Shown here: positions 1 to 64,000 of the stretch, piece after piece
Position numbering within the stretch: position 1 is the first letter of the stretch
How the letters are laid out: the number at the start of each line of letters is the position of its first letter
Assembly (NCBI RefSeq): GCF_020745735.1
Contig: NC_083427.1
Coordinates: 3,813,438 to 3,877,437, forward strand
Direction: 5' to 3'
Length of the DNA stretch: 64,000 bases
Source of the DNA: Hemiscyllium ocellatum
Taxonomy: Eukaryota
The notes under the pieces: model-generated
Told to the model about the DNA's origin: nothing
The model's input: the letters and a program-made list of their open reading frames with translations, nothing else
Databases searched by the model: none
Program-made: the position numbers and the translations under genes

Positions 1-560
1 GCATGCTCCAGCCCACAATGAGGACCGGATGATTGACGGCGGGTTGCGACCAATAGGAGGAGGGTGGCCAGTGCTGGAGGACGGAGCGAATGCAGCTGGT
101 CCTCCAACCAATCGGAGCGAAGCGGGCGGGGCTACACCGGCCCTTGCGTCACCATCCCACCCCTCCGAAGGAGTCTCTGCGCAGGCGCCGCGTCGCCGCA
201 ACTGAAAGATGGCCGGGTTGGCGCGAGCTGCGGGCGTTGGCGAATGGATAGTGGCCGCAGGCGAGAAATAAAGCCAGTGTGAGCTAAGAGGTTTCATCGG
301 CGATCGGTGTCAGCCGTCAGACCTGGATGAGAAATCCCCCGGGCCCGCGTTTGCAGCTAACGGCAAAAAGGCCGCGGGCCTCAGGCGGTAACAGGTCTGG
401 GTTACCATCGCCATCTTTCTTGGGGGCGGTGTTTAGTGAGACGTGTGCGCGGCCGCCATATTTATAGGGGGCAAAGCTCTGGAGGGCGCATGCGTTAACC
501 TTCCTTTGTTGTGGGTCTGGATGGGGACTTGCACGTAGAAAACTCAAACCTTGAGAAAAG
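1..560 (+). promoter_or_regulatory. CpG-island promoter/first exon of ZNF gene A (promoter family copy P1)
   Basis: CpG-rich. CCAAT at 50 and 108, GC box ~124-131, GGAGGACG-N14-GGTCCTCC at 76-105, paired CGCCAT(C/A)TTT YY1-type motifs at 409 and 455, NRF1-like GCGCATGCG at 486. Homologous to P2-P6. Confidence 0.75.
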
Positions 561-1894
561 TTTGTCGCCTCTGGATTTCTGTCGTAAACTTACTGAGATG
601 GTTGAAGAATATGTTTACTGAGGAAGGAAGTTTGGAGCTGGTTGAATGCTGAGCCAAAGGAGTGGCTTCAGGCTGGTTAAGAGCTGCTGTTATACTCCAT
701 ATGTTTAGTGGAGAGCAAGTTCTTCCAACTTGTTGGGAGCTTTTTTTATTAGCTGTTGCAGCCTTGCAGGTTGGGACTGCCAGTTGGGGGTTGGCTCCAC
801 TGCAGCCCTGCTTCAAGGATTATGATCCTTCAGACCGGATTCTCGCAGTAACAGGCTTGTCCAATGTTCTTAAACCTGGGAAGATAACACCTAACCAGTG
901 CTCTGTTTCCCCCTCTGCCCTCCCTTAACAGCTCTCTGTCACTGTCTACTTTCTTCCAACTCAAATTTAGGGATATGTTTTAGCTCTGTTTTGTATTTTG
1001 CTGTTACTTTCTCAGACCTTGTCTAAATGAGATTTGTACTGCTGCTCATCCCTGATCATGTGCTGCTGACTCGCTAGCTTTATGCTCCCTCAATGTGTTT
1101 CAGAGTCGATCCTTTTTTCCAGCGTAGGAGTCCATTTCCCTTCTGTTTCTGAGAATTAAGTTCAGTGCTGTTTTATTTCCTGTTTTCCCCTTGTTTTAAC
1201 TCCATTTTTTTCTCTCTCTGTCAGACACCTGCAAGCATTGCCAGTACCAAGTTGCTTGTAATAATGATGATGATGTTTGACCTTCTTGAACCATTGCAGT
1301 CGTGTGGCGGAGGTGCTCCCACAGTGTTGTTTGTTTGGTAAGTTGTTACAGAATATTTATCCAGTGATGGTGAAGGGTTAATGATATATGTCCAAATCAA
1401 CAATCACTTGTGTTTCAAATTTAATAGCATGTTCCAAGGGATTTCACAGAAATGTGATAGAGGGATATTTGATACTGAATTACTGCAGTAATATTAGGCC
1501 AAGTGACCAAAATCTTTGCCAGGTGATTAGGTTTTAAGGAGAATCTTGATGGAGGAAGGAGAAGCTGGGAGGTTTTGGGTGGGAATTCCAGAAGAAATGG
1601 CCACCAGTAGTGAAGCGAATCGTAAACACACTGTTGGAGGCTGAAACTAAATGAGAAGCAGAGATCTCGAAGTTTGAGTGGCACGAGGAGAGTGCAAAGA
1701 TGGGGCTGGTCGCAGCCATCAAAGAAATTGAGAATGAGAATTCTAAAATGTTTCTGCTTTCAATTGGGAGCCTTCAAGGTCAGTGAGCATGGGAATGCTA
1801 GGTGAACGAGGCCTGGTGTAAGTAAGCACACAGACAGCAGAGTTTCGGCTGACTGGGTGCCCTTAGGACAAAAGGGCATGGCCTCAAGATTAGA

Positions 1895-2095
1895 GGGTTC
1901 AGGTTTGGATGTAGGCTTGCTCACCGAGCTGAAAGTTTAATTTCCAGACATTTTGTTACCCTACTAGGTAACCTCTTCAGTGGGCCTCAGGCGAAGCATT
2001 GCTGAAACGTTTTGCTTTCTATTTCTATGTTTGAGTTTCTTTGGGTTGGTGATGTTATTTCCTGTGGTGAAGTCACTTCCTGTTCCTTTTCTCAG
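1895..2095 (-). mobile_element. Penelope-like element terminal fragment with decayed hammerhead motif (1944-1983)
   Basis: Minus strand reads CCA-CTGAAGA-GGTTACC-TAGTA-GGGTAAC-AAAATGTC-TGG, similar to the 13620-13900 element. Confidence 0.5.
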
Positions 2096-2099
2096 AGAT

Positions 2100-2370
2100 T
2101 CGATTAGATTACATTACATTACATTACAGTGTGGAAACAGGCCCTTCGGCCCAACAAGTCCACACCGACCCGCCGAAGCGCAACCCACCCATACATTTAC
2201 CCCTACCTAACACTACGGGCAATTTAGCATGGCCAATTCACCCAGAGAAAACCCACACAGACACGGGGAGAATGTGCAAACTCTACACAGACAGTCACCC
2301 GAGGCTGGAATCGAACCTGGGACCTTGGTGCTGTGAGGCAGCAGTGCTAACCACTGAGCCACCGTGCCAC
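2100..2370 (-). mobile_element. HE1-like tRNA-derived V-SINE (internally deleted)
   Basis: Head GGTGGCTCAGTGGTTAGCACTGCTGCCTCACAGC with B box GGTTCGATTCC; 3' GGGCCTGTTTCCACACTGTA and (TAATG/TAATC)n tail. Confidence 0.85.
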
Positions 2371-2748
2371 CCATTTGTTCACATATAAATATCCCTTTCC
2401 ATCATTATCTGCCTCACCCACCACTGCCTGCCTCTCTCTCTACTCAACTCAAGGCCAGAGTGTTGTGCAGGTCTGGTCTGAATGGCAAATTCCCTCTCCT
2501 GATGGATATTACTGAACCACTGGGGGGGGGGGGTTTTCTCCCACCTTTTCCTGGCCTCTCATGTTTCCAGATTAATTCAGCTCAATTTCACAACCGATCT
2601 GTGTTTTTGAGGGTTTTCTCTCACTCCCTTTTCTTTTCCTGTTTTTAAACATTTCACAGAATATTAGGAGGGGAGGACGTGCAGTTGGGAAACCCAAGTC
2701 GAACACCACATCCGAGTGTGCGATTTATCGAGGCCCGAGATTTTGACC

Positions 2749-3618
2749 ATGGAAGGAGAAAGCACTGTACAGAGTGGGGAGAGACCATACACGTGTTCCG
2801 TGTGTGGGCAAGGCTTCAGCCGAGCATCTGGCTTGTCAGAACACAAATGGAGTCACAACGGAGGAAAGCCGTGGAAATGTGAGGACTGTGGGAAGGGATT
2901 CATTTCCCCGTCGAAGCTGGAAGCTCATCGGCGCACTCACACCGGGGAGAGGCCGTTCCCCTGCTCCGTCTGTGACAAGAGATTCGCCCTGCCCGCTGAC
3001 TTGCTGAGACACCAACGTGTTCACACCGACGAAAGACCTTTCCAGTGCCCGGACTGCACCAAGTGCTACAAAAGCTCCGGGGAGCTGATGCGCCACCAAC
3101 GCGTTCACACGGACGAGAGACCGTTCCGGTGCTCTCTGTGCGGCTCCGGGTTCCGGACCTCTCCGGACCTCACTGTCCACCAGCGCGTCCACACCGGGGA
3201 GAGGCCGTTCACGTGCTCCCTGTGCGGGAAGGGATTCACTCAGTCCTCCAGCCTGATGACACACTACCGCGTTCACACTGGGGAAAAGCCGTTCATCTGC
3301 TCCATGTGCGGGAAGGGCTTCACCTCCTCGTTCAACCTGCTGACGCACCAGCGGGTTCACACCGAGGAGTCCCCGTTCAGGTGCTCCCCCTGCGGGATTC
3401 GCTTCAAGCACTCCTCCCAACTCGCTGCACACCAGAGACTTCACAGCGGGGAGAGGCCGTTCACCTGCTCCAAGTGCGGGAAGGGGTTCACTCAGTCGTA
3501 CAACCTGCTGATCCACCAGCGGGTTCACACCGGGGAGAGGCCGTTCACCTGCGCCAAGTGTGGCAAGGGGTTCACGTGTTCGTCCCACCTGCTGAGGCAC
3601 CAGCGGGTTCACAAGTGA
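2749..3618 (+). CDS. C2H2 zinc-finger protein A (10 fingers, no KRAB/SCAN/BTB)
   Basis: ORF with 10 CxxC-x12-HxxxH fingers and HTGERPF linkers. ATG at 2749 in good context (accATGg). Pyrimidine tract plus AG acceptor at ~2659. Confidence 0.92.
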
Positions 3619-3780
3619 TGTGGATGTTGCTAAATCGCACACTTAGAGGGGACGTAAGAGTATTGGATACGTCTTTCAAGTTAATAACACACTGGCGCCA
3701 GGTAGGATGTGCCTGAGAACACTGATGGAAGTGAGAGTGGAAGGTGTGGCCATAAATTTTCAACCTTCCTTCCATGGTGT

Positions 3781-4098
3781 TTAGATTAGATTAGATTACT
3801 TACAGTGTGGAAACAGGCCCTTCGGCCCAACAAGTCCACGCCGACCCGCCGAAGCGCAACCCGCCCATACCCCCACATTTACCCCTTACCTAACACTACG
3901 GGCAATTTAGCACGGCCAATTCACCTGACCCGCACATCTTTGGACTGTGGGAGGAAACCGGAGCACCCGGAGGAAACCCACGCAGACACTGGGAGAACGT
4001 GCAAACTCCACACAGTCTGTCGCCTGAGTCGGGAATTGAACCCGGGTCTCAGGAGCTGTGAGGCAGCAGTGCTAACCACTGTGCCACCGTGCCGCCCG
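3781..4098 (-). mobile_element. HE1-like V-SINE, near full length
   Basis: Complete tRNA head, V-domain TGTGTGGAGTTTGCACGTTCTCCC, (TCTAA)n tail. Confidence 0.9.
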
Positions 4099-4852
4099 TG
4101 TTGCACCAAGGGACTGGAGCACTGCAGAAGTCATGCCTTAGAGTGCAGCAAGCACAGGCCAAACAGCCTAACCTCGTCAAAACAATAATTTGGGACAAAG
4201 GTAATAGTGGCATTGGGAATTGTTAAGGGAGGATTAACACCAATTCATTGTGAGAAAATTGTGTTCAACTCACTTGCTGGAATCTTTTGATGAGGTGTGT
4301 TGAAGAGGGTAGTGCTTTTACTGTGGTCTACCTGAGCTTCCAAAAGGCATTTATTGATAGTGCCACCCAATAGACTTCTGAACAAAATTGGAGCTGGCTG
4401 ATTGAAAGGGGCAGTGACAAGGGGAGTGCAGAATTGATTGGACATAGGAGCAGGAGGAGTCCATTCGGTCCTTCCAGCCTGCTCCACCATTCATCACAAT
4501 CGTGGCTGATCGTCCAACTTAATCCTACTTCCTCCCCATAACCTTTGATCCCAGTCAGCCCAAGTGCTATAGCTAGCCGTCTCTTGAATACCTTCAATAT
4601 TTTGGCATCAACTACTTTCTATGGGAATGCATTCCACAGGTGAAGAAATGTCTCCTCATCTCAGTCCTAACTGGTCGATCCCGAATCCTGATGAAGAGCT
4701 TCTGCTCATAAAGTTGACTCTGTGCTCGAAGGCATTTGAAATGCTGCCTGACCTGCTGTGCTTTTCCATCTACCCTGTCTGGGCCTGTTAGAAGTTTATG
4801 TCTGTGTGATATCCTTCCCCTTCATTCACCCGAGTGAAAATGGTCCTCAGCT

Positions 4853-5200
4853 AGCACGGTGGCTCAGTGGTTAGCACCGCTGCCTCACGGTGTCAGGGAC
4901 CTGGGTTCAATTCCAGCCTCAGGTGACTGTGTGAAGTTTGCACATTCTCTTTGTGTCTGTGTGAGTTTCCTCCGGGTGCTCTGGTTTCCTCCCGCAGTCC
5001 AAAGATGTGCAGGTTAGGGTGAATTGGCCGTGTTAAATTGCCTGTAGTGTTCAGGGATATGTAGGTTAGGTGCATTAGTCAAGGGTAAACATAGGATAAG
5101 GGGCTTGGGTCTGGGTGGGTTACTCTTCAGGGGGTCGGTGTGGACTCATTGGGATGAAGGGCCTATTTTTACAATGTAGGGAATCTTAAAAATCTAAATC
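4853..5200 (+). mobile_element. HE1-like V-SINE
   Basis: Same family sequence on the plus strand. Confidence 0.85.
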
Positions 5201-5209
5201 TCTCATCTG

Positions 5210-8200
5210 TTGGATATTTTTTGGGGTGGGGGGGAAAGGGTTGACCTTTCAGGGGAAAGTGGCAGTAACCAGGTCAGTGGCACTATGACTGGGGCACCAT
5301 GGGAATGGGTAAAAGTTAACAGGACCTTAGTGATAGGAGACTGGATAGTCGGGGGGAAAAGACAGGAGGTTCTGTGTCCGCACACAGGGATCCAGGATGG
5401 TGTGTTGCCTCCCAGGTACCAGGGTCTAGGATGTCTTGGAGTGGCTGTGTAATATTCTCAAGGGGGAAGAGTGAGCAGCCAGAAGTCATTGTGCACGTTG
5501 GAACAAATGACACAGGTAGGAATAGGGATGAGGTCCTGCAGAGAGATTATAGCCAGCTAGGGGGCGGGGGGGGGGGGGGGGGGGGGATGTTAAAGACCAG
5601 GATCTCGGCAGTGGTAATCTCCGGATTACTTCCAGTGCCACGTACCAGTGAGTGCAAGAACAGGAGGATGTGGCGGATGAATGCGTGGCTAAAGAATGGG
5701 GGCAGGGATTCAGATTTTTAGACCATTGCAATCTTCTCTGAGGCAGAGGTGACCTGTTCAAAAGGGGATGGGTTATGGCTGAACTGGAGGGGGACTGATA
5801 TCTTGGCGGCCAGGTTGGCTACTGCTGCAACGGAGGGTTTGAACTAGATTGAGGGTGGGGGGGGAGATCCTCAACAGCAGGGAGGCAAATGCAAGGCTGG
5901 AAGGAGATACAGTAATCGGAAATTGTCAAGTGAAGAGACAAGTCAGGCTAGAACACGACAGGGAGCGAGGAATGCCTGTTGGGTTAAATTGCATTTATTT
6001 CAATGCAAGAAAGCTGACAGGTAAGGTCGATGAACTCCGGGCGTGGATAGGTACGTGGGACTGGGATATTATAGCCATTACAGAAACATGGCTCAGGGAG
6101 GGACAGGACTGGCAGCTTGATGTCAAAGTACAGGTGCTTTAGGTAGTACAGAGATGGTGGAAGGAGGGCAGGGGGAGTTGCATTTTTGATTAAGGCGAGT
6201 ATCACAGCAGAGATCAGAGATGGAATAACTGAAGGATCACCCAGTGACGCTTTGTGGGTGGACCTAAGAAACAAGGGGAAAGTGACGTTATTGGGGTTGT
6301 ACTACAGGCCCCCAAATAGTCAACAGGAACAAATATGCAGGGAGACTCGCAGGAGCAATAGGGTGTCATAGTGGGTGGTTTTAACTTTCCTCACACAGAG
6401 TGGGACTGTCAGAGCATTAACGGCTTAGATGGGGTGGAATTTGTTAGGGACCTTTCCTCCAGCAGTATACAGAGGGTTCCTAGCCGGGAAGGGGCAAAAC
6501 CCGACCTACTCTTGGGAAATGCAGCAGGACAGGTGGGGGGAGGTGACGATGGGCGAGCACTGTGGGACCAGTGATTTGTAAATAGTTATGGACAGGGACA
6601 AAACAGGTCCACGCGGTCACGTTCTATACTGGGGCAAGGTGAACGTTGATGGAATTAGACAGGAGCCTGCAGGGGTTGATTGGAGGAGTTTGTTTGCAGG
6701 CAAGTGGGAGGCCTTTAAAAGTGAGTCTGAGGTCTATATGTTCTTGTGGGGATGAAAGGCAAGGAATCGGGAACCCTGGATGACAGGAGATATTGAGGCT
6801 TTGGCCAAGAACAAAGGAGACTTGGCTCAGGTACAGGCGGCTGGGATCAGGGGATACCCTGGGATATAAGGGATACAGGAGTTCACTGAAGAAGGAAATC
6901 AGGGGGGCGAAAGGGGGAAGATTAGGGTGAATCCAAAACAGTTCTTTAAGTATATTAAAGGAAAAAGAATAGGGAGAGAATAGGACCTCCTCAAGGACCA
7001 AAGTAAACATATATGTGTAGAACTGCAGGAGATGGGTGAAGTCCTCAATTAATATTTCTTCTGTGTTTACCGTGGAGAAAGACATGAAGACTTGGGGACT
7101 TGGGGAAGTTAGTGGTGATATCTTGGGGACAGTCAATATCTCGGTAGAGGTGGTGTTGGATGTATTAGAATGCCTGAAGGTGGATAAATGTTCTGGTCCT
7201 GACCAGATATATTCAAGAACATTGCAAGGGGCTTGAGAAGTCATTGCAGGGGATCTGGCTGATACTTTTGCATCGTCGTGACCCACACGTGAGGTCCCAG
7301 AAGTCTGGAGGGTAGTGAATGTCGTACCATTATTCAAGAACCAGAGAATTATAGACCAGTAAGCTTAACATCTGCGGTGTGTATGTTACTTGAGAAGATT
7401 TTGAGAAAGAAGATAAACACGCATTTGGAAAGACAGGGTTTGATTAGAAATAGTCAGCGTGGCTTTGTGCGTGGGTGATGATGCCTTACAAGTTTGTTAG
7501 AGTTCTTTGAACTGACCAGGAAGGATGGTGAGGGCAGTGCGGTAGATGTAGTCAATGTGAATTTCAGTAAGGCCTTTTGGTAAGGTTCCACATGGTAGGC
7601 TGCTCTGGAAGGTTCGATCACACGGAATCCAGGACGAGTTGGTAAATTGGATGCGCAGTTGGCTTGATGGTAGTAAGCATAGAGTAATAATGGAAGGAAG
7701 TTTGTTTAACTTGAGGGGTGTCTCAGGGGTCGGTTCTGGGCCCATTGCTGCTTGTCATCTACAGAGGAACCTATTTCGTTCGGGTAATTGAGTTATTCGG
7801 CTAATGGATTTCCTCTGGGGCTCAGTTTTCTGTGAACTCTGCTCCCCGTTCAGGACACTCGGCAAAAGCACACTGCACATGCTCCCCTGGCGCCCACACC
7901 AACCCTGCTCTCTTCCTCTCCCCGCCCCCAAAACTCTGTCTGCTCCGACCCCTCCCCACCCCCAACCCCATCCACGCCTGACCGGCCACAACCCCGCAGC
8001 CCTGACCACCACCCATCCGCCTGCCCCCAACCCCAACTGCTCCCACCCTGTCGCTCCCATCCCGTCCTGTGCCCCGCCCAGCCCCAACCTCGCACCCCCC
8101 CCACCCCACCCCCACACTTTTTGACAGGTTCCACCTTTGTCATGTATAAGGCAATGTCAAAGAGATTATCTGGGGAAGGGGGGGTTTAAGGTTCACCTCT

Positions 8201-8690
8201 GTATGGAACTCCAGGGAAAGTGTAAGGGGGGGGGGGGGGGAGAGGACAGAGAGAGGGGGCAGGAGGTAAGTCATTTAGAGACGGTGCCTGGACTGTCCCG
8301 GACTGTTCTTGGCAGCGTTTCAGTGAGCCGAGTTCATGTTTAATCATTGTCCCTGCAAGCAAACAGACATGATCAGGGCTGAAACAGCTCTTTGGCATAA
8401 TGTTTCTATTAGCACCTTGAGATCCCCTTTGGATAATCTGATCTTCGGATAATCGAGTTTCCTCTGTATGTCAATGGTTTGCATAAGAATGTACAAGGCA
8501 TGATTCGTAAGTTTGATGACACTAAAATAGGCTGTGTCGTGGACAGTGAGGAAGGTTGTCAGAAATTGCAGCAGGACCTTGATCAGCCGGGGAAGTAGGC
8601 CGAGAAATGGCAAATAGAGTTTAACACAGATAAATGTGAGGAAAGTCAAATCAAGGTAGGAGTTTTATTGAGAATGGTAGGGCCTTAACA
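5210..8690 (+). mobile_element. Decayed CR1-clade LINE: ORF1 esterase region, ORF2 endonuclease and RT; interrupted by a MITE
   Basis: Fragments read LVIGDWIV / VIVHVGTND (SGNH esterase-like ORF1), IAITETWL, YYRPPNS, GGFNFP (APE), YRPVSLTS and KF-DDTK (RT). Many stops and frameshifts. Confidence 0.85.
7762..8466. mobile_element. Tc1/mariner-pogo (Tigger-like) MITE inserted in CR1
   Basis: Termini TA|CAGAGGAAC...GTTTCCTCTG|TA, TA duplication, subterminal TTCGGATAAT repeats. CR1 sequence resumes on both sides. Confidence 0.7.
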
Positions 8691-10001
8691 AGTCACCTAC
8701 AGCAAGGAGACCAAAACTGAATACACTCCTCCAAGTGTGGCCAACATAACTTCCCAGCTTCTGGACTCAGTTCCCTGACTGATGAAGGCCAGTGTGCCAA
8801 AAGCCTTCTTCACTGCCCTGTCTACCTGGGACTCTACTTTCAGACAACGAAGTCACCGCTATCCTGTCAGATGATGGCTCCACTTAACCACTGAGATGGG
8901 CCTTTTAAACAGTTCATTTGCATTGGACGCATTCATCCCAATGTTAACCATTCACCCAACCCCCTGCTGAGGAGGCTGCGTCACACAACTGTGGAACTGG
9001 TTTGATTTTTAATTAAGTATGTGTCAGCTCTGGGGCCCAGGTTGCTTCACACTGTGTCCACTGACGATATCAAAAGCTGGGCTATAAAAATGAAGGCCCC
9101 AGCCTGTTTAAAGCAGTCTTAACTTGCAGAGAACGTGAATGCAAGTTCATCGATTTTCTTTCATCGAGACAGCAAAGTAGAAATTACATTCCAGCAATAT
9201 TCTTCAGATGGTCTGTGAAGGAATTTTAAGGAGAAGAAACTATCTCAGACGTGTGGACTTCCAGCTAAACAATTATTCACCTTGCAAAGAAATTCCGAGA
9301 ACTCCAGCCTTGAACTTTTGGACTCTTCCTTCAAAGCAAAAACTTTGATAAACTGGTATCCGTCGGCTGTTTTTGTACTTCGGTTGTTGCTAATCGGATG
9401 AGCTATTTACGCTTTACTGATTTATCAGAGGGTGTTGGGAAAGACGCCACTGTTATTTGAATGGGCAAAGACATTAAATCACAGTCTGCTTATTGTCAGA
9501 TGGCGAGAGCATTGGGGAAGAGGTTCATCTTAAAACTTGCAATCCATTCATAAATTCTGGGAGAACAACTTCCAGGAGTCAGTTCAGGTTTGAAGTCCAC
9601 TCGGTTTGACCCTACCACATTCTTAGCCAAGCTGTTCCAGCGCAGACATTTTCCTGACAATGTGGATAGTGTGAGACTTTTTATGATTATGTGCAATTGA
9701 GTGGCCGGCTAAGCCATTTTTGGAGTGAACTCCATTTCTGTGGGGGTTGGGTCCCTGGGAGGCCAGGCTGGGTTGGCAGATTTCCTTCTCGAAAGAACAT
9801 CCATGAACCAACAACTTACACTCATTTCCTGGTTATCAGTAATTCCAGATTTTTCTGTTTTGCATTCCAATTCCTCCATCTGCTGTGCTGCGATTCCATT
9901 CTGGGTCCCTAGAGAGGTAGCCAACGACTTTGAAGTGCTGGTTCAGTAACAATCCCATTACGCCATCGCCTTCCACCAGCTATGTCCTGTCTTGACAAAA
10001 A

Positions 10002-10140
10002 AAGACAAAAAAAAATTTGCAGATGCTGGATTCCAAAATCGACAGGCAGGAGGCTGGAAGAACACCGTCCTGTAGCAGGGCTATACCCGAAACCTCCTGA
10101 TGCTGCCTGGCTTGCTGTGTTCCTCCAGCCTCCTGCCTGT
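10002..10140. mobile_element. Short Penelope-derived fold-back element with TSD
   Basis: Inverted arms GACAGGCAGGAGGCTGGAAGAACAC / GTGTTCCTCCAGCCTCCTGCCTGTC. Flanking direct repeat CTGTC(T/C)TGACAAAAA at 9987 and 10141. Confidence 0.6.
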
Positions 10141-10472
10141 CTGTCCTGACAAAAAGCAGGACAAATCTCACCCAGTCAGTTACTACCTCCATTCTTCTTG
10201 TGCCAGTCATCAGCAAAACTGATGGAAAGTATTGTTAAAAGTTCCATCAAACAGCACTAACACGGCAGTAACCTGCTCATTTTGTGTTCTGCCAGGGCCA
10301 CTCCAACCCTGAGCTCACAGTAACCTTGGTGAAAGTACCAAACTTGAGGTGAGGGTTACTGCCCTTGACAGTAAAGCCACGTTTGATGAAATGTGGCATC
10401 AAGGAGCGAATCTGGGGTTCGAGCTATCCCTATCACAAAGGAAGGTGGCTGTAGATTTTCAAGAACAATCTA

Positions 10473-10765
10473 CTAGATACCCTACAGTGTGGAAACAGGC
10501 CCTTCGGCCCAACACCAACCCTGCAGAGAGTAACCTACCCAGACTCCTTTCCCTACATTTACCCCTGACTAATGCACCTAACACTATGGGGCAATCTAAC
10601 TTGGCCAATTCACCTAACCTGCACATCTCTGGACTGAGAGGGGAAACCCATGCAGACATGGGGCAAATGTGCAAACTACACCCAGACAGTGGCCCAAGGC
10701 TGGAATTGAACCCGGGTCCCTGGCGCTGTGAGGCATCAGTGCTAACCACTGAGCCACCATGCGGT
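10473..10765 (-). mobile_element. HE1-like V-SINE
   Basis: Family head, V-domain and 3' end recognisable. Confidence 0.85.
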
Positions 10766-11104
10766 CCATCTTTCCAGGGGTTCCTCAGGGATGCTTCCTC
10801 ATCCCAACCACCTTCAGATAATCAGCAATGATCTTCCCTCTAGCGTAAGGTCAGATGTTTAGGGATGATTGCACAATGTTCAGCAACATTCATGACATCT
10901 CAAATACCGAACTAGTCTGTGTCCATGTGGAGCAAGCCGAGGACTAGATTCCATTTTGGACTGACGACTGGAAAGTGATGTTAACGTGTCAGGAAATGAC
11001 ACTTTCCTTGGCATTTAAGGTGAGTAACTCACCTTCCCTCTCCCCACACCTGTCTGCCATCTACTGGTTGAAAGTTTTCCAGCTACCTGGCAGATAACAG
11101 CACC

Positions 11105-11322
11105 AGGAGAAAGTGTAGATGTTAGAGATCCGAGTCAAGAGTGTAGTGCTAAAAAAGCACAGCAGGTTAGGCAGCATCCAAGGAACAGGAGAATTGACGT
11201 TTCGGGCATAAGCCCTTCATCAGGAATCGTTCTTGGTAAAGGGCTTATGCCCGAAATGTCAATTCTCCTGCTCCTCTGATGCTATCTGACCTGCTGCGCT
11301 TTTCCAGCACCACTCTCTCCAC
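11105..11322. mobile_element. Fold-back element (family 1) with central hammerhead motifs
   Basis: About 90-bp inverted arms centred at ~11228. Confidence 0.75.
11192..11227 (-). ncRNA. Minimal type I hammerhead ribozyme motif (intact core)
   Basis: Minus strand ATTC-CTGATGA-A-GGGC-TTAT-GCCC-GAAA-C-GTC-AATT: CUGANGA, stem II, GAAA, palindromic ACGT stem III, GUC site. Stem I is weak. Confidence 0.6.
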
Positions 11323-11672
11323 TGTGAACAGCATGAACCTCATTCAACATTGTTACCTCAATCCAGGCTAAAAGAGAATTTGATTGATGCTCGAATCTGG
11401 GAACTTTAGTCTAAGCGTTCGAAAGGGATTGAGGCTGTTATTTGAAAAGGGTCGTTGGGCAAGGTGACGGGGAGAAGGCAGGATATTGGCACTCAGTGAC
11501 ACTCGGAGCTGGAGCAGACATAATTACATTTGCCACTTTTCATATTCATTTCATGACCGACACGTAGAGGTTACAACTTGTACCATCCACAAGAGGGAAC
11601 TCACCTCTTTCGGCTGCACCTTCAAACCCTGTGACCGTTACCATCTAGAAGGGCAACAGATTGATCAGGATG

Positions 11673-11975
11673 GTGTCTCAGTGGCTAGCACTGCTGCCTC
11701 TCGGCGTCAGGGACCTGGGTTCGATGCCAGACTCGGGCGACAGTCTGTGTGGAGTTTGCACATTCTCCCCACGTCTGCGTGGGTTTCCTCCCACAATCCA
11801 AAGATGCGCAGGTTCAGTGAACTAGCCATGCTAAGTTGCCCATGGGTGTGTCACAGGGATGTATAAGATTAAGTGTATTAGTCAGGGTGAAATATGAATC
11901 TGGATGGGTTACTCTTCAGAGGGCTGGTGTGGACTTGTTGGGCTGAAGGGCCTGTTTCCACACTGCAGGGATTCT
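11673..11975 (+). mobile_element. HE1-like V-SINE
   Basis: Family sequence. Confidence 0.8.
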
Positions 11976-12580
11976 ATGAATACCACCACAGGTTCACCTC
12001 TGTAGTGACATGGGCTGTATTGCTGTTCCTTCATTGTTATGGGGTTAAAGTACCTGGAATTACTAGCCCAGTAGCATTGTGGGTATCCTGACATGTCAAG
12101 GTCAGCGCAGGTTTCAGAAGGCAGCTCACATCTGCATTCTCCAGGGCACCCAGGGATCGTCATTAACGTTGGCCATCGTAACAAGGCCCACATCCCATCA
12201 ATGAATGAACAAAACACAAATATTTTCGACACTGCCTGATATTTCACGTCCTTCCTAAAGTACAGCATACACAAGTGGACACAACACTCCAGCTGAGATC
12301 ACACAAGTGTGTTAACACCATTTCAGCACAGCCTGTTCGCTGCGTTAGTTCGAGCCCCACCATTTTAAATGAAAAGAAAACAGAAATGGGGAAATACTTA
12401 GCAGGTCACTCCGTTAAAAAATGGGCAACGTCGATGATAGGGCTGGACATTTGATTCCTCTAGCCTGCTCCACTATTATAAAATGTTATGAAGATAGGAA
12501 AAGAATAATCACTACTTCTGGCTGTACTCCTTCAGAATGAACATTTCCCACTGCTAGAACCAGCCATCATCTGTCTTCCC

Positions 12581-12611
<31 letters not shown>

Positions 12612-13619
12612 ATCCCTCTGGCCCCCAAACTCCAGCCATTGAACACTGCTTTGACCACTCATCCACCGAGAGGCTCCAGCCTGAACTGACATTCAGCAAT
12701 GACTGATTTGGGGACATTGCTTTCCTGTTCAAGCAGGATTGGATATGGCAGCAGGCATGAGTTGCGAATTTTATTGAGACAATATCAGGACAAGTTCATC
12801 TGGTGTCAAGCAAACTCTAGGCCGCAATCGACTCTTTCATACAGGTAGTATTCGTGTTGAGAAGTAGACCGTATAACACAAAGTATTCCTCGCAACTTTC
12901 ACAGCCTCGATCTTTGGTCTTTAAGCTTTTTCACTCTGTCTCGCTGGCTGTTAATCTTCGTGGCCCCTCTTTGCTGCATGCCATTTCCTGGGGGAGGCTC
13001 TCTTTTGTCCTAAGTTCTGATCTGAAGGGCTCTTGCCCGAAACGTTGATTCTCCTGCTCCTCGGATGTCGCCTGACCTGCTGTGCTCTTCCAGCAGCACA
13101 CCTTCGACCCTTAACCCTTCCCTCCACCTCGTCACAGCTTGTAGGCAATACTCACCTCACTGAATCAAGGGATCATCTGCGTACTCTTTGTTGTTCTATA
13201 TCTCCCTTGTCTCGAGGCTGCTATATCCTGTTGTTTATTTCACTGACATCTCTGCACCAGCAGCTTCAAGAGCTTGCTTTAGCTTTTTTTTAACTGCAGT
13301 AAACCAGGCCCTCTGTAACTTGGCTTCTTACTAATACATTGTACCCTATTCCCTAAGCTTTTTCCACTCTGTTATACTGTTAAGCTGAGTTTCACGTGAA
13401 GTTCTTAGGGGTAAAGGGATCAAAGGGTAACACGCCTGCCGACTACCCAAAGCCTGTCTCCCCACCCCCCACAATCTGCAAGGCTCTAGTCAAGAGTGTG
13501 GTGGAATGCTTCCCACTTGACAGGATGACTGCAGCTCCAATAACACTTAAGATACCTTCCCGGGTCTATTGGCACCATATTCACAAACATTCACTCTCAC
13601 CACCACTGACGCTCAGTAA

Positions 13620-13900
13620 CTGTTGTGGCTCTGTTCGCCAAGCTGGGAATTTGTGTTGCAGACGTTTCGTCCCCTGTCTAGGTGACATCCTCAGTGCTTG
13701 GGAGCCTCCTGTGAAGAGCTTCTGTGATCTTTCCTCTGGCATTTGTAGTGGTTTGAATCTGCCACTTCCAGTTGTCAGTTCCAGCTGTCCGCTGCAGTGG
13801 TCGGTATATTGGGTCCAGATCGATGTGTTTGTTGATTGAATCAGTGGGTGAGTGCCATGCCTCTAGGAATTCCCTGGCTGTTCTCTGTTTGGCTTGTCTT
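13620..13900 (-). mobile_element. Penelope-like element 3' end (GIY-YIG C-terminus plus pseudo-LTR)
   Basis: Minus translation RQAKQRTAREFLEAWHS...SINKHIDLDPIY resembles the end of a PLE GIY-YIG endonuclease. A hammerhead motif follows. Confidence 0.75.
13658..13697 (-). ncRNA. Minimal type I hammerhead ribozyme motif
   Basis: GCA-CTGAGGA-T-GTCACC-TAGACA-GGGGAC-GAAA-C-GTC-TGC. Stem I GCA/TGC, stem II with one mismatch, intact core. Confidence 0.65.
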
Positions 13901-15329
13901 ATACCATGTACAAGATACACTGTAGTGACTCACCAAGGCTCCTTAGTACCTTCTAAACCCACACCTTCCACCACCTAGAAGGACAGGAGCAGCAGATACA
14001 TGGGAACACCATCCTCTGCACTTCCCCCTCATCCGTGAATTGGAGATTTATCACTGTTCCTTCACTGCCACTGGGTCAAAATCCTGGAATTCCTTCCCTC
14101 ACAGTGTTGTGGGCACAGCACACGGACTGCAGCGGTTCAAGAAGGCAGCTCACCACCATCTTCTGTCAGGACAGGCAATAAATGTTAGCCCAGCCATTGC
14201 TTTGCAGACCTCACAAATGAGAAAAGGGTATAGAGTACAATGATCAGCCATGATCATTTTAAATGGCGGGGCAGGCTCGAAGGGCTAAATGGCCTCCCCC
14301 ATTCCCATTTTCTAAGTTAGATATTCACTTCTAATAATCAACGTTACATGTTTCTTCTTGTTGGTGTCCTGGTATTCTTACAGCATGAAACCAGTCAAAG
14401 TATGAGCTAGCCCTTGTGATGTGAGAATGGACAAGAGCTGGAAGTGGGTCCACTGGTGACATATTATATGTTGTTATTTACAAAATAAAAGCAATATTTT
14501 CTCAAACCTTCACATACACACCCTCGGTGAATTACAATTTGTAGGCCAGACCCTTACTGCCACTTCCACCTGGTGCATTCTGTGTGGGTCAGCGGAGGTC
14601 GAGATACGCTGCTGCTGCAATCTCTGGGTTTCAGAGTCCCTGAGCATCACGGTAAAGACTTCCTTCTCGAATATAGGGGCAGACCCAGCTCGTGGAGATG
14701 GAAGCACACTGTGTCCGTCTGGTACTCCTTGGGGATTGAGAAATGGGAGAGTTTTCAGTGAATTCCCATTCCATGTCACGATTTTCCATCAGCTCTCTTC
14801 TGGACCACCGTCACATCGCTGCTCCCACTCTGCTGCAGACCAGCCTGAGGGAGGTCAGTGACACGTTGTAAACCCACAGATACAGTATCTGTCATCCTGT
14901 CTAAGGCAGCAGACATCTTTGCATGGTCAGGATCTGCACGGTTCCATTTAAGAGCTGTGCTTCAGGCAGTCTCCCTCTCCATGACTGACATGGTTTCTCA
15001 GACCGCCTCCAGCTCTACGGCAATCCATGCACCCTACTCCTTCAGTTCGGACCCTTTCCTATCTCCCACCTACCTCACTCCAGCATTGGTGCTCATGATT
15101 TTAACTGCGGAGTCCATGAGCTCTGGAATTTCCTCTTTAAACATCTTTGTCTTTTGGTTACCTGTTAAAAGGGTCAGTTAGCTGGGCAGCTGGTTTGCCA
15201 TGCAGCGTGATTGCTGACATCATGGGTTCAATTCCACACTAGCTAAGGTTACCAAGAAAGACTCTCCTTCACTTGAGACCCTCAGAATTAACTCCCACCT
15301 ATTGTCTCTTTTGAATGAGACAGTAGCCC

Positions 15330-17230
15330 GAATAGAGCTGTAGAGCATGAAAACAGACTCTTCAGTCCAACTCGTCCATCCCAACCTGATTTCCTAAATA
15401 AATCCAGTCCCATTTGCCAGTCTTTGTCCCATGAGGGTCCTGACCACAATGTCAACTCCTCTGTTCCTCGGACACTGCTGAGCTGCTGTGCTTTTTCCAG
15501 TGCCACACTTTATCATCTGCAGTCCTCACTGTCTTCTAGCATTTGGCCTATATCCTTCTAAACCCTTCCTATTAATATACCCATCCAGGTGCTTTTTAAA
15601 TGTTGTAATTGTACCAGCCTCCACCACTTCCTCCAGCAGCTTATTTCATACACGTGTCATCCTCTACGTGAAAACATTGGCCCCCAGGTCCCTTTGAAAT
15701 CTTTCCCCTCTCACCTTAAACCTATGCCCTCTAGTTCTGGATCTCCCCACGGGAAAAACTTTGTCTACTTATCCTATCAATGCTCCTCATGATTTTATAA
15801 ACCTCTATAAGATCACACTTCAGCTTCCGATGCTCCAGGGAAAATATCCCCAGTCTATTCAAGCTCTCCCTGTTGTTCAGACCTTCCAACCCTGGCAACA
15901 TCCTTGTAAATCTTTTCTGAACCCTTTCAAATTTCACAACACCCTTCCACTGGCAGGGAGACCAGAATTGGACACAGTATTCCAAACGTGGAGGAGCCAA
16001 TGTCTTGTACAGCTGCAACATGACCTCCCAATTCCTATATTCACTGACCAATACAGGTAAGCATATCAAGTGCCTTCTTCACTATCTTATCTACCTGTGA
16101 CTCCACTTTCAAAGAACTATGAACCTGCACTCCAAGGTCTCTTTGTTCAGCAACACTCTGCAGGGCCTTACCATTAAGTGTATAAGTCCTGCCCTCATTT
16201 GACTTTCCGAAATGCTGCATCTCATTTCCATCTGCCGCTCTACAGCCCATTGGCCCATGTGATCACGACCCTGTTATACTCTGAGGTAACCTTCACTGTC
16301 CACTGCACCTCCAGTTTTGGTGTCATCTGCAAACCTATGTTCACATCCAAGTCATTTACTCAAAGAACAAAAAGCAGTGGACCCAGCACCGATCCTTGTG
16401 GCACACTGCTGGCCACAGGCCTCCAGTCTGATGGCAACCCTTCACCACCACCACCCTCTGTCTTCTACCTTCAGCTCAGTTCTGTATCCAAATGGCTAGT
16501 TCTCCCCACATTCCATATGATCTAACCGCACTAACCAGTCTACCATGAAGAACCTTGTCAAACGCCTTACTGAAGTCCATCTAGATCATGTTCATCTCTC
16601 TTCCCTCATTAACCCTCTTCGTTACTTCAAAATCTCTATCAAGTTAGTGAGGCAAGATTTCCCACACACAAAGCCATGTTTACTATCTCTCATCGGGCCC
16701 TGCCTTTCCAAATAGATGTCCCTCAGGATTCCCTCCAACAACATGCCGACCACTGATGTCAGGGTCACTGGTCTTGAGTACCCTGGCTTTTCCTTACTAC
16801 CTTTCTTAAATAGTGGCACCACATTAGCTAATCTCCAGTCTTTCTGCACCTCAACCTATAGCTGTCAATGATACAAATATCTCAGCAAGGGGCGGTGCAA
16901 TCACTTCCCTAGCTTCCCCCAGAATTCTGAGGTATACCTAATCAGGTCTCGGCGATTCATCCACCTGTATGCATTTTAAGTATGCATTGTACTAGGGACA
17001 TTTTTCATGAGGTTGCTATTTATTTCCCCACATTCTCTATCTTCTATATCCTTCTCCACAGTAAACACTAATACAAAATACATGTTTAGTCTGTCCCCCA
17101 TCTTCTGCAGTTCCACACACAGGTGGCCTAGCTGATCTTTTAAGAGACCCTGTTCCTTCCCTGGTTCTCTCTGTCATAAATGTATTTGTAGGATCCCTTT
17201 GGATTCTCATTAACCTATTTTGCCAAAACT
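15330..17230 (-). mobile_element. CR1 LINE 3' portion (RT C-terminus and 3' end), decayed
   Basis: Minus translations LANVVPLFKKG..KPG, KHGFV.GKSCLTNL, LEYCVQFWSP, ERVQKRFTRMLPGL, DLIEVYKIM. Confidence 0.9.
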
Positions 17231-17237
17231 ATGTGAT

Positions 17238-17351
17238 AGGAAAAAGTGAGAACTGCAGATGCTGGGGATCAGAGCTTAAAAATGTGTTGCTGGAAAAGCG
17301 CAGCAGGTGATGCTGCCTGACCTGCTGTGCTTTTCCAGCAACACATTTTTA
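17238..17351. mobile_element. Fold-back element (family 1, centre deleted) with 13-bp TSD
   Basis: AAAATGTGTTGCTGGAAAAGC...GCTTTTCCAGCAACACATTTT. AAAACTATGTGAT at 17225-17237 and 17352-17364. Confidence 0.75.
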
Positions 17352-17439
17352 AAAACTATGTGATGTCTGGTAATATGGTGGCAACTTTAACTTTACCTGG
17401 GATGTGGGGGGGGGGGGGTGCGGGGGCAGGGAGAAGTGA

Positions 17440-18270
17440 TCAGATAGGTAGAAATTGACCTGTGTGTGTGTGAGAGAGAGAACAACCATTAGGGAGACAA
17501 ATCAATGGATAATAGTATGGCAGGGAGAAAGAAAAGCTGACCATGGGGCCATAAGTCGGTGAAAATGGATTGGCTGAGCTGAAAGCACCCCATGTCATGA
17601 CAGGGTGTGGGAGTGGGTCAAGGACATGGAAGTTATTGTTCAAATTGTAAAAGCATAGAAACTGAAAGAACTGTGGATGCCGTAAATCCGAAACAAAACC
17701 AGAAATTGCTGAAAAGATAAGCAGGTCTGTGGAGGGAAATCAAGAGTTAACATTTCAGGTCATGTGACCCTTCCTCGGGATGGGGTTTGTGTGTGTGTGT
17801 GTGTATAAATATGTAAAATTATAGAAGACAATTATTGAGTCCTGAAGGGTCGCCAATTGGAAACTCAGATGCTGTTCCTCCAGCTTTTGCTGAGCCTTCC
17901 TGTAACAGGCCTGAAGCAGAAATGTTGACCAGAGAATAGGATGGTGCGTTGAAGTGGCAAGCAATTGGAAGCCTCAGGGAACTGCAGCTTTTCTTTCTGG
18001 CATTCTGCCCATCCATCCCTTTATCTCCCTAACTGTAGTTCTTCTCTCTTTGGTTCCATCTCTGGCTGTCCATCTGACTCCTCACTCGCTAACCCTGCCC
18101 CCTTGTCTTCAGCCTATGTATCACCTTTTCTTAGATACCATCAGTTCTGAAGAAGGGTCACTGGACTAGAAACATTGACTCTCCCTTCTCTGCACAGATG
18201 CTGCCAGAGTTTCTCCAGCCATTATGCTTTTGTTTCAGAGACCCAGCATCTTGCAGCTGCTTTGTTTTAT
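17440..18270. mobile_element. Penelope-like element relic with GIY-YIG tail and inverted pseudo-LTRs
   Basis: Minus frames LPIACHFNAPSYSLVNISASGLLQ and QKLEEQHLSFQLATLQ (PLE endonuclease C-terminus). Hammerhead-like motifs at ~17745-17780 (-) and 18143-18180 (+). Confidence 0.7.
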
Positions 18271-18307
18271 GAATGAATCCAGCTGAAGATCTACCAGAAG
18301 GGGAAAG

Positions 18308-18842
18308 GGGGCGGGGCTGGAGGACCGTGTGGGAAGCGGCTGGTCCTCAAACCAATGGGGGTGAATGAGGGGCGGGGCTGGAGGACCGTGTGGGAAGCGG
18401 CTGGTCCTCAAACCAATGGGGGTGAATGAGGGGCGGGGCTGGAGGACCGTGTGGGAAGCGGCTGGTCCTCAAACCAATGGGGGTGAATGAGGGGCGGGGC
18501 TGGAGGACCGTGTGGGAAGCGGCTGGTCCTCAAACCAATGGGGGTGAATGAGGGGCGGGGCTGGAGGACCGTGTGGGAAGCGGCTGGTCCTCAAACCAAT
18601 GGGGGTGAATGAGGGGCGGGGCTGGAGGACCGTGTTGTGCGCGGCTGGTCCTCCAACCGTTGGGCGTCAAGAAGGGGCGGGGTTGGAGCGCGAGCCGCTG
18701 TCAAAACAGCGGAAGCGAATGGGGGGGGGCAGGGCTGGAGGACCGGACGGCCGTAACTGGTCCTCCAGCCAATGGGGTGGGGGCAGGGCTGGAGGACCGG
18801 ACGGCCGTAACTGGTCCTCCAGCCAATGGGGTGGGGGCAGGG
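18308..18842 (+). repeat. Tandem array of promoter core module (5 identical 61-bp units, 1 variant, then 2+ units of 54 bp)
   Basis: Unit GGGGCGGGGCTGGAGGACCGTGTGGGAAGCGGCTGGTCCTCAAACCAATGGGGGTGAATGA starts at 18308, 18369, 18430, 18491, 18552, 18613. Confidence 0.95.
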
Positions 18843-19290
18843 CGAGTGAAGGCCAGCACCGCGTGGAGGCACGTGCTCAACCCCTCCCGCGCAGTCGCAG
18901 TTCCAATGTGATTGAAGTCTTGACGATGGGCTGGCGTTGCTGAGGAGATGGTAAGGTGGGGGCTGAGACCGCGAAGAGCGGCAGGAAAATGGAGCTCATG
19001 GGGACTGGGTGGTGTCGTAAACATCCGGTATAGGTCTCCGGACGCGAGTTAGAAACTCTCAGTGTCTTTATTCCTCTCAAGGGAGGAAGCGGCTGCAGGC
19101 CTCAGGTGGTGACAGGCCTAGATACCGCCGCCATCTTTATTGGGACAGTGTTGCCCCTTGCGACCGCCATGTTTATGGGGGGCAAAGGGCAATGGGGCGA
19201 ATGCACCTCCCTCCTTTGCCAGGGGATGGATAGGGGGAGTATTCACACAGAACAAACTCGAAGCTAAAGAAATGTTGGCTTCTTCTGAAT
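18843..19290 (+). promoter_or_regulatory. First exon/YY1 arm of promoter P2 (ZNF gene B)
   Basis: Candidate donor ATG|GTAAGG at 18951, GGCCTCAGGTGGTGACAGG at ~19098, paired CGCCAT(C/G)TTTA at ~19129 and ~19166. Confidence 0.7.
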
Positions 19291-20573
19291 GTCTGCCGTG
19301 AATCCAAAATCTCAAAGTAAGACTGCAGCATGATTCAAGAAGGCAGCTCATCATCATCATCACCACCTTTATCAAGGGGCAACTCAGGATGGATAATAAA
19401 TACTGGCCAGCCAGCAATAACCAGGTCCCATGTGTGAATATTAAAAAAAAAGAAAATTACACACCTTTCAATCCTATTTCATTTACTGAAACCCTTCCAG
19501 ATTTCAGTTTTGAGGAAGATGTATTTACTCTTTTGATGCTTCCTGACCTGCTGAGGATTTCCAGCAGTTTCTATTTGTGTTTCTGCGGTGAAAATACGCC
19601 AACTTGGTAATGTGAAAATCTAGTTGGAAGCTTGTCATGAATTGAAAACTCCCCCTCCCCCAGGATGGGAGTCTTCGAGACCAGTGAGCATGTTTGTAAG
19701 GTGAGAGGATAACGATTTGAATAAAGATATGAGGGGTAATGTTTTCACACCAGGTGTGGTTCATCTGTGGAATGAAATCCCAGAGGAAGTGGCAGATGTG
19801 GGTACGGTTTAAAAGACATTTACATAAGTACATGAATAAGAATTGCTTGGAGGGAATATGAGCTAAGCGCAGGTAGGTGCGATTGGTTTCGTTTGGGATT
19901 ATGGTTGGAATGGACTGAAGGGTCAGGTTCTGTGCTGTATGACTCTGGTTGTGAACAGTCTGGTTCAGTCTCAGACAATTACCAATAACTGTGATGGAGA
20001 AGTTGGTGAGGGATTAGAAAATCATATGATGGCTTCAGCCTTCCTAACATTTAAATGGTTAACACCTCTGTTCATCTATGCCAGGCGGGTCAGGACATTG
20101 TGACTTGGGGGTGGTCGTGTTCATGCTGTACCATGGTCCTTCACAGTGGGAAGGTTGAGGATTTGGAAGATGCTGTTAAATTACTGGTTGAATTGTAAAT
20201 ATCTACAATCCCTCTGTTTCACCCCCTGTCTCTCTCACCTCTTTTTCTCTCTCCTTCTCCATCCCCCATCCAGTGAGGCCAGGATTTTGTGTACACCCAC
20301 ATTGAATAGCAGATTCCCTTCCCTCATGAACCATCTCTGGTTTTAGGACAATCCAGCAGTTTCATGGTGCCAGTCGCACAAATGTTCATCACTTAAATCT
20401 CTCCATCTGCTGTTGAGTTTTCATATTATCTTCTTCACTCCCTTTATTTTTCAATTAATGTTGCAGGGTAGTTAAAGGAGTCCTTTTGCAGTTGGGAAAC
20501 TGAAACCAAACATCACAGAGGATCTAATGGATTCACCCAGTATATTGTAACCCGAATATCACTGGCTTCAGGC

Positions 20574-21812
20574 ATGGAAGAAAAAAGCAGCGTTCCCACT
20601 GGGGAGAAACCGTACATGTGTTCCGTGTGTGAACGAGGCTTCAGCCGACCATCTGACCTGTCGCGGCACAAGTGTGGTCAGACTGGCATCAAATGGTGGA
20701 AATGTGGGAACTGCGGGAAAGGATTTGATTACCCATCCCAGCTGAAAAGGCACCAGCGCAGTCACAACGGGGAGAAGCCGTGGAAATGCACAGACTGTGG
20801 GAAGGGATTCAATTACCCGTCCGAGCTGGAGATTCACTGGCGTACTCACACTGGAGAGAAACTGTTTACCTGCTCCCAGTGTGGGAAACGATTGGCTCAC
20901 TTACACAGTCTGCTGATACACCAGCGCGTTCACACTGGGGAGAGACCGTTCAGCTGCTCTGAGTGTGGGAAGGGATTCACTACCTCATCCCACCTGTTGA
21001 CACACCAGCGGGTTCACACTGGGGAGACACCTTTTAAATGCCCGGATTGTGATAAGTGCTATAAAAGTTCCGGGGAACTGATGTCCCATCAACGTGTTCA
21101 CACTGATGAGAGACCATTCAAGTGCTCCCACTGTGGGACAGGGTTCAAGCACTCGTCTCAACGCACTGTACACCAGCGAATTCACACCGGGGAGAGGCCG
21201 TTCACCTGCTCTGAGTGTGGGAAGGGATTCACTCAGTCATCTGACCTGTTGAAACACCAGCGGGTTCACACCGATGAGAAACCTTTTAAGTGTCCAGACT
21301 GTGGGAAGTGTTTTAAAAGTCCTGGGGACCTGATGTCCCATCAACGTGTTCACACTGATGAGAGACCGTTCAAGTGCTCTCAGTGTGGGACTGGGTTCAG
21401 GCGGTCATCTGACCTTATCGTACACCAGCGGGTTCACACTGGAGAGAGGCCGTTTACCTGCTCCGAGTGTGGGAAAGGATTCGCTCAGTCATCCCACCTG
21501 CTGATACACCAGCGAGTTCACACTGACAAAAGGCCTTTTCAGTGTCCAGAGTGCAGCAAGTGCTTTAAAAGTTCTGGGGAACTGATGACCCATCAACGTG
21601 TTCACACTGACAACAGACCTTTTAAATGCCCAGACTGTGGGAAATGCTTTAAAAGTTCTGGGGAACTGATGTCCCATCAACGTATCCACACTGACGAGAG
21701 ACCGTTCAGGTGCTCTCACTGTGCGACTGGGTTCAGACGATCATCTGACCTCCACGAACACCAGCGGGTTCACACTGGGGAAATGACTGTTCACCTGCTC
21801 TGTATGAAGTGA
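20574..21812 (+). CDS. C2H2 zinc-finger protein B (14 fingers, first degenerate; frameshifted 15th)
   Basis: 412-aa ORF. Acceptor TTGCAG at ~20466, AATAAA at 21950-21955. Confidence 0.92.
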
Positions 21813-22549
21813 TTCACTCAGTCATTCCACCTGCTGAGATGAGTTCACGAATAACTACAGTTAGTCACATTGAGGACTGAACCATGTCCATTGCGGTGTT
21901 TCTGTTGACCTTAATAACCTTATAGATATGAACATTCTGTATAAAAGTCAATAAATCAGCTTTCTGGTAAAGTGTTTCGAGTCTTAATATTTCTAATGCC
22001 AGTTCCTTCTTTCTGAAGGAACATTCCCGTTTCCCCCCCCGCTCCTCCTCACCTCCAACAAACGGTTTAAACAGCCCATGGAGCTCCTCTGTCTCCATCT
22101 TCATGACAATCTGATCAGCTGCTGCTTTTGAGTGATCCAGTAGCCCATTGGGCCAAACTGTCCCTGAAGATGCCCCCCCGCCTAAGCGTAAACCCACAGT
22201 TTTCTTTAGTTTCTCCCCGGTCTCACCTCTGAGCCCATTCTGCGTGAGACCCACCTCCAGCTTCATCTACCTGGCTCGCTCTTAAATTGCTGATTGCCCA
22301 ACTCCCCCATATCTGTTGATAATGTGAATACTTTTCTCTTTAGGTATTTTTGTCCTCTTCTTCAAACCTCTTAAATGAACGTTGACCAGCCAGTCCTTGC
22401 AAACCGTTGCCCCACTTCCAAGCTCCTTTTCCTCTCCAATGTCCTGGAACATTTCATCACCCTCCCAAATCCCAGTCCATCTTTCCCAGAACTCTGTGAC
22501 TGAAATCCGATTTCTGCCCCTGCCACAGTACTGAAACAGATCCTGACTA

Positions 22550-22955
22550 GCTGCAAATCTTAGCAGGATTTATACACTTAATGGTAAGGTCCGAGGGAGT
22601 GTTGCTGAACAAAGAGACCTTGGAGTGCAGGTTCATAGCTCCTTGAAAATGGAGTCGCAGGTAGAGAGGATAGTGATGAAGGTGTTTGGTATGCTTTTCT
22701 TTATTGGTCAGAGTATTGAGTACAGGAGTTCGGAGGTCATGTTGTGGCTGCACAGGACATTGGTTCGGCCACTGTTCGAATATTGCCTGTAATTCTGGTC
22801 TCCTTTCTATCGGAAAGATGTTGTGAAAATTGAAAGGGTTCAGAAAAGATTTACAAGGATGTTGCCAGGATTGGAGGATCTGAGCGACAGGGAGAGGCTG
22901 AACCGGCTGGGGCTGTTTTCCCTGGAGCGTCGGAGGCTGAGGGGTGACCTTATTG
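22550..22955 (+). mobile_element. CR1 LINE fragment
   Basis: [43 protein letters not shown]. Confidence 0.9.
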
Positions 22956-23809
22956 AGATCTCTGAGATACATTTATATAGATTCACTCACTCAATCAGTG
23001 ATCAGATCTCACTGAACTATAGCAACTACTAATATTGGGTTGATCAACTAAGGAAAGGCCCAAAGATTTGCCAGATTCATTGGGACATTTTAAATCAGAT
23101 GACCAAACTCTAAGCCAAAGAGGTGGATGATAAGGAGTATATGAAAAGAGGAAAATGAAATAGAAAGTTGGAGGGGGCTAGGGAGGAAATTCCAGAGTTT
23201 AGGTCCCAGGCAGCTGAAGGCCCAGTAACCTATGTTAGGGTAATTAATATTGGGGATGAAGGGGATTTACTAATGGTATTCCGTGTATTTAGGCCTAATT
23301 ATACATGCTCAAGGCCCAACTTTAAACTGGGTCAAAATCAGACCATCCCTGGAGTCAGAGAAACCATTTTCTGAGTAAACATTTTGTAAGATCTTTATTT
23401 TTTAATACTGTAAATGCGAGGACCAGTTGAATCCTCCTGTTTCATCAATGAGAAGTGATTGCAACAAGATTAAAATCTTGCAGGTTTTAATGTTCCAATC
23501 AGAGTATATTTTGAGATTTCAAAAGAGGAGAAATCAGAGATTTGGGTTCCTCTTCACAGCATGGCATTTTCTCGAAAGGGTCCACCTCCCTGTTCCCAAT
23601 CACAGTTCATGCGAGCAATGCTCACCTCCCTTAATCATCTGACGGTCTGTCAGTGCACTCAGTTGACTTGCAATGCAGGGTGATGCCAACAGCATAGATT
23701 CATTTCCCACATGGAATAAGGTTATCATGAAGGACTGCTTTTGCGACTTCTTCCCCTTGCCTGAGGGATGGTGACCCTCAGGTTAAACCACCACCAGTCA
23801 TATCTATCT

Positions 23810-23962
23810 ACAGTTGTATAACACTTTGATCTTTTACTATAAATTCTGTGTCCTATGATCCTGCCCCACTCGTTACCTGATGGAGGAGCAGTGCTTCGAA
23901 AGCTTGTACTTCCAAATAAACCTGTTGGACTGTAAGTTGGTGTTATGTGATCTTTAACTTTG
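23810..23962 (+). mobile_element. Penelope-derived pseudo-LTR (family 2) with mutated hammerhead motif
   Basis: TAC-CTGATGG-AGGAGC-AGT-GCTTC-GAAA-GCTT-GTA followed by the family-2 tail AAATAAACCTGTTGGACT. Confidence 0.6.
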
Positions 23963-25317
23963 ATAAGACAGCAGTCCTATGGTCTGGCTTGGCCATGGAA
24001 TTTCACCTTTACCTCTGTCAGGCCACTGCCCCAGAAGTGTGTTGTGATACGTCCAACCGGGTTGATTAAATTATAGCTAATTATCCTACAACAAGGAACC
24101 AGAGGAAAAGTGAGCAAGTCTCAGGAAGTGAGAATGGACAAGAGCTGGAAGTGGTTCCAATCCATACAAAAAAAACTTAATAGTTTTCCAAACCCCCATG
24201 TGCACAACTCTTGGTGAGTTACATTTTCTAGCACAGAGTCTTCCTGTCACTTCAACCTGGTGCTGGGATGCTCAAATCCCTGTTCAGATGTTTTGAGTTT
24301 CTCTGTCTGGGTTTCAGAGTCCTTGAGAGTCCCTGAAAAGCCTGTTCCAATTCTATCTGTGAGAGTTACAAACTGAACTTGTGAGGTAGAAGGCAATGTG
24401 TCGCCTACTGCCTCAGGGATGCGGGGGGTGAGGGGGGAATGGTGTTTACAGGGTGAGCAATGGGAGCGCTTTGAGTGGGATTCCCATTTCTGTGTCGCCT
24501 TTCTCCATCAACTCTCTCCTGCAGCAGCACTAAACCATTACTCCCAGCTCACTGCAGACAAGCTTGGTGGGGAATCACTGACATACTATAAGCTCATGGA
24601 GACAGTATCTGTCATTTGCTGTTTAAAGCAGCAGACATGACCCGCACTGCCATGGTAACAACCTGCATGCACCCATTGCATAGAGTTTTGAAGTTCTGTG
24701 GGAGCCAGTCACTGTCTTGGGATCTTGTCTGGCCTTGCAGCTTCCAGTCCCTCTCTAATTCTGAGCCTTTACTGTTCCGCAATGAAATCCTTCCACAATC
24801 AGTGGCCATCCTGCCAAGGCCCCAAGTTCTGTAATTCCTTCCCTTCCTCTCTTTTTCTCCCCCACCCCCCCAAGATAATTCTGAAACTCAAACTTTCCAA
24901 CCAAGCTTTTGATCATGTGTGAAACACCCATGGACACGACAATGTGAAATGTTCGCTATAAATGCAAGTTGATTTTGTTCTTGGCCTTACATTAAGAGAA
25001 TCAGGAATCTCACATGAACTTTTAAAATCCTCAGACCATTGTGACCAATGGTCATTTTCAGACTTAGAACTTAAACCTGCTGTTTCAGTTTCAGTTAAGT
25101 AACAGATCCCAGTTTGAACTCAATCTCTGACTTTACAGCTGGTTTCTCTTCCAGATTCTAAACCCAGCTGTAAAGGAGTTTCTGTTCCACTTCTGGGAGC
25201 ACTGAGCCAGGGAAGAGAGCAGCTGAGACACTATTTCTTACCCACCTTGGATTATCCACATATTCAGGCCTGATGTGATTCATAAAAGCAGTAAACAGCA
25301 AAGTCCAACTCCTACAG

Positions 25318-26193
25318 TCACTTGTGAACTCGCCGGTGCCTCAGGAGCTTGGATGACTGAGAGAAGCCTTTTCCACACTTGGAGCAGGTAAACAGTGGTT
25401 CCACTCTGTGAATTCGCTGGTGTGCAGTGAGGTGAGAGGATCGCTTGAACCCAGTCCCGCAGTGAGAGCACCTGAACGGTCTTTCGTCAGTGTGAACAAG
25501 TTGATGGGACATCAATTCCCCAGAACTTTTATAACATTTCCTGCAGTCTGGGCATTGGAAAGGTCTCTCCCCAGTGTGAACTCTTTTGTGCGTCATCAGG
25601 GCAGATGACTGAGTGAATCCCTTCCCACACTTGGGACAAGTGAACAATTTTTCCCTAGTGTGAGTTCTTTGGTGTCTCCGTAAACTGTAGAATTGGGTAA
25701 ATCGCTTACCACACTCGGGGCAGGTGAATGGTTTCTCCTTTGTGTGAGTACTTTGGTGTTTCTGCAAGCTGGATAAATGACTGAAACCCTCCTCACACTC
25801 AGAGCAGGTGAATGGTTTCTCCCCAGTATGAGTTCTCTGGTGTGCATGTAATGTGGATAAATAAGCAAAACCTTTCTCACACTCAGAGCAGGTGAACGGT
25901 TTCTCCCCCGTGTGAGTTCTCTGGTGCGTACGTAACGTGGATAGCTGAGCAAATTTCTTCCTACATTGATGGCAGGTGAATGGTTTCTCCCCAGTGTGAG
26001 TTCTCTGATGTTTTTGCAAGGTGGATAAATGAGCGAATCCCTTCCCACAGTCATTGCAGGTGAATGGCCTTTCCCCAGTGTGTCGACGCCGATGGCTTTC
26101 CAGCATAGATGGGAATCTGAATCCTTTCCCACAATCCGTGCATTTCCATGATTTATCCATGGGTGGCGTGTCACTGCAGGTTGAACGATCCAT
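25318..26193 (-). CDS. C2H2 zinc-finger protein C (10 fingers)
   Basis: Intact ORF. First ATG at 26193, alternative ATG at 26160 (MDKSWKC). Acceptor CTCTCACAG at ~26413. Confidence 0.9.
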
Positions 26194-26619
26194 CAAAGCT
26201 TCCTGCGAATCTTTCTCCCTGCTGTCTGTGGGACTGCAACAAAGCTCTTCCTGCTGTCAGTTCACAGGGATACTCCAGCTCACGCGTGTCGTTGCTTTTC
26301 CAGTCAAACTGATGTTTGGAATCCTTTCCCCTCAGGTGGCAGTCAGACAATCAGAGGTGAATGATAGTCGGGTCCTGTCGAATTGAGAGATTCAGTCAGA
26401 TCTTTTAATTCCCTGTGAGAGGAAGTTGACAAGGTTAAGGACAGAGAATCCTACTTTCTATTGTACAATTTGTTCTTTCTTAGCTCCCCAAAGCAGTAAA
26501 CTCCCTGTCCCTTCTTCCCACTCCCAGTTTTCCCATCCCTCTCCCTCTCCCCAGGTTGGCTCCATTTCTTCAGGGACTCACAAGAAAATCAATAGGGTCA
26601 ATCATTTCTGCTTCCGGTC

Positions 26620-26960
26620 ACGTGCACCCTGAGCACAACACCTCAACGCGCACGCGCGCCTCTCCAAGGGTAAACATGGCGACGGCTACCAGTTTAGCCA
26701 CGGACAGGTTCCTTGGAGGAACCCCCGGAGTTGTAGCACAAGGGTCCTGGAGATACTCGTGCAGAGCTGGTGGTACTACTGCAGCCTCCCTGCTCTCCTG
26801 CCGCCTCTCACCGGGAGCAGAGCGTCGGTTTCTCAGCCCCACCGCCATCTCGTCCAACACGCGTGCGGGACAGTGCTGTACTGCGCATGTGTCCAACTCT
26901 CCTGTTGTGAATAGGGGACTTGCACCGCCGCAGGGGCTGCTGGGTACAGGGCCGCACCAT
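26620..26960 (-). promoter_or_regulatory. CpG-island promoter/first exon of gene C (P3, reduced)
   Basis: CpG-rich. Minus strand has CATGCGCAGT, GAGATGGCGG, donor CCG|GTGAGA at ~26811 and CGCCATGTTTA. GAGATGGCGGTGGGGCTGAGA matches P2 at 18945-18968. Confidence 0.65.
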
Positions 26961-28067
26961 TAATCTCGGTCAACACGAGGAAAAAAGGGATGAAGAATTG
27001 TCCGTTCGGCCCATCGATTCCGCGCCGCCATTCAGTCGGATCGTGGCTGATCCAACATTTCTCAGTCCACTTTCCTGCCTTTTCTCCTAATCCTTGATCG
27101 TCACCCCTCGTCAAGAATCTACCTCAGCCTTAAACATACACAAAGCTTATGTCTCCACAGCTCTCTACGGGTTGGACCTCCAACCCTCTGAGAAGATGTC
27201 CTTCATCTCACTCTCTTCTATTGAATTGGAAATGTTAACTGATTTTCTCTACATGGATGCTGCCAGACTTGCTGAATTTCTTCAGCACTTTGTTTTACAT
27301 CAGGTCCTGATCATCTGCAATATTTTGCTTTTTTTAATAACCTATAATTTCCGATGGAGAATTTGATTATAATTTCAGTTCCACTACAGCTTCTACACCG
27401 TGCATGCTTTTGCTCCCTTTGGGGCCTGGGTGATTAATGGCAGTTCCAGACCAATATGAAGAGAAGCATGGAGCAGGAGCAGGTTGTAAACTGATCAATT
27501 GGAGTCGAAGGCTGAGCCCAGATCCTCCTCACTGGCTGAAGCTGTGGATCATTTGTAAACCAATTAAACCTCAGCAGAAACCTGGATCTTTCTATATGTG
27601 GCTTTAAACATTGAAAACCCTACAGGGCTGGAGCAAACATCTCAACATTTGAGGGAACACATGAAACAATGCACAAAAAATTCAAGCGCTGACTTAAAGC
27701 AATAATTGAACAGAAAGGAAATGTCACTGGTTTCAACAAATGAACAGGCAGAAGGGTTAGGATAGGTTGCGGAAGGTTAATGACGTAAAGCGCAAAATAA
27801 AAATCTTCAGACAATGAATGAGTACTGATAGTCTCCTTGGTATGTATTCAGAGGGTTTGTTGTATCAGGTTTAAAGCATTAACGCGTTGTATTTTCCTCA
27901 CTACAAGATCAAAAGAAAACCCGATAACAAATAGGAACAGGAGAAAGCCATTTTGCTTGTCAGGCCTGCTCTGACATTCCTCATATCCACTATCCACTTT
28001 CCTGAGATTTCCGCATAACCTTTGATTCCCCTTTTGATCAAGAATCTAGCTCAGGTTTAAATATCAT

Positions 28068-28370
28068 CATAGAACCTCTTCAGTGTGGAAACAAGCCATT
28101 TGGCCCAACATGTCCATACCGTTCCACCGAAGAGTATCCCACCCAGATCCATTTCCTTACTCTATTACTCTACATTTTCCCTAACCCACACATCCCTGAG
28201 CACTTTAGCATGGCTAATTTACCCTAACCTGCACATCTTTGGATCGTGGTAGGAAACCCACACAGACACAGGGAGAATGTGCAAACTCCACCCAGCAGTT
28301 AGCCGAGGCTGGAATCAAACCTGGGTCCCTGGCACTGTGAGGCAGCAGTGCTAACCACTGAGCCACCCAA
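28068..28370 (-). mobile_element. HE1-like V-SINE nested in a CR1 3' fragment (~27930-29150)
   Basis: Family sequence; flanks are minus-strand CR1-like. Confidence 0.8.
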
Positions 28371-28560
28371 TACATTCAAGGAATCTGCCAGCACAGCTTT
28401 CTGTTAAAAGCAGCTTCAAAGTCTCTCAACCATCTAAAAGAAGATACTCCACCTCATCCAAGTCTTAAATTGTTTTGAGACTATGCCTTCAGGTCCTAGA
28501 CTGTCCATTGGGGGGAAATATCCTCTCAGCATTCACCCTGGCAAGCCCCTTGACAATCCT

Positions 28561-28771
28561 AGGAGAAAGTGAGGACTGCAGATGCTGGACATCAGAGTCG
28601 AGTGTGCAGTGGTGGAAAAGCACAGCAGGTCAGGCAGCATCTGAGGAGCAGGAGAATTGATGTTTCGGGCATAAGCCCTTCATCGGGAATAAGTGGAGCC
28701 CGAAACATCGATTCTCCTGCTCCTTAGATGCTATCTGACCTGCAGTGCTTTTCCAGCACCACGCTCTCGAT
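28561..28771. mobile_element. Fold-back element (family 1) with 13-bp TSD
   Basis: Inverted arms. CCTTGA(C/G)AATCCT at 28548-28560 and 28772-28784. Hammerhead-like motif on minus at ~28655-28690 (CCGATGA variant). Confidence 0.75.
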
Positions 28772-29836
28772 CCTTGAGAATCCTGCATGCTTCAAATGAG
28801 ATCACCTCTCATTCTTTTAAATTCCAGCAAATAGAGTCCCAACCTGGTTAGCTTTTGCTCACAAGACAATCCTTCCATACCAGGGATCATCCCAATAAAC
28901 CTTCTCTGAACTGCCTCCACGAAATGATATTATTCCTTAAATAAGGGGATCAAACCTGTCCACAGTACTCCAGATGTGGTCTCATCAGCACCTTGTACAG
29001 TTGCGATAAGACCTCCCTACTTCTATCCTCCCAACACTCTTTAAATAAGGGCCAATAATCGATTACACTTCCTGATTACCTGCTGTACCCGCGTGCTAGC
29101 TTTGTATTCTGTGCACAATTATCCACAATTTCCTTCGTATTGTAGATTTTGACAGTTCCTCTCTGGTCAATTATATTCGAAAACTCAGTGATCAAAACTT
29201 TGATTGTAAGATTTTTGCCGCGAGTCACAAAAACATTTAGTAATTTACAGTTGATGATTGTAGAGTTCATTAAATCTTTAAAATCGATAGCAGGCTGCTC
29301 AAAAAACACAATAAATTATTAACTGTTGCATTTATTCCAAACTGGGAGGTACAATTAAGAATGAGGAAGACAATTAAATCCTGGTATCAATGAAATTGGA
29401 AAAGACTTGTGGTGCAGTGTTTATGACCAGAAAAATCCACTTGCTCCAGAGGGGCAAAACAGTTTCACTGAAGTAACTACTGCTTCAAGGTATCCTTAAG
29501 GACTATCCACAAAACTGTAGTCATGTTCCTTTGGGTTTATGCATTGAAATGAGAATATTGTGAAAGAGAATAAATCATACTTTCTGGTTCCTCTCTGTGG
29601 CACAGCGTTTTCTCAGAAGGGAATCTTTTATGAATCCCTCCCTGTGCCTGGGCACTGTTCATGTGAGAAATGCTCATCTCAGTTCATCACGGGATGTTCT
29701 GTGTATTTTATATAGTTGTCCTGTTTTCCTCCTGTCGCACCGTGTTGTCATTTATTTCCCACGTAGCTGTGCATGAGCTTTCACAAACAGTTTCATTGTT
29801 AGACATCTTACAGCTCCAGTAAACTTGAAGAAACCA

Positions 29837-30061
29837 TGATTTGGAGATGACGGTGTTGGACTGGGGTGTACAAAGTTAAAAGTCACACAACACCAGGTTA
29901 TAGTTCAACAGGTTTAATTGGAAGCACTAGCTTTTGGAGCATCGCTCCTTCATCAGGTGGCAGTGAGCTCTCCACTATCACCTGATGAAGGAGCAAGACT
30001 CCAAAAGCTAGTGCTTCCAATTAAACCTGTTGGACTATAACCTGGCGTATGATTTTTAACT
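29837..30061. mobile_element. Fold-back element (family 2) with two divergent hammerhead-like motifs and TSD
   Basis: CAC-CTGATGA-AGGAGC...CTCC-AAAA-GCTA-GTG on both strands (29925-29959 minus, 29979-30013 plus). TTGA(A/G)GAAACCA flanks. Confidence 0.75.
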
Positions 30062-30489
30062 TTGAGGAAACCAGACTACGTAAGACCTAGGAGCACGAGT
30101 AGTCCATTTGCTGCCTTAAGCCTGCTCCTCCATTTAATATGATCATCTTGGATTCAACTCCACTTTCCTGCCTGCCCTCTGTCACCCTTCAACCCAATAC
30201 TAATTAAAAACCTGTCTATCCCCCTCTTAAATACACAAAATATCCCAGCATTCGCCACACTCTGGAAGAGTGAATTCCACAGATTCTTGACCTTTTAAAG
30301 GGAAGTAATTTCTCATCTTGGTTTTACATCTGCTACCCCTTACCTTAAAACTACCAGCTCTCGATCTAGATAGCCACACGAGGAAGCATCCTGTCTGTCT
30401 ACAGCTACTTTGTCAATCTGCTTGAGCATCTTATATACATCAATTTGATCTCCTTTCATTCTCCCAAACTACGAGAGTATAGCCCTAAA

Positions 30490-30785
30490 GGACGACACAG
30501 TGGTTAGCACTGCTGCCTCACAGCGCCAGAGTCCCAGGTTTGATTCCAGCTTTGGGCGACTGTCTGTGTGGAGGTTGTACATTCTCCTTGTGTCTGCATG
30601 GGTTTCCTCCCACTGTGCAAAGATGTGCAGGTCAGGGTGACTTGGCCATGCTAAACTGCCCATGGTGTTAGGTGCATTAGTCGGAGGGAAAAAGAGTCTG
30701 GGTGGGTTACTCTTCGGAGGGTCGGTGTGGACTGGTTGGGCCGAAGGGCTTGTTTCCACACTGCAGGGAATCTCATCTCATCTAA
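30490..30785 (+). mobile_element. HE1-like V-SINE
   Basis: Family sequence. Confidence 0.85.
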
Positions 30786-31407
30786 ACTGCTCGATCTCAC
30801 TTCACAAGACAAATTCCTTATGCCTAGAATCAGTCAACCTCCTCTGAACTGCCTCGAATTCAACTGTATCTCTCCTCAAGTAAGGGCATCAAAACTGTGC
30901 CTGAGGCAACTCCTGAAGTTAAACTTCTGGAGATGAACTTTCATATGCTTTGATCTGGGCATCGTTACTATATTATACCCTATTTATTTCTCTTCAAATT
31001 AAATGTGGATACTCATGACGTTAGTGATGTAATAATCATACAGGAGTGGGGAAGTTCAACCACAGCCAGACTTTAAGGAGAGAATCTGGAACTTAGATAT
31101 GTTGGAAGGGAGAGAGGCAGCGGAGCCAGGTGATAAGGCTTTCTCAGTCTGAGTGACAAAGAAGCTTCATAAGCTTTGGAGGTGGGAATGGACGAGATAG
31201 GTGAGAAGGAGAGCCCTTCTAAAGGAACTAGAGATATTAAAATGACCCACGTGATATGGTTAACAAAAAGAAACGATCGGAGTTGATTGTTATCCAGAAT
31301 ATTAACACCTATAACTGGGCTGGAAATGGTTGACATCAACAGAAATAGACATCAATGAACTTGGTTCAGTCCTGGGTGTAATTAACAGCAAAATCCAATC
31401 ACTGTAT

Positions 31408-32229
31408 TTACTTGTGAATTCGCTTGTGTCTGAGTAGGTGGGATGACTGAGTGAATCCCTTCCCACACTCGGAGCAAGTGAACGGTCTCTCCCCGGTGTG
31501 AACTCGCTGGTGTACAGAGAGTTGAGAGGATTGTCTGAACGCGAACCCACAGTGAGAGCACTTGAAAGGTCTCTCGTCAGTGTGAATACGTTGGTGGGAC
31601 ATCAGTTCCCGAGAACTTTTGTAGCACTTCTCACACTCCTGGCATCGGAACGCTCTCTCGTCACTGTGAACCTGTCGGTGTGTGAGGAGGTGGGATGACC
31701 GAGTGAATCCCTTCCCACAGTCAGCACAAGCGAATGGCCTTTCCCCAGTGTGAGTGCGCTGGTGGACGCTAAATTCAGACGATCGCTTGAACCGAGTCCC
31801 ACAGTGAGAGCATCTGAACGGCCTCTCCTCAGTGTGAACAAGTTGATGGGACATTAGGTCCCCGGGACTCTTGCAGCACTTCCCACAGTCCGGACATTTA
31901 AAAGGCCTCTCGTCAGTGTGAACCCGCTGGTGATTCAGTAGGTTAGATGAATTGTTGAACCCCTTCCCGCACTCAGAGCAGGTGAACGGTCTCTCCCCGG
32001 TATGAATGCGCCGATGCCTTTCCAGTTCGGATGGGGATCGGAATCCCTTCCCACAGTCTCCACATTCCCACCGTTTATCCCCGGTGTGACACCGCCTGTG
32101 CCTTGACAGGTCACAGGACCGGCTGAAATGTCGCTCACATACAGAACATGTGTATGGTTTCTCCATACCGAGAATGGTGCTTTTTCCTTCCGTGTTCAGA
32201 GTCCGAATGATGTGGGATCCCGACGTCAT
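31408..32229 (-). CDS. C2H2 zinc-finger protein D (9 fingers); start codon uncertain
   Basis: Intact ORF. ATGs at 32229 and 32166; the position homologous to the paralogue ATG is ACG (32193). Acceptor region homologous to genes A and E. Confidence 0.88.
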
Positions 32230-34449
32230 GCCGTTTCCACTTGCCCGACTGAAAATCTTCCCTTTCAAACAACCTATTTAATACAGTTGATTCAGAAAAA
32301 AAGGGGAGTGAGAAAGCCCACAAAAACACAGGCAGTTTGTGAAACTGAGCTGAATGAAGCTGGCGACGCGAGGGGCTGGCAAGGGGAAAAAGCGACTACA
32401 TAAACTGTCGATTGTCACAAACACCCAGCAGTTTCCTGAAAGTTCATCCCAGTATTGGGAACACTGAAGCCACTGCTTTGAATCCCTGCTATCAACGCCA
32501 CTCCGTCACCACCAAACCGATCCCAATCCCTGCCAACTGACCAGGCTGTTCACAAACTAGATAAAACATGTCATCCCAAGAGGAGCTTTGAACCACACAT
32601 TCCCATCACCACCAAGACCCCGATTTCCACCTCAATAACATTACCCAACACCACCCCAGTCTCAGCTCATCTGCTGCTGAAACTCTCGTCCATTCCTTTG
32701 TTATGTCCTGATTTAACCAGCCCAGTACATTCCTGACCACCCTCCCATATTCAAACTCCCTGAAATCTTGGAGGTCACCCAAGACTCTGTTGCCTGTGTG
32801 CTTACTCCCACTAAGTGTTGGTCGTTCATGTGTGCTCACTGACCGACACATTCTCCTGGCTAAGCAGCGCCAAACATTCCATATCCTTATCCTGATATTC
32901 AAATCCCTTGATGGCCTCTCCCTACTTCTATATTCTCCTCAGGCTTCACAACTCTCCAAGGTAGATCCGGTCTCATGGGTATCCCTGACCTTCATTGCTC
33001 CACATTCGGTGCTCTCCTTTCAGTTTCGGAAATCCTGAGGTTCTGGAATGTCTTCCCTAATCCTGTCCACCTCACATGCTCCTCCAAGGTTATCCTTCAA
33101 ACTGACCTTTCTCAACAACCTTCTGAGTCTCCTTCCCAAATGGCTCCTTCTGTGTACGGCTCCGCAATGTTGTTTTATGACATTTCCATAAAATGCGAAC
33201 ATTTTTAAAAGAATACAGGTTGCAAATACAAAAATGTATAGTGCTGCTCCTTCATCATTGATGGGTGAATAACCTGTAACTCCTTACCTTGCTGTGGGAG
33301 CACCTTCATCATATGGACTGCAGTAATTCAGGAAGGTCAAACATCATCATCATCTCCACTGGCAATGGGAGATTGACAAATATTGGCTCATTGCTGTGGA
33401 GAGAGAGAAAAACACAGTTGATGTTTCAGGATGTGCAAAATGAATCATCAGAACTAAAAACAGTGCAGAATTTGATGGTTAATATAAGCTCAGAAGTGGA
33501 CCATAGGGCAGGAAAAACGATTTCTTGCCGTGAGAAGATAAAGCTGTCAATGCAACAGCACAACTGTCAGGGATGGTCAGCTGTGAAACCTCTTTGAGAC
33601 ATCAGTTCGGCAAAGTAAAAGCTAAACACCAAAGCTGACTAAAATCGTTCTTACTGACACAGGGAAGTTAGACAATGGCAGCGAGGTAATCAAGGAGCAC
33701 AGAGGTGAAACCAAGCAATGGTTGGACATGGATTCTGATCCACAATAATGCAACCACAACAGTCTCAGAGCCACGAACCTCTCACAGGTAACAGAGAACA
33801 ACAGGAGAGCTCAAAATTGCAAGACATGCTAAAATCCCAAGAATAACATTTCACAATATATCCATACAAGATTAAACTAAAAACATCTCTTTAGAAACTC
33901 TTCTACTAACAACATCCCATTACATTTGAAGAACAACACACGCTTATTAACCTGATCTCAAGACTTGATCTTGTTTGATGATTTCACAGTGGAAATTGCT
34001 GGCTCTGACTGGATTGCAAAGTCCTCAAAAATGCAGTAACTTCAGCCCATTTACTACAAAGCTGCACTTATTAGCTCCCTCTGTGTTTAATATTTTGGTT
34101 CTCGAACCAAGACCTGTCATAAAATCAGAGCAAAAATGAAATGATAAGACCAAACGCTGTAAGGATTCAGCAGTTCAGGGATTTTCTGTGGAGGGAGAAG
34201 AGGAGTTAGTATTTTAGGCTGTGCAGAATGAACTACAGGAAACAAAAACGGTGCAGAATTTGGTGGACAGTGTAAGCTCCGAAGCAGAAGTGGAAATTGG
34301 ACAATAATCCACAAACAACTCCAGGCTGTGAAAGATAAGCAGGGAAAATAAAACTGGTCAGTCTGCCACATATAATCAATTGTCAGAATTTCATTTTTAC
34401 ATAAATCAGCAAAAGGAACAGCAGAATACTAAACACGGTTAAAATACGC

Positions 34450-34677
34450 TAGAGGGCGACCCCCTGCATCTGTGGAATCGTTTTCTGCGGTTTCAGTTGT
34501 CTGCGGTTTACCACAGCCCAAACATATTATAGGGGACGTTCCAGCACCAGGGACTGGGAGGCTGCTGGGAAGGTATGCTTCTCAGTTAAGTAAATGGGTT
34601 CACTCTTATCAGCGGTTTCGGGCTTTCATAGTAGGTCCTGGAACATAACCGTCATGGGTAAGGGGGGGACTACTGTA
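34450..34677. mobile_element. Tigger/MER44-like MITE
   Basis: 3' end AAGGGGGGGACTACTG|TA and internal TTTCTGCGGTTTCAGTT..CTGCGGT resemble pogo/Tigger MITE termini. The 5' TIR is degenerate. Confidence 0.55.
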
Positions 34678-35309
34678 ATTATTAGAGCCATAGGAAGTTA
34701 GACATTGGCAGAGAGGTGATAGGTGAGATAGAGCAGTGGATAGGCATGGATTCAGATCCACAGTAAAGGAGCTGCATCAGTCCCAGGGACACACAAACCC
34801 TTTGACAGATAACAGAACACAGCACTAAAAGATGGACATTGTCATTGAAAGCTAAAAAAAAACTATATTGCTTTCCACTTTAAAGTCCACTGAAAGAAAC
34901 CAACCAAAAGGAGCATTGGAGTCAGAGAAAAGTCTCAGTTGAGGAAGTCCCAGGGAGGGAGGTGATGTCACCACGCACTCGTCACTGCCTGATGACATCA
35001 CAGACAGGAACACACAGCATTGGAATCTGTCCAGATCAGAGAGCAGCCACACATTGTGAAGGATGGGAGGGTGCCCGAGAGTGATGGAGCAGGGGAGGTC
35101 GACCAGAATGGTTTGAGGAATGAGGAACTTTAGTTGCAATATATGGATAGAGGTATTGTGGTTGAGGGAAGATTTCAGAAAGGTGTTCCATTTATTTTAG
35201 GTTCAGAAAACCTGGATAAAGAAATTATATTCTCATTAGGCCATTGTAAAAGGATCACAGGGAACACTCAGACTTACTAATTCAGGCAAGACCTACAGGT
35301 AGGATTTAG

Positions 35310-36280
35310 AGTCATAATGTAATACAGCATGGAAACAGGCCCTTCGGCCCAAACTGCTCCATGCTGACCATGGTGCCCACTCAGCTAGTTCCAACTGCCT
35401 ACATTTGGTCCATATCCCCCTTAACCCTTGCCATCCGTGTAGCTATCTGACTGTTTTTATTAAAATGTTGCTATTGTACCTCCCTTAACCACTTTCTCAG
35501 CCCATTCCATACACGCACCATTGTCAGTATGAAGACGTTGTCCCTCAGGTCCTTCTTAAGTCTTTCCTCTCTCACCTAAACCTATGCCTTCTAGTTTTCA
35601 ATTCCCCATCTGTAGGAAAGAGACTATATGCATTCAGCCAATCTATGCTCCTCATGATTTTATACACTTCAATAAGGTCACCCTTCATCCTCCTACATTC
35701 CAAGAAAGAAAGTCCTATCCTGGCCAATCTCTCCCTAAAGGTCAGGCCTACTAGTCCTGACAACATCCTCATAAATCTTCTTTGCACTCTTTTCAGTTTA
35801 ACTATGCCTTTCCTATAACAGGCTGACCAAAACCGTACACAATACTCCAGGTGCGGCCTCACCAATGACTGACACAACTGTAACATAACGTCCCAACTCC
35901 TACACTCAATGTCTCCACCGATGAAGGCCGGCATGTTAAATACCTTCTTCACCGCCCTGTTTACCTGTGACACCACTCTTAAAGAACTATATACTTGTAC
36001 CATTAGGTCCCACTGTTCCACAACGCTCCTCAAGACTGTGCAAGTCTTACCTTGGTTTAACTTTCCAAAGTGCAGCACCTCACACTTATCTGTATTGAAT
36101 TGTATTTGCATCCCCCACCCCCCCCCAAACTCCTCAGCCCACTTCCCTATCTGATCATGATCTCTTCGTAATTTCTGATAACTTTCCTATCAATGATACT
36201 CACTAATTTTATATCGTCCGCAAACTTACTAATCATGCCTTGTACATTCACATCCAGATCATTTGTGTGAATAACAAATA
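35310..36280 (-). mobile_element. CR1 LINE 3' fragment
   Basis: KFADD, FNTDKCEVLHFGK, LVRPHLEYCVRFWS, GDLIEVYKIM and CR1 3' UTR. Confidence 0.9.
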
Positions 36281-36604
36281 ATAAAAGCAAAAATATTATA
36301 CCGTAAGTAGTAATGACATGGATCTCAATGCTTACATTCAGAAGCCAATAATATTGATGTACTGATGAATCAAAGGACACTGTCAAATTTTGATGTGGTG
36401 TCTGGTTTCAGTTTCTTGACTGTGAATCATCTTCCAATATCTGTAAAATAATTTACAAAACACATCAATGTCAGCCCAGGGAGATTGCAGATATTGCCAG
36501 TTACACATTGTGGTCAGCGTCCCTCAATTTGAGGATAACATCAACTCAGGGTTGGGAGTTTATGCACAGGATCTTCACGTGACTCTGCAGGTCACTAGAT
36601 TTTT

Positions 36605-36905
36605 TTTAGACTTACAGTGTGGAAACAGGCCCTTCGGCCCAACAAGTCCACACCGACCCGCCGAAGCGCATCCCACCCATACCCCTACACTTACCCCCTA
36701 CCTAACACTACGGGCAATTTAGCTTGGCCAATTCACCTGACCCGCACATCTTTGTGACTGTGGGAGGAAACCGGAGCACCCGGAGGAAACCCACGCAGAC
36801 ACGGGGAGAATGTGCAAACTCCACACAGTCTGTCACCTGAGTCGGGAATTGAACCCGGGTCTACAGGCGCTGTGAGGCAGCAGTGCTAACCACTGTGCCA
36901 CCCAC
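36605..36905 (-). mobile_element. HE1-like V-SINE
   Basis: Near full-length family copy. Confidence 0.9.
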
Positions 36906-37044
36906 TAGTGTCAGGATGTCCAACAGGTAATGGGTTACAGGGAGCAGACTTTGCTTTCTTCTGTGTCTCTGCTCTGCCTCATCAATAAGACATTGGGTGT
37001 GAAAGGCTAATGCAGCCTGATGGACAAGTTGTCTCCATCCTGAA

Positions 37045-37535
37045 CAATGGGCAGCAAGCTCCGCCCATTCATTCCAAACACTGCCCCCTACAAAGATGGC
37101 GGACACTCGTGGCCCAGTGACCCTAACAAAGATGGCTGCCGTTCCCTGGGGCCTGTCACTGCGAGCAAGCCGCGACACATCGTCCATTTTGTTGCCGACG
37201 TGGGGGACCGGGCGAGGATCCTATTCAGGCTTTGAGGCTGAACATAAAGTACGTTCGAAGCCTCTCCCACGCTTCCACTATTCATTTCATCGCTCCCTCC
37301 GATTCTCACCGTTTGTTGAGGTCTGAGATACGACGGACGGACCATCGATGGCCGGGGCGGGGGGAAATGGAACGATGTCAACCACGCATGCGCCTTACCA
37401 ATCGGGTCGTTCGGCATGTTTTAAATCACAATGGAAACGTCATCTGATTGACGGCTGGTCCGGACCAATAAATAACAGGGGGCGGACCTGGAGGACCGAA
37501 CTGGAGAGGCTGGTCCTCCAAACAATGGGAATGGA
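37045..37535 (-). promoter_or_regulatory. CpG-island promoter P4, likely driving gene D
   Basis: Minus-oriented paired YY1 motifs (CAAAGATGGC at 37091 and 37127), donor ACG|GTGAGA at ~37310 (-), NRF1-like CGCATGCGC at 37385, core with GGAGGACC-N14-GGTCCTCC at ~37490-37519. Confidence 0.75.
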
Positions 37536-38167
37536 TCCTCATTGAGAGTGGGATTCGAGCTGAACTCCAGGAGAAACCTGGGCCTTTTGGGTTTGTGGAT
37601 TTGGACCCTGTGCGATTATAGCAAACATTGCAATGTTCGTTACTGAAACGGATTTACTCAGGACACAACAGCAATTACCTTAGGGATTCACAAAGTGCAG
37701 TGGGAAAGGACATTCAGTGACAGGCTTAGGGGGCTGGGGGCGAGTTGAGTTATCAGCCCAGAGGCCACAAAGTGAGATAGGGAGACGACAGAGAGAACTA
37801 TGAGGGGCAGTCTCGGAAAAGGAGTAAGCTTTAAGAGAGAGTTTGTCCCGGTGGGCCAGAGGAAAAGATGGAAGCAACTGTTTGGATTGCCTCAATCTTA
37901 GTGACAAAGAAGCTATATGACCTCATTCCTCTTGCTAATAATGAGAATGGAGGAGGGACAGCACTTCAAACAGGACCCAATGTTAATCAAAGGTATTAAA
38001 AGTGATTTAACACAGCAAGAATTTAAAGCTAAGTTACTTTATTTGACCTTTATCCACAATATTAACCCCTTTTAATGCTGTGGGGTTCACTAACATTAAC
38101 AATATATGGACCCAAGACACACAACACAGGCTTGGATGCAACTAACAGCAAAATCCAATGACTGAAG

Positions 38168-39535
38168 TTAGTTATGAATTTTCTGATGTTTCTGCAATGC
38201 AGATGATCGAGTGAATCCCTTCCCACAATCTGAGCAGGTGAATGGCCTCTCCCCAGTGTGAACCCGCTGGTGTCTCAACAGACTGCATAATTGAGTGAAC
38301 GTCATACCACACTCGGAGCAAGTGTAAGGCCTTTCCCCAGTGTGAACCCGCCGGTGAATCACCAGCGTAGACGACCGACTGAATCCCTTTCCACACTCAG
38401 TGCAGATGAACGGCTTCTCGCCAGTGTGAATACTCCGATGTTTCGTCAGGCTGGCTAATTCAGTGAAGCCCCTCCCACACTCAGAGCACATGAACGGCCT
38501 CTCCCCAGTGTGAATCCGCTGGTGTATTACCAGCGTCGATGAGGAAGTGAAATCCTTCCCACACTCTGCACAGGTGAACGGCCTCTCCCCAGTGTGAACT
38601 CGCTGGTGTACCGTAAGGTCAGATGATCGTTTAAACCCAGTCCCACAGTGAGAGCACCTGAATGGTCTCTCGTCAGTGTGAACAAGCTGGTGGGACATCA
38701 GTTCCCCAGAACTTTTATAGCACTTCCCACAGTCTGGGCACTGAAATGGTCTCTCATCAGTATGAAGCCGCTGGTGTATCAACAGCTTGGATGACTGGGC
38801 GAATCCCTTCCCACACAATGAGCAGATGAATGGTCTCTCCCCGGTGTGAAGTCTTTGGTGTGCCAGCAGGGTGGATGACTGAGCGAATCTCTTCCCACAG
38901 TCAGAGCAGGTGAACGGTCTCTCCCCAGTGTGAACCCGCTGGTGTCTCAGGAGGTGGGAGGACTGGGCAAATCCCTTCCCACACTGGGAGCAGGTGAATG
39001 GTTTCTGGCCAGTGTGTACTCGCTGGTGCCTCAGCAAGTGGGAGGTGCGCGTGAATCCCTTCCCACACTCTGAGCAGCTGAACGGCCTCTCCCCAGTGTG
39101 AACTAACTCGTGTGCGGTGAGGTCAGATGACGATTTGAAGCCAGCCCCACAGTGAGAACACCCAAACGGTCTCTCATTGGTGTGAACACTTTGGTGGAAA
39201 ATCAGGTCCCAAGAACTAGTGAAGCACTTGCTGCAGACTGGACACTTAAATGGTCCCTCGTCAGTGTGAGTGCATTGGTGTGTCTGCAAGGTGGAAGAGG
39301 AAGTGAATCCCTTTCCACACTTTGAACAGATCAACAGCCCCTCTCCAACGTGACTGCGCCGATGTGTTTCCAACTCAGACTGGGATCGGAATCCAATCTC
39401 ACAATCCCTACATTGCTTCTCACCACTGTAACTGCATTTATGTTCAAACAGGTCAGACGATCGACTGAAGCCTTGGTCACACACAGAACACATGTACAGT
39501 TTCTCTTCATTGTCAACAGTCCTTTTGTCGTCCAT
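38168..39535 (-). CDS. C2H2 zinc-finger protein E (16 fingers, first degenerate)
   Basis: 455-aa intact ORF. Acceptor CACAG at ~39644, AATAAA on minus at 38038-38043. Confidence 0.92.
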
Positions 39536-42159
39536 GTTCCAAATCCATCGAGGTCCAGATTACGATAAACTGGGCAACGTCAGCAGCTCCAGAGGGACGT
39601 TCACGTTTTGTTTCCCAATTGCTAATTCTATCCTTTTTACACCCTGTGAAACCAGATATGAAACAGAAAAAAAAAAATACAGGGAGCGTGAGACAATCTA
39701 AAAAAAAACAAGAGGCAGGTTGTGAAACTGCAGCTGAACGAATATGGCAACTTGCAAGGCCAGCTCTGGAGAGAAAAAAAAAGTGATCACAAAAGCTCCT
39801 GGGATTGTCATGAAAGCCCAACCAGTTCACTAACCATCGTTCATGGAAGGGAATTGGTCACTTGGACTCCACTGACAAAAGATGATTGGGAAGAGAATCA
39901 GTGAGAGGGGCAGATTTTATCTCAGCTGTAACCGGATGACAACACTGTTCGATTCTCCCAAGCCCTCCACCTCCACTGCCTGTAAATTCTATCACCTCCC
40001 AGTCACACTCCATTCTGACTTGTCTGACATCCAAGTCTGGATGAACACAATTCCATCAATTTAAATTTGAGAAGACTGAAGCCAATACCTTCGGTCCCTG
40101 CTACAAACTCCACTCCCTCACCACCGACTCACTCTCTCTCCCCACCCTGGCAACTGTCTGATGTGTGACCTCAACTGTTCACAACCACAGTGAAGTATCT
40201 CAGCCCAAGATGAGCTTCCACCCACATCTCAAATTTCATCAAGACCAGCCATTTCCACCTCGGTGACAACTCCAGCAGATTGATGCTGAAACTGTCATTC
40301 CTTCTTTGGTTACCTCAAGATTTAACTGTCCTACCACACTCCTGGTCAGATTCCCACAGTAAACCTCCCTGCAATCTCAAGGCCAGTCAAAGCTCCGCTG
40401 TCCACGTGCTGACTCGCACCAATCACCCCTGTGCTCACTGACCTAAACAGGCTCCCGCTTCAGAATCAGCAAAATACTTAACCTCTCATCCGTGTCTTTC
40501 AAATTCCTACCCATCTCTAATGTCTTCCAGCCTCTCAAACTTCCCTGTCTCTCATCTCGACACACAAATCATGGTTTCTCTTTCCTCCTGAATAATACAG
40601 ATTTGAATTGTTCCACCAATGGGGGCCGTACCTTCGATTGCTAGGGCAGCCTGCTCTGGAGGTTGCCTCCTGAAACACTCTGTCTCTCAACCTCCCTTGA
40701 AACCCCTTCTTTTTCCTCAGCTTTTTACCCTGGTCCTCATAGCCCCATTTGTGGCACTGTGTCAGCCGTTGCTGTGGAACACCTTTAAAATATTCTATTA
40801 TGTAAAAGGCGCTACCCAAGTAAGAAATAGTTGTTGCTAGCTCAGATACGTCACTGCTGCATCACTGCTGGGTGAATAACCTGTCGCTGTTTAGCTAACG
40901 GAATAGTGGGAGCACCTTCACGCGGACCCAACAGCTCAAGGAAATAAAATGTTACCTTTTCCACAGGCCACTGCGGATTGGCAATGTCTGCTGGTCTCTT
41001 TGAAATTTCAGAATCGTAGAATTCCCCATGATAAAAACAAAAGAACAAAAAAATTACAGCACAGGAACAGATGCTTCGGCCCTCCAAGCCTGCGCCGATC
41101 CAGATCCTGTATCTAACCCTGTCGCCATTTCCTTAAGGATCTGTACCCCTCTGCTCTCTGCCCAGGATACATCTTAAATGATGCTATCGTGCCTGCCTCT
41201 ACCATCTCTGCTGGCAACACTTTCCAGGCATCCTGTGGAAAGAACTTTTCACGCATATCTCCCTTAATTTCCCTCCGCCTCACCTTAAACTCGTGACCCC
41301 TTGTAATTGGGTCGCCCACACTGGTGGGGGGGGGGGGGGGGGGGGGATCTTCTTGCTATCCACCCTGTCTATACCTCTCATGACTCTGTAGACCTCAATC
41401 AGGTCCCCTCTCAACCTCCCTCTAATGAAAATAATCCTCGTCTACTCAACCCCTCTTCATAGCTGGCGCCCTCCATGCCAGGTAACGTCCTGATGAGCAT
41501 CCTCTGCACTCTCTCCAATGCCTCCACATCTTTTTGGTCTTGTGGCGACCAGAACTGTACGCAGTATGGAAGCATGCTATTCAGTCCGAACCCAACAGAC
41601 TCTCCAAAGACCGTGCCACCCAGATTCCCCCACCCTATCCTTGCAACCCTGCAATTCCCATGGCTACACTACCCCGCCTGCACACCCATGGACACTATGA
41701 GGCAAATCAGCATGACGGACGCACCTAACCTGTACATCTTTGGACTGTGGGAGGAAACCCACACAGACAGGGAGAACGTGCTAACTCCACAGCGACAGTC
41801 GCACGAGGATGGAATCAAATCCGGGTCCCTGGCGCTGTGAGGCACCAGGGCTAACCATGGAGCCATCGTGCTGTCCCCATCTGTGAAACTGAATTTCACA
41901 ATGTGCAGAATGAACTTTTGGGAACAAAAACGGGGCAGAAAGTGGCTAATGTGAGCCGAAAAGTGAAAGGGAAATGGACACTAGTGCAGGAAAACCAAAT
42001 CCTGACTGTGAAAGTACCTTCCTGTGGGAAGGTAAAGCTGGTAAGTCAACAGCACATACTCAGGGGACAGTCAGTGGTAGGAAGTTGGGCTTAAATATCA
42101 AGTCTGTTTAAAACTATTATTATTTTTACACACTGGCAGAGAAGTGACCAAGGAGGGCA

Positions 42160-42810
42160 GAAGTAGAGTCGCAGGTACTTAGGATAGTGAAGAAGGCATT
42201 TGGTATGTTTTTCTTTATTGGTCAGAGTATTGAGTACAGGAGTTGGGAGGTCATGTTGCGGTTGTACAGGGCTTTGGTTAGGCCACTGTTGGAATATTGT
42301 GTGTAATTCTGATCTCTTTCCTATCGGAAAGATGTTGTAAAACTTGAAAGGGCTCAGAAAAGGATGTTGCCAGGGTTGGAGGATTTAAGTATAGGGAGAG
42401 GCTGAGCAGGCTGGGGCTGTTTTCCCTGGAGTGTCGAAGGCTGAGGGGGTGACCTTTTTAGAGGTTTATAAAATCAAGATAAATACACAAGGTCTTTTCC
42501 CTGGGGTGGGAAAATCTAGAACTAGAGGGCATAGGTTTGGGGTCAGAGGGCAAAGATATAAAAGAGACCGAAGGGGCAACTTTTTCATGCAGAGGGTGGT
42601 GTGTATATGGAATCAGCTGCCAGAGGAGGTAGTGGGGGCTGGGACAATTGCAGCATTTGAAAGGCAGCTGGATGGGGACATGAAGCGGAAGAGTTTCAAG
42701 AGATACGGGCCAAGTGCTGGCAAATGGGACTAGATTGGATTGGGACATCTGGTCAGCATGGACGGGTTGGACTGACAGGTCTGTTTCCGAGCTGTACGTC
42801 TGTGACTCTA
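42160..42810 (+). mobile_element. CR1 LINE 3' fragment
   Basis: RTRGHRF, RGNFF.QRVV..WNQLPEEVV, 3' UTR. Confidence 0.88.
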
Positions 42811-43318
42811 ACTGAAACACAGCAATGGATGGACATGGGCGAGATCAACAGTAAAGGAGCCACACCAGCAGCAAAGCCTTGGAAATACTTCTAACAGCAA
42901 GATTCGCTTCACAGTGTGTAAACATCATCTCTTGACATTCAACACTAGCACTGGATTCCCACTCTCAACTTGCCGGCAGTTACCTTTGACCAGAAATGGA
43001 ACAAGCCATAGAAATAAGCGGGCCGAGGAGCAGGTCAGAGGCTAGAAATCCGACAGTGAGAAGGTCAGTGACTCCCTGAAGTTTGTCCACATCTCCAAGG
43101 CACAAGCCAGAGGTGTAATGGAGTACTCCCCACCTCCCTGGACGAGTGGAGCTTCAACAACCCTCAATAAGCTTGACATTGTGCAGGACAAAGCAGCCAC
43201 GCTTGTCTGGCATCACATCCACAAACATCTCCTTACTCCACCACCAGCACTCTGGAGCAAGTGTGTTGCATCTACAAATAAACACCGCAGATATTCACCT
43301 AGGCCTCTTGGACAGCAC

Positions 43319-43555
43319 TGAAAATGTGTTGCTGGAAAAGCGCAGCAGGTCAGACAGCATCCAAAGAGCAGGAGAATCGACGTTTCAGGCATGAGCCCTT
43401 CTTCAGGAATGATTATTATTGAAAATCCTGAAGAAGGGCTCATGCCCAAAACGTTGATTCTCCTGCTCTTTGGATGCTGCCTGACCTGCTGCGCTTTTCC
43501 AGCAACACATTTTCCAGCTCTGATCTCCAGCGTCTGCAGTCCTCGCTTTCTCCTA
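43319..43555. mobile_element. Fold-back element (family 1) with two hammerhead motifs and perfect 12-bp TSD
   Basis: About 90-bp near-perfect inverted arms. CTTGGACAGCAC at 43307-43318 and 43556-43567. Confidence 0.85.
43375..43410 (-). ncRNA. Minimal type I hammerhead ribozyme motif (intact core)
   Basis: ATTC-CTGAAGA-A-GGGC-TCAT-GCCT-GAAA-C-GTC-GATT. The partner copy at 43424-43459 (+) has GAAA changed to AAAA. Confidence 0.6.
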
Positions 43556-43769
43556 CTTGGACAGCACCTCTGAAACCCATCTCTCGGTCCTGATAGACTT
43601 CAGCCTCAGGTCTTCAAAGACATCAGCTACAAATTCACAGCTACTTCCATCTTGAAGGTCAAAAGCAGCAGACACATGGGAGCACAAACACCCGCGAGAT
43701 GCCCTCAGCGCCTGACAAGAGATGGGGCAATAACTTGACCTCCTCCTGGGAAATAATTCAGGCCAAGTG

Positions 43770-46700
43770 ACTCCGGTGTTAGCCTAGCACTTTTGGACCA
43801 GTGACCACAATTCTATTCGTTTTAAAATTGCTTCGGAAGAGACAGGCCTGGCCCACAAGTTCGAAATTGAAGCTAGGCCAACTTTGATGGTGCTAGACAG
43901 GAACGTTAATTGATGGAGGTTGTTTATAGGTAAAGGGCCGGCAAGTGAGAGGCTTTCAAAAGCAAGAAAACAAGAGTTCAGGATCAGCATGTTCCTCTTA
44001 GTGTGAAGGGCAAGACTGCCAGGAGTAGGGCACATGGGATGACGACAGATGTTGAGGCCCCGATCAAGAAAAAGGAGGCATATGTCAAAATAGAGAGTTG
44101 GGGTCAAGGGAATCCCTTGAGGTGGTAGGGAAGTATAGGGAGTGTGCTCAAGGACAAAAATCAGGAAGGCAAAATAAAAGGGGGAATGAAATAGCTTTGG
44201 CAGATCACATTAGGGAGAATCCAAAGAGATTCTACTAAGTACATTAACAGCAAAAGAGTAACAAGGGAGAGAATAGGGACCCATAAAGATCAGCAAGGCT
44301 GTCTATATGTGGAACCACAGGAGATGGGGGAATGATCCTAAATGAACATTTCAAATCAATATTCAACATGGAACCTTAAGAGCCGGGGAAAATAAATAGT
44401 GATGGCTTGAAAAGGGTCCGTATTACAGAAGAGGTGGTGCTGGACGTCTTAATGGTAGATTAATCCCTGGGACCTCATCAAGTGTATCCCACGACATTGT
44501 AGAAAGCTAGGGAAGAAATTGTCGTGTCCCAAGCATAAATAATTGTATCGTTGACAGCCACAGGTGAGGTGCCAGAAGATTGGAGGGTGGCCAATGTTGC
44601 ACCATTACTTAAGAAAAGTTGCAAGGAAAACCAGGGAACTACAGACCAAGGAGCCTGACATCATCAGTGTGTAAGTCATTGGAGGGGATTCGGAGAGACA
44701 GGATTTACATGCATTCGGAAAGGCAAGGACTGATTTGGGATAGTCAGCAGAGCTTTGTACGTGGAAAAGCACGCCTCACAAACTTGACTGAGTTTGAGAT
44801 GAGAGCAGACTTTTTTTTTTAAGATTAGATTAATTACAGTGTGGAAACAGGCCCTTCGGCCCAACAAGTTCACACCGACCTACCGAAGCGCACCCACCCA
44901 GACCCATTCCCCTACATTTACTCCTGCACCTAACACTACGGGCAATTTAGCATGGCCAATTCACCTAACCTGGACAATTTTGGACTGTGGAAGGAAATCC
45001 ACAGACACGGGGAGAATGTGCAAACTCCGCACAGTCAATTGCCTGAAGCGGGAATTGAACCTGGGTCTCTGGTGCTGTGAGGCAGCAGTGCCAACCACTG
45101 TGCTGCCCACTGTTATAAATTATTCAGATTCCCTGGTTTCTGGTGTTATGTTAAACCACCCTGCCTATACTGACATCAGCAAGGCCTTCAGCGAGCTTCC
45201 ACATTGTGAATTGGCTAGTAAAGTTAGATCACATAGGATCCAAGGGGAGATAGCCAACTGGATTCAAAATTGGCTCGATGGCAATTGGAGCGAGAGGCTG
45301 GTGGTAGAGGATTGTTGTTCAGGTACGAGGTCTGTGACCAGTGGCTAAGTGCTGGGTCCACTGCTGTTTGTCATTTATATGAGCAATTTGGATGAGAATA
45401 TAGGAGGCACGGTTAGTGCGTTTGCAGACAACATAAACTGGTGGTGGAGCGGACAGTGAAGATGGTTATCTAAGAGTACAATGGGATCTTGATGAATTGG
45501 GACAGTGAGTCAAGGCATGGTGGATGGAGTTTAATGTAGACAAATGGAAGGTGTTGCTTTCTGCTAAGACAAACAGGGCAAGACTTGCATAGTTAATATG
45601 AGGGCCATGGGGTGTGTTGTCAAACAGGGACCTAGGGGTGCAGTAACATAGTTCCTTTAAAGTGGTATCACAGCTAGGCAGGCTGAAGGCGGTGTCTGGC
45701 ACACTTGACTTCACAGGTCAGAGCATCGAGTACGGAAATTGGGACATCGTGTTACAGCTATACAAGATATTGTTAAGGCCACGTCTGGAATACTGTGTAC
45801 AATTCTGATATAGGAAAGCCACAAAAAAAGAGGTACAGCCATGCGACTGTGACTGCCAGGGGTGCATCATAAGGAGAGGCGAGGTAGACTGGGACATTTT
45901 TCCTTGGAGCTTGGGAGGCTCAGGGGCGATCTGCAGAGGTTTATAAAGTCATGACGGACTTACATAAAGTCTTTTCACCAGGGAAGGGGTGCCCAAAATA
46001 GAGGCAGTTGGTTTAAGAGGGCGAGGGGGAAGACTGGACAAGGACCTGAGGGACAACCTTTCCTTCCTGAAGGTGGTGCATATATGGAATGAGTTGCCAG
46101 AGGAAGCAGAAGAGGTGGCTACAATTATAACATTCAAAAGACATTTGGACAGGTCCATGGACTGAGTCAGAGGTCCACAGCATGGAAACAGGCCCTTCAG
46201 TCCAACATGCCGACCAGATATCCTAACCTAATCTAGTCCTATTTGCCAGACTTGGCCCATATTCCTCTAAACCCTTCCTAATCATGCATCCATCCAGATA
46301 ACTTAAATGCTGGAATTGTACCAGCCTCCACCACTTCCTCTGGCAGTTCATTCAATACACGCACCACCCTCTGTGTGAAAAAGTTGCCCCTTATGTCCCT
46401 TTTAAAATCTTTCCACTCGCACCATAAACCTATGCCCTCTAGGTCTGGACTACCCTAGCCCAGGGAAAAGACCTTGTCTGTTTACCCTATCCATGCACCC
46501 TGATGATATTATAAATCTCTACAAGGTCACCCCTCAGCCTTCAGGGAAAACAGCCCGAGCCTATTCAGCCTCTCCCTATGGCTCAAATCCTGGCAACATC
46601 CATGTGAATCTTTTCTGAACCCTTTCGAATTTCACAATATCTTTCCAACAGAAAGGAGACCAGAATTCCTCCAAAATGGGATAGGAATGGTTTAGAGGGA

Positions 46701-46790
46701 TATGAGCCATATGGAACTAGTTCAGTCTAGGGAAACCTGGTCAGCATAGACGGGTTGGGGCAAAGGGTCTGTTCCCATACTCTACGACAC
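43770..46790 (+). mobile_element. Long decayed CR1 ORF2 with nested SINE (44821-45108, -) and nested antisense CR1 fragment (~46165-46670)
   Basis: KPGNYRPRSLTS, DISKAF, WIQNWL. The plus-strand 3' end resumes at ~46677 after the antisense insert. Confidence 0.8.
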
Positions 46791-47805
46791 CCACATCCTC
46801 TGGACAATCAGGAAAACGTTATGGTGCAGATGGTGGCTCTTCAGCCAACTACAGCTGCTCCAAATTTTTAACACAATTACTCATCTTTCACCTCAGTCAG
46901 TCAGAGAAAAACCTCAGCTGAAGGAATCCCGAGAGCTCAAAAACACACAAGGGAACACAGAGCATCTGTGTCTCTGCACACCAGTGATCAACACACACTG
47001 TGAAAGATGGGGAGGATCTCCAAGAAGATGCAGAGGAGATTTACCAGAATGGTTCGAGGGATGAGGAACTGGAGTTGCAAGGTTCGGGAATTTTTCATAT
47101 TTGGCCCACGGTTAAGGGGGCATCCTTGGCTAAAGTAACATTTAATGCTCGTCCATAATTTCCTTCTCAAAATTCTTTGGGTGGTAGGTACATCCGTTGT
47201 GCCGGCAGCAAGTGACTTCCAGGATTTCGGCCATGACGGTGATGGAATGGCAGTGATACAGGTGAGTCAAGACTGTGGGGGGGCTTGGAGGGAAAACTTG
47301 CAGATGGCGATTCTCTCATGCTGCCTTTGTTGTTCTCAGTAGTAGAGGTCATAGGTTTGGAGACAGGGTGAGTTACTGCAGTGCATTCTTGTGTGTGGTA
47401 GACCTTGCAGCGTCAGTGGATGCTGAAGGCGATAAAACCAAAAAGAAAGAAAGAAAAATTCGAATGCACTGCTTGACCCTGGATGGTGCCGGGTTTCTAA
47501 AACCCTCTGTTGGGAGCTGCACCAATTCACTTAAATCGAGGGTGTCTCATTCACACTTCTGAGCTGTGCTTTGGAGAAACTGGGGAGTCAGGAGGTTGGA
47601 GAAACAGATTTCCTCCTTGCTGCAAACGATATCAAGAGGAGATTTGACCGAAGTGCGATCGAAAAAATAATGTTAAATAAGGTAGAAAAAGTTTTCCGAC
47701 TAGCTGATGGTAAAAGGATTACGGGACAGATTATTGAAGGAGATTCAAAGAGGACGACAGCAAAATTGGTGCCATAAGTGGACGCTGAAGGCGGCTTTCT
47801 AAGAT

Positions 47806-48125
47806 GGGGCGGCATGGTGGCTCAGTGGTTAGCACCGCTGCCTCACAGCGCCAGGGTCTCAGGTTCGATTCCAACCTCGGGTGACTGTCTGTGCGGAGTT
47901 TGCACATTCTCCCCGCGTCTGTGTGGGGATGCTCCGGTTTCCTCCCACAGTCCAAAGACGTGCAGGTTAGGGTGAATTGCCCATGCCAAATTGCCCATAG
48001 TGTTAGGTGCATCAGTCAGAGGGAAATGGGTCTGGGTGGATTACTCTTCAGAGGGTCGGTGTGGACTGGTTGGGCTGAAGGGCCTGTTTTCACACTGTAG
48101 GGAATCTAATATAATCTAATCTAAT
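47806..48125 (+). mobile_element. HE1-like V-SINE, full length
   Basis: GGGGCGGCATGGTGGCTCAGTGG...GGGAATCTAAT tail. Confidence 0.9.
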
Positions 48126-48164
48126 TCAATGGCAAAGTTTTTACCCATTGATGAAAGGGTTGAA

Positions 48165-48890
48165 AAATGGCAGAAATGGATAAATGCAAAGTATTGCATT
48201 TTGGTACAACAAACAAGGGGAGGCCTTATACAATTAATGGCTGGACACTGGGTAGTGTTATAGAACAGAGGGACATGGGAGTGCTGGTGTATAATTCTTT
48301 GAAATTTGCAGGGTGATTAAAAAGGTGTTTGACATGCTTGCCTTTGTTGCTCAGTCCTTTGAGCTAGGAAGTCACACTCGAGTTTGTACAGGACAGTGGG
48401 GAGGCCTCTCCTGGAATACTGTGTCCAGTTCCGGTCACCCAGTTATCGGAAGGATATTAACATGAGGGAGAATGTTTAGAAGAGATTGATCAGGATGTTG
48501 CCGGGTATAGAAGGTTTGAGTTATTAAGAAAAGTCTGATGGGCTAGGACTTTTTTTTTCACTGGACTTTGAGGTGACCTGATAGAAGTTTGTAAAATAAT
48601 AAGAGGTGTAGAGTTAATGGTAGTTGTCTTTTCACTAGAATGGGGGATTTCAAGACCAGGGGACACAGTTTTAAGGTGAGAGAAGAGAAGCTTTTTTTTT
48701 AAACATACTGGGTGGTTCAGTTGTAATGGATGCAGGTACACTTTCAAGATTTAAAGACATTTGGATAGATAGACGCATAGGTTGGGAGGGATATGGGCCA
48801 GGAGCAGACAGATGGGACTAATTTAATTTGGGATAATGTTCAGCATAGACTGGTTGGACCTGAAGGATCTGTTTCTGTGCTGTATGACTA
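48165..48890 (+). mobile_element. CR1 LINE 3' fragment, old
   Basis: Degenerate RT C-terminus and 3' UTR. Confidence 0.75.
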
Positions 48891-49599
48891 TGAGGCAATC
48901 AGAAATTTTATGCAGTGAGTGCTAATTACCTGGAAATGGACAGTTAGAGCAAAAAGCTTCTAATACAGTTCTGAAGAACAGTTGAATCCATCACGTGACG
49001 TTTGATTTCAGATTCCTGCTTGCAAATCCTTTTGTAACATCCTGTAAAAGTCGAATACAAAAGCAATCACAGGCAGTAGGTCAAGGATAGGAAATCAAAA
49101 GTGCTAAACATTATTTGTGGTTTCATAAAAGAGTTGTGGACGGTGAGAATCAAAAAACAAGCACACGTTTCTGCAGAAACTCAGCAGGTACATCAGCATG
49201 TTCTCTCTCCACAGATGCTGTCATACTGCTCAGGCTCTCCATACATTTGGGTCTGCCACTTGCGGTTTCTCAATTCTCCGAACCTTAACCACCCGTCAAA
49301 GGAGTTACCAAAATCCATCACTGTCAGTTCAGGACAGAAATTAACTGTATCCCCTCCTCCTAGCCAGCATTACCACACATGCTCATCCAACTCAGTGTAC
49401 TATTGCCACCTTCACCCCATATCCTTTAGCCTCTTTTCTCTAACAGAATTCCACAGGATCCTCACTCACTGCATGAAGAAATTTCTCATCTCAATCTCAC
49501 GTAGACTAGAAGAATGCTTAGTCTGCGACCCTCGGATTTGCAAGGCCCATTCAATGTGACAGAAAATGGTCGTTGGGCCAAAGATGTTTTTATCTTATC

Positions 49600-50227
49600 G
49601 TTTGGTATGCTTTCCTTTATGGGTCAGAGTATTGAGTACAGGAGTTGGGAGGTCACGTTGCGACTGCACAGGACATTGGTTAGGCCACTGTTGGAATATT
49701 GCGTGTAATTCTGGTCTCCTTCCTATTGGTAAGGTGTTGTGAAACTTGAAAGGGTTCAGTAAAGACTTACAAGGATGTTGCCAGGGTTGGAGGATTTGAG
49801 CTACAGGGAGAGGTTGAATAGGCTGGGGCTGTTTTCCCTGGAACGTCGGAGGCTGAGAGGTGACCTTAAAGAAGTTCTGAAATCATGAGGGGCATGAATA
49901 GGATAAACAGACAAGGTCTTTTCCCTGAGGTAGGGGAGTCCAGAACTAGAGGGCGTAGGTTTAGGGTGAGAGGGGAAAGATATAAAAGAGACCTAAGGGG
50001 CAATTCTTTTCATGCACAGGGTGGTACGTGTATGGAATGAGCTGCCAAAGGAAGTGGTGGAGGTTAGTACAATTTAAAAGGCATCTGGATTGGTGTATGA
50101 CTAGGAAGGGTTTGGAGGGATATGGGCCGGGTGCTGGCAGGTGGGACTAGATTGGGTTGGGATATCTGGTCAGCATGGACAGGTTGGACAGAAGGGTCTG
50201 TTTCCGTGCTGTACATCTCTATGACTC
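49600..50227 (+). mobile_element. CR1 LINE 3' fragment
   Basis: QSIEYRSWEV.LRL.RTLVRPLLEYCV, through the 3' end TCTATGACTC. Confidence 0.9.
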
Positions 50228-51119
50228 CATTCCCTGATGACAATCTCACATCTTTTCCCAATGTCACTGCAAGGCATTTCCATCCAAACAATGATCCAAC
50301 GCGCTCTTCAATACTTCAACTGAACCTGCCTTCACATTTCCAGGCAATACATTCCACATCCTAATGAGTATTGTGTGAAAATGTTCTCTCTCACAACCCC
50401 CTTGAATCTTTTGCACATCGGATTTGTTTTTCTTTTCCAAAATGGCAAAAACCTTCCTCCCATCGATAGTTTCCATTCATGATTTTGAAAAACTCAGATC
50501 TCCTCTTAGTCCCCTTCACTCCAGAGAGGACAGGTCCACTTCGTCAATCTATCCAAACAACTAAAGTTTCTCATTGCCGGAATCACCCTTGCAAATTATT
50601 TCACCATCCAATACAAAGAAATCACAGCTTCATGGGCAGCAACCTCCTCCAAGTCAATCCAAATAATATCTTTTAACAAACATGGCAGCTGTGAATGTGC
50701 ACAAACGATGTGCCACTCCTTCCTGACACTCTGCTCCTTCCCACCTACCCCTTCCCTCTCTGCCCTCCACTCCCCTCTTGCCCCCACCACCCTCTTTGCC
50801 CTCTCCACAATTCTTCTCGCAACACCCATTCCCTCCCAATGTCCAACCCCATTCCCCACAACGTCACAGCCCCTCACAATAACCCCCAATGTTGTAGCGG
50901 CCTCAACCCCCCCCAACCTCGCACCCCCTCCCCATTCATCCCGTCACCCCCTATCCTGCCACTCCCCCAACACTGCATCGTCTCATCGCATCCCCCCCCC
51001 AAAACCGTACACCCAAACCCACCCACATCGCACCCCAACCCCCTTCATGCCTTATCCCCCCAACCCCACCCTGCAACCACCCTCCACGCCGTGTACCCCC
51101 CCAATTTCCCCCACATTGC

Positions 51120-51610
51120 AGCCCCAACCCTCCTCCACACCGTATCCCCCCCAAACTCCCCCCACATTGCACCCCCAACCCTCCTCCACACCGTATCCCC
51201 CCAAATCACACCCCCAACCCTCCTCCACACCGTATCCCCCCAAATCACACCCCCAACCCTCCTCCACACCGTATCCCCCCAAATCGCACCCCCAACCCTC
51301 CTCCACACCGTATCCCCCCAAATCGCACCCCCAACCCTCCTCCACACCGTATCCCCCCAAATCGCACCCCCAACCCTCCTCCACACCGTATCCCCCCAAA
51401 TCGCACCCCCAACCCTCCTCCACACCGTATCCCCCCAAATCGCACCCCCAACCCTCCTCCACACCGTATCCCCCCAAATCACACCCCCAACCCTCCTCCA
51501 CACCGTATCCCCCAACACCGTATCCCCTCTCCCCCTACACAGTATCCCCTCTCTCCCCCCCCCCACCCCCACCACCACCACCACCACCACCACCACCACC
51601 ACCACCACCA
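51120..51610. repeat. 39-bp C-rich minisatellite (~10 copies) followed by (CAC)n
   Basis: Unit ACCCCCAACCCTCCTCCACACCGTATCCCCCCAAATC(A/G)C; (ACC)n at ~51571-51610. Confidence 0.95.
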
Positions 51611-51639
51611 ACACAGTATCCCCCATCACCCAGGGCCCC

Positions 51640-52210
51640 GGCCCCAAAACTGACCCCGGGCTCCTCTCCCGCGACCGTTGGGAGCCGACGTTCCGTCCGA
51701 TCGCCGGCGGCGCGAGGAAAATGGCGGCTTGCGCGTGCGCCTGACAAACCACCGGCCGCCTCCGGGACGCACTGCGCATACGCTCTCGCTGGCGGCGAAT
51801 GATCGACCGTCCAGTCCGGCCAGTAGCCAGCACGGGGGCGGGGCTGGAGGACCGCAGGGGACCGGTCCTCCAACCAATCGGAGTGAAGTGGGGGCGGGTC
51901 TACCGTGCGCGACGTCTGGCCGCTTGCCAGAACTAACGCGACTGTAAAAGTGCAATAATAATGGAGAGGGGAAACGAAAGGACGCTCGTTTCGGTTGGAA
52001 GATTTCATAAACATCCGGTGTACTTTCCCATGTCTGAATTAGAAACGACCAGTGCCGTGTTTGAGGCAAAGAGGAAGAAAAACGGGCTGCGGGCCTCAGG
52101 TGGTGACAGGCCCGTTTGCCGCCGCCATATTTGTTAGGGGCGAGATTTGGCGACACACGGCCGCAGGCGCCATCTTTGTCGGGGGCGAGTTGCAGCAGGG
52201 TGTCCTTCAT
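51640..52210. promoter_or_regulatory. CpG-island promoter P5, probably bidirectional
   Basis: Core GC box-GGAGGACC-N10-GGTCCTCC-CCAAT-GC box at 51834-51898. Plus YY1 pair at ~52123 and 52168. Minus YY1 site AAAATGGCGG at 51718 and minus donor GG|GTCAGT at ~51654. Confidence 0.75.
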
Positions 52211-52828
52211 TTTCAGCCTTTGGTGGTGGGTAAGTGATTCTGAAAGATGGGATTTACTTGCATTTGGAGAGGCAAGTAGTGGGTGGTCAGCATGGCTTTG
52301 TGCGAGGGGAATCGTGTCTCACAAACTTGAATGTGTTTTTTTTGGGAAAGTTAGAAATCACACAACACTTGGGTTATTTCGAAGCCCCAGCTCTCAGGGC
52401 GCTGCTCCTTCATCAGGTAACTCATGGGGCAGAATCATAAATACAGAATTTATTGCAAAACATTACAGTGTCATGCAATTAAAAACATAGAACATGATAC
52501 ATAGATACATTGAACAAACCTAGATTGCTGTTAAGTCTGTCATCTTTTAGACTGGGTTGCAGGTGTCGATTCATGAACATCTTACATTATATTTTTGCTC
52601 AAAAAGCACACAACCTGCAGACAATCAATCTATATAACATTCTATCCATTCCTACTTTGGAAATAGAACCTGTGTGACTCAAGGTTGTGATACAGACAGA
52701 CTCTAAACTCACACATTTCAGAGATTGTCTGAGCTGAGATATCACTTTTTAAATAAAACCTTAAGTTATGTCAAGAATGTGGCTTAAAAGAAGCACTGGG
52801 ATTTACGTATTAATGAACTGAAACTTGC

Positions 52829-53162
<334 letters not shown>

Positions 53163-53279
53163 TTGGATTTTGATATTAATTACATCCAGTAATGATGTAT
53201 GCTCTTGGTCCACCTCTGCTGATGTTAGTAAACTCCACCCCTTGTATGAGGGCCAGTAAATGTCAAATATGGATTTGTA

Positions 53280-55230
53280 GGATCACGTTCACAATGAGAG
53301 AAACTATTTGGTCCTTTGAGCCTTCCCTGCCATCTGATGCGATCACGGCTGATCATCCAACTCAGTGTCCTGTTCCTGCTTTCATCCTATGTTGTCTGAT
53401 CCCTCGAGTCCAAAAAACTGTATCTATCCTCTTGAAAGTATTCAATGTTTTAGCTCCACAGTGGAGTTCTGTGGCAGAGATTTCCACAGGTTTGCCACTA
53501 CCTGGGTGAAGAGATTTCTGCTCACCTCAATCTTACACCGCCTATCCTATATCCTGAACCTTAATCCCTGCTTGTGGGCACTTCGGTCATTGGGAAACCC
53601 TTGTGTTTACCCTGTCTTGCCCTGTTAGACATTAGTAGGTTTCCATGAGAACCACTCCACCTCCCCAGTCTTCTGAACTCCAATGAATATGGTCCTAACC
53701 GATGCAATCCCTCTTCATACATCAGTTCTGCCATACCAGAACGTTAGTTTATTTTACTCCCTCAGATCCAGAAAATCTTCCCTCAGATAAAGGAGACCAA
53801 AACTGCATTCAGTATTCCAGCTGTGGTCTCACCAAGACCCTGCACAATTGCAGCAAGATATCCCTGATCCTATCCTTGAATCTCCTGACTACTAAGAACA
53901 ATATAGCATTTGCCTCCTTCACTGCCTGCTGTACCTGCGTATTTACCTTCAGTGACTGGTGTACAAGGACACCCAGGTCTCAGGTACCTCCTAACATCTC
54001 CCCCAATCACCATTCAAATAATAATCTGCCTTTCTGTTTTTGTGACTAAAACAGATAAGCTCGCATTTATCCAGATTATACTTAACTGATCATGCATTTG
54101 ACTATTTACTCAATTCATCCAAATCACACTGAAACATCACTGTAGCCTCCTCGGTTTGCCCTCCCAATTATCTTTGAATTGCCTGCAAACTTGGAGAAAC
54201 TATATTTTGTTCCCTCATCAAAATCATTCATATTTTTGTGAACAGTTGGAGTCCAATCGCCGATCCCTGTGGTACCCCACTCATCAGTGACTGCCACTTG
54301 AAAAAAGACCCATTTATTCCAACTCCTTGTTTCCCGTCTGCCAAACCAGTTCTCTATCTGCGTCAGTACAGTATCCGAATCCTATGCGCTTCAGTTTTAC
54401 ACGCTAATCTCTTATGTGGTCTCTCATTGAAAGCCTTCTGAAAGTCCAGGTAAACTGTATCCACTGCCCCTCCTCTTATCGGTCGAAACATTTCAGTGAA
54501 TTTGTCAAACTTGATTTCCCTTTCATAAATTCCATTCTAACTCTGGCCAATCCTATCACCAATATCAAAATGCTCTGTTTTTAAATTGTTTATAATGGAC
54601 TCTTACGTTTTCTGCACTACTGATTTCAGGCTAACCAATCCATACCTCCTCTACCTCCTTTAAGTAGTGACGTTGTATCAGCTACATTCCAATTCATAGG
54701 AAATTCCAGCGTCTCTAGATTCTTAAAGAAAGGGCACGGTGGCTCAGTGGTTAGCACTGCTGCCTCACAGCGCCAGGGACCCGGGTTCAATTCCCACCTT
54801 GGGCAACTGTCTGTGTGGAGTTTTCACGTCCTCCCCGTGTCTGCGTGGGTTTCCTCCGGATGCTCCAGTTTCCTCCCACAGTCCAAAGGTGTGCAGGTCA
54901 GGTGAATTGGTCATGCTAAATTGCCCAAAGTGTTAAGTGCATTAGCCAGAGGGAAATGTAGGGTAATGGGTCTGGGTGGGTTGCTCTTCGGAGGGTCGGT
55001 GTGGACTTGTTGGGCCGAAGGGCCTGTTTCCACACTGTAGGGAATCTAATCTAATCTAATCATCCACTAAATCTTGGGCTGCTTCCTTAGGTACTCTGTG
55101 ATGTAGGTGATCGCATCTTGGAGATTTATCAGCCTTCAATATCATCAATATCCCCCAGGCTATTTTCCTACTGATACTGATTTCCTTCAGTTCCTCCATC
55201 TCACTAGATCCTGTATTCCGGACTGTTTGT
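53280..55230 (-). mobile_element. CR1-clade LINE fragment (second subfamily) with nested HE1 SINE at 54731-55060 (+)
   Basis: Minus-strand RT motifs (KADKSP..D.LH.RV.KE, DFQKAF). SINE with (CTAAT)n tail. Confidence 0.75.
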
Positions 55231-55696
55231 GGAGCGTTATTCTTTCTCGGAAAGAATTTCTGCTGTCTCTCCCGATTTATCCCGAGAAACCCCAGTGCTA
55301 TTGCTGCCCCACCATCCTCCCTGCCTACCCTCTCCAATCAACTCTGGCCAGCTCTTCCCTCATGTCGTCACAGTTTCCTTTACTCAATTAGAATACCATT
55401 GCATCCGATTACAGCTTCTCCCTGTCAAACTGCGGGGTGAATTCTATCACGTTATGATAATTGCCACCAAGGGTTCCTTCACTTTACGCACCTAATCGAG
55501 TCTGTCTCATGACACACCACTATTGCCTGTTCCCGAGAGAGTTCTGTCTCATGGACATTCCACATTCTGCTACCAACCTGATTATCCCAGTCCGTCTGCA
55601 TATCGAAGATGCATGTGAGTCACAGAGATGTCCAGCAGGGAAACAGAGCCTTCGGTCCAACTCCTTCCTGCCGACCAGACAGCCCGAGTTAATTTA

Positions 55697-55921
55697 CGTC
55701 CCCAGGTTACGAACGAGTTCAGTTTTTTTTGCGCTGTTCGTTACACCAAATTTGTGAGGAAGTCGGAACAGATACGGGCTAATTAATCCACCCGTTCATT
55801 ACGACGAAACATTGTATGTGACTCGGATATTTTAAAATAATCTTTGAAAATGAGAAGCCAAAGGTTGGTTTGTAGCATGGGATGTTTGTAAGACGGGCGT
55901 TCATAACCCAGGGACTCCCAG
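55697..55921. mobile_element. Tigger-like MITE inside a CR1 3' end (CR1 continues to ~56450, -)
   Basis: GTCCCAGGTTACGAAC ... GTTCATAACCCAGGGACTCCCAG|TA imperfect TIRs; CR1 3' UTR is contiguous across it. Confidence 0.5.
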
Positions 55922-56566
55922 TAGTCCCATTTGCCAGCATTTGTCCCATATCCCTCTAAACCCTTCCTCTTCACATACGCATCCAGATGCCTTTTAATTG
56001 TTGTAATTGTACCAGCCTCTAGCACTTCCTCTGGCAGCTCATTCCATACACACACCACCCTCTGCATGGAAAAGTTGCCCTTTCGGTCCCTTTTATATCT
56101 TTCCCCTCTCATCTTAAACCTAAACGCTCTAATTTTGGACTCCCCTACCCTGGGGAAAAGGCCTTGACTATTCACCTTATCCATGCCCTCAAGATTTTAT
56201 AAACTTCCATAAGGTCATCCCTCAGCCGCCGATGCTCCAGGGAAAATAACCCCAACCTATTCAGCCTCTCCCTGTAGCTCATACCCTCCAACCTTGGCAA
56301 CATCCTTGTAAATCTTTTCTGCCCACTTTCAGGTTTAATAACATCTTTCTTACAACAGGGAGACCAGAATTGAATGAAGTATCCAAGAAGTGGCCTCACC
56401 AATGACCTGTACAGCTGGGACATGACCTCCCAATTCCTATACTCAATGTGCGGACCAATTTACTTGCCTTCCTTATATGCTTTTCGTATCTCGTGATTTA
56501 TTTTCTGCCCCACATCCTGATGAATGCTCAGAGGTTTATACATAACTTCCATCAGGATCTTTTGCA

Positions 56567-56880
56567 GATCAGATTAGATTCCCTGCAGTGTGGAAACAGG
56601 CCCTTCGGCCCAACCAGTCCACACCGACCCTCCAAAGTGTAACCCACCCAGACCCATTTTCCTCTGACTGATGCACCTAACCCTATGGGCAATTTAGCAT
56701 AGGCAATTCACCCTGAACTGCAGATCTTTGGACTGTGGGATGAAACTGGAGCATCCGGAGGAAACCCACACAGACACAGGGAGAATGTCCAAACTCCACA
56801 CAGACAGTTGCCCGAGATGGGAATCGAACCCGGGTCCCTGGCACTATGAGGCAGCAGTTCTAACCACTGAGCCACCTTGC
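56567..56880 (-). mobile_element. HE1-like V-SINE
   Basis: Family sequence. Confidence 0.85.
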
Positions 56881-59215
56881 CAGGAATTCTCATTCCTGAT
56901 TTTCAAATTCCTACCAATCTCCAATCCCCTCCAGCCTCACAAACCTTCTGAGCTCTGTACTCTGTAGCGGCACAACCGCCCGATTTATTTTCTGCTCCAC
57001 ATCCTGACTCCTGCTTGGAGGCCTGTACATAACTCGCATCAGGATCCTTTGCGGTTCTTCAGATTCTACACCTTCCATATCTTGGGTTTCTCTTTTCCTG
57101 TCCTCCTGAATATTGTGGATTTTAATTACTTCACCATTGGTGACCGTATCATAGAATCATACACCATGTAAACAGACCCTTTGGTCCAACAGTCCATGTC
57201 GACCGTGTTCCTAATCTAAACTAGTCCTGCTTGCCTGTGTTTGGCCTGTATTCCCTCCAAACATTTCTATTCAAGTACTTACCCAAATATCTTTTAAATG
57301 TTGTAGCTGTACCTGCATCCACCACTTCCTCTGGCAATTCATTGCACATACTTGCTATGTAAAAACATTGCCCCTCAGGACAACTTTTCTCCTCTCACCA
57401 TAAAAAATGCCCCCTAGTTTTGGATTTCCCCCACCCTACGAAAGAGACCCTTGTTACTCATCTTATCAACACCTCTCATGATTTTATAAACCTCGATAAA
57501 GTCACCCCTCTGCCTCCTACGCTCCAGTGAAAAACGTCCCAGTCTATCCAACCTGGTTTTATGACCCAAAAGCTCCTGTTTCCAGTTCCAAGGCCGTTTG
57601 CTTTGGAATTTAGTCCCTAGAACATTCTGTCTCTGAACCTCATTTACAGTAAACCCAGAAACCCCTGTCTTGCTCACAGTTGTTTTGCGACAGGCCCTAA
57701 CCTCTCCACCTTGTCAAATGTTAATTTCTGGGGAACATCTTGGCATATTCTATGAAAAGTGCTATTTAAATACAAATTGTTGATTTCTACATATGTCACT
57801 GCTTCTTCATCGCTAGGTGAATAACCTGTAACTGTCTACCCATTGTGGGAGCATCTTCACCATACGTATGAATTCGGGAAGGTCAAACATCCATAGTCGA
57901 CTGGGAATTGCTAACTTTCTGCTGTATCTCTTGTTGGGGCTACCTGTTCCTCAGAGACACAAAATGACTGGAATTTTAGGAAAAAAAGCTTGCTTCAGCA
58001 GTTTAGCGAAAACAATAGTGCCTTTGAGAAGGGGCCTTTCCAAGGCAAAAGGGAGCATTATCTAAACAAGAAATATTTAAGGATGTACATTTCAATGATT
58101 TGTAACAAAACACAGAAGAAACAATGAAATTGTAACTTATGAAAAACATTGAAAAATCACTAAACTACAGCAAGTAATTAATGCTAGTTTCGTTAAGAAT
58201 GTATTCAACCATAAAAACAACATAACTTTAAAACCTTATAATGAAAGCACCAAGGCAAAGCATGAAAGAGATGCCTGGCTTATCTTGTTTGATTAGCTAA
58301 AAACTGTTTACAGTAGAAATAATTTTAAAAATTATAGTATTATTAATATTGAGTTTCTATAACAGCATCAACTTACTTTATAAGTGGGAATGGAATTTGA
58401 TAGAGTACAATGAATTCAGGCAGTCCTTAGAGATAAACGATCAGGGACATGCCCAAAATAGAACAGCCAGTAACTTTGGAATGCAACATTGAAAGATCCC
58501 AAGGCCTTGCAATTATAAGAATTGTTAAAAATCATAAAAAAACTAAGGAAACATAGGGCTGTCCATAGGGGTGTCCACGTTGATCAGGTGTTTTACATAT
58601 TTTGGTAGTAGGGAAAAAGAGGAGGGAATAATGTTGTAACAAGAAATGTATATAAATTCTAATTTTCACTGTAAAAATGAGTGTATGTCATTGATCTCTC
58701 TTCCAATCTGAGCTACACATCGTGTTCTCACATTCGAAGCTAGGTTCGGGGAAGATTCTTGAGCCTCTCCCTGCACTAACTGATTATTCTTTGAATAAAA
58801 GTCCACCACTTGCCTGAATCATGTCAGCTTCCTGAGTCTTTGTCCCCATTTACACCTTTGAAGCAAAATTAATGTTTCGTGATACGCAGAATGAATTATC
58901 AGGTAAAAAATAACCGTACAGAATGAGATTGTCAATACCAACTCAAAATGGAAGGGAAACTGACTCTAGCACAGGAGAAACAACGAAAGATTGCATGGGA
59001 GCACATGGCTCAGGAGCTGATCAGCAGTGGAAAGTCTTTCAGACACAGTTGGGAACCGTAACAGTTAAAAGTCAAACCTATAACAGTGAACGAACGGTAG
59101 GTCAGGATGATATGTGGCTTGGAGAGAATTGTGCAGATGATAATGGTCTTATGCTGCCTTTGTCATTCTCAGTGATAGAGGTCATGGGTTTGGAGCCAGG
59201 GTGAGTTACTGTATT

Positions 59216-59422
59216 AAAAGTGAATTACTGCGGATGCTGGAATCTGAAACCAAAAGAGTAAAAATGCTGGAAAATCTCAGCAAGTCTTGCAGCATCTGTA
59301 AGGAGAGAAAAGAGCTGACAAAGCTTTGACAAAGTGTCAGTTAGACTCGAAACGTCAGCTCTTTTCTCTCCTTACAGATGCTGCTGCAAGACTTGTGAGA
59401 TTTTGCAGCATTTTCTCTTTTT
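59216..59422. mobile_element. Fold-back element (family 3) with perfect 14-bp TSD
   Basis: TGAGTTACTGTATT at 59202-59215 and 59423-59436. Inverted arms. Central AGCT-TTGACAA-AGTGTC-AGTTA-GACTC-GAAACGTC-AGCT hammerhead-like variant. Confidence 0.8.
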
Positions 59423-59819
59423 TGAGTTACTGTATTGTTGGGAGATGCGCCAGTTCAGTTAACTGGAGAGTACTTCATCACACTCCGAGCATGTTCCATT
59501 CCCTAGTGACAACATCCTGCGGATTCTCCATTGTGCTGCTTACCATTTCTACCCAATCAGCCAGTGCTCTCCATGCCTTGACTCTGACTGTGAAAAAGTT
59601 GGCTCTCCCATCATGTTCTTTTGTCTGTTATAAACGGACAAAGCTTTTCTTTTGTAGATTGACACTAACTAACCCGCTTTGGCAAGCTTCTATCAAATCT
59701 CCTTCTCCTTCTCCTCTCCTGGGAGAACAGCACCAACTTCTTTCATCTATCCTAATAGCTGAAGTTCTTCATTTTTGCTGGAACCATCCTTGCTCAGCTG
59801 TATCCAAAAAAAATTGACA

Positions 59820-60450
59820 GCTTGATGGGCAGCAAGCTCCTCCCAGTCAATGCAACACGTTGCTATTGACAAATACGGCGGCTCTATGAGTGCATTAAGG
59901 TCGAGCTTTTCCTCCCTTTATCCCATCTTAAGCTCCAACTCATTTTCCTACCACCCTCCCTGTCCCCTCTGCCTCCATTGAACAGGACAAGCTCCTTCAA
60001 CCAATCGGGGTGGGGCTAACGTCCAGCCACGTGATGCCCGCGCATGCGCGTTACTGCGGCGACCGCGGTCTGGCCGAACGCCGCTGCTGCTGCAGGCGAC
60101 GGTAAAGAGGGAGTTCGAGCAGACAACGAAATGAAGACAGTGTGGACTAAGAACTTGCGTAAATGTCCGCTGTAGGTCCCCCCCCCGGAATAGAGTTAGC
60201 AAACTCCCTGCCCCGCGTTTGCGGTAAACGACTCCGGGCCGAAGGCGGTGACAGGCTCCGGTTGCCGCGGCCATCTTTGTCAGGGGCACCTGCCGCGGGC
60301 TGTATTTGTAGACGCCATCTTTGTAGGGGGCGAGCTGTGGCAGAGCGCATGCTCTGCTGTCCTTCACTGACAGAGCAGTGGAGTGTTTACATACAGCAAA
60401 CTCAAAACCAAGAGAAATCTTGGTCTGTTCTCGATTTCTGTTGTGTACTG
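59820..60450 (+). promoter_or_regulatory. CpG-island promoter/first exon P6 of gene F
   Basis: CCAATC-GGGGTGGGGC at 60001, CGCATGCGCG at 60041, candidate donor ACG|GTAAAG at ~60102, GGCGGTGACAGG, YY1 pair at ~60270 and 60313. Confidence 0.75.
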
Positions 60451-60862
60451 ACAGAAGCATTTTTTTTGTCAACTCTCTTTGCAGGATATTAAATTTGTAG
60501 CCTGGAAACTCAAAGATATTACTCCATCAAGATCTGATATGATGTCAGAGCAGAAGTCCAAGTAACTCGATTCGTCAGCACTTGAATATCTCTGGCCTTT
60601 TACCGTGGAGGGGAAAAGGTTTCTCTGTACTTTGATGGGGTAAGGTTTCAGGACTGTGTGTGACTGAATAGACTGAGGCATTGTTCAATATCCTGTTTAA
60701 ATCACACCTGGAGCATGTACTCAGTTCTGGGCACTGCACCTGAGGAAGTACAAACATTACTGTCCTTGGAGGATGCACAGATAAGATTTATCCGAATAAT
60801 ACCTGGAGTCTAGCAGTTGAATTATGAGGCAAGGTAAAACATAGGCAGCACACGTTCATTAT

Positions 60863-61048
60863 TAAAAGTCACACAACACCAGGTTATAGTCCAACAGGTT
60901 TATGTGGAAGCACTAGCTTTTGGGTGATCAAGGAGCAGTGCTCCGAAAGCTAGTGCTTCCAAATAAACCTGTTGGACTATAACCTGGTGTTGTGTAATTT
61001 TTAACTTTGTATAGCCCAGTCCAACACCAGCGTCTCCAAATCATGACT
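60863..61048. mobile_element. Fold-back element (family 2), centre collapsed
   Basis: CACAACACCAGGTTATAGTCCAACAGGTTTA / TAAACCTGTTGGACTATAACCTGGTGTTGTG. Flanks AC(G/A)TTCATTAT. Confidence 0.75.
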
Positions 61049-61256
61049 ACATTCATTATGACATAGAACAAATGCATTAAGCCTACCAAGTTCATCTTTT
61101 GTAAAACAGTCTGAATCATTGTCCATAAATATTTGAAGTAGTGCTCTGCACACCCTGCTCCATATTATTAATATGTATCTGGCTAAAGATGGATCCTTGT
61201 ATGAATGCCTGTGGAACTCCAATAGAAATCTTCCTCTGGCCCAAAATCATTCGTGG

Positions 61257-61650
61257 CTACATTTACCCCTTACCTAACACTACGGGCAATTTAGCATGGC
61301 CAAGTCACCTGACCCGCACATCTTTGGACTGTGGGAGGAAACCCACGCAGACACGGGGAGAACGTGCAAACTCCACATAGTCAGTCGCCTGAGTCGGGAA
61401 TTGAACCCGGGTCTCAGGCGCTGTGAGGCAGCAGTGCTAACCACTGTGCCACCGTGCCGCTCACAATCTGAACATGCGCAGGTTAGGTGAATTGGTCATA
61501 CTAAAATTGCCCATAGTGTTCAGGGATGTATAGGTTAGGTACATTAGTCAGGGGTAAATGTAGAATCATAGGGTTGGGGAATGGATTACTGTTCGGAGGG
61601 TCGGTGTGGACTTGTTGGGCCGAAGGGCCTGTTTCCACACTGTAGGGATT
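61257..61650. mobile_element. Two fused, oppositely oriented HE1 SINE halves
   Basis: Minus copy (head at ~61459, tail missing) abuts a plus copy lacking its head (61460-61650). Confidence 0.8.
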
Positions 61651-63126
61651 CTTTTTACAAAAAAAGTGTTGCGTTCAGCACAGCCAACACATTTTCTCAC
61701 TCTTAGCTTTTGTTATCTCTTATTCAATTCTTCATCTGACCTGGCCTGCTATCAATTAATCAATTATCTTCTTCCTTGTTTTCTCTCTCTCTCTCTCTCT
61801 CTCTCTGTGCTCTGTCTCCACCTATCTGCTCACTCCCACCCCAATCCCATCACCGAACCTCTTCAACTAATGCAACCACCAGTCTTTCCCACTGCTGACA
61901 GTTAGGGTGAAGAATCACTGGACTCAAAATGTTAACGCGGCTTCCTTTCCACAGACCCGGCCAGACCTGCTGAGGCTTCTCAGCAATTTCTGTTTTTGCT
62001 TGTGTTCTCCAGCATCAGCAGTTCTCTGATTTATTTGACCAATCGATTTCTCCCAACCTTTCATCCCTGAAGTGAATATCTGTCCCGAACATGAAAGGTG
62101 GAACTGAGAACCTGCACCCATTGCAGATGGCACCTCCTTAATGTCAGCTGGCTGCAACAGGACTACTGTTAGCATCTGATGTCCACCCTCAAGTTGTGAG
62201 GATGTCAGCCTGCCTTGGTGTAGACCTGCATGTGGTGTCTCGATCTACAGTTCCTCAATCCTAGGGGATTGCAGAGGAGAGTCTCTTAGTGCAGCACAGA
62301 GACATCGATAAACTCATTCCTGCATTCAACAAGTGCAGACTCTCCCAGCATTACCTGTGAATTACAACTGAGATCGAGCAGGATTTAGTTTGTGTACAAA
62401 ATGTACGTTTGTAAGAATATTCCCCCCTCCCCCCAACCACTATTGAGAGGACGGTTCTGTCTTAGATTGAAGCAACAACCGTCCAGACTGCTGCCAGTTT
62501 CTTACCGTAAGACTTCATTATTCTTGAGCTCAAACTTGCATAAAATGAATGATAACAGGTTGGCTAGCTTTTGAATTGTTCCCAAAATATACGTGCTGTG
62601 TTCCTTGCAACCGCGTAATCGTACCTTTGTGACAGACAACTGTCCTTTGCACTGATGTGTTTTTGTCTGTGTCCTAATTTCATCACCTATTCGCAGTAAA
62701 TGCAGCCGTTTATAAAAGTCCCTCTCCTTCACCCTGACCTCTACCACCACCACCACCACTACCACTTCCTTTGTTCCCAGTGCTTCTACTGAAGCCTGGG
62801 TCTTGTGCCAGCCCACAACGGGTTGGCAGCTTTGCTTTGCTGTGCTGGTGGGCACATAGTGACGTGAGTGGTGCTGAAGACATCCTAGCAGCAGCGCTTG
62901 TGGTCTGTTCCGTTCTATGGCATTAACCCCACAGATTGACTCCGCTCCAATGCACCTTTTGTGCCTGGCAGTTTTGTGGTTGTGGATACTGTCTCATCTC
63001 AGTTTCTTTTTCCCCTGTTTAAGCGATTTGCGCAGGAGTTGCAGCCAGATACAGTGCGAAGGCCAGATCAGGATCTGACCCCATCCGTCCGGCCTTTGGT
63101 AACCTGAATGTCGCTGGGTTTTGAAC

Positions 63127-63921
63127 ATGGACGGACAAAGCCCCACTCGCAGTGGGGAGCGATTGTACATGTGTCCGGTGTGCAGGCGAGGCTTCAGACA
63201 GTCGTCTGCTCTGTCGAGGCACAAGCGCAGTCACGGCGTGCAGAAACCGTGGAAGTGCGGGGACTGTGGGAAGGGATTCATTTCCCCGTCAAAGCTGGAG
63301 ACTCATCGGCGGACTCACACCGGGGAGAAGCCCTTCACCTGCCCCGAGTGTGAAAAGGGATTTGCGGACTCCTCGGCTCTCCTGAGGCACCGGCGCACCC
63401 ACACCGGGGAGCGGACGTTCACCTGCTCCGACTGTGGGGAGGGGTTCACCCGCTCGTCCACCCTGCTGGCTCACCATCGGGTTCACACTGGGGAGAGACC
63501 GTTCACCTGCTCCATGTGCGGGAAGGGGTTCACTCAGCTGTCCAACCTGCTGACCCACCAGCGGGTGCACACCGGAGAGAAGCCGTTCGCCTGCGCCGAG
63601 TGCGGGAAGGGATTCGCCGATTCATCCGCCCTGCTGAGGCACAAGCGAGTCCACACCGGGGAGAGGCCGTTCACCTGCTCCGAGTGCGGGAAGGGCTTCA
63701 TTCAGTCGTACAACCTGCAAATACACCAGCGCACGCACACCGGGGAGAGACCGTTCACCTGCACGGTGTGTGGGAAAGGATTTACTGACTCGTCCAGCCT
63801 GCTGACACACCAGCGGGTGCACACCGGGGAGAGGCCGTTCACCTGCTCCGAGTGCGGGAAGAGATTCACCCGTTCGTCCAACCTGCTGACCCACAAGCGG
63901 GTTCACGGTCACCCGCAGTGA
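63127..63921 (+). CDS. C2H2 zinc-finger protein F (9 fingers)
   Basis: Intact ORF, ATG at 63127 (aacATGg), acceptor TTGCGCAG at ~63035. Confidence 0.92.
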
Positions 63922-64000
63922 CTGGGTTTTGATCTTCATCACACCCCGGACTGAACCACGTTCATGGACTGGTGCTGCTGATGTTGGTAAACTCCTGCCC

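Follow-up and report, generated by a model that had tools for sequence, protein, structure and literature searches.

Histone H2A and H2B genes form tandemly repeated divergent pairs, set head to head about a short promoter that both genes share and that has CCAAT boxes; each pair is copied as a unit, and the copies in such repeats are near-identical and all active. More generally, vertebrate divergent promoters have a textbook set of motifs, and the motif grammar of the cassettes considered here is that set. In the promoters of human divergent gene pairs, Nrf-1, CCAAT, YY1, Sp1 and GABP motifs are over-represented (PMC2077898). A different type of relevant example is zebrafish chromosome 4, whose FiNZ-ZNF genes have ‘sharp peak’ TATA and ‘broad peak’ promoter classes and are expressed in waves at genome activation, the classes being defined by CAGE and expression data and not described as bidirectional pairs (PMC10547256).

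The case at issue is part of a cluster of effector-less poly-C2H2 zinc-finger (ZNF) genes of Hemiscyllium ocellatum, within a 64-kb window, i.e. the whole stretch of DNA that was analysed. This cluster probably grew by tandem direct duplication of a head-to-head gene pair around a single CpG-island cassette, with the copies then becoming one-sided. The likeness to the histone genes is the copying of a head-to-head pair together with a CCAAT-box shared promoter, but the shark arms are only 55-62% identical and most copies are one-sided. The shark copies are old and diverged, and conservation among them is confined to motif blocks. As with bidirectional promoters, where head-to-head genes have transcription start sites (TSSs) less than 1 kb apart, the shark cassette is a CpG island and, as a pattern across the copies, would lie between divergent genes; its NRF1-type, CCAAT, YY1-type and Sp1-type words match theirs and are enriched, as judged by word matches. 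A further likeness is a flip of GC skew at the cassette centre: in P4, P5 and P6 (P1 to P6 being the islands in order along the window) its sign changes at the core. However, the shark partners are paralogues, the pair is itself a repeated unit, the present copies each have one side that, from sequence alone, reads as dead, and ETS/GABP words are absent from all alignable cassettes, the single such word being in P3a. Shared with the zebrafish genes is a lineage-specific ZNF expansion inheriting a common promoter type, which could allow family-wide co-expression, though in the shark the promoter reads as a CpG island that carries words for YY1, NF-Y and NRF1.

Gene position follows cassette position without exception: all seven ZNF coding segments obey the rule that a plus-strand segment lies to the right of a cassette and a minus-strand one to the left. 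On the plus strand are the coding exons of A (2701-3615, 10 fingers and no effector domain), B (20484-21809, 13 fingers) and G (63124-63918, nine fingers), and the pseudogene fragment F (52788-53150, about four degenerate fingers with two in-frame stops). On the minus strand are those of C (25321-26331, 10 fingers), D (31411-32265, nine fingers) and E (38171-39535, 15 fingers). H (56888-57932, minus) is the remnant of a further minus-strand gene unit, with three blocks collinear with introns of E and its ZNF exon lost. Each intact gene with an alignable cassette (A, B, D and G) is beside one CpG-rich arm pointing its way. Upstream of E the first CpG island is P5, about 12 kb from the gene, with none in the 11 kb before it.

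The core of the cassette is a block of about 120 bp with CCAAT boxes, GC boxes and a 10-bp inverted repeat. A core profile finds it in the window on the plus strand alone, in P1, P2 (as nine units), P3b, P4, P5 and P6; no inverted core is found there, the best minus-strand match having an E value of at least 1. The P1 core (1-135), with CCAAT boxes, GC box and inverted repeat, is truncated by the window start. That of P2 (18293-18843) is amplified as tandem repeats of 61 bp (×6.2) and 54 bp (×2.4), and the nine profile matches to these units, at 18293-18830, have E values from 4e-11 to 3e-7. The P4 core (37414-37542), seen by BLAST and by the profile, has no right arm; 630 bp beyond it comes gene E, 3′ end first. 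The P5 core (51796-51905, or 51760-51905 in BLAST and profile matches) is also seen by both methods, and P6 has only a 22-bp trace (59992-60013, plus) of the CCAATCGG end, E 0.11. The preliminary description had the core in plus orientation at three of these places, and BLAST and profile agree on them (1-135, 37414-37542 and 51760-51905); the motif series GCATG..CACAATG..TGATTGACGGC that it reported is indeed present at 1 and again at 37414.

To the right of the core, in plus orientation, P1, P2, P5 and P6 have an arm, a block of about 350-480 bp with two YY1-type sites. These right arms (142-620, 18846-19328, 51894-52262 and 60011-60479) are mutually alignable over 200-550 bp, with BLAST E values from 1e-13 to 6e-22; those of P2 and P6 are found alike by BLAST, alignment and profile. 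Each arm has, in addition to its two YY1-type sites, a conserved GGTGACAGG-type block and an NRF1-type site, and all of these are present in the plus-strand arm of P1. The last part of the P1 arm is a probable non-coding exon 1, whose end is at a GT that P1, P2 and P6 have in common. The P5 arm proper (51906-52262, plus) ends at a strong donor-like GGTAAGT at 52230.

In P4 the arm is on the other side and in the other orientation. A profile of the four right arms matches 37303->37081 on the minus strand (E 3.6e-11) across all three conserved arm blocks, so that BLAST, alignment and profile bear out the earlier placing of the YY1 arm to the right at P1, P2, P5 and P6 and to the left, in minus orientation, at P4. 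This left arm (37047-37303, CpG observed/expected 0.88) consists of the mirror copy and a left-specific distal block at 37047-37102, and it begins about 110 bp from the core, with the spacing on right sides mirroring this. Its identity to the four right arms is 45-52%, compared with 55-62% among those arms themselves, a difference to be expected had the left arm diverged from the right one ahead of the copying of the unit. Between arm and core of P4 is a plus-oriented proximal-left segment (37335-37401) in which the YY1-type site has decayed; it is collinear with 51686-51748 of P5.

In P5 and P6 the left side persists as minus-oriented decayed remnants of which only about 57 bp are alignable. 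The P5 remnant is at 50632-50686 (CpG observed/expected 0.24 over 50494-50786) and the P6 remnant at 59825-59881 (0.30 over 59693-59977). The latter, already picked out in the preliminary description as a decayed left arm that matches P4, is 75% identical to 37047-37102 over 57 bp (window-wide E 0.002), and a profile built from the P5 and P6 blocks alone finds the P4 block with E 1.3e-5. P4, P5 and P6 thus all have the left-specific block, with its side and orientation unchanged. Inserted between the P5 remnant and core are C-rich tandem repeats (50993-51630; a 39-bp unit ×9, then (CCA)17), after which a plus-oriented proximal-left segment (51631-51795, CpG observed/expected 1.2) retains an intact YY1-type site on the plus strand at 51718 and an NRF1-type site at 51731. 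With minus-strand YY1-type sites at 52121 and 52166, P5 does have such sites on both sides, oppositely oriented and about 400-450 bp apart. An old transposon fragment is at the same place in P5 and P6, adjoining the remnant (about 140 bp of the P5/P6 homology, left of about 50600), and is also present in a sawfish locus; the P5/P6 left-flank homology accordingly reads in part as transposon and not as promoter. For P2 no left arm was found, and its left flank is transposon DNA.

The preliminary description had all six islands sharing parts, which holds for P1, P2, P4, P5 and P6. Island P3a (26501-27200), adjoining gene C and presumed to be its promoter, has YY1-, NRF1- and ETS-type words, and gives no significant alignment with arm or core in either orientation, the sole exception being a 59-bp match of 26867-26925 to P1 470-534 (z 4.8). 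What does align is P3b (27402-27669, plus), a dead, CpG-free left half of a core with a right flank collinear with P4. Its core-like piece (27402-27463, E 1.6e-4) has zero CpG and is 200 bp outside island P3.

Homology between units extends well beyond the cassettes. The units D-P4, E-P5-F and H-P6-G are collinear from the introns of the left gene across the cassette, in +/+ blocks that take in left-gene introns, left arm, core and right arm, the linking blocks being both collinear and low-copy. D-P4 and E-P5 share 32455-33308 with 40067-40920, 34999-35139 with 46944-47080 and 37047-37100 with 50632-50686, plus the cores. E-P5 and H-P6 share 40484-41000 with 56888-57932, 47261-47378 with 59096-59211, 50494-50786 with 59693-59977 and 51973-52198 with 60125-60343. 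Both marks of tandem duplication are thereby present: multi-block collinearity that includes non-functional DNA, and co-orientation of all unit copies, the core being on the plus strand in each.

CpG content distinguishes the two sides of each copy. Over cores and live arms, where a CpG island spans the shared region, observed/expected values are 0.7-1.4 against 0.42 for the whole window; live sides have 0.75-1.2 and dead sides 0.24-0.34, so that the dead side of each copy is marked by CpG depletion. Although the cassettes make up 7.5% of the window, they contain 10 of its 11 YY1-type words (0.8 expected), all five NRF1-type (0.4 expected), 14 of 24 GC-box (1.8 expected) and 10 of 15 NF-Y-type (1.1 expected), all counted as word matches. 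The enrichment is 8- to 13-fold, and the similarity is not one of composition alone. Relative to the adjacent gene, the orientation of YY1-type words is the same in left and right arms.

The homology, orientations, collinearity and CpG decay of the cassettes are plain. From them a history may be proposed in which the unit was two paralogous genes head to head, with a cassette of one oriented core, carrying NF-Y-type CCAAT boxes, Sp1-type GC boxes and the 10-bp inverted repeat, between two mirror-image arms. An inverted duplication of arm plus gene would have made the pair, the whole pair would then have been copied several times, and each copy would later have lost one side. P4, and likewise its dead sister P3b, would have lost both arm and gene on the right; in P5 and P6 the left arm would have turned CpG-poor and unalignable but for about 57 bp, with F, on the right of P5, becoming a pseudogene and the gene on the left of P6 being reduced to the intron remnants H. 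The arms would contain TSS and first exon, and the single core would have served both directions. Gene E may still be driven leftwards from P5, given that there is no other CpG island upstream of it. No cassette in the window combines CpG-rich arms on both sides with an intact gene on each (P4 retains D alone, P5 E and pseudogene F, P6 G and remnant H), so bidirectional use is proposed for the ancestor only. The evolutionary part of the earlier proposal, an ancestral head-to-head pair on a shared promoter whose arms died differently in different copies, is supported by the co-oriented cores, the mirror arm of P4, the shared left block, the collinearity, the gene rule and the CpG decay; membership of P3 in the family is not.

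A more tentative reading, which we would put well below the duplication history itself, is that selection has maintained the cassette as a two-way promoter specific to this family, in which the single oriented NF-Y/Sp1 core, with its palindromic 10-bp repeat, licenses both sides and the paired YY1-type sites of the mirror arms fix the starts. Copies that look one-sided may then work both ways: P5 may drive E leftwards over 11 kb and the C-rich VNTR, and its conserved right arm may make a non-coding transcript.

A rather improbable rival to the duplication history is an ancestral module that was one-way (core, arm, gene). In this case arm and gene would have been inverted together, or duplicated in inverted form, on separate occasions, and the resulting minus-strand genes would have landed by chance beside the plus-oriented cores of neighbors, promoters being adjacent and never shared. 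The absence from the window of any two-armed live cassette today accords with this, as does gene relatedness. Gene trees have no left-versus-right clades, with identities of 66-70% all round, and the introns of A are as similar to those of the minus-strand genes D and E as the latter are to each other, so that the genes do not fall into one clade for each side. However, the inversions would have had to land identically three times, since the left block has the same side and orientation beside a plus core in P4, P5 and P6. The P5 and P6 units are collinear right through the cassette, from left-gene introns to right arm, there is no inverted core anywhere in the window, and the roughly 110-bp distance of left arm from core, with its mirrored counterpart on the right, also tells against independent landings.

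Spread by transposition, with the cassette being the promoter end of a mobile element (e.g. the 5′ region of a retrotransposon, where YY1 site and antisense promoter occur together) that ZNF genes captured, is improbable. YY1-type sites beside GC-rich VNTRs in P2 and P5 do recall composite retroelements, and a transposon fragment adjoins the left flank of P5 and P6. Against this, each copy in the window is within collinear segmental homology and beside a ZNF unit, the window has many true repeats but no copies dispersed among them, and no copy has adjoining element ends or coding parts. In the 64-kb window and in two ZNF loci from other elasmobranchs (sawfish and zebra shark), arm and core matches are confined to the 5′ sides of ZNF genes, without the dispersal of a transposon; those two loci gave no match to arm or left block, though that of sawfish has the flanking transposon. 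Convergence of unrelated CpG-island promoters on common housekeeping motifs (CCAAT, GC box, YY1, NRF1), which may hold for P3a, where motifs are present without significant alignment, and is favored by the presence, in a zebra-shark locus that looks unrelated, of TGAYYGACG...GACCAAT modules in a core-like array with an exact GGTCCTCCAACCAAT, is the least credible account overall and is refuted for P1, P2, P4, P5 and P6 by the 200-550-bp arm alignments (E 1e-13 to 6e-22), by profile E values down to 1e-11 and by homology that runs on into non-motif sequence and flanking introns.

As it stands, the case is one of ordinary promoter inheritance in a multigene family, and of an ordinary mode of growth for such families. 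A common co-regulation module for the family can be hypothesized; if the two-way reading is true, the cluster would have a common expression programme, comparable to the zebrafish chromosome-4 ZNF promoter classes. Short non-coding blocks have outlasted about 40% neutral divergence and are candidate family-wide control elements: the CCAAT/inverted-repeat core and, in the arms, the GGTGACAGG-type block and both YY1-type sites. If divergent transcription is true, the cluster would present a single promoter in three natural forms (two-armed, left-only and right-only), a series useful with respect to the directionality of CpG-island promoters. For this shark zinc-finger cluster, the growth model is one in which the unit of duplication would be a pair and not a single gene.

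The window, vertebrate DNA with an overall CpG observed/expected ratio of 0.42, contains seven C2H2 zinc-finger (ZNF) coding segments: on the plus strand A (2701-3615), B (20484-21809), the pseudogene fragment F (52788-53150, in which cysteines are lost and two in-frame stops occur) and G (63124-63918), and on the minus strand C (25321-26331), D (31411-32265) and E (38171-39535), the last with an intact 15-finger frame. In the intact genes the ATG lies a few codons 5′ of the first finger, in one exon behind a conserved acceptor-like site, and the only Pfam domains in the segments are fingers. No match to the exact proteins was present in the public gene collection, two protein searches gave thousands of hits to unrelated ZNFs and none to a close orthologue, and neither Rfam nor tRNA scanning gave a match in the window. 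Outside coding exons and SINE-like repeats, the window has six non-coding CpG islands, P1 to P6. The SINE-like repeat itself (~310 bp) is present in at least 12 copies of 70-95% identity, among others at 3780-4097, 4853-5198, 10474-10771, 28057-28367, 30496-30788, 44795-45103, 47807-48121, 54733-55061, 56566-56881 and 61257-61652, with copies at 3798-4088 and 36610-36902 being 95% alike. A low-copy repeat of ~1 kb occurs in both orientations at 6488-7504, 16367-17237 and 43721-44794 (61-67% identity), and a palindromic element at 60862-61004 (~143 bp, 85% self-complementary), with relatives at 23.9, 29.9 and 52.4 kb, looks like a MITE.

The promoter cassettes at these islands are composed of a core, a ~120-bp CCAAT/GC-box block with an inverted repeat, and an arm or arms, blocks with two YY1-type sites. 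In both self-comparison and single-query searches, P1 1-116 aligns with P4 37414-37530, and P1 26-139 with P5 51796-51905, plus to plus. A profile built from the P1, P4 and P5 cores has plus-strand matches to nine P2 units, with E between 4e-11 and 3e-7, to a half-copy (27402-27463, E 1.6e-4) and to a trace of 22 bp (59992-60013, E 0.11). The best minus-strand match in the window has an E of 1; the plus orientation given to the core in the preliminary description is borne out. Two tandem repeats of the core make up P2 18308-18843, the first with 6.2 copies of a 61-bp unit (96% alike) and the second with 2.4 copies of a 54-bp unit, and GC box, inverted repeat and CCAAT box are kept in every repeat unit. 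The 10-bp inverted repeat (TGGAGGACCG ... CGGTCCTCCA), whose spacer varies from 7 to 13 bp, is kept in P1 (73-112), P4 (37487-37520), P5 (51843-51872) and each P2 unit. Its right half fused to CCAAT is an exact 15-mer also found in a zebra-shark locus. A second, inverted core was looked for to the left of the P4 core and not found.

To the right of the core, the arms of P1 (142-620), P2 (18846-19328), P5 (51894-52262) and P6 (60011-60479) can be aligned with one another over 200-550 bp (E 1e-13 to 6e-22), with pairwise identity among the four being just 55-62%. Conservation is in three blocks, a GGGCC..AGG.GGTGACAGG block and two GCCAT.TTT.T..GGG(GGC) YY1-type sites, after which comes an NRF1-type GCGCATGC. 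Homology of the P5 arm stops at GGTAAGT; the P1, P2 and P6 arms continue for ~100 bp more, up to a GT aligned in all three. We infer that the arm is a proximal promoter together with a non-coding first exon.

A right-arm profile, made from all four, matches P4 from 37303 to 37081 on the minus strand (E 3.6e-11). That the P4 arm lies to the left of a plus-oriented core and points left had been proposed earlier and, since the minus-strand match covers all three conserved arm blocks, the central claim of that proposal is correct. Left and right arms alike begin ~110 bp from the core. The 57 bp at P4 37047-37102, made up of the outer YY1-type site of the left arm and a stretch absent from right arms, resemble 59825-59881 in P6 and 50632-50686 in P5, plus to plus, and a profile from P5 and P6 alone finds this P4 left block (E 1.3e-5). 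Damage to the left-arm YY1-type word differs between P5 and P6, which makes an intact word in their common ancestor probable. The decayed left arm ascribed to P6 is upheld for this stretch. Just the inner part of the left flank common to P5 and P6 is promoter-derived, its outer ~140 bp being a fragment of a ~600-bp repeat family represented in the window by six or more copies (15538-16224, 22614-22968, 42161-42808, 46164-46667, 49601-50227 and 55922-56456). As this family is also present at several places in the sawfish locus, it is old in elasmobranchs. Identity of the P4 left arm to the right arms, 45-52%, is lower than that of right arms among themselves, which fits a left/right split predating the copying of units, though faster decay of the P4 left arm would give the same distances.

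Sharing of parts among all six islands, as first described, holds for five, with significant alignments. P3 (26501-27200) has no significant alignment to arm, core or P4 left region in either orientation, the one exception being 59 bp that match P1 470-534 (z 4.8; 0/300 shuffles), and the island was dropped as a candidate homologue of the arms, the P4 left arm included. A core-like piece, P3b, is found 200 bp beyond the island, on the far side of a repeat insertion, and retains none of its CpGs. P3b is collinear with P4 through the core and ~130 bp rightward (z 7.4), which points to the two being sister copies in which the right arm was already gone.

CpG observed/expected ratios separate live from dead sides: they are 0.75-1.07 for right arms, 0.88 for the P4 left arm and 1.2-1.4 for the proximal-left segments of P4 and P5, versus 0.24 and 0.30 for the far-left parts of P5 and P6, 0.34 to the right of the P4 core and 0 for P3b. 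Different arms therefore died in different copies, as had been surmised, and in none of the window's cassettes are both arms live and both genes intact. In P5 the right gene is the pseudogene F, which starts 0.56 kb downstream of the right arm, yet that arm and the core are well kept; an intact, left-pointing YY1-type site lies 80 bp left of the core. The 11 kb upstream of gene E (39600-50600, mostly repeats) lacks a CpG island, and P5 may, judged from sequence, serve this gene. At the P4, P5 and P6 cores GC skew switches from negative to positive, as expected for divergent CpG-island promoters, with the P5 signal being dominated by a C-rich VNTR. The P5 repeats at 50993-51630, a C-rich 39-bp tandem repeat (~9 copies, 98% alike) plus (CCA)17, G-rich on the minus strand, separate the live part from the dead left-arm remnant and have a skew of -0.8.

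Low-copy self-matches within the window place the cassettes inside larger collinear units, each a gene with its adjoining cassette. Between D-P4 and E-P5, 32455-33308 matches 40067-40920, 34211-34378 matches 41893-42062, 34999-35139 matches 46944-47080, 37047-37100 matches 50632-50686 and 37335-37401 matches 51686-51748, with the cores also matching. Between E-P5 and H-P6, H being the remnant of a minus-strand gene unit, the pairs are 40484-41000 and 56888-57932 (three blocks), 47261-47378 and 59096-59211, 50494-50786 and 59693-59977, and 51973-52198 and 60125-60343. From these collinear blocks, the duplicated unit spanned the minus-strand gene and the cassette, into the right arm. Plus-strand ZNF segments all lie to the right of a cassette and minus-strand ones all to the left of one. 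The simplest history would be one head-to-head pair on one cassette, followed by tandem copying, with which the uniformly plus cores, the rule of gene side, the lack of an inverted core and the ~110-bp spacing on both sides fit. Left- and right-gene clades were not resolved from the 300 bp upstream of the ATG, nor by gene-level distances. A block of ~130-190 bp in introns of A, D, E and H (1266-1453, 33247-33366, 40769-40999 and 57724-57908) also stands alone at 12005-12129 and 14036-14160, and probably represents an old interspersed repeat that the ancestral intron already carried; candidate minus-gene remnants at 12.0 and 14.1 kb were dropped, the block there probably being such a repeat, without flanking collinearity.

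Two other elasmobranch loci were compared, from zebra shark and sawfish, and the arm is absent from both. The zebra-shark locus has weak core-like matches only (profile E 6e-4 and 2e-3), in an armless array of TGAYYGACG - spacer - GACCAAT modules at 2200-2650, ~7.5 kb upstream of a called ZNF gene, with GGTCCTCCAACCAATGG and a GC box at its end. Within the window, cassettes hold 10 of 11 matches to YY1-type words, all five NRF1-type, 14 of 24 GC-box and 10 of 15 NF-Y-type; these are predicted sites, called as word matches, and the word content is far above chance. A literature search found no published description of shark ZNF promoters. Histone genes are a familiar case of divergent pairs copied as units. 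In human divergent promoters Nrf-1, CCAAT, YY1, Sp1 and GABP sites are over-represented (PMC2077898), and the cassette word set is the same save for ETS/GABP, which alignable cassettes lack. Zebrafish chromosome 4 is a known case of promoter types common to members of a lineage-specific ZNF expansion (summarised in PMC10547256). The arrangement is a known kind of thing, and its evolutionary reading as an ancestral head-to-head pair copied as a unit is one we regard as fairly probable.

What the first reader, a model, noticed from the sequence alone, without database searches (positions are those of the whole stretch)
73..112. Conserved GGAGGACC...GGTCCTCC inverted repeat with a freely diverging spacer, sitting between a GC box and CCAAT
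Seen at 76-105, in eight copies within 18308-18830, at 37490-37519 and at 51846-51871. The arms are almost invariant and extend to a 12-bp GGCTGGAGGACC/GGTCCTCCAGCC in the 54-bp units. The spacers are largely unrelated and 10-15 bp long (GAGCGAATGCAGCT, GTGTGGGAAGCGGCT, GGACGGCCGTAACT, GAACTGGAGAGGCT, GCAGGGGACC). Conserved arms around a variable middle point to selection on the half-sites or on a hairpin/cruciform. I do not recognise this as a standard vertebrate promoter motif. Inference: it is a site for a dedicated, possibly autoregulatory ZNF factor controlling the family.
Basis: partly seen in the sequence, partly recalled or inferred. Interest (0 to 1): 0.7.

Follow-up and report, generated by a model that had tools for sequence, protein, structure and literature searches.

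The report
Conserved palindrome in shark ZNF promoters
A short inverted repeat sits between a GC box and a CCAAT box in the promoters of some shark zinc-finger genes; it is real and kept far better than its surroundings, so it is most likely a pair of binding sites for an unidentified protein and not a DNA hairpin, which makes it a modest new promoter motif.

Summary
CTGGAGGACC-N10-15-GGTCCTCC occurs only at four places in the window, all in the same orientation. Each lies between a GC box and a CCAAT box, upstream of the shared non-coding leader of fingers-only C2H2 zinc-finger genes of a shark.

- **Conservation.** Pairwise identity is 0.96-0.97 for the arms, against 0.52 for the spacers and 0.52-0.57 for the flanks. 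The rest of the promoter is near saturation. The arms are the longest invariant runs in about 560 aligned bases.
- **No sign of a hairpin.** There is no compensatory change. The two arm mutations are one-sided.
- **Copies without the repeat.** A fifth promoter of the family (about 60000) has lost the repeat.
- **Other species.** One copy in a sevengill shark (Heptranchias) keeps the right arm plus CCAAT block letter for letter (22 nt), but has a GT box where the left arm would be.

My reading: two oppositely oriented protein-binding sites, with the right one fused to an NF-Y site being the old part.

Earlier notes of this scan describe shared ZNF promoter and leader cassettes elsewhere in this genome, but none names this palindrome.

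The parts
74..83 (+). Promoter A, left arm CTGGAGGACg (one mismatch at the inner end)
84..97 (+). Promoter A, 14-nt spacer
98..112 (+). Promoter A, right arm GGTCCTCC, then AA, then CCAAT (108-112). The 22-24 nt block is identical to D and to Heptranchias L002.
30..54 (+). Promoter A, upstream degenerate unit: TGATTGACGG (30-39, 9 of 10 of the TALE DECA motif), 10 bp, then CCAAT (50-54). Decayed arms on both sides.
18308..18688 (+). Promoter B, 6.2 tandem units of 61 bp. Each is GC box, left arm, 15-nt spacer, right arm (GGTCCTCa in units 1-5), CCAAT. Unit 6 has a changed spacer and CCAAT mutated to CCGTT.
18714..18843 (+). Promoter B, 2.4 tandem units of 54 bp with perfect 12-bp arms GGCTGGAGGACC / GGTCCTCCAGCC and a 14-nt spacer
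37488..37526 (+). Module C: left arm 37488-37497, spacer, right arm 37512-37519, CCAAT mutated to ACAAT. No leader follows, so it is an orphan promoter fragment. The upstream unit has TGATTGACGG at 37445-37454 and CCAAT at 37465-37469.
51844..51878 (+). Promoter D: left arm 51844-51853, 10-nt spacer, right arm 51864-51871, CCAAT 51874-51878. The leader follows, but the finger exon downstream is degenerate.
59990..60013 (+). Promoter E: same leader family, CCAAT block kept (60001-60005), but the left arm and spacer are missing and the right arm is reduced to TCCTTC. This copy has no inverted repeat. It lies 3.1 kb upstream of finger exon 63121-63918.
361..480 (+). Shared leader core in A. Homologues are at B about 19085-19200, D about 52080-52190 and E about 60225-60330. 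It holds the GGCCTCAGGYGGTRACAGG block and two YY1-like GCCATnTTT sites, and it marks which promoters belong to this family.

Best explanation
The repeat is a pair of oppositely oriented copies of one short cis-element (GGYTGGAGGACC and its complement GGTCCTCCARCC). It lies in the proximal promoter of one subfamily of fingers-only C2H2 zinc-finger genes of a shark (assembly GCA_020745735.1, named epaulette shark in earlier notes).

Selection acts on the letters of the arms, meaning recognition by a sequence-specific protein, and not on their ability to pair. The outer ends of the arms run into the GC box (Sp/KLF type) on the left and into the first two C of the CCAAT box (NF-Y type) on the right. 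A factor on the arms must therefore work next to, or in competition with, those two general activators.

The right arm fused to CCAAT is the old part, because it is letter-perfect in a sevengill shark. The left arm is either a later inverted copy or a less constrained second site.

Shown: the arms are conserved far above background, there is no covariation, and some copies have one arm only. Inferred: protein binding, a position upstream of the transcription start, and interplay with NF-Y and Sp/KLF. The factor is unidentified.
For: - The motif is far above chance and confined to four promoters in one orientation.
- Arm identity is 0.96-0.97, against 0.52 for the spacer and 0.52-0.57 for the flanks.
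- Other non-motif promoter positions are at 45-58% identity, so the copies are old and the spacer is simply neutral.
- The arms are the longest invariant runs in about 560 aligned bases.
- Recent gene conversion is unlikely, because a conversion tract would carry the spacer along.
- No pair changes on both sides. The mismatches in A and in the 61-bp B units are uncompensated.
- Heptranchias L002 13369-13394 (minus strand) has 22-24 nt identical to the right arm plus CCAAT block of A and D, plus homology to the upstream unit. It has GGGGTGGGCGG where the left arm would be, and it forms no hairpin (z +0.58).
- A donor-like GTAA(A/G) lies 69-127 bp after the CCAAT in B, D and E. This fits a start site downstream of the module, which would leave the repeat untranscribed.
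Against: - No binding data exist and I could name no matching factor.
- The sample is small: four independent loci in the window and one copy from another species.
- Two of the best-kept copies belong to an orphan fragment (C, with CCAAT mutated) and to a gene with a decayed finger exon (D). Promoter E, upstream of an open 266-codon finger ORF (63121-63918), has lost the repeat. Arm conservation therefore does not track the present state of the genes.
- The spacing between arms varies by 5 bp, half a helical turn, which a rigid dimer would not tolerate.
Confidence: 0.5

Rival explanations
1. There is no separate factor. The arms are extended context of the NF-Y and Sp/KLF sites that they overlap, or were simply inherited with an unusually slow local rate, and the palindromic look is incidental.
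For: - The arms abut and overlap the CCAAT and GC boxes.
- The deep conservation seen in Heptranchias covers the right arm only together with CCAAT, as one block.
- Promoter E works, or at least persists, without the repeat.
Against: - From general knowledge, NF-Y reads CCAAT plus a few flanking bases, which does not explain 8-10 invariant bases on its 5' side.
- The arms are better kept than the CCAAT block and the GC box themselves.
- The left arm is a perfect reverse complement of the right in three independent loci, which is hard to get by accident.
Confidence: 0.2
2. One reading: the arms are the site of a dedicated zinc-finger protein encoded by the same gene family, which regulates its own family.
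For: Only indirect. The element is restricted to promoters of this ZNF subfamily in the window. The paralogues share finger cassettes that could give a common specificity.
Against: - Nothing links any encoded protein to the arms.
- I made only a by-eye reading of the finger contact residues. It ran through no tool and does not count as evidence.
- The right arm plus CCAAT block predates the split between sevengill and carpet sharks, while such ZNF arrays turn over fast.
- The spacing of the half-sites varies by 5 bp.
Confidence: 0.1
3. It is a structural element: the repeat acts as a hairpin or cruciform in DNA, or as a hairpin in a 5' leader RNA if transcription starts further upstream.
For: - As single-stranded DNA the copies fold at -9 to -16 kcal/mol, with z -2.4 to -5.3 for A, the 54-bp B unit, C and D.
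- The arms extend to 12 bp in the 54-bp units.
- B shows two separate unit amplifications, as might be expected of slippage-prone DNA.
Against: - Zero pairs have changes on both sides, and all departures break pairing.
- The five identical 61-bp units fold no better than shuffles (z -0.44).
- E and Heptranchias lack a partner arm.
- From general knowledge, loops of 10-15 nt make cruciform extrusion costly.
- The sequence of the arms, not just their complementarity, is constant across old paralogues.
- No Rfam family reaches even a quarter of its gathering score.
Confidence: 0.08
4. It is a transposon relic: the two arms are the terminal inverted repeats of a very small MITE or an excision footprint.
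For: Short inverted repeats with an unrelated middle resemble MITE ends. The cluster is full of transposons, for example directly upstream of B at about 18100-18280.
Against: - Every copy has the same flanks (GC box, CCAAT, then the same leader), so the copies arose by gene duplication and not by insertion.
- No target-site duplication flanks the arms.
- An element of 26-38 bp is below the size of known MITEs, from general knowledge.
- No copy lies outside promoters in the 64 kb window or in about 100 kb of ray and shark loci.
Confidence: 0.03

Closest known systems
Proximal promoters built from Sp/KLF GC boxes and NF-Y CCAAT boxes, including composite NF-Y elements such as the MHC class II X-Y module, ERSE (CCAAT-N9-CCACG) and the TALE DECA plus CCAAT pairs of early embryos (PMC6023610)
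   Same: - GC box and CCAAT box lie about 30-40 bp apart, and the CCAAT flanks fit the usual RRCCAATSRG.
- A conserved partner sequence sits directly beside the CCAAT.
- Units repeat at about 54-67 bp.
- An upstream unit carries a 9-of-10 DECA motif 10 bp from a CCAAT.
   Different: The partner sequence GGTCCTCC matches none of the partners I know (X box, CCACG, E-box, DECA), and here it is duplicated in inverted orientation on the other side of a free spacer.
Family-specific promoter elements of clustered multigene families, such as the conserved sequence element of protocadherin alternative promoters or the subtype-specific elements of histone genes (from general knowledge)
   Same: A short block is kept almost invariant in the promoters of many diverged paralogues of one cluster, while the surrounding promoter drifts.
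   Different: - The binding factors of those elements are known (CTCF; HINFP, OCT1 and others), while here the factor is unknown.
- This element is a palindrome with a variable middle.
- It is not present in all family members (E lacks it).
HINFP (HiNF-P) site of histone H4 promoters, core GGTCCG (recalled from memory; a mouse H4 promoter primer containing GGTCCGC is printed in PMC3128520)
   Same: It shares the GGTCC core. The upstream unit of C even reads CTGGTCCGGACC.
   Different: The conserved arms read GGTCCT, not GGTCCG, and I could not retrieve the published consensus. This is a lead, not a match.
Shared promoter-leader cassettes of shark ZNF clusters noted earlier in this scan (s1-147075, s1-172547, s1-172519)
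   Same: Same genome and the same kind of genes: a shared non-coding 5' module with tiny leader exons, copied along clusters.
   Different: Those notes describe near-identical cassettes kept alike by copying. Here the paralogues are old (about 50% identity outside the motifs), and the point is a small footprint within them.

Membership tests
GC-box / CCAAT-box (Sp-KLF / NF-Y type) proximal promoter | A CCAAT pentamer with purine-rich 5' flank and S-R-G 3' flank, and a GGGGCGGGG-type box within a few tens of bp | tested here: met
   A, B and D carry AACCAATCGG, AGCCAATGGG or AACCAATGGG, and GGGGCGGGGC lies directly 5' of the left arm. C has the CCAAT mutated to ACAAT.
GC-box / CCAAT-box (Sp-KLF / NF-Y type) proximal promoter | Position about 40-120 bp upstream of a transcription start | tested here: inconclusive
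   The only evidence is a donor-like GTAA(A/G) 69-127 bp after the CCAAT in B, D and E, and the shared leader further on. No reads could be laid.
Hairpin or cruciform-forming inverted repeat under structural selection | Complementarity kept through compensatory changes across copies | tested here: not met
   0 of 12 pairs change on both sides, and all departures are one-sided or break the pair.
Hairpin or cruciform-forming inverted repeat under structural selection | Folding clearly better than shuffled sequence in all copies | tested here: inconclusive
   z is -2.4 to -5.3 in four versions, -0.44 in the 61-bp B units and +0.58 in Heptranchias.
MITE or terminal inverted repeats of a DNA transposon | Target-site duplication, and copies dispersed in unrelated flanks | tested here: not met
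   All copies share the same GC-box and CCAAT flanks, and A, B and D also share the leader. There is no duplication next to the arms and no copy outside promoters.
Known structured RNA family (Rfam) | A match at or above the family gathering score | tested here: not met
   The best match is 33 bits against a gathering score of 168, a plant miRNA model that matches both strands of the palindrome.
HINFP binding site | Core GGTCCG / CGGACC (from memory; consensus not retrieved) | tested here: not met
   The arms are GGTCCT / AGGACC in every copy. Only the decayed upstream unit of C has GGTCCG.
TALE DECA plus NF-Y composite (for the upstream unit only) | TGATTGACAG close to a CCAAT (average about 20 bp; PMC6023610) | tested here: met
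   TGATTGACGG (9 of 10) lies 10 bp before a CCAAT in A (30-39 and 50-54) and in C (37445-37454 and 37465-37469). It is degenerate in D and in Heptranchias. Occupancy was not tested.

The most novel reading that the evidence does not exclude
The two arms are read by one lineage-specific factor, possibly a product of the ZNF clusters themselves. By sitting on both arms it covers the ends of the GC box and the CCAAT box and so gates access of Sp/KLF and NF-Y. That would be a common on-off switch for a whole subfamily of shark zinc-finger genes, with the right arm plus CCAAT composite dating back to the origin of modern sharks.
Probability: 0.12. Interest if true: 0.65.

Novelty: new member of a known kind. 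Interest (0 to 1): 0.35.

Why it matters
Little is known about how the large, fast-evolving zinc-finger clusters of vertebrates are switched on, and nothing is known for cartilaginous fish. Here is a 9-12-bp element kept almost letter-perfect in promoters that are otherwise saturated with change, half of it shared with a shark lineage that split off more than 200 million years ago by usual estimates. It is a concrete handle: it can be used to pull down the factor, to find all promoters of this subfamily, and to ask whether the family is co-regulated. The finding remains a candidate cis-element of an ordinary kind. It is not a new mechanism.

Tried and rejected
- **RNA and read evidence.** Of the nine cartilaginous-fish proteins listed, eight were looked up and four gave DNA. 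Loci of Pristis, Amblyraja and Rhinoraja have no module, but they need not be the same subfamily. Cetorhinus, Mobula, Heterodontus and Mustelus gave no DNA.\n- **Metagenome scans.** Scans for the full module and for the 20-nt right arm plus CCAAT block found nothing.\n- **Literature.** Searching for the arm sequence returned only primers. The HINFP lead could not be checked, because the paper is not held.\n- **Factor matches by eye.** I compared the arms by eye with CTCF, NFI, nuclear-receptor, p53, CP2 and Y-box sites. None fits. This is from memory and is not a database test.\n- **Recognition code.** A by-eye reading of finger contact residues was too unreliable to use.\n- **Earlier notes.** None mentions the arm sequences.

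Full report
**What the window is.** The window is a cluster of C2H2 zinc-finger genes. Finger exons lie on the plus strand at 2749-3615 (A), 20574-21809 (B) and 63121-63918 (E), and on the minus strand at 25321-26196, 31411-32268 and 38171-39535. The proteins of A and B start a few residues before the first finger, so they consist of fingers only. Two of the proteins are on record for assembly GCA_020745735.1. Earlier notes of this scan call this genome a shark, the epaulette shark.

**Check of the observation.**
- The pattern GGAGGACC-N6-22-GGTCCTC gives 15 strand matches against none in 100 shuffles. The octamer alone occurs 16 times against 3.2 expected, always inside the same four loci.
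- Allowing one mismatch adds the left arm of A (CTGGAGGACg) and nothing else that is paired.
- The sites are A 74-105, eight units in B 18308-18843 (6.2 units of 61 bp and 2.4 units of 54 bp), C 37488-37519 and D 51844-51871. All are in the plus orientation.
- The spacer is not completely free. It always begins with G, and its last two bases are CT in five of the six versions (CC in D).

**Are the arms better kept than their surroundings?** Yes.
- Among six distinct versions, mean pairwise identity is 0.97 for the left arm and 0.96 for the right arm. It is 0.52 for the spacer, 0.52 for the 20 bp upstream (which includes the GC box) and 0.57 for the 30 bp downstream (which includes the CCAAT box).
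- A, B, D and a fifth promoter E (see below) can be aligned over about 560 bp of promoter and leader. Outside the recognisable motifs they are 45-58% identical, which is about saturation. The paralogues are therefore old and the spacer is simply neutral, not hypervariable.
- In the A-B-D alignment 28% of columns are invariant. The longest invariant run is the left arm (10 nt). The right arm (9 nt) ties with one leader block.
- Recent gene conversion cannot explain this, because a conversion tract would have carried the spacer along.

**Context.**
- A, B, D and E share a leader with a GGCCTCAGGYGGTRACAGG block and two YY1-like GCCATnTTT sites about 220-350 bp downstream of the CCAAT.
- A donor-like GTAA(A/G) lies 69-127 bp after the CCAAT in B, D and E. 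This fits earlier notes of tiny untranslated leader exons in this genome's ZNF genes, and it puts the repeat upstream of the likely start site. This is inference.
- Just upstream of the well-kept unit, A, C and D carry a second, decayed unit of the same build. Its middle is TGATTGACGG in A and C, which matches 9 of 10 bases of the TALE (Pbx-Prep) DECA motif, and it lies 10 bp before another CCAAT. DECA motifs next to NF-Y sites are a described pairing in early zebrafish embryos (PMC6023610).
- The promoter is therefore a short array of GC-box and CCAAT units, and B has amplified it further. This is in line with the CCAAT-box arrays that earlier notes report at other promoters of this shark.

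**Copies that lack the repeat.**
- Promoter E (about 59990-60013) has the leader and a good CCAAT block. However, the left arm and spacer are missing and the right arm is reduced to TCCTTC.
- The three minus-strand finger exons have neither the module nor this leader.
- C keeps perfect arms, but its CCAAT is mutated and no leader follows. D keeps perfect arms, but its finger exon is decayed.
- Arm conservation thus reflects long past constraint and does not map neatly onto which genes look intact today.

**Other species.**
I obtained one locus each from Pristis pectinata, Amblyraja radiata, Rhinoraja longicauda and Heptranchias perlo.
- The three ray loci show nothing, but they need not belong to the same subfamily.
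- The Heptranchias locus L002 has, on its minus strand at 13369-13394, 22-24 nt identical to the right arm plus CCAAT block of A and D, together with recognisable homology to the upstream unit.
- Where the left arm would be, Heptranchias has a GT box (GGGGTGGGCGG). The stretch forms no hairpin (z +0.58).
- The right arm fused to CCAAT is therefore ancient. It is shared by two shark lineages usually dated more than 200 million years apart. The inverted partner is either younger or dispensable.
- The Heptranchias module points away from the nearest downstream finger exon. A stretch like the 3' part of leader E lies at L002 15348-15413 on the other strand. This is unexplained.

**Hairpin or protein sites?**
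- With the 12-bp helix imposed on seven versions, no pair changes on both sides. Every departure is one-sided or breaks the pair.
- As single-stranded DNA, four versions fold better than shuffles (z -2.4 to -5.3). The five amplified 61-bp units do not (z -0.44).
- Loops of 10-15 nt make cruciform extrusion costly (general knowledge).
- Rfam gives nothing near threshold.
- What is constant across old paralogues is the sequence itself, not merely complementarity. This is the signature of a protein-binding site.
- The arms reach into the last bases of the GC box and the first two C of CCAAT. A factor on them would therefore act beside or against Sp/KLF and NF-Y. Whether it activates or represses cannot be told.
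- The arm-to-arm distance varies by 5 bp, which argues for two independently bound sites or a flexible dimer.

**Which factor?** Comparison from memory with common vertebrate motifs gave no fit. The GGTCC core recalls the HINFP site of histone H4 promoters (GGTCCG), but the arms read GGTCCT, and I could not retrieve the consensus. The age of the right arm plus CCAAT block, set against the fast turnover of such finger arrays, speaks mildly against it.

**A transposon origin is unlikely.** All copies share the same GC-box and CCAAT flanks, and A, B and D also share the leader. There is no target-site duplication, and no copy lies outside promoters.

**Verdict.** The reading that the half-sites are selected is supported. 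The identity of the factor is open. It is a new candidate cis-element of an ordinary kind (a family-specific promoter motif beside NF-Y), resting on few independent copies and on no expression or binding data. The scan had already noted shared ZNF promoter and leader cassettes elsewhere in this genome, but not this palindrome.

Noticed in passing
window 30-54; 37445-37469; degenerate at 51800-51809: TGATTGACGG, matching 9 of 10 bases of the TALE (Pbx-Prep) DECA motif, lies exactly 10 bp before a CCAAT box in the decayed upstream unit of promoters A and C. This pairing is described for early-embryo promoters in zebrafish (PMC6023610).
   Followed up: partly
window 377-395, 407-418, 452-463, and homologues near 19098-19185, 52092-52180, 60237-60320: The shared leader holds a near-invariant block GGCCTCAGGYGGTRACAGG (with a CAGGTG E-box in B and D) and two YY1-like GCCATnTTT sites about 45 bp apart. 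These are as well kept as the palindrome arms.
   Followed up: partly
window 18327-18341 and the four following 61-bp units: The spacer of the amplified 61-bp units contains TGTGGGAA, which fits the RBPJ/Su(H) consensus as I recall it. It is present in this promoter only.
   Followed up: no
window 18676-18713: Between the 61-bp and 54-bp arrays lies a decayed unit with a different perfect palindrome, CCGCTGT-CAAA-ACAGCGG, in place of the usual arms. Its CCAAT is reduced to GAATGG.
   Followed up: no
window 59990-60050: Promoter E has lost the left arm and spacer. Just downstream of its CCAAT it has a CACGTG E-box and a GCGCATGCGC (NRF1-type) palindrome.
   Followed up: partly
window 52900-53200 and 37530-38160: The finger exon behind promoter D is decayed: only about two finger units remain and there is no long ORF. 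Module C has no leader or gene behind it and points into the 3' end of the minus-strand gene 38171-39535.
   Followed up: partly
window 51074-51513 and 51718-51740: A C-rich 39-bp tandem array (about 9-10 copies, 93-98% alike) lies directly upstream of promoter D. Between it and the module are a YY1-like site on the minus strand and a GCGCACGCGC box, so this may be a divergent promoter.
   Followed up: no
L002 13369-13480 (minus) and 15348-15413 (plus): In Heptranchias the module points away from the nearest downstream finger exon (15878-16672, plus strand), while a stretch like the 3' part of leader E lies 2 kb away on the plus strand. This could be an inversion, bidirectional use, or an annotated gene model that joins two genes.
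   Followed up: no
window 18100-18280: A common cartilaginous-fish interspersed repeat abuts the first unit of the B array. B therefore seems to have lost the upstream DECA unit to an insertion.
   Followed up: no
   Followed up: no
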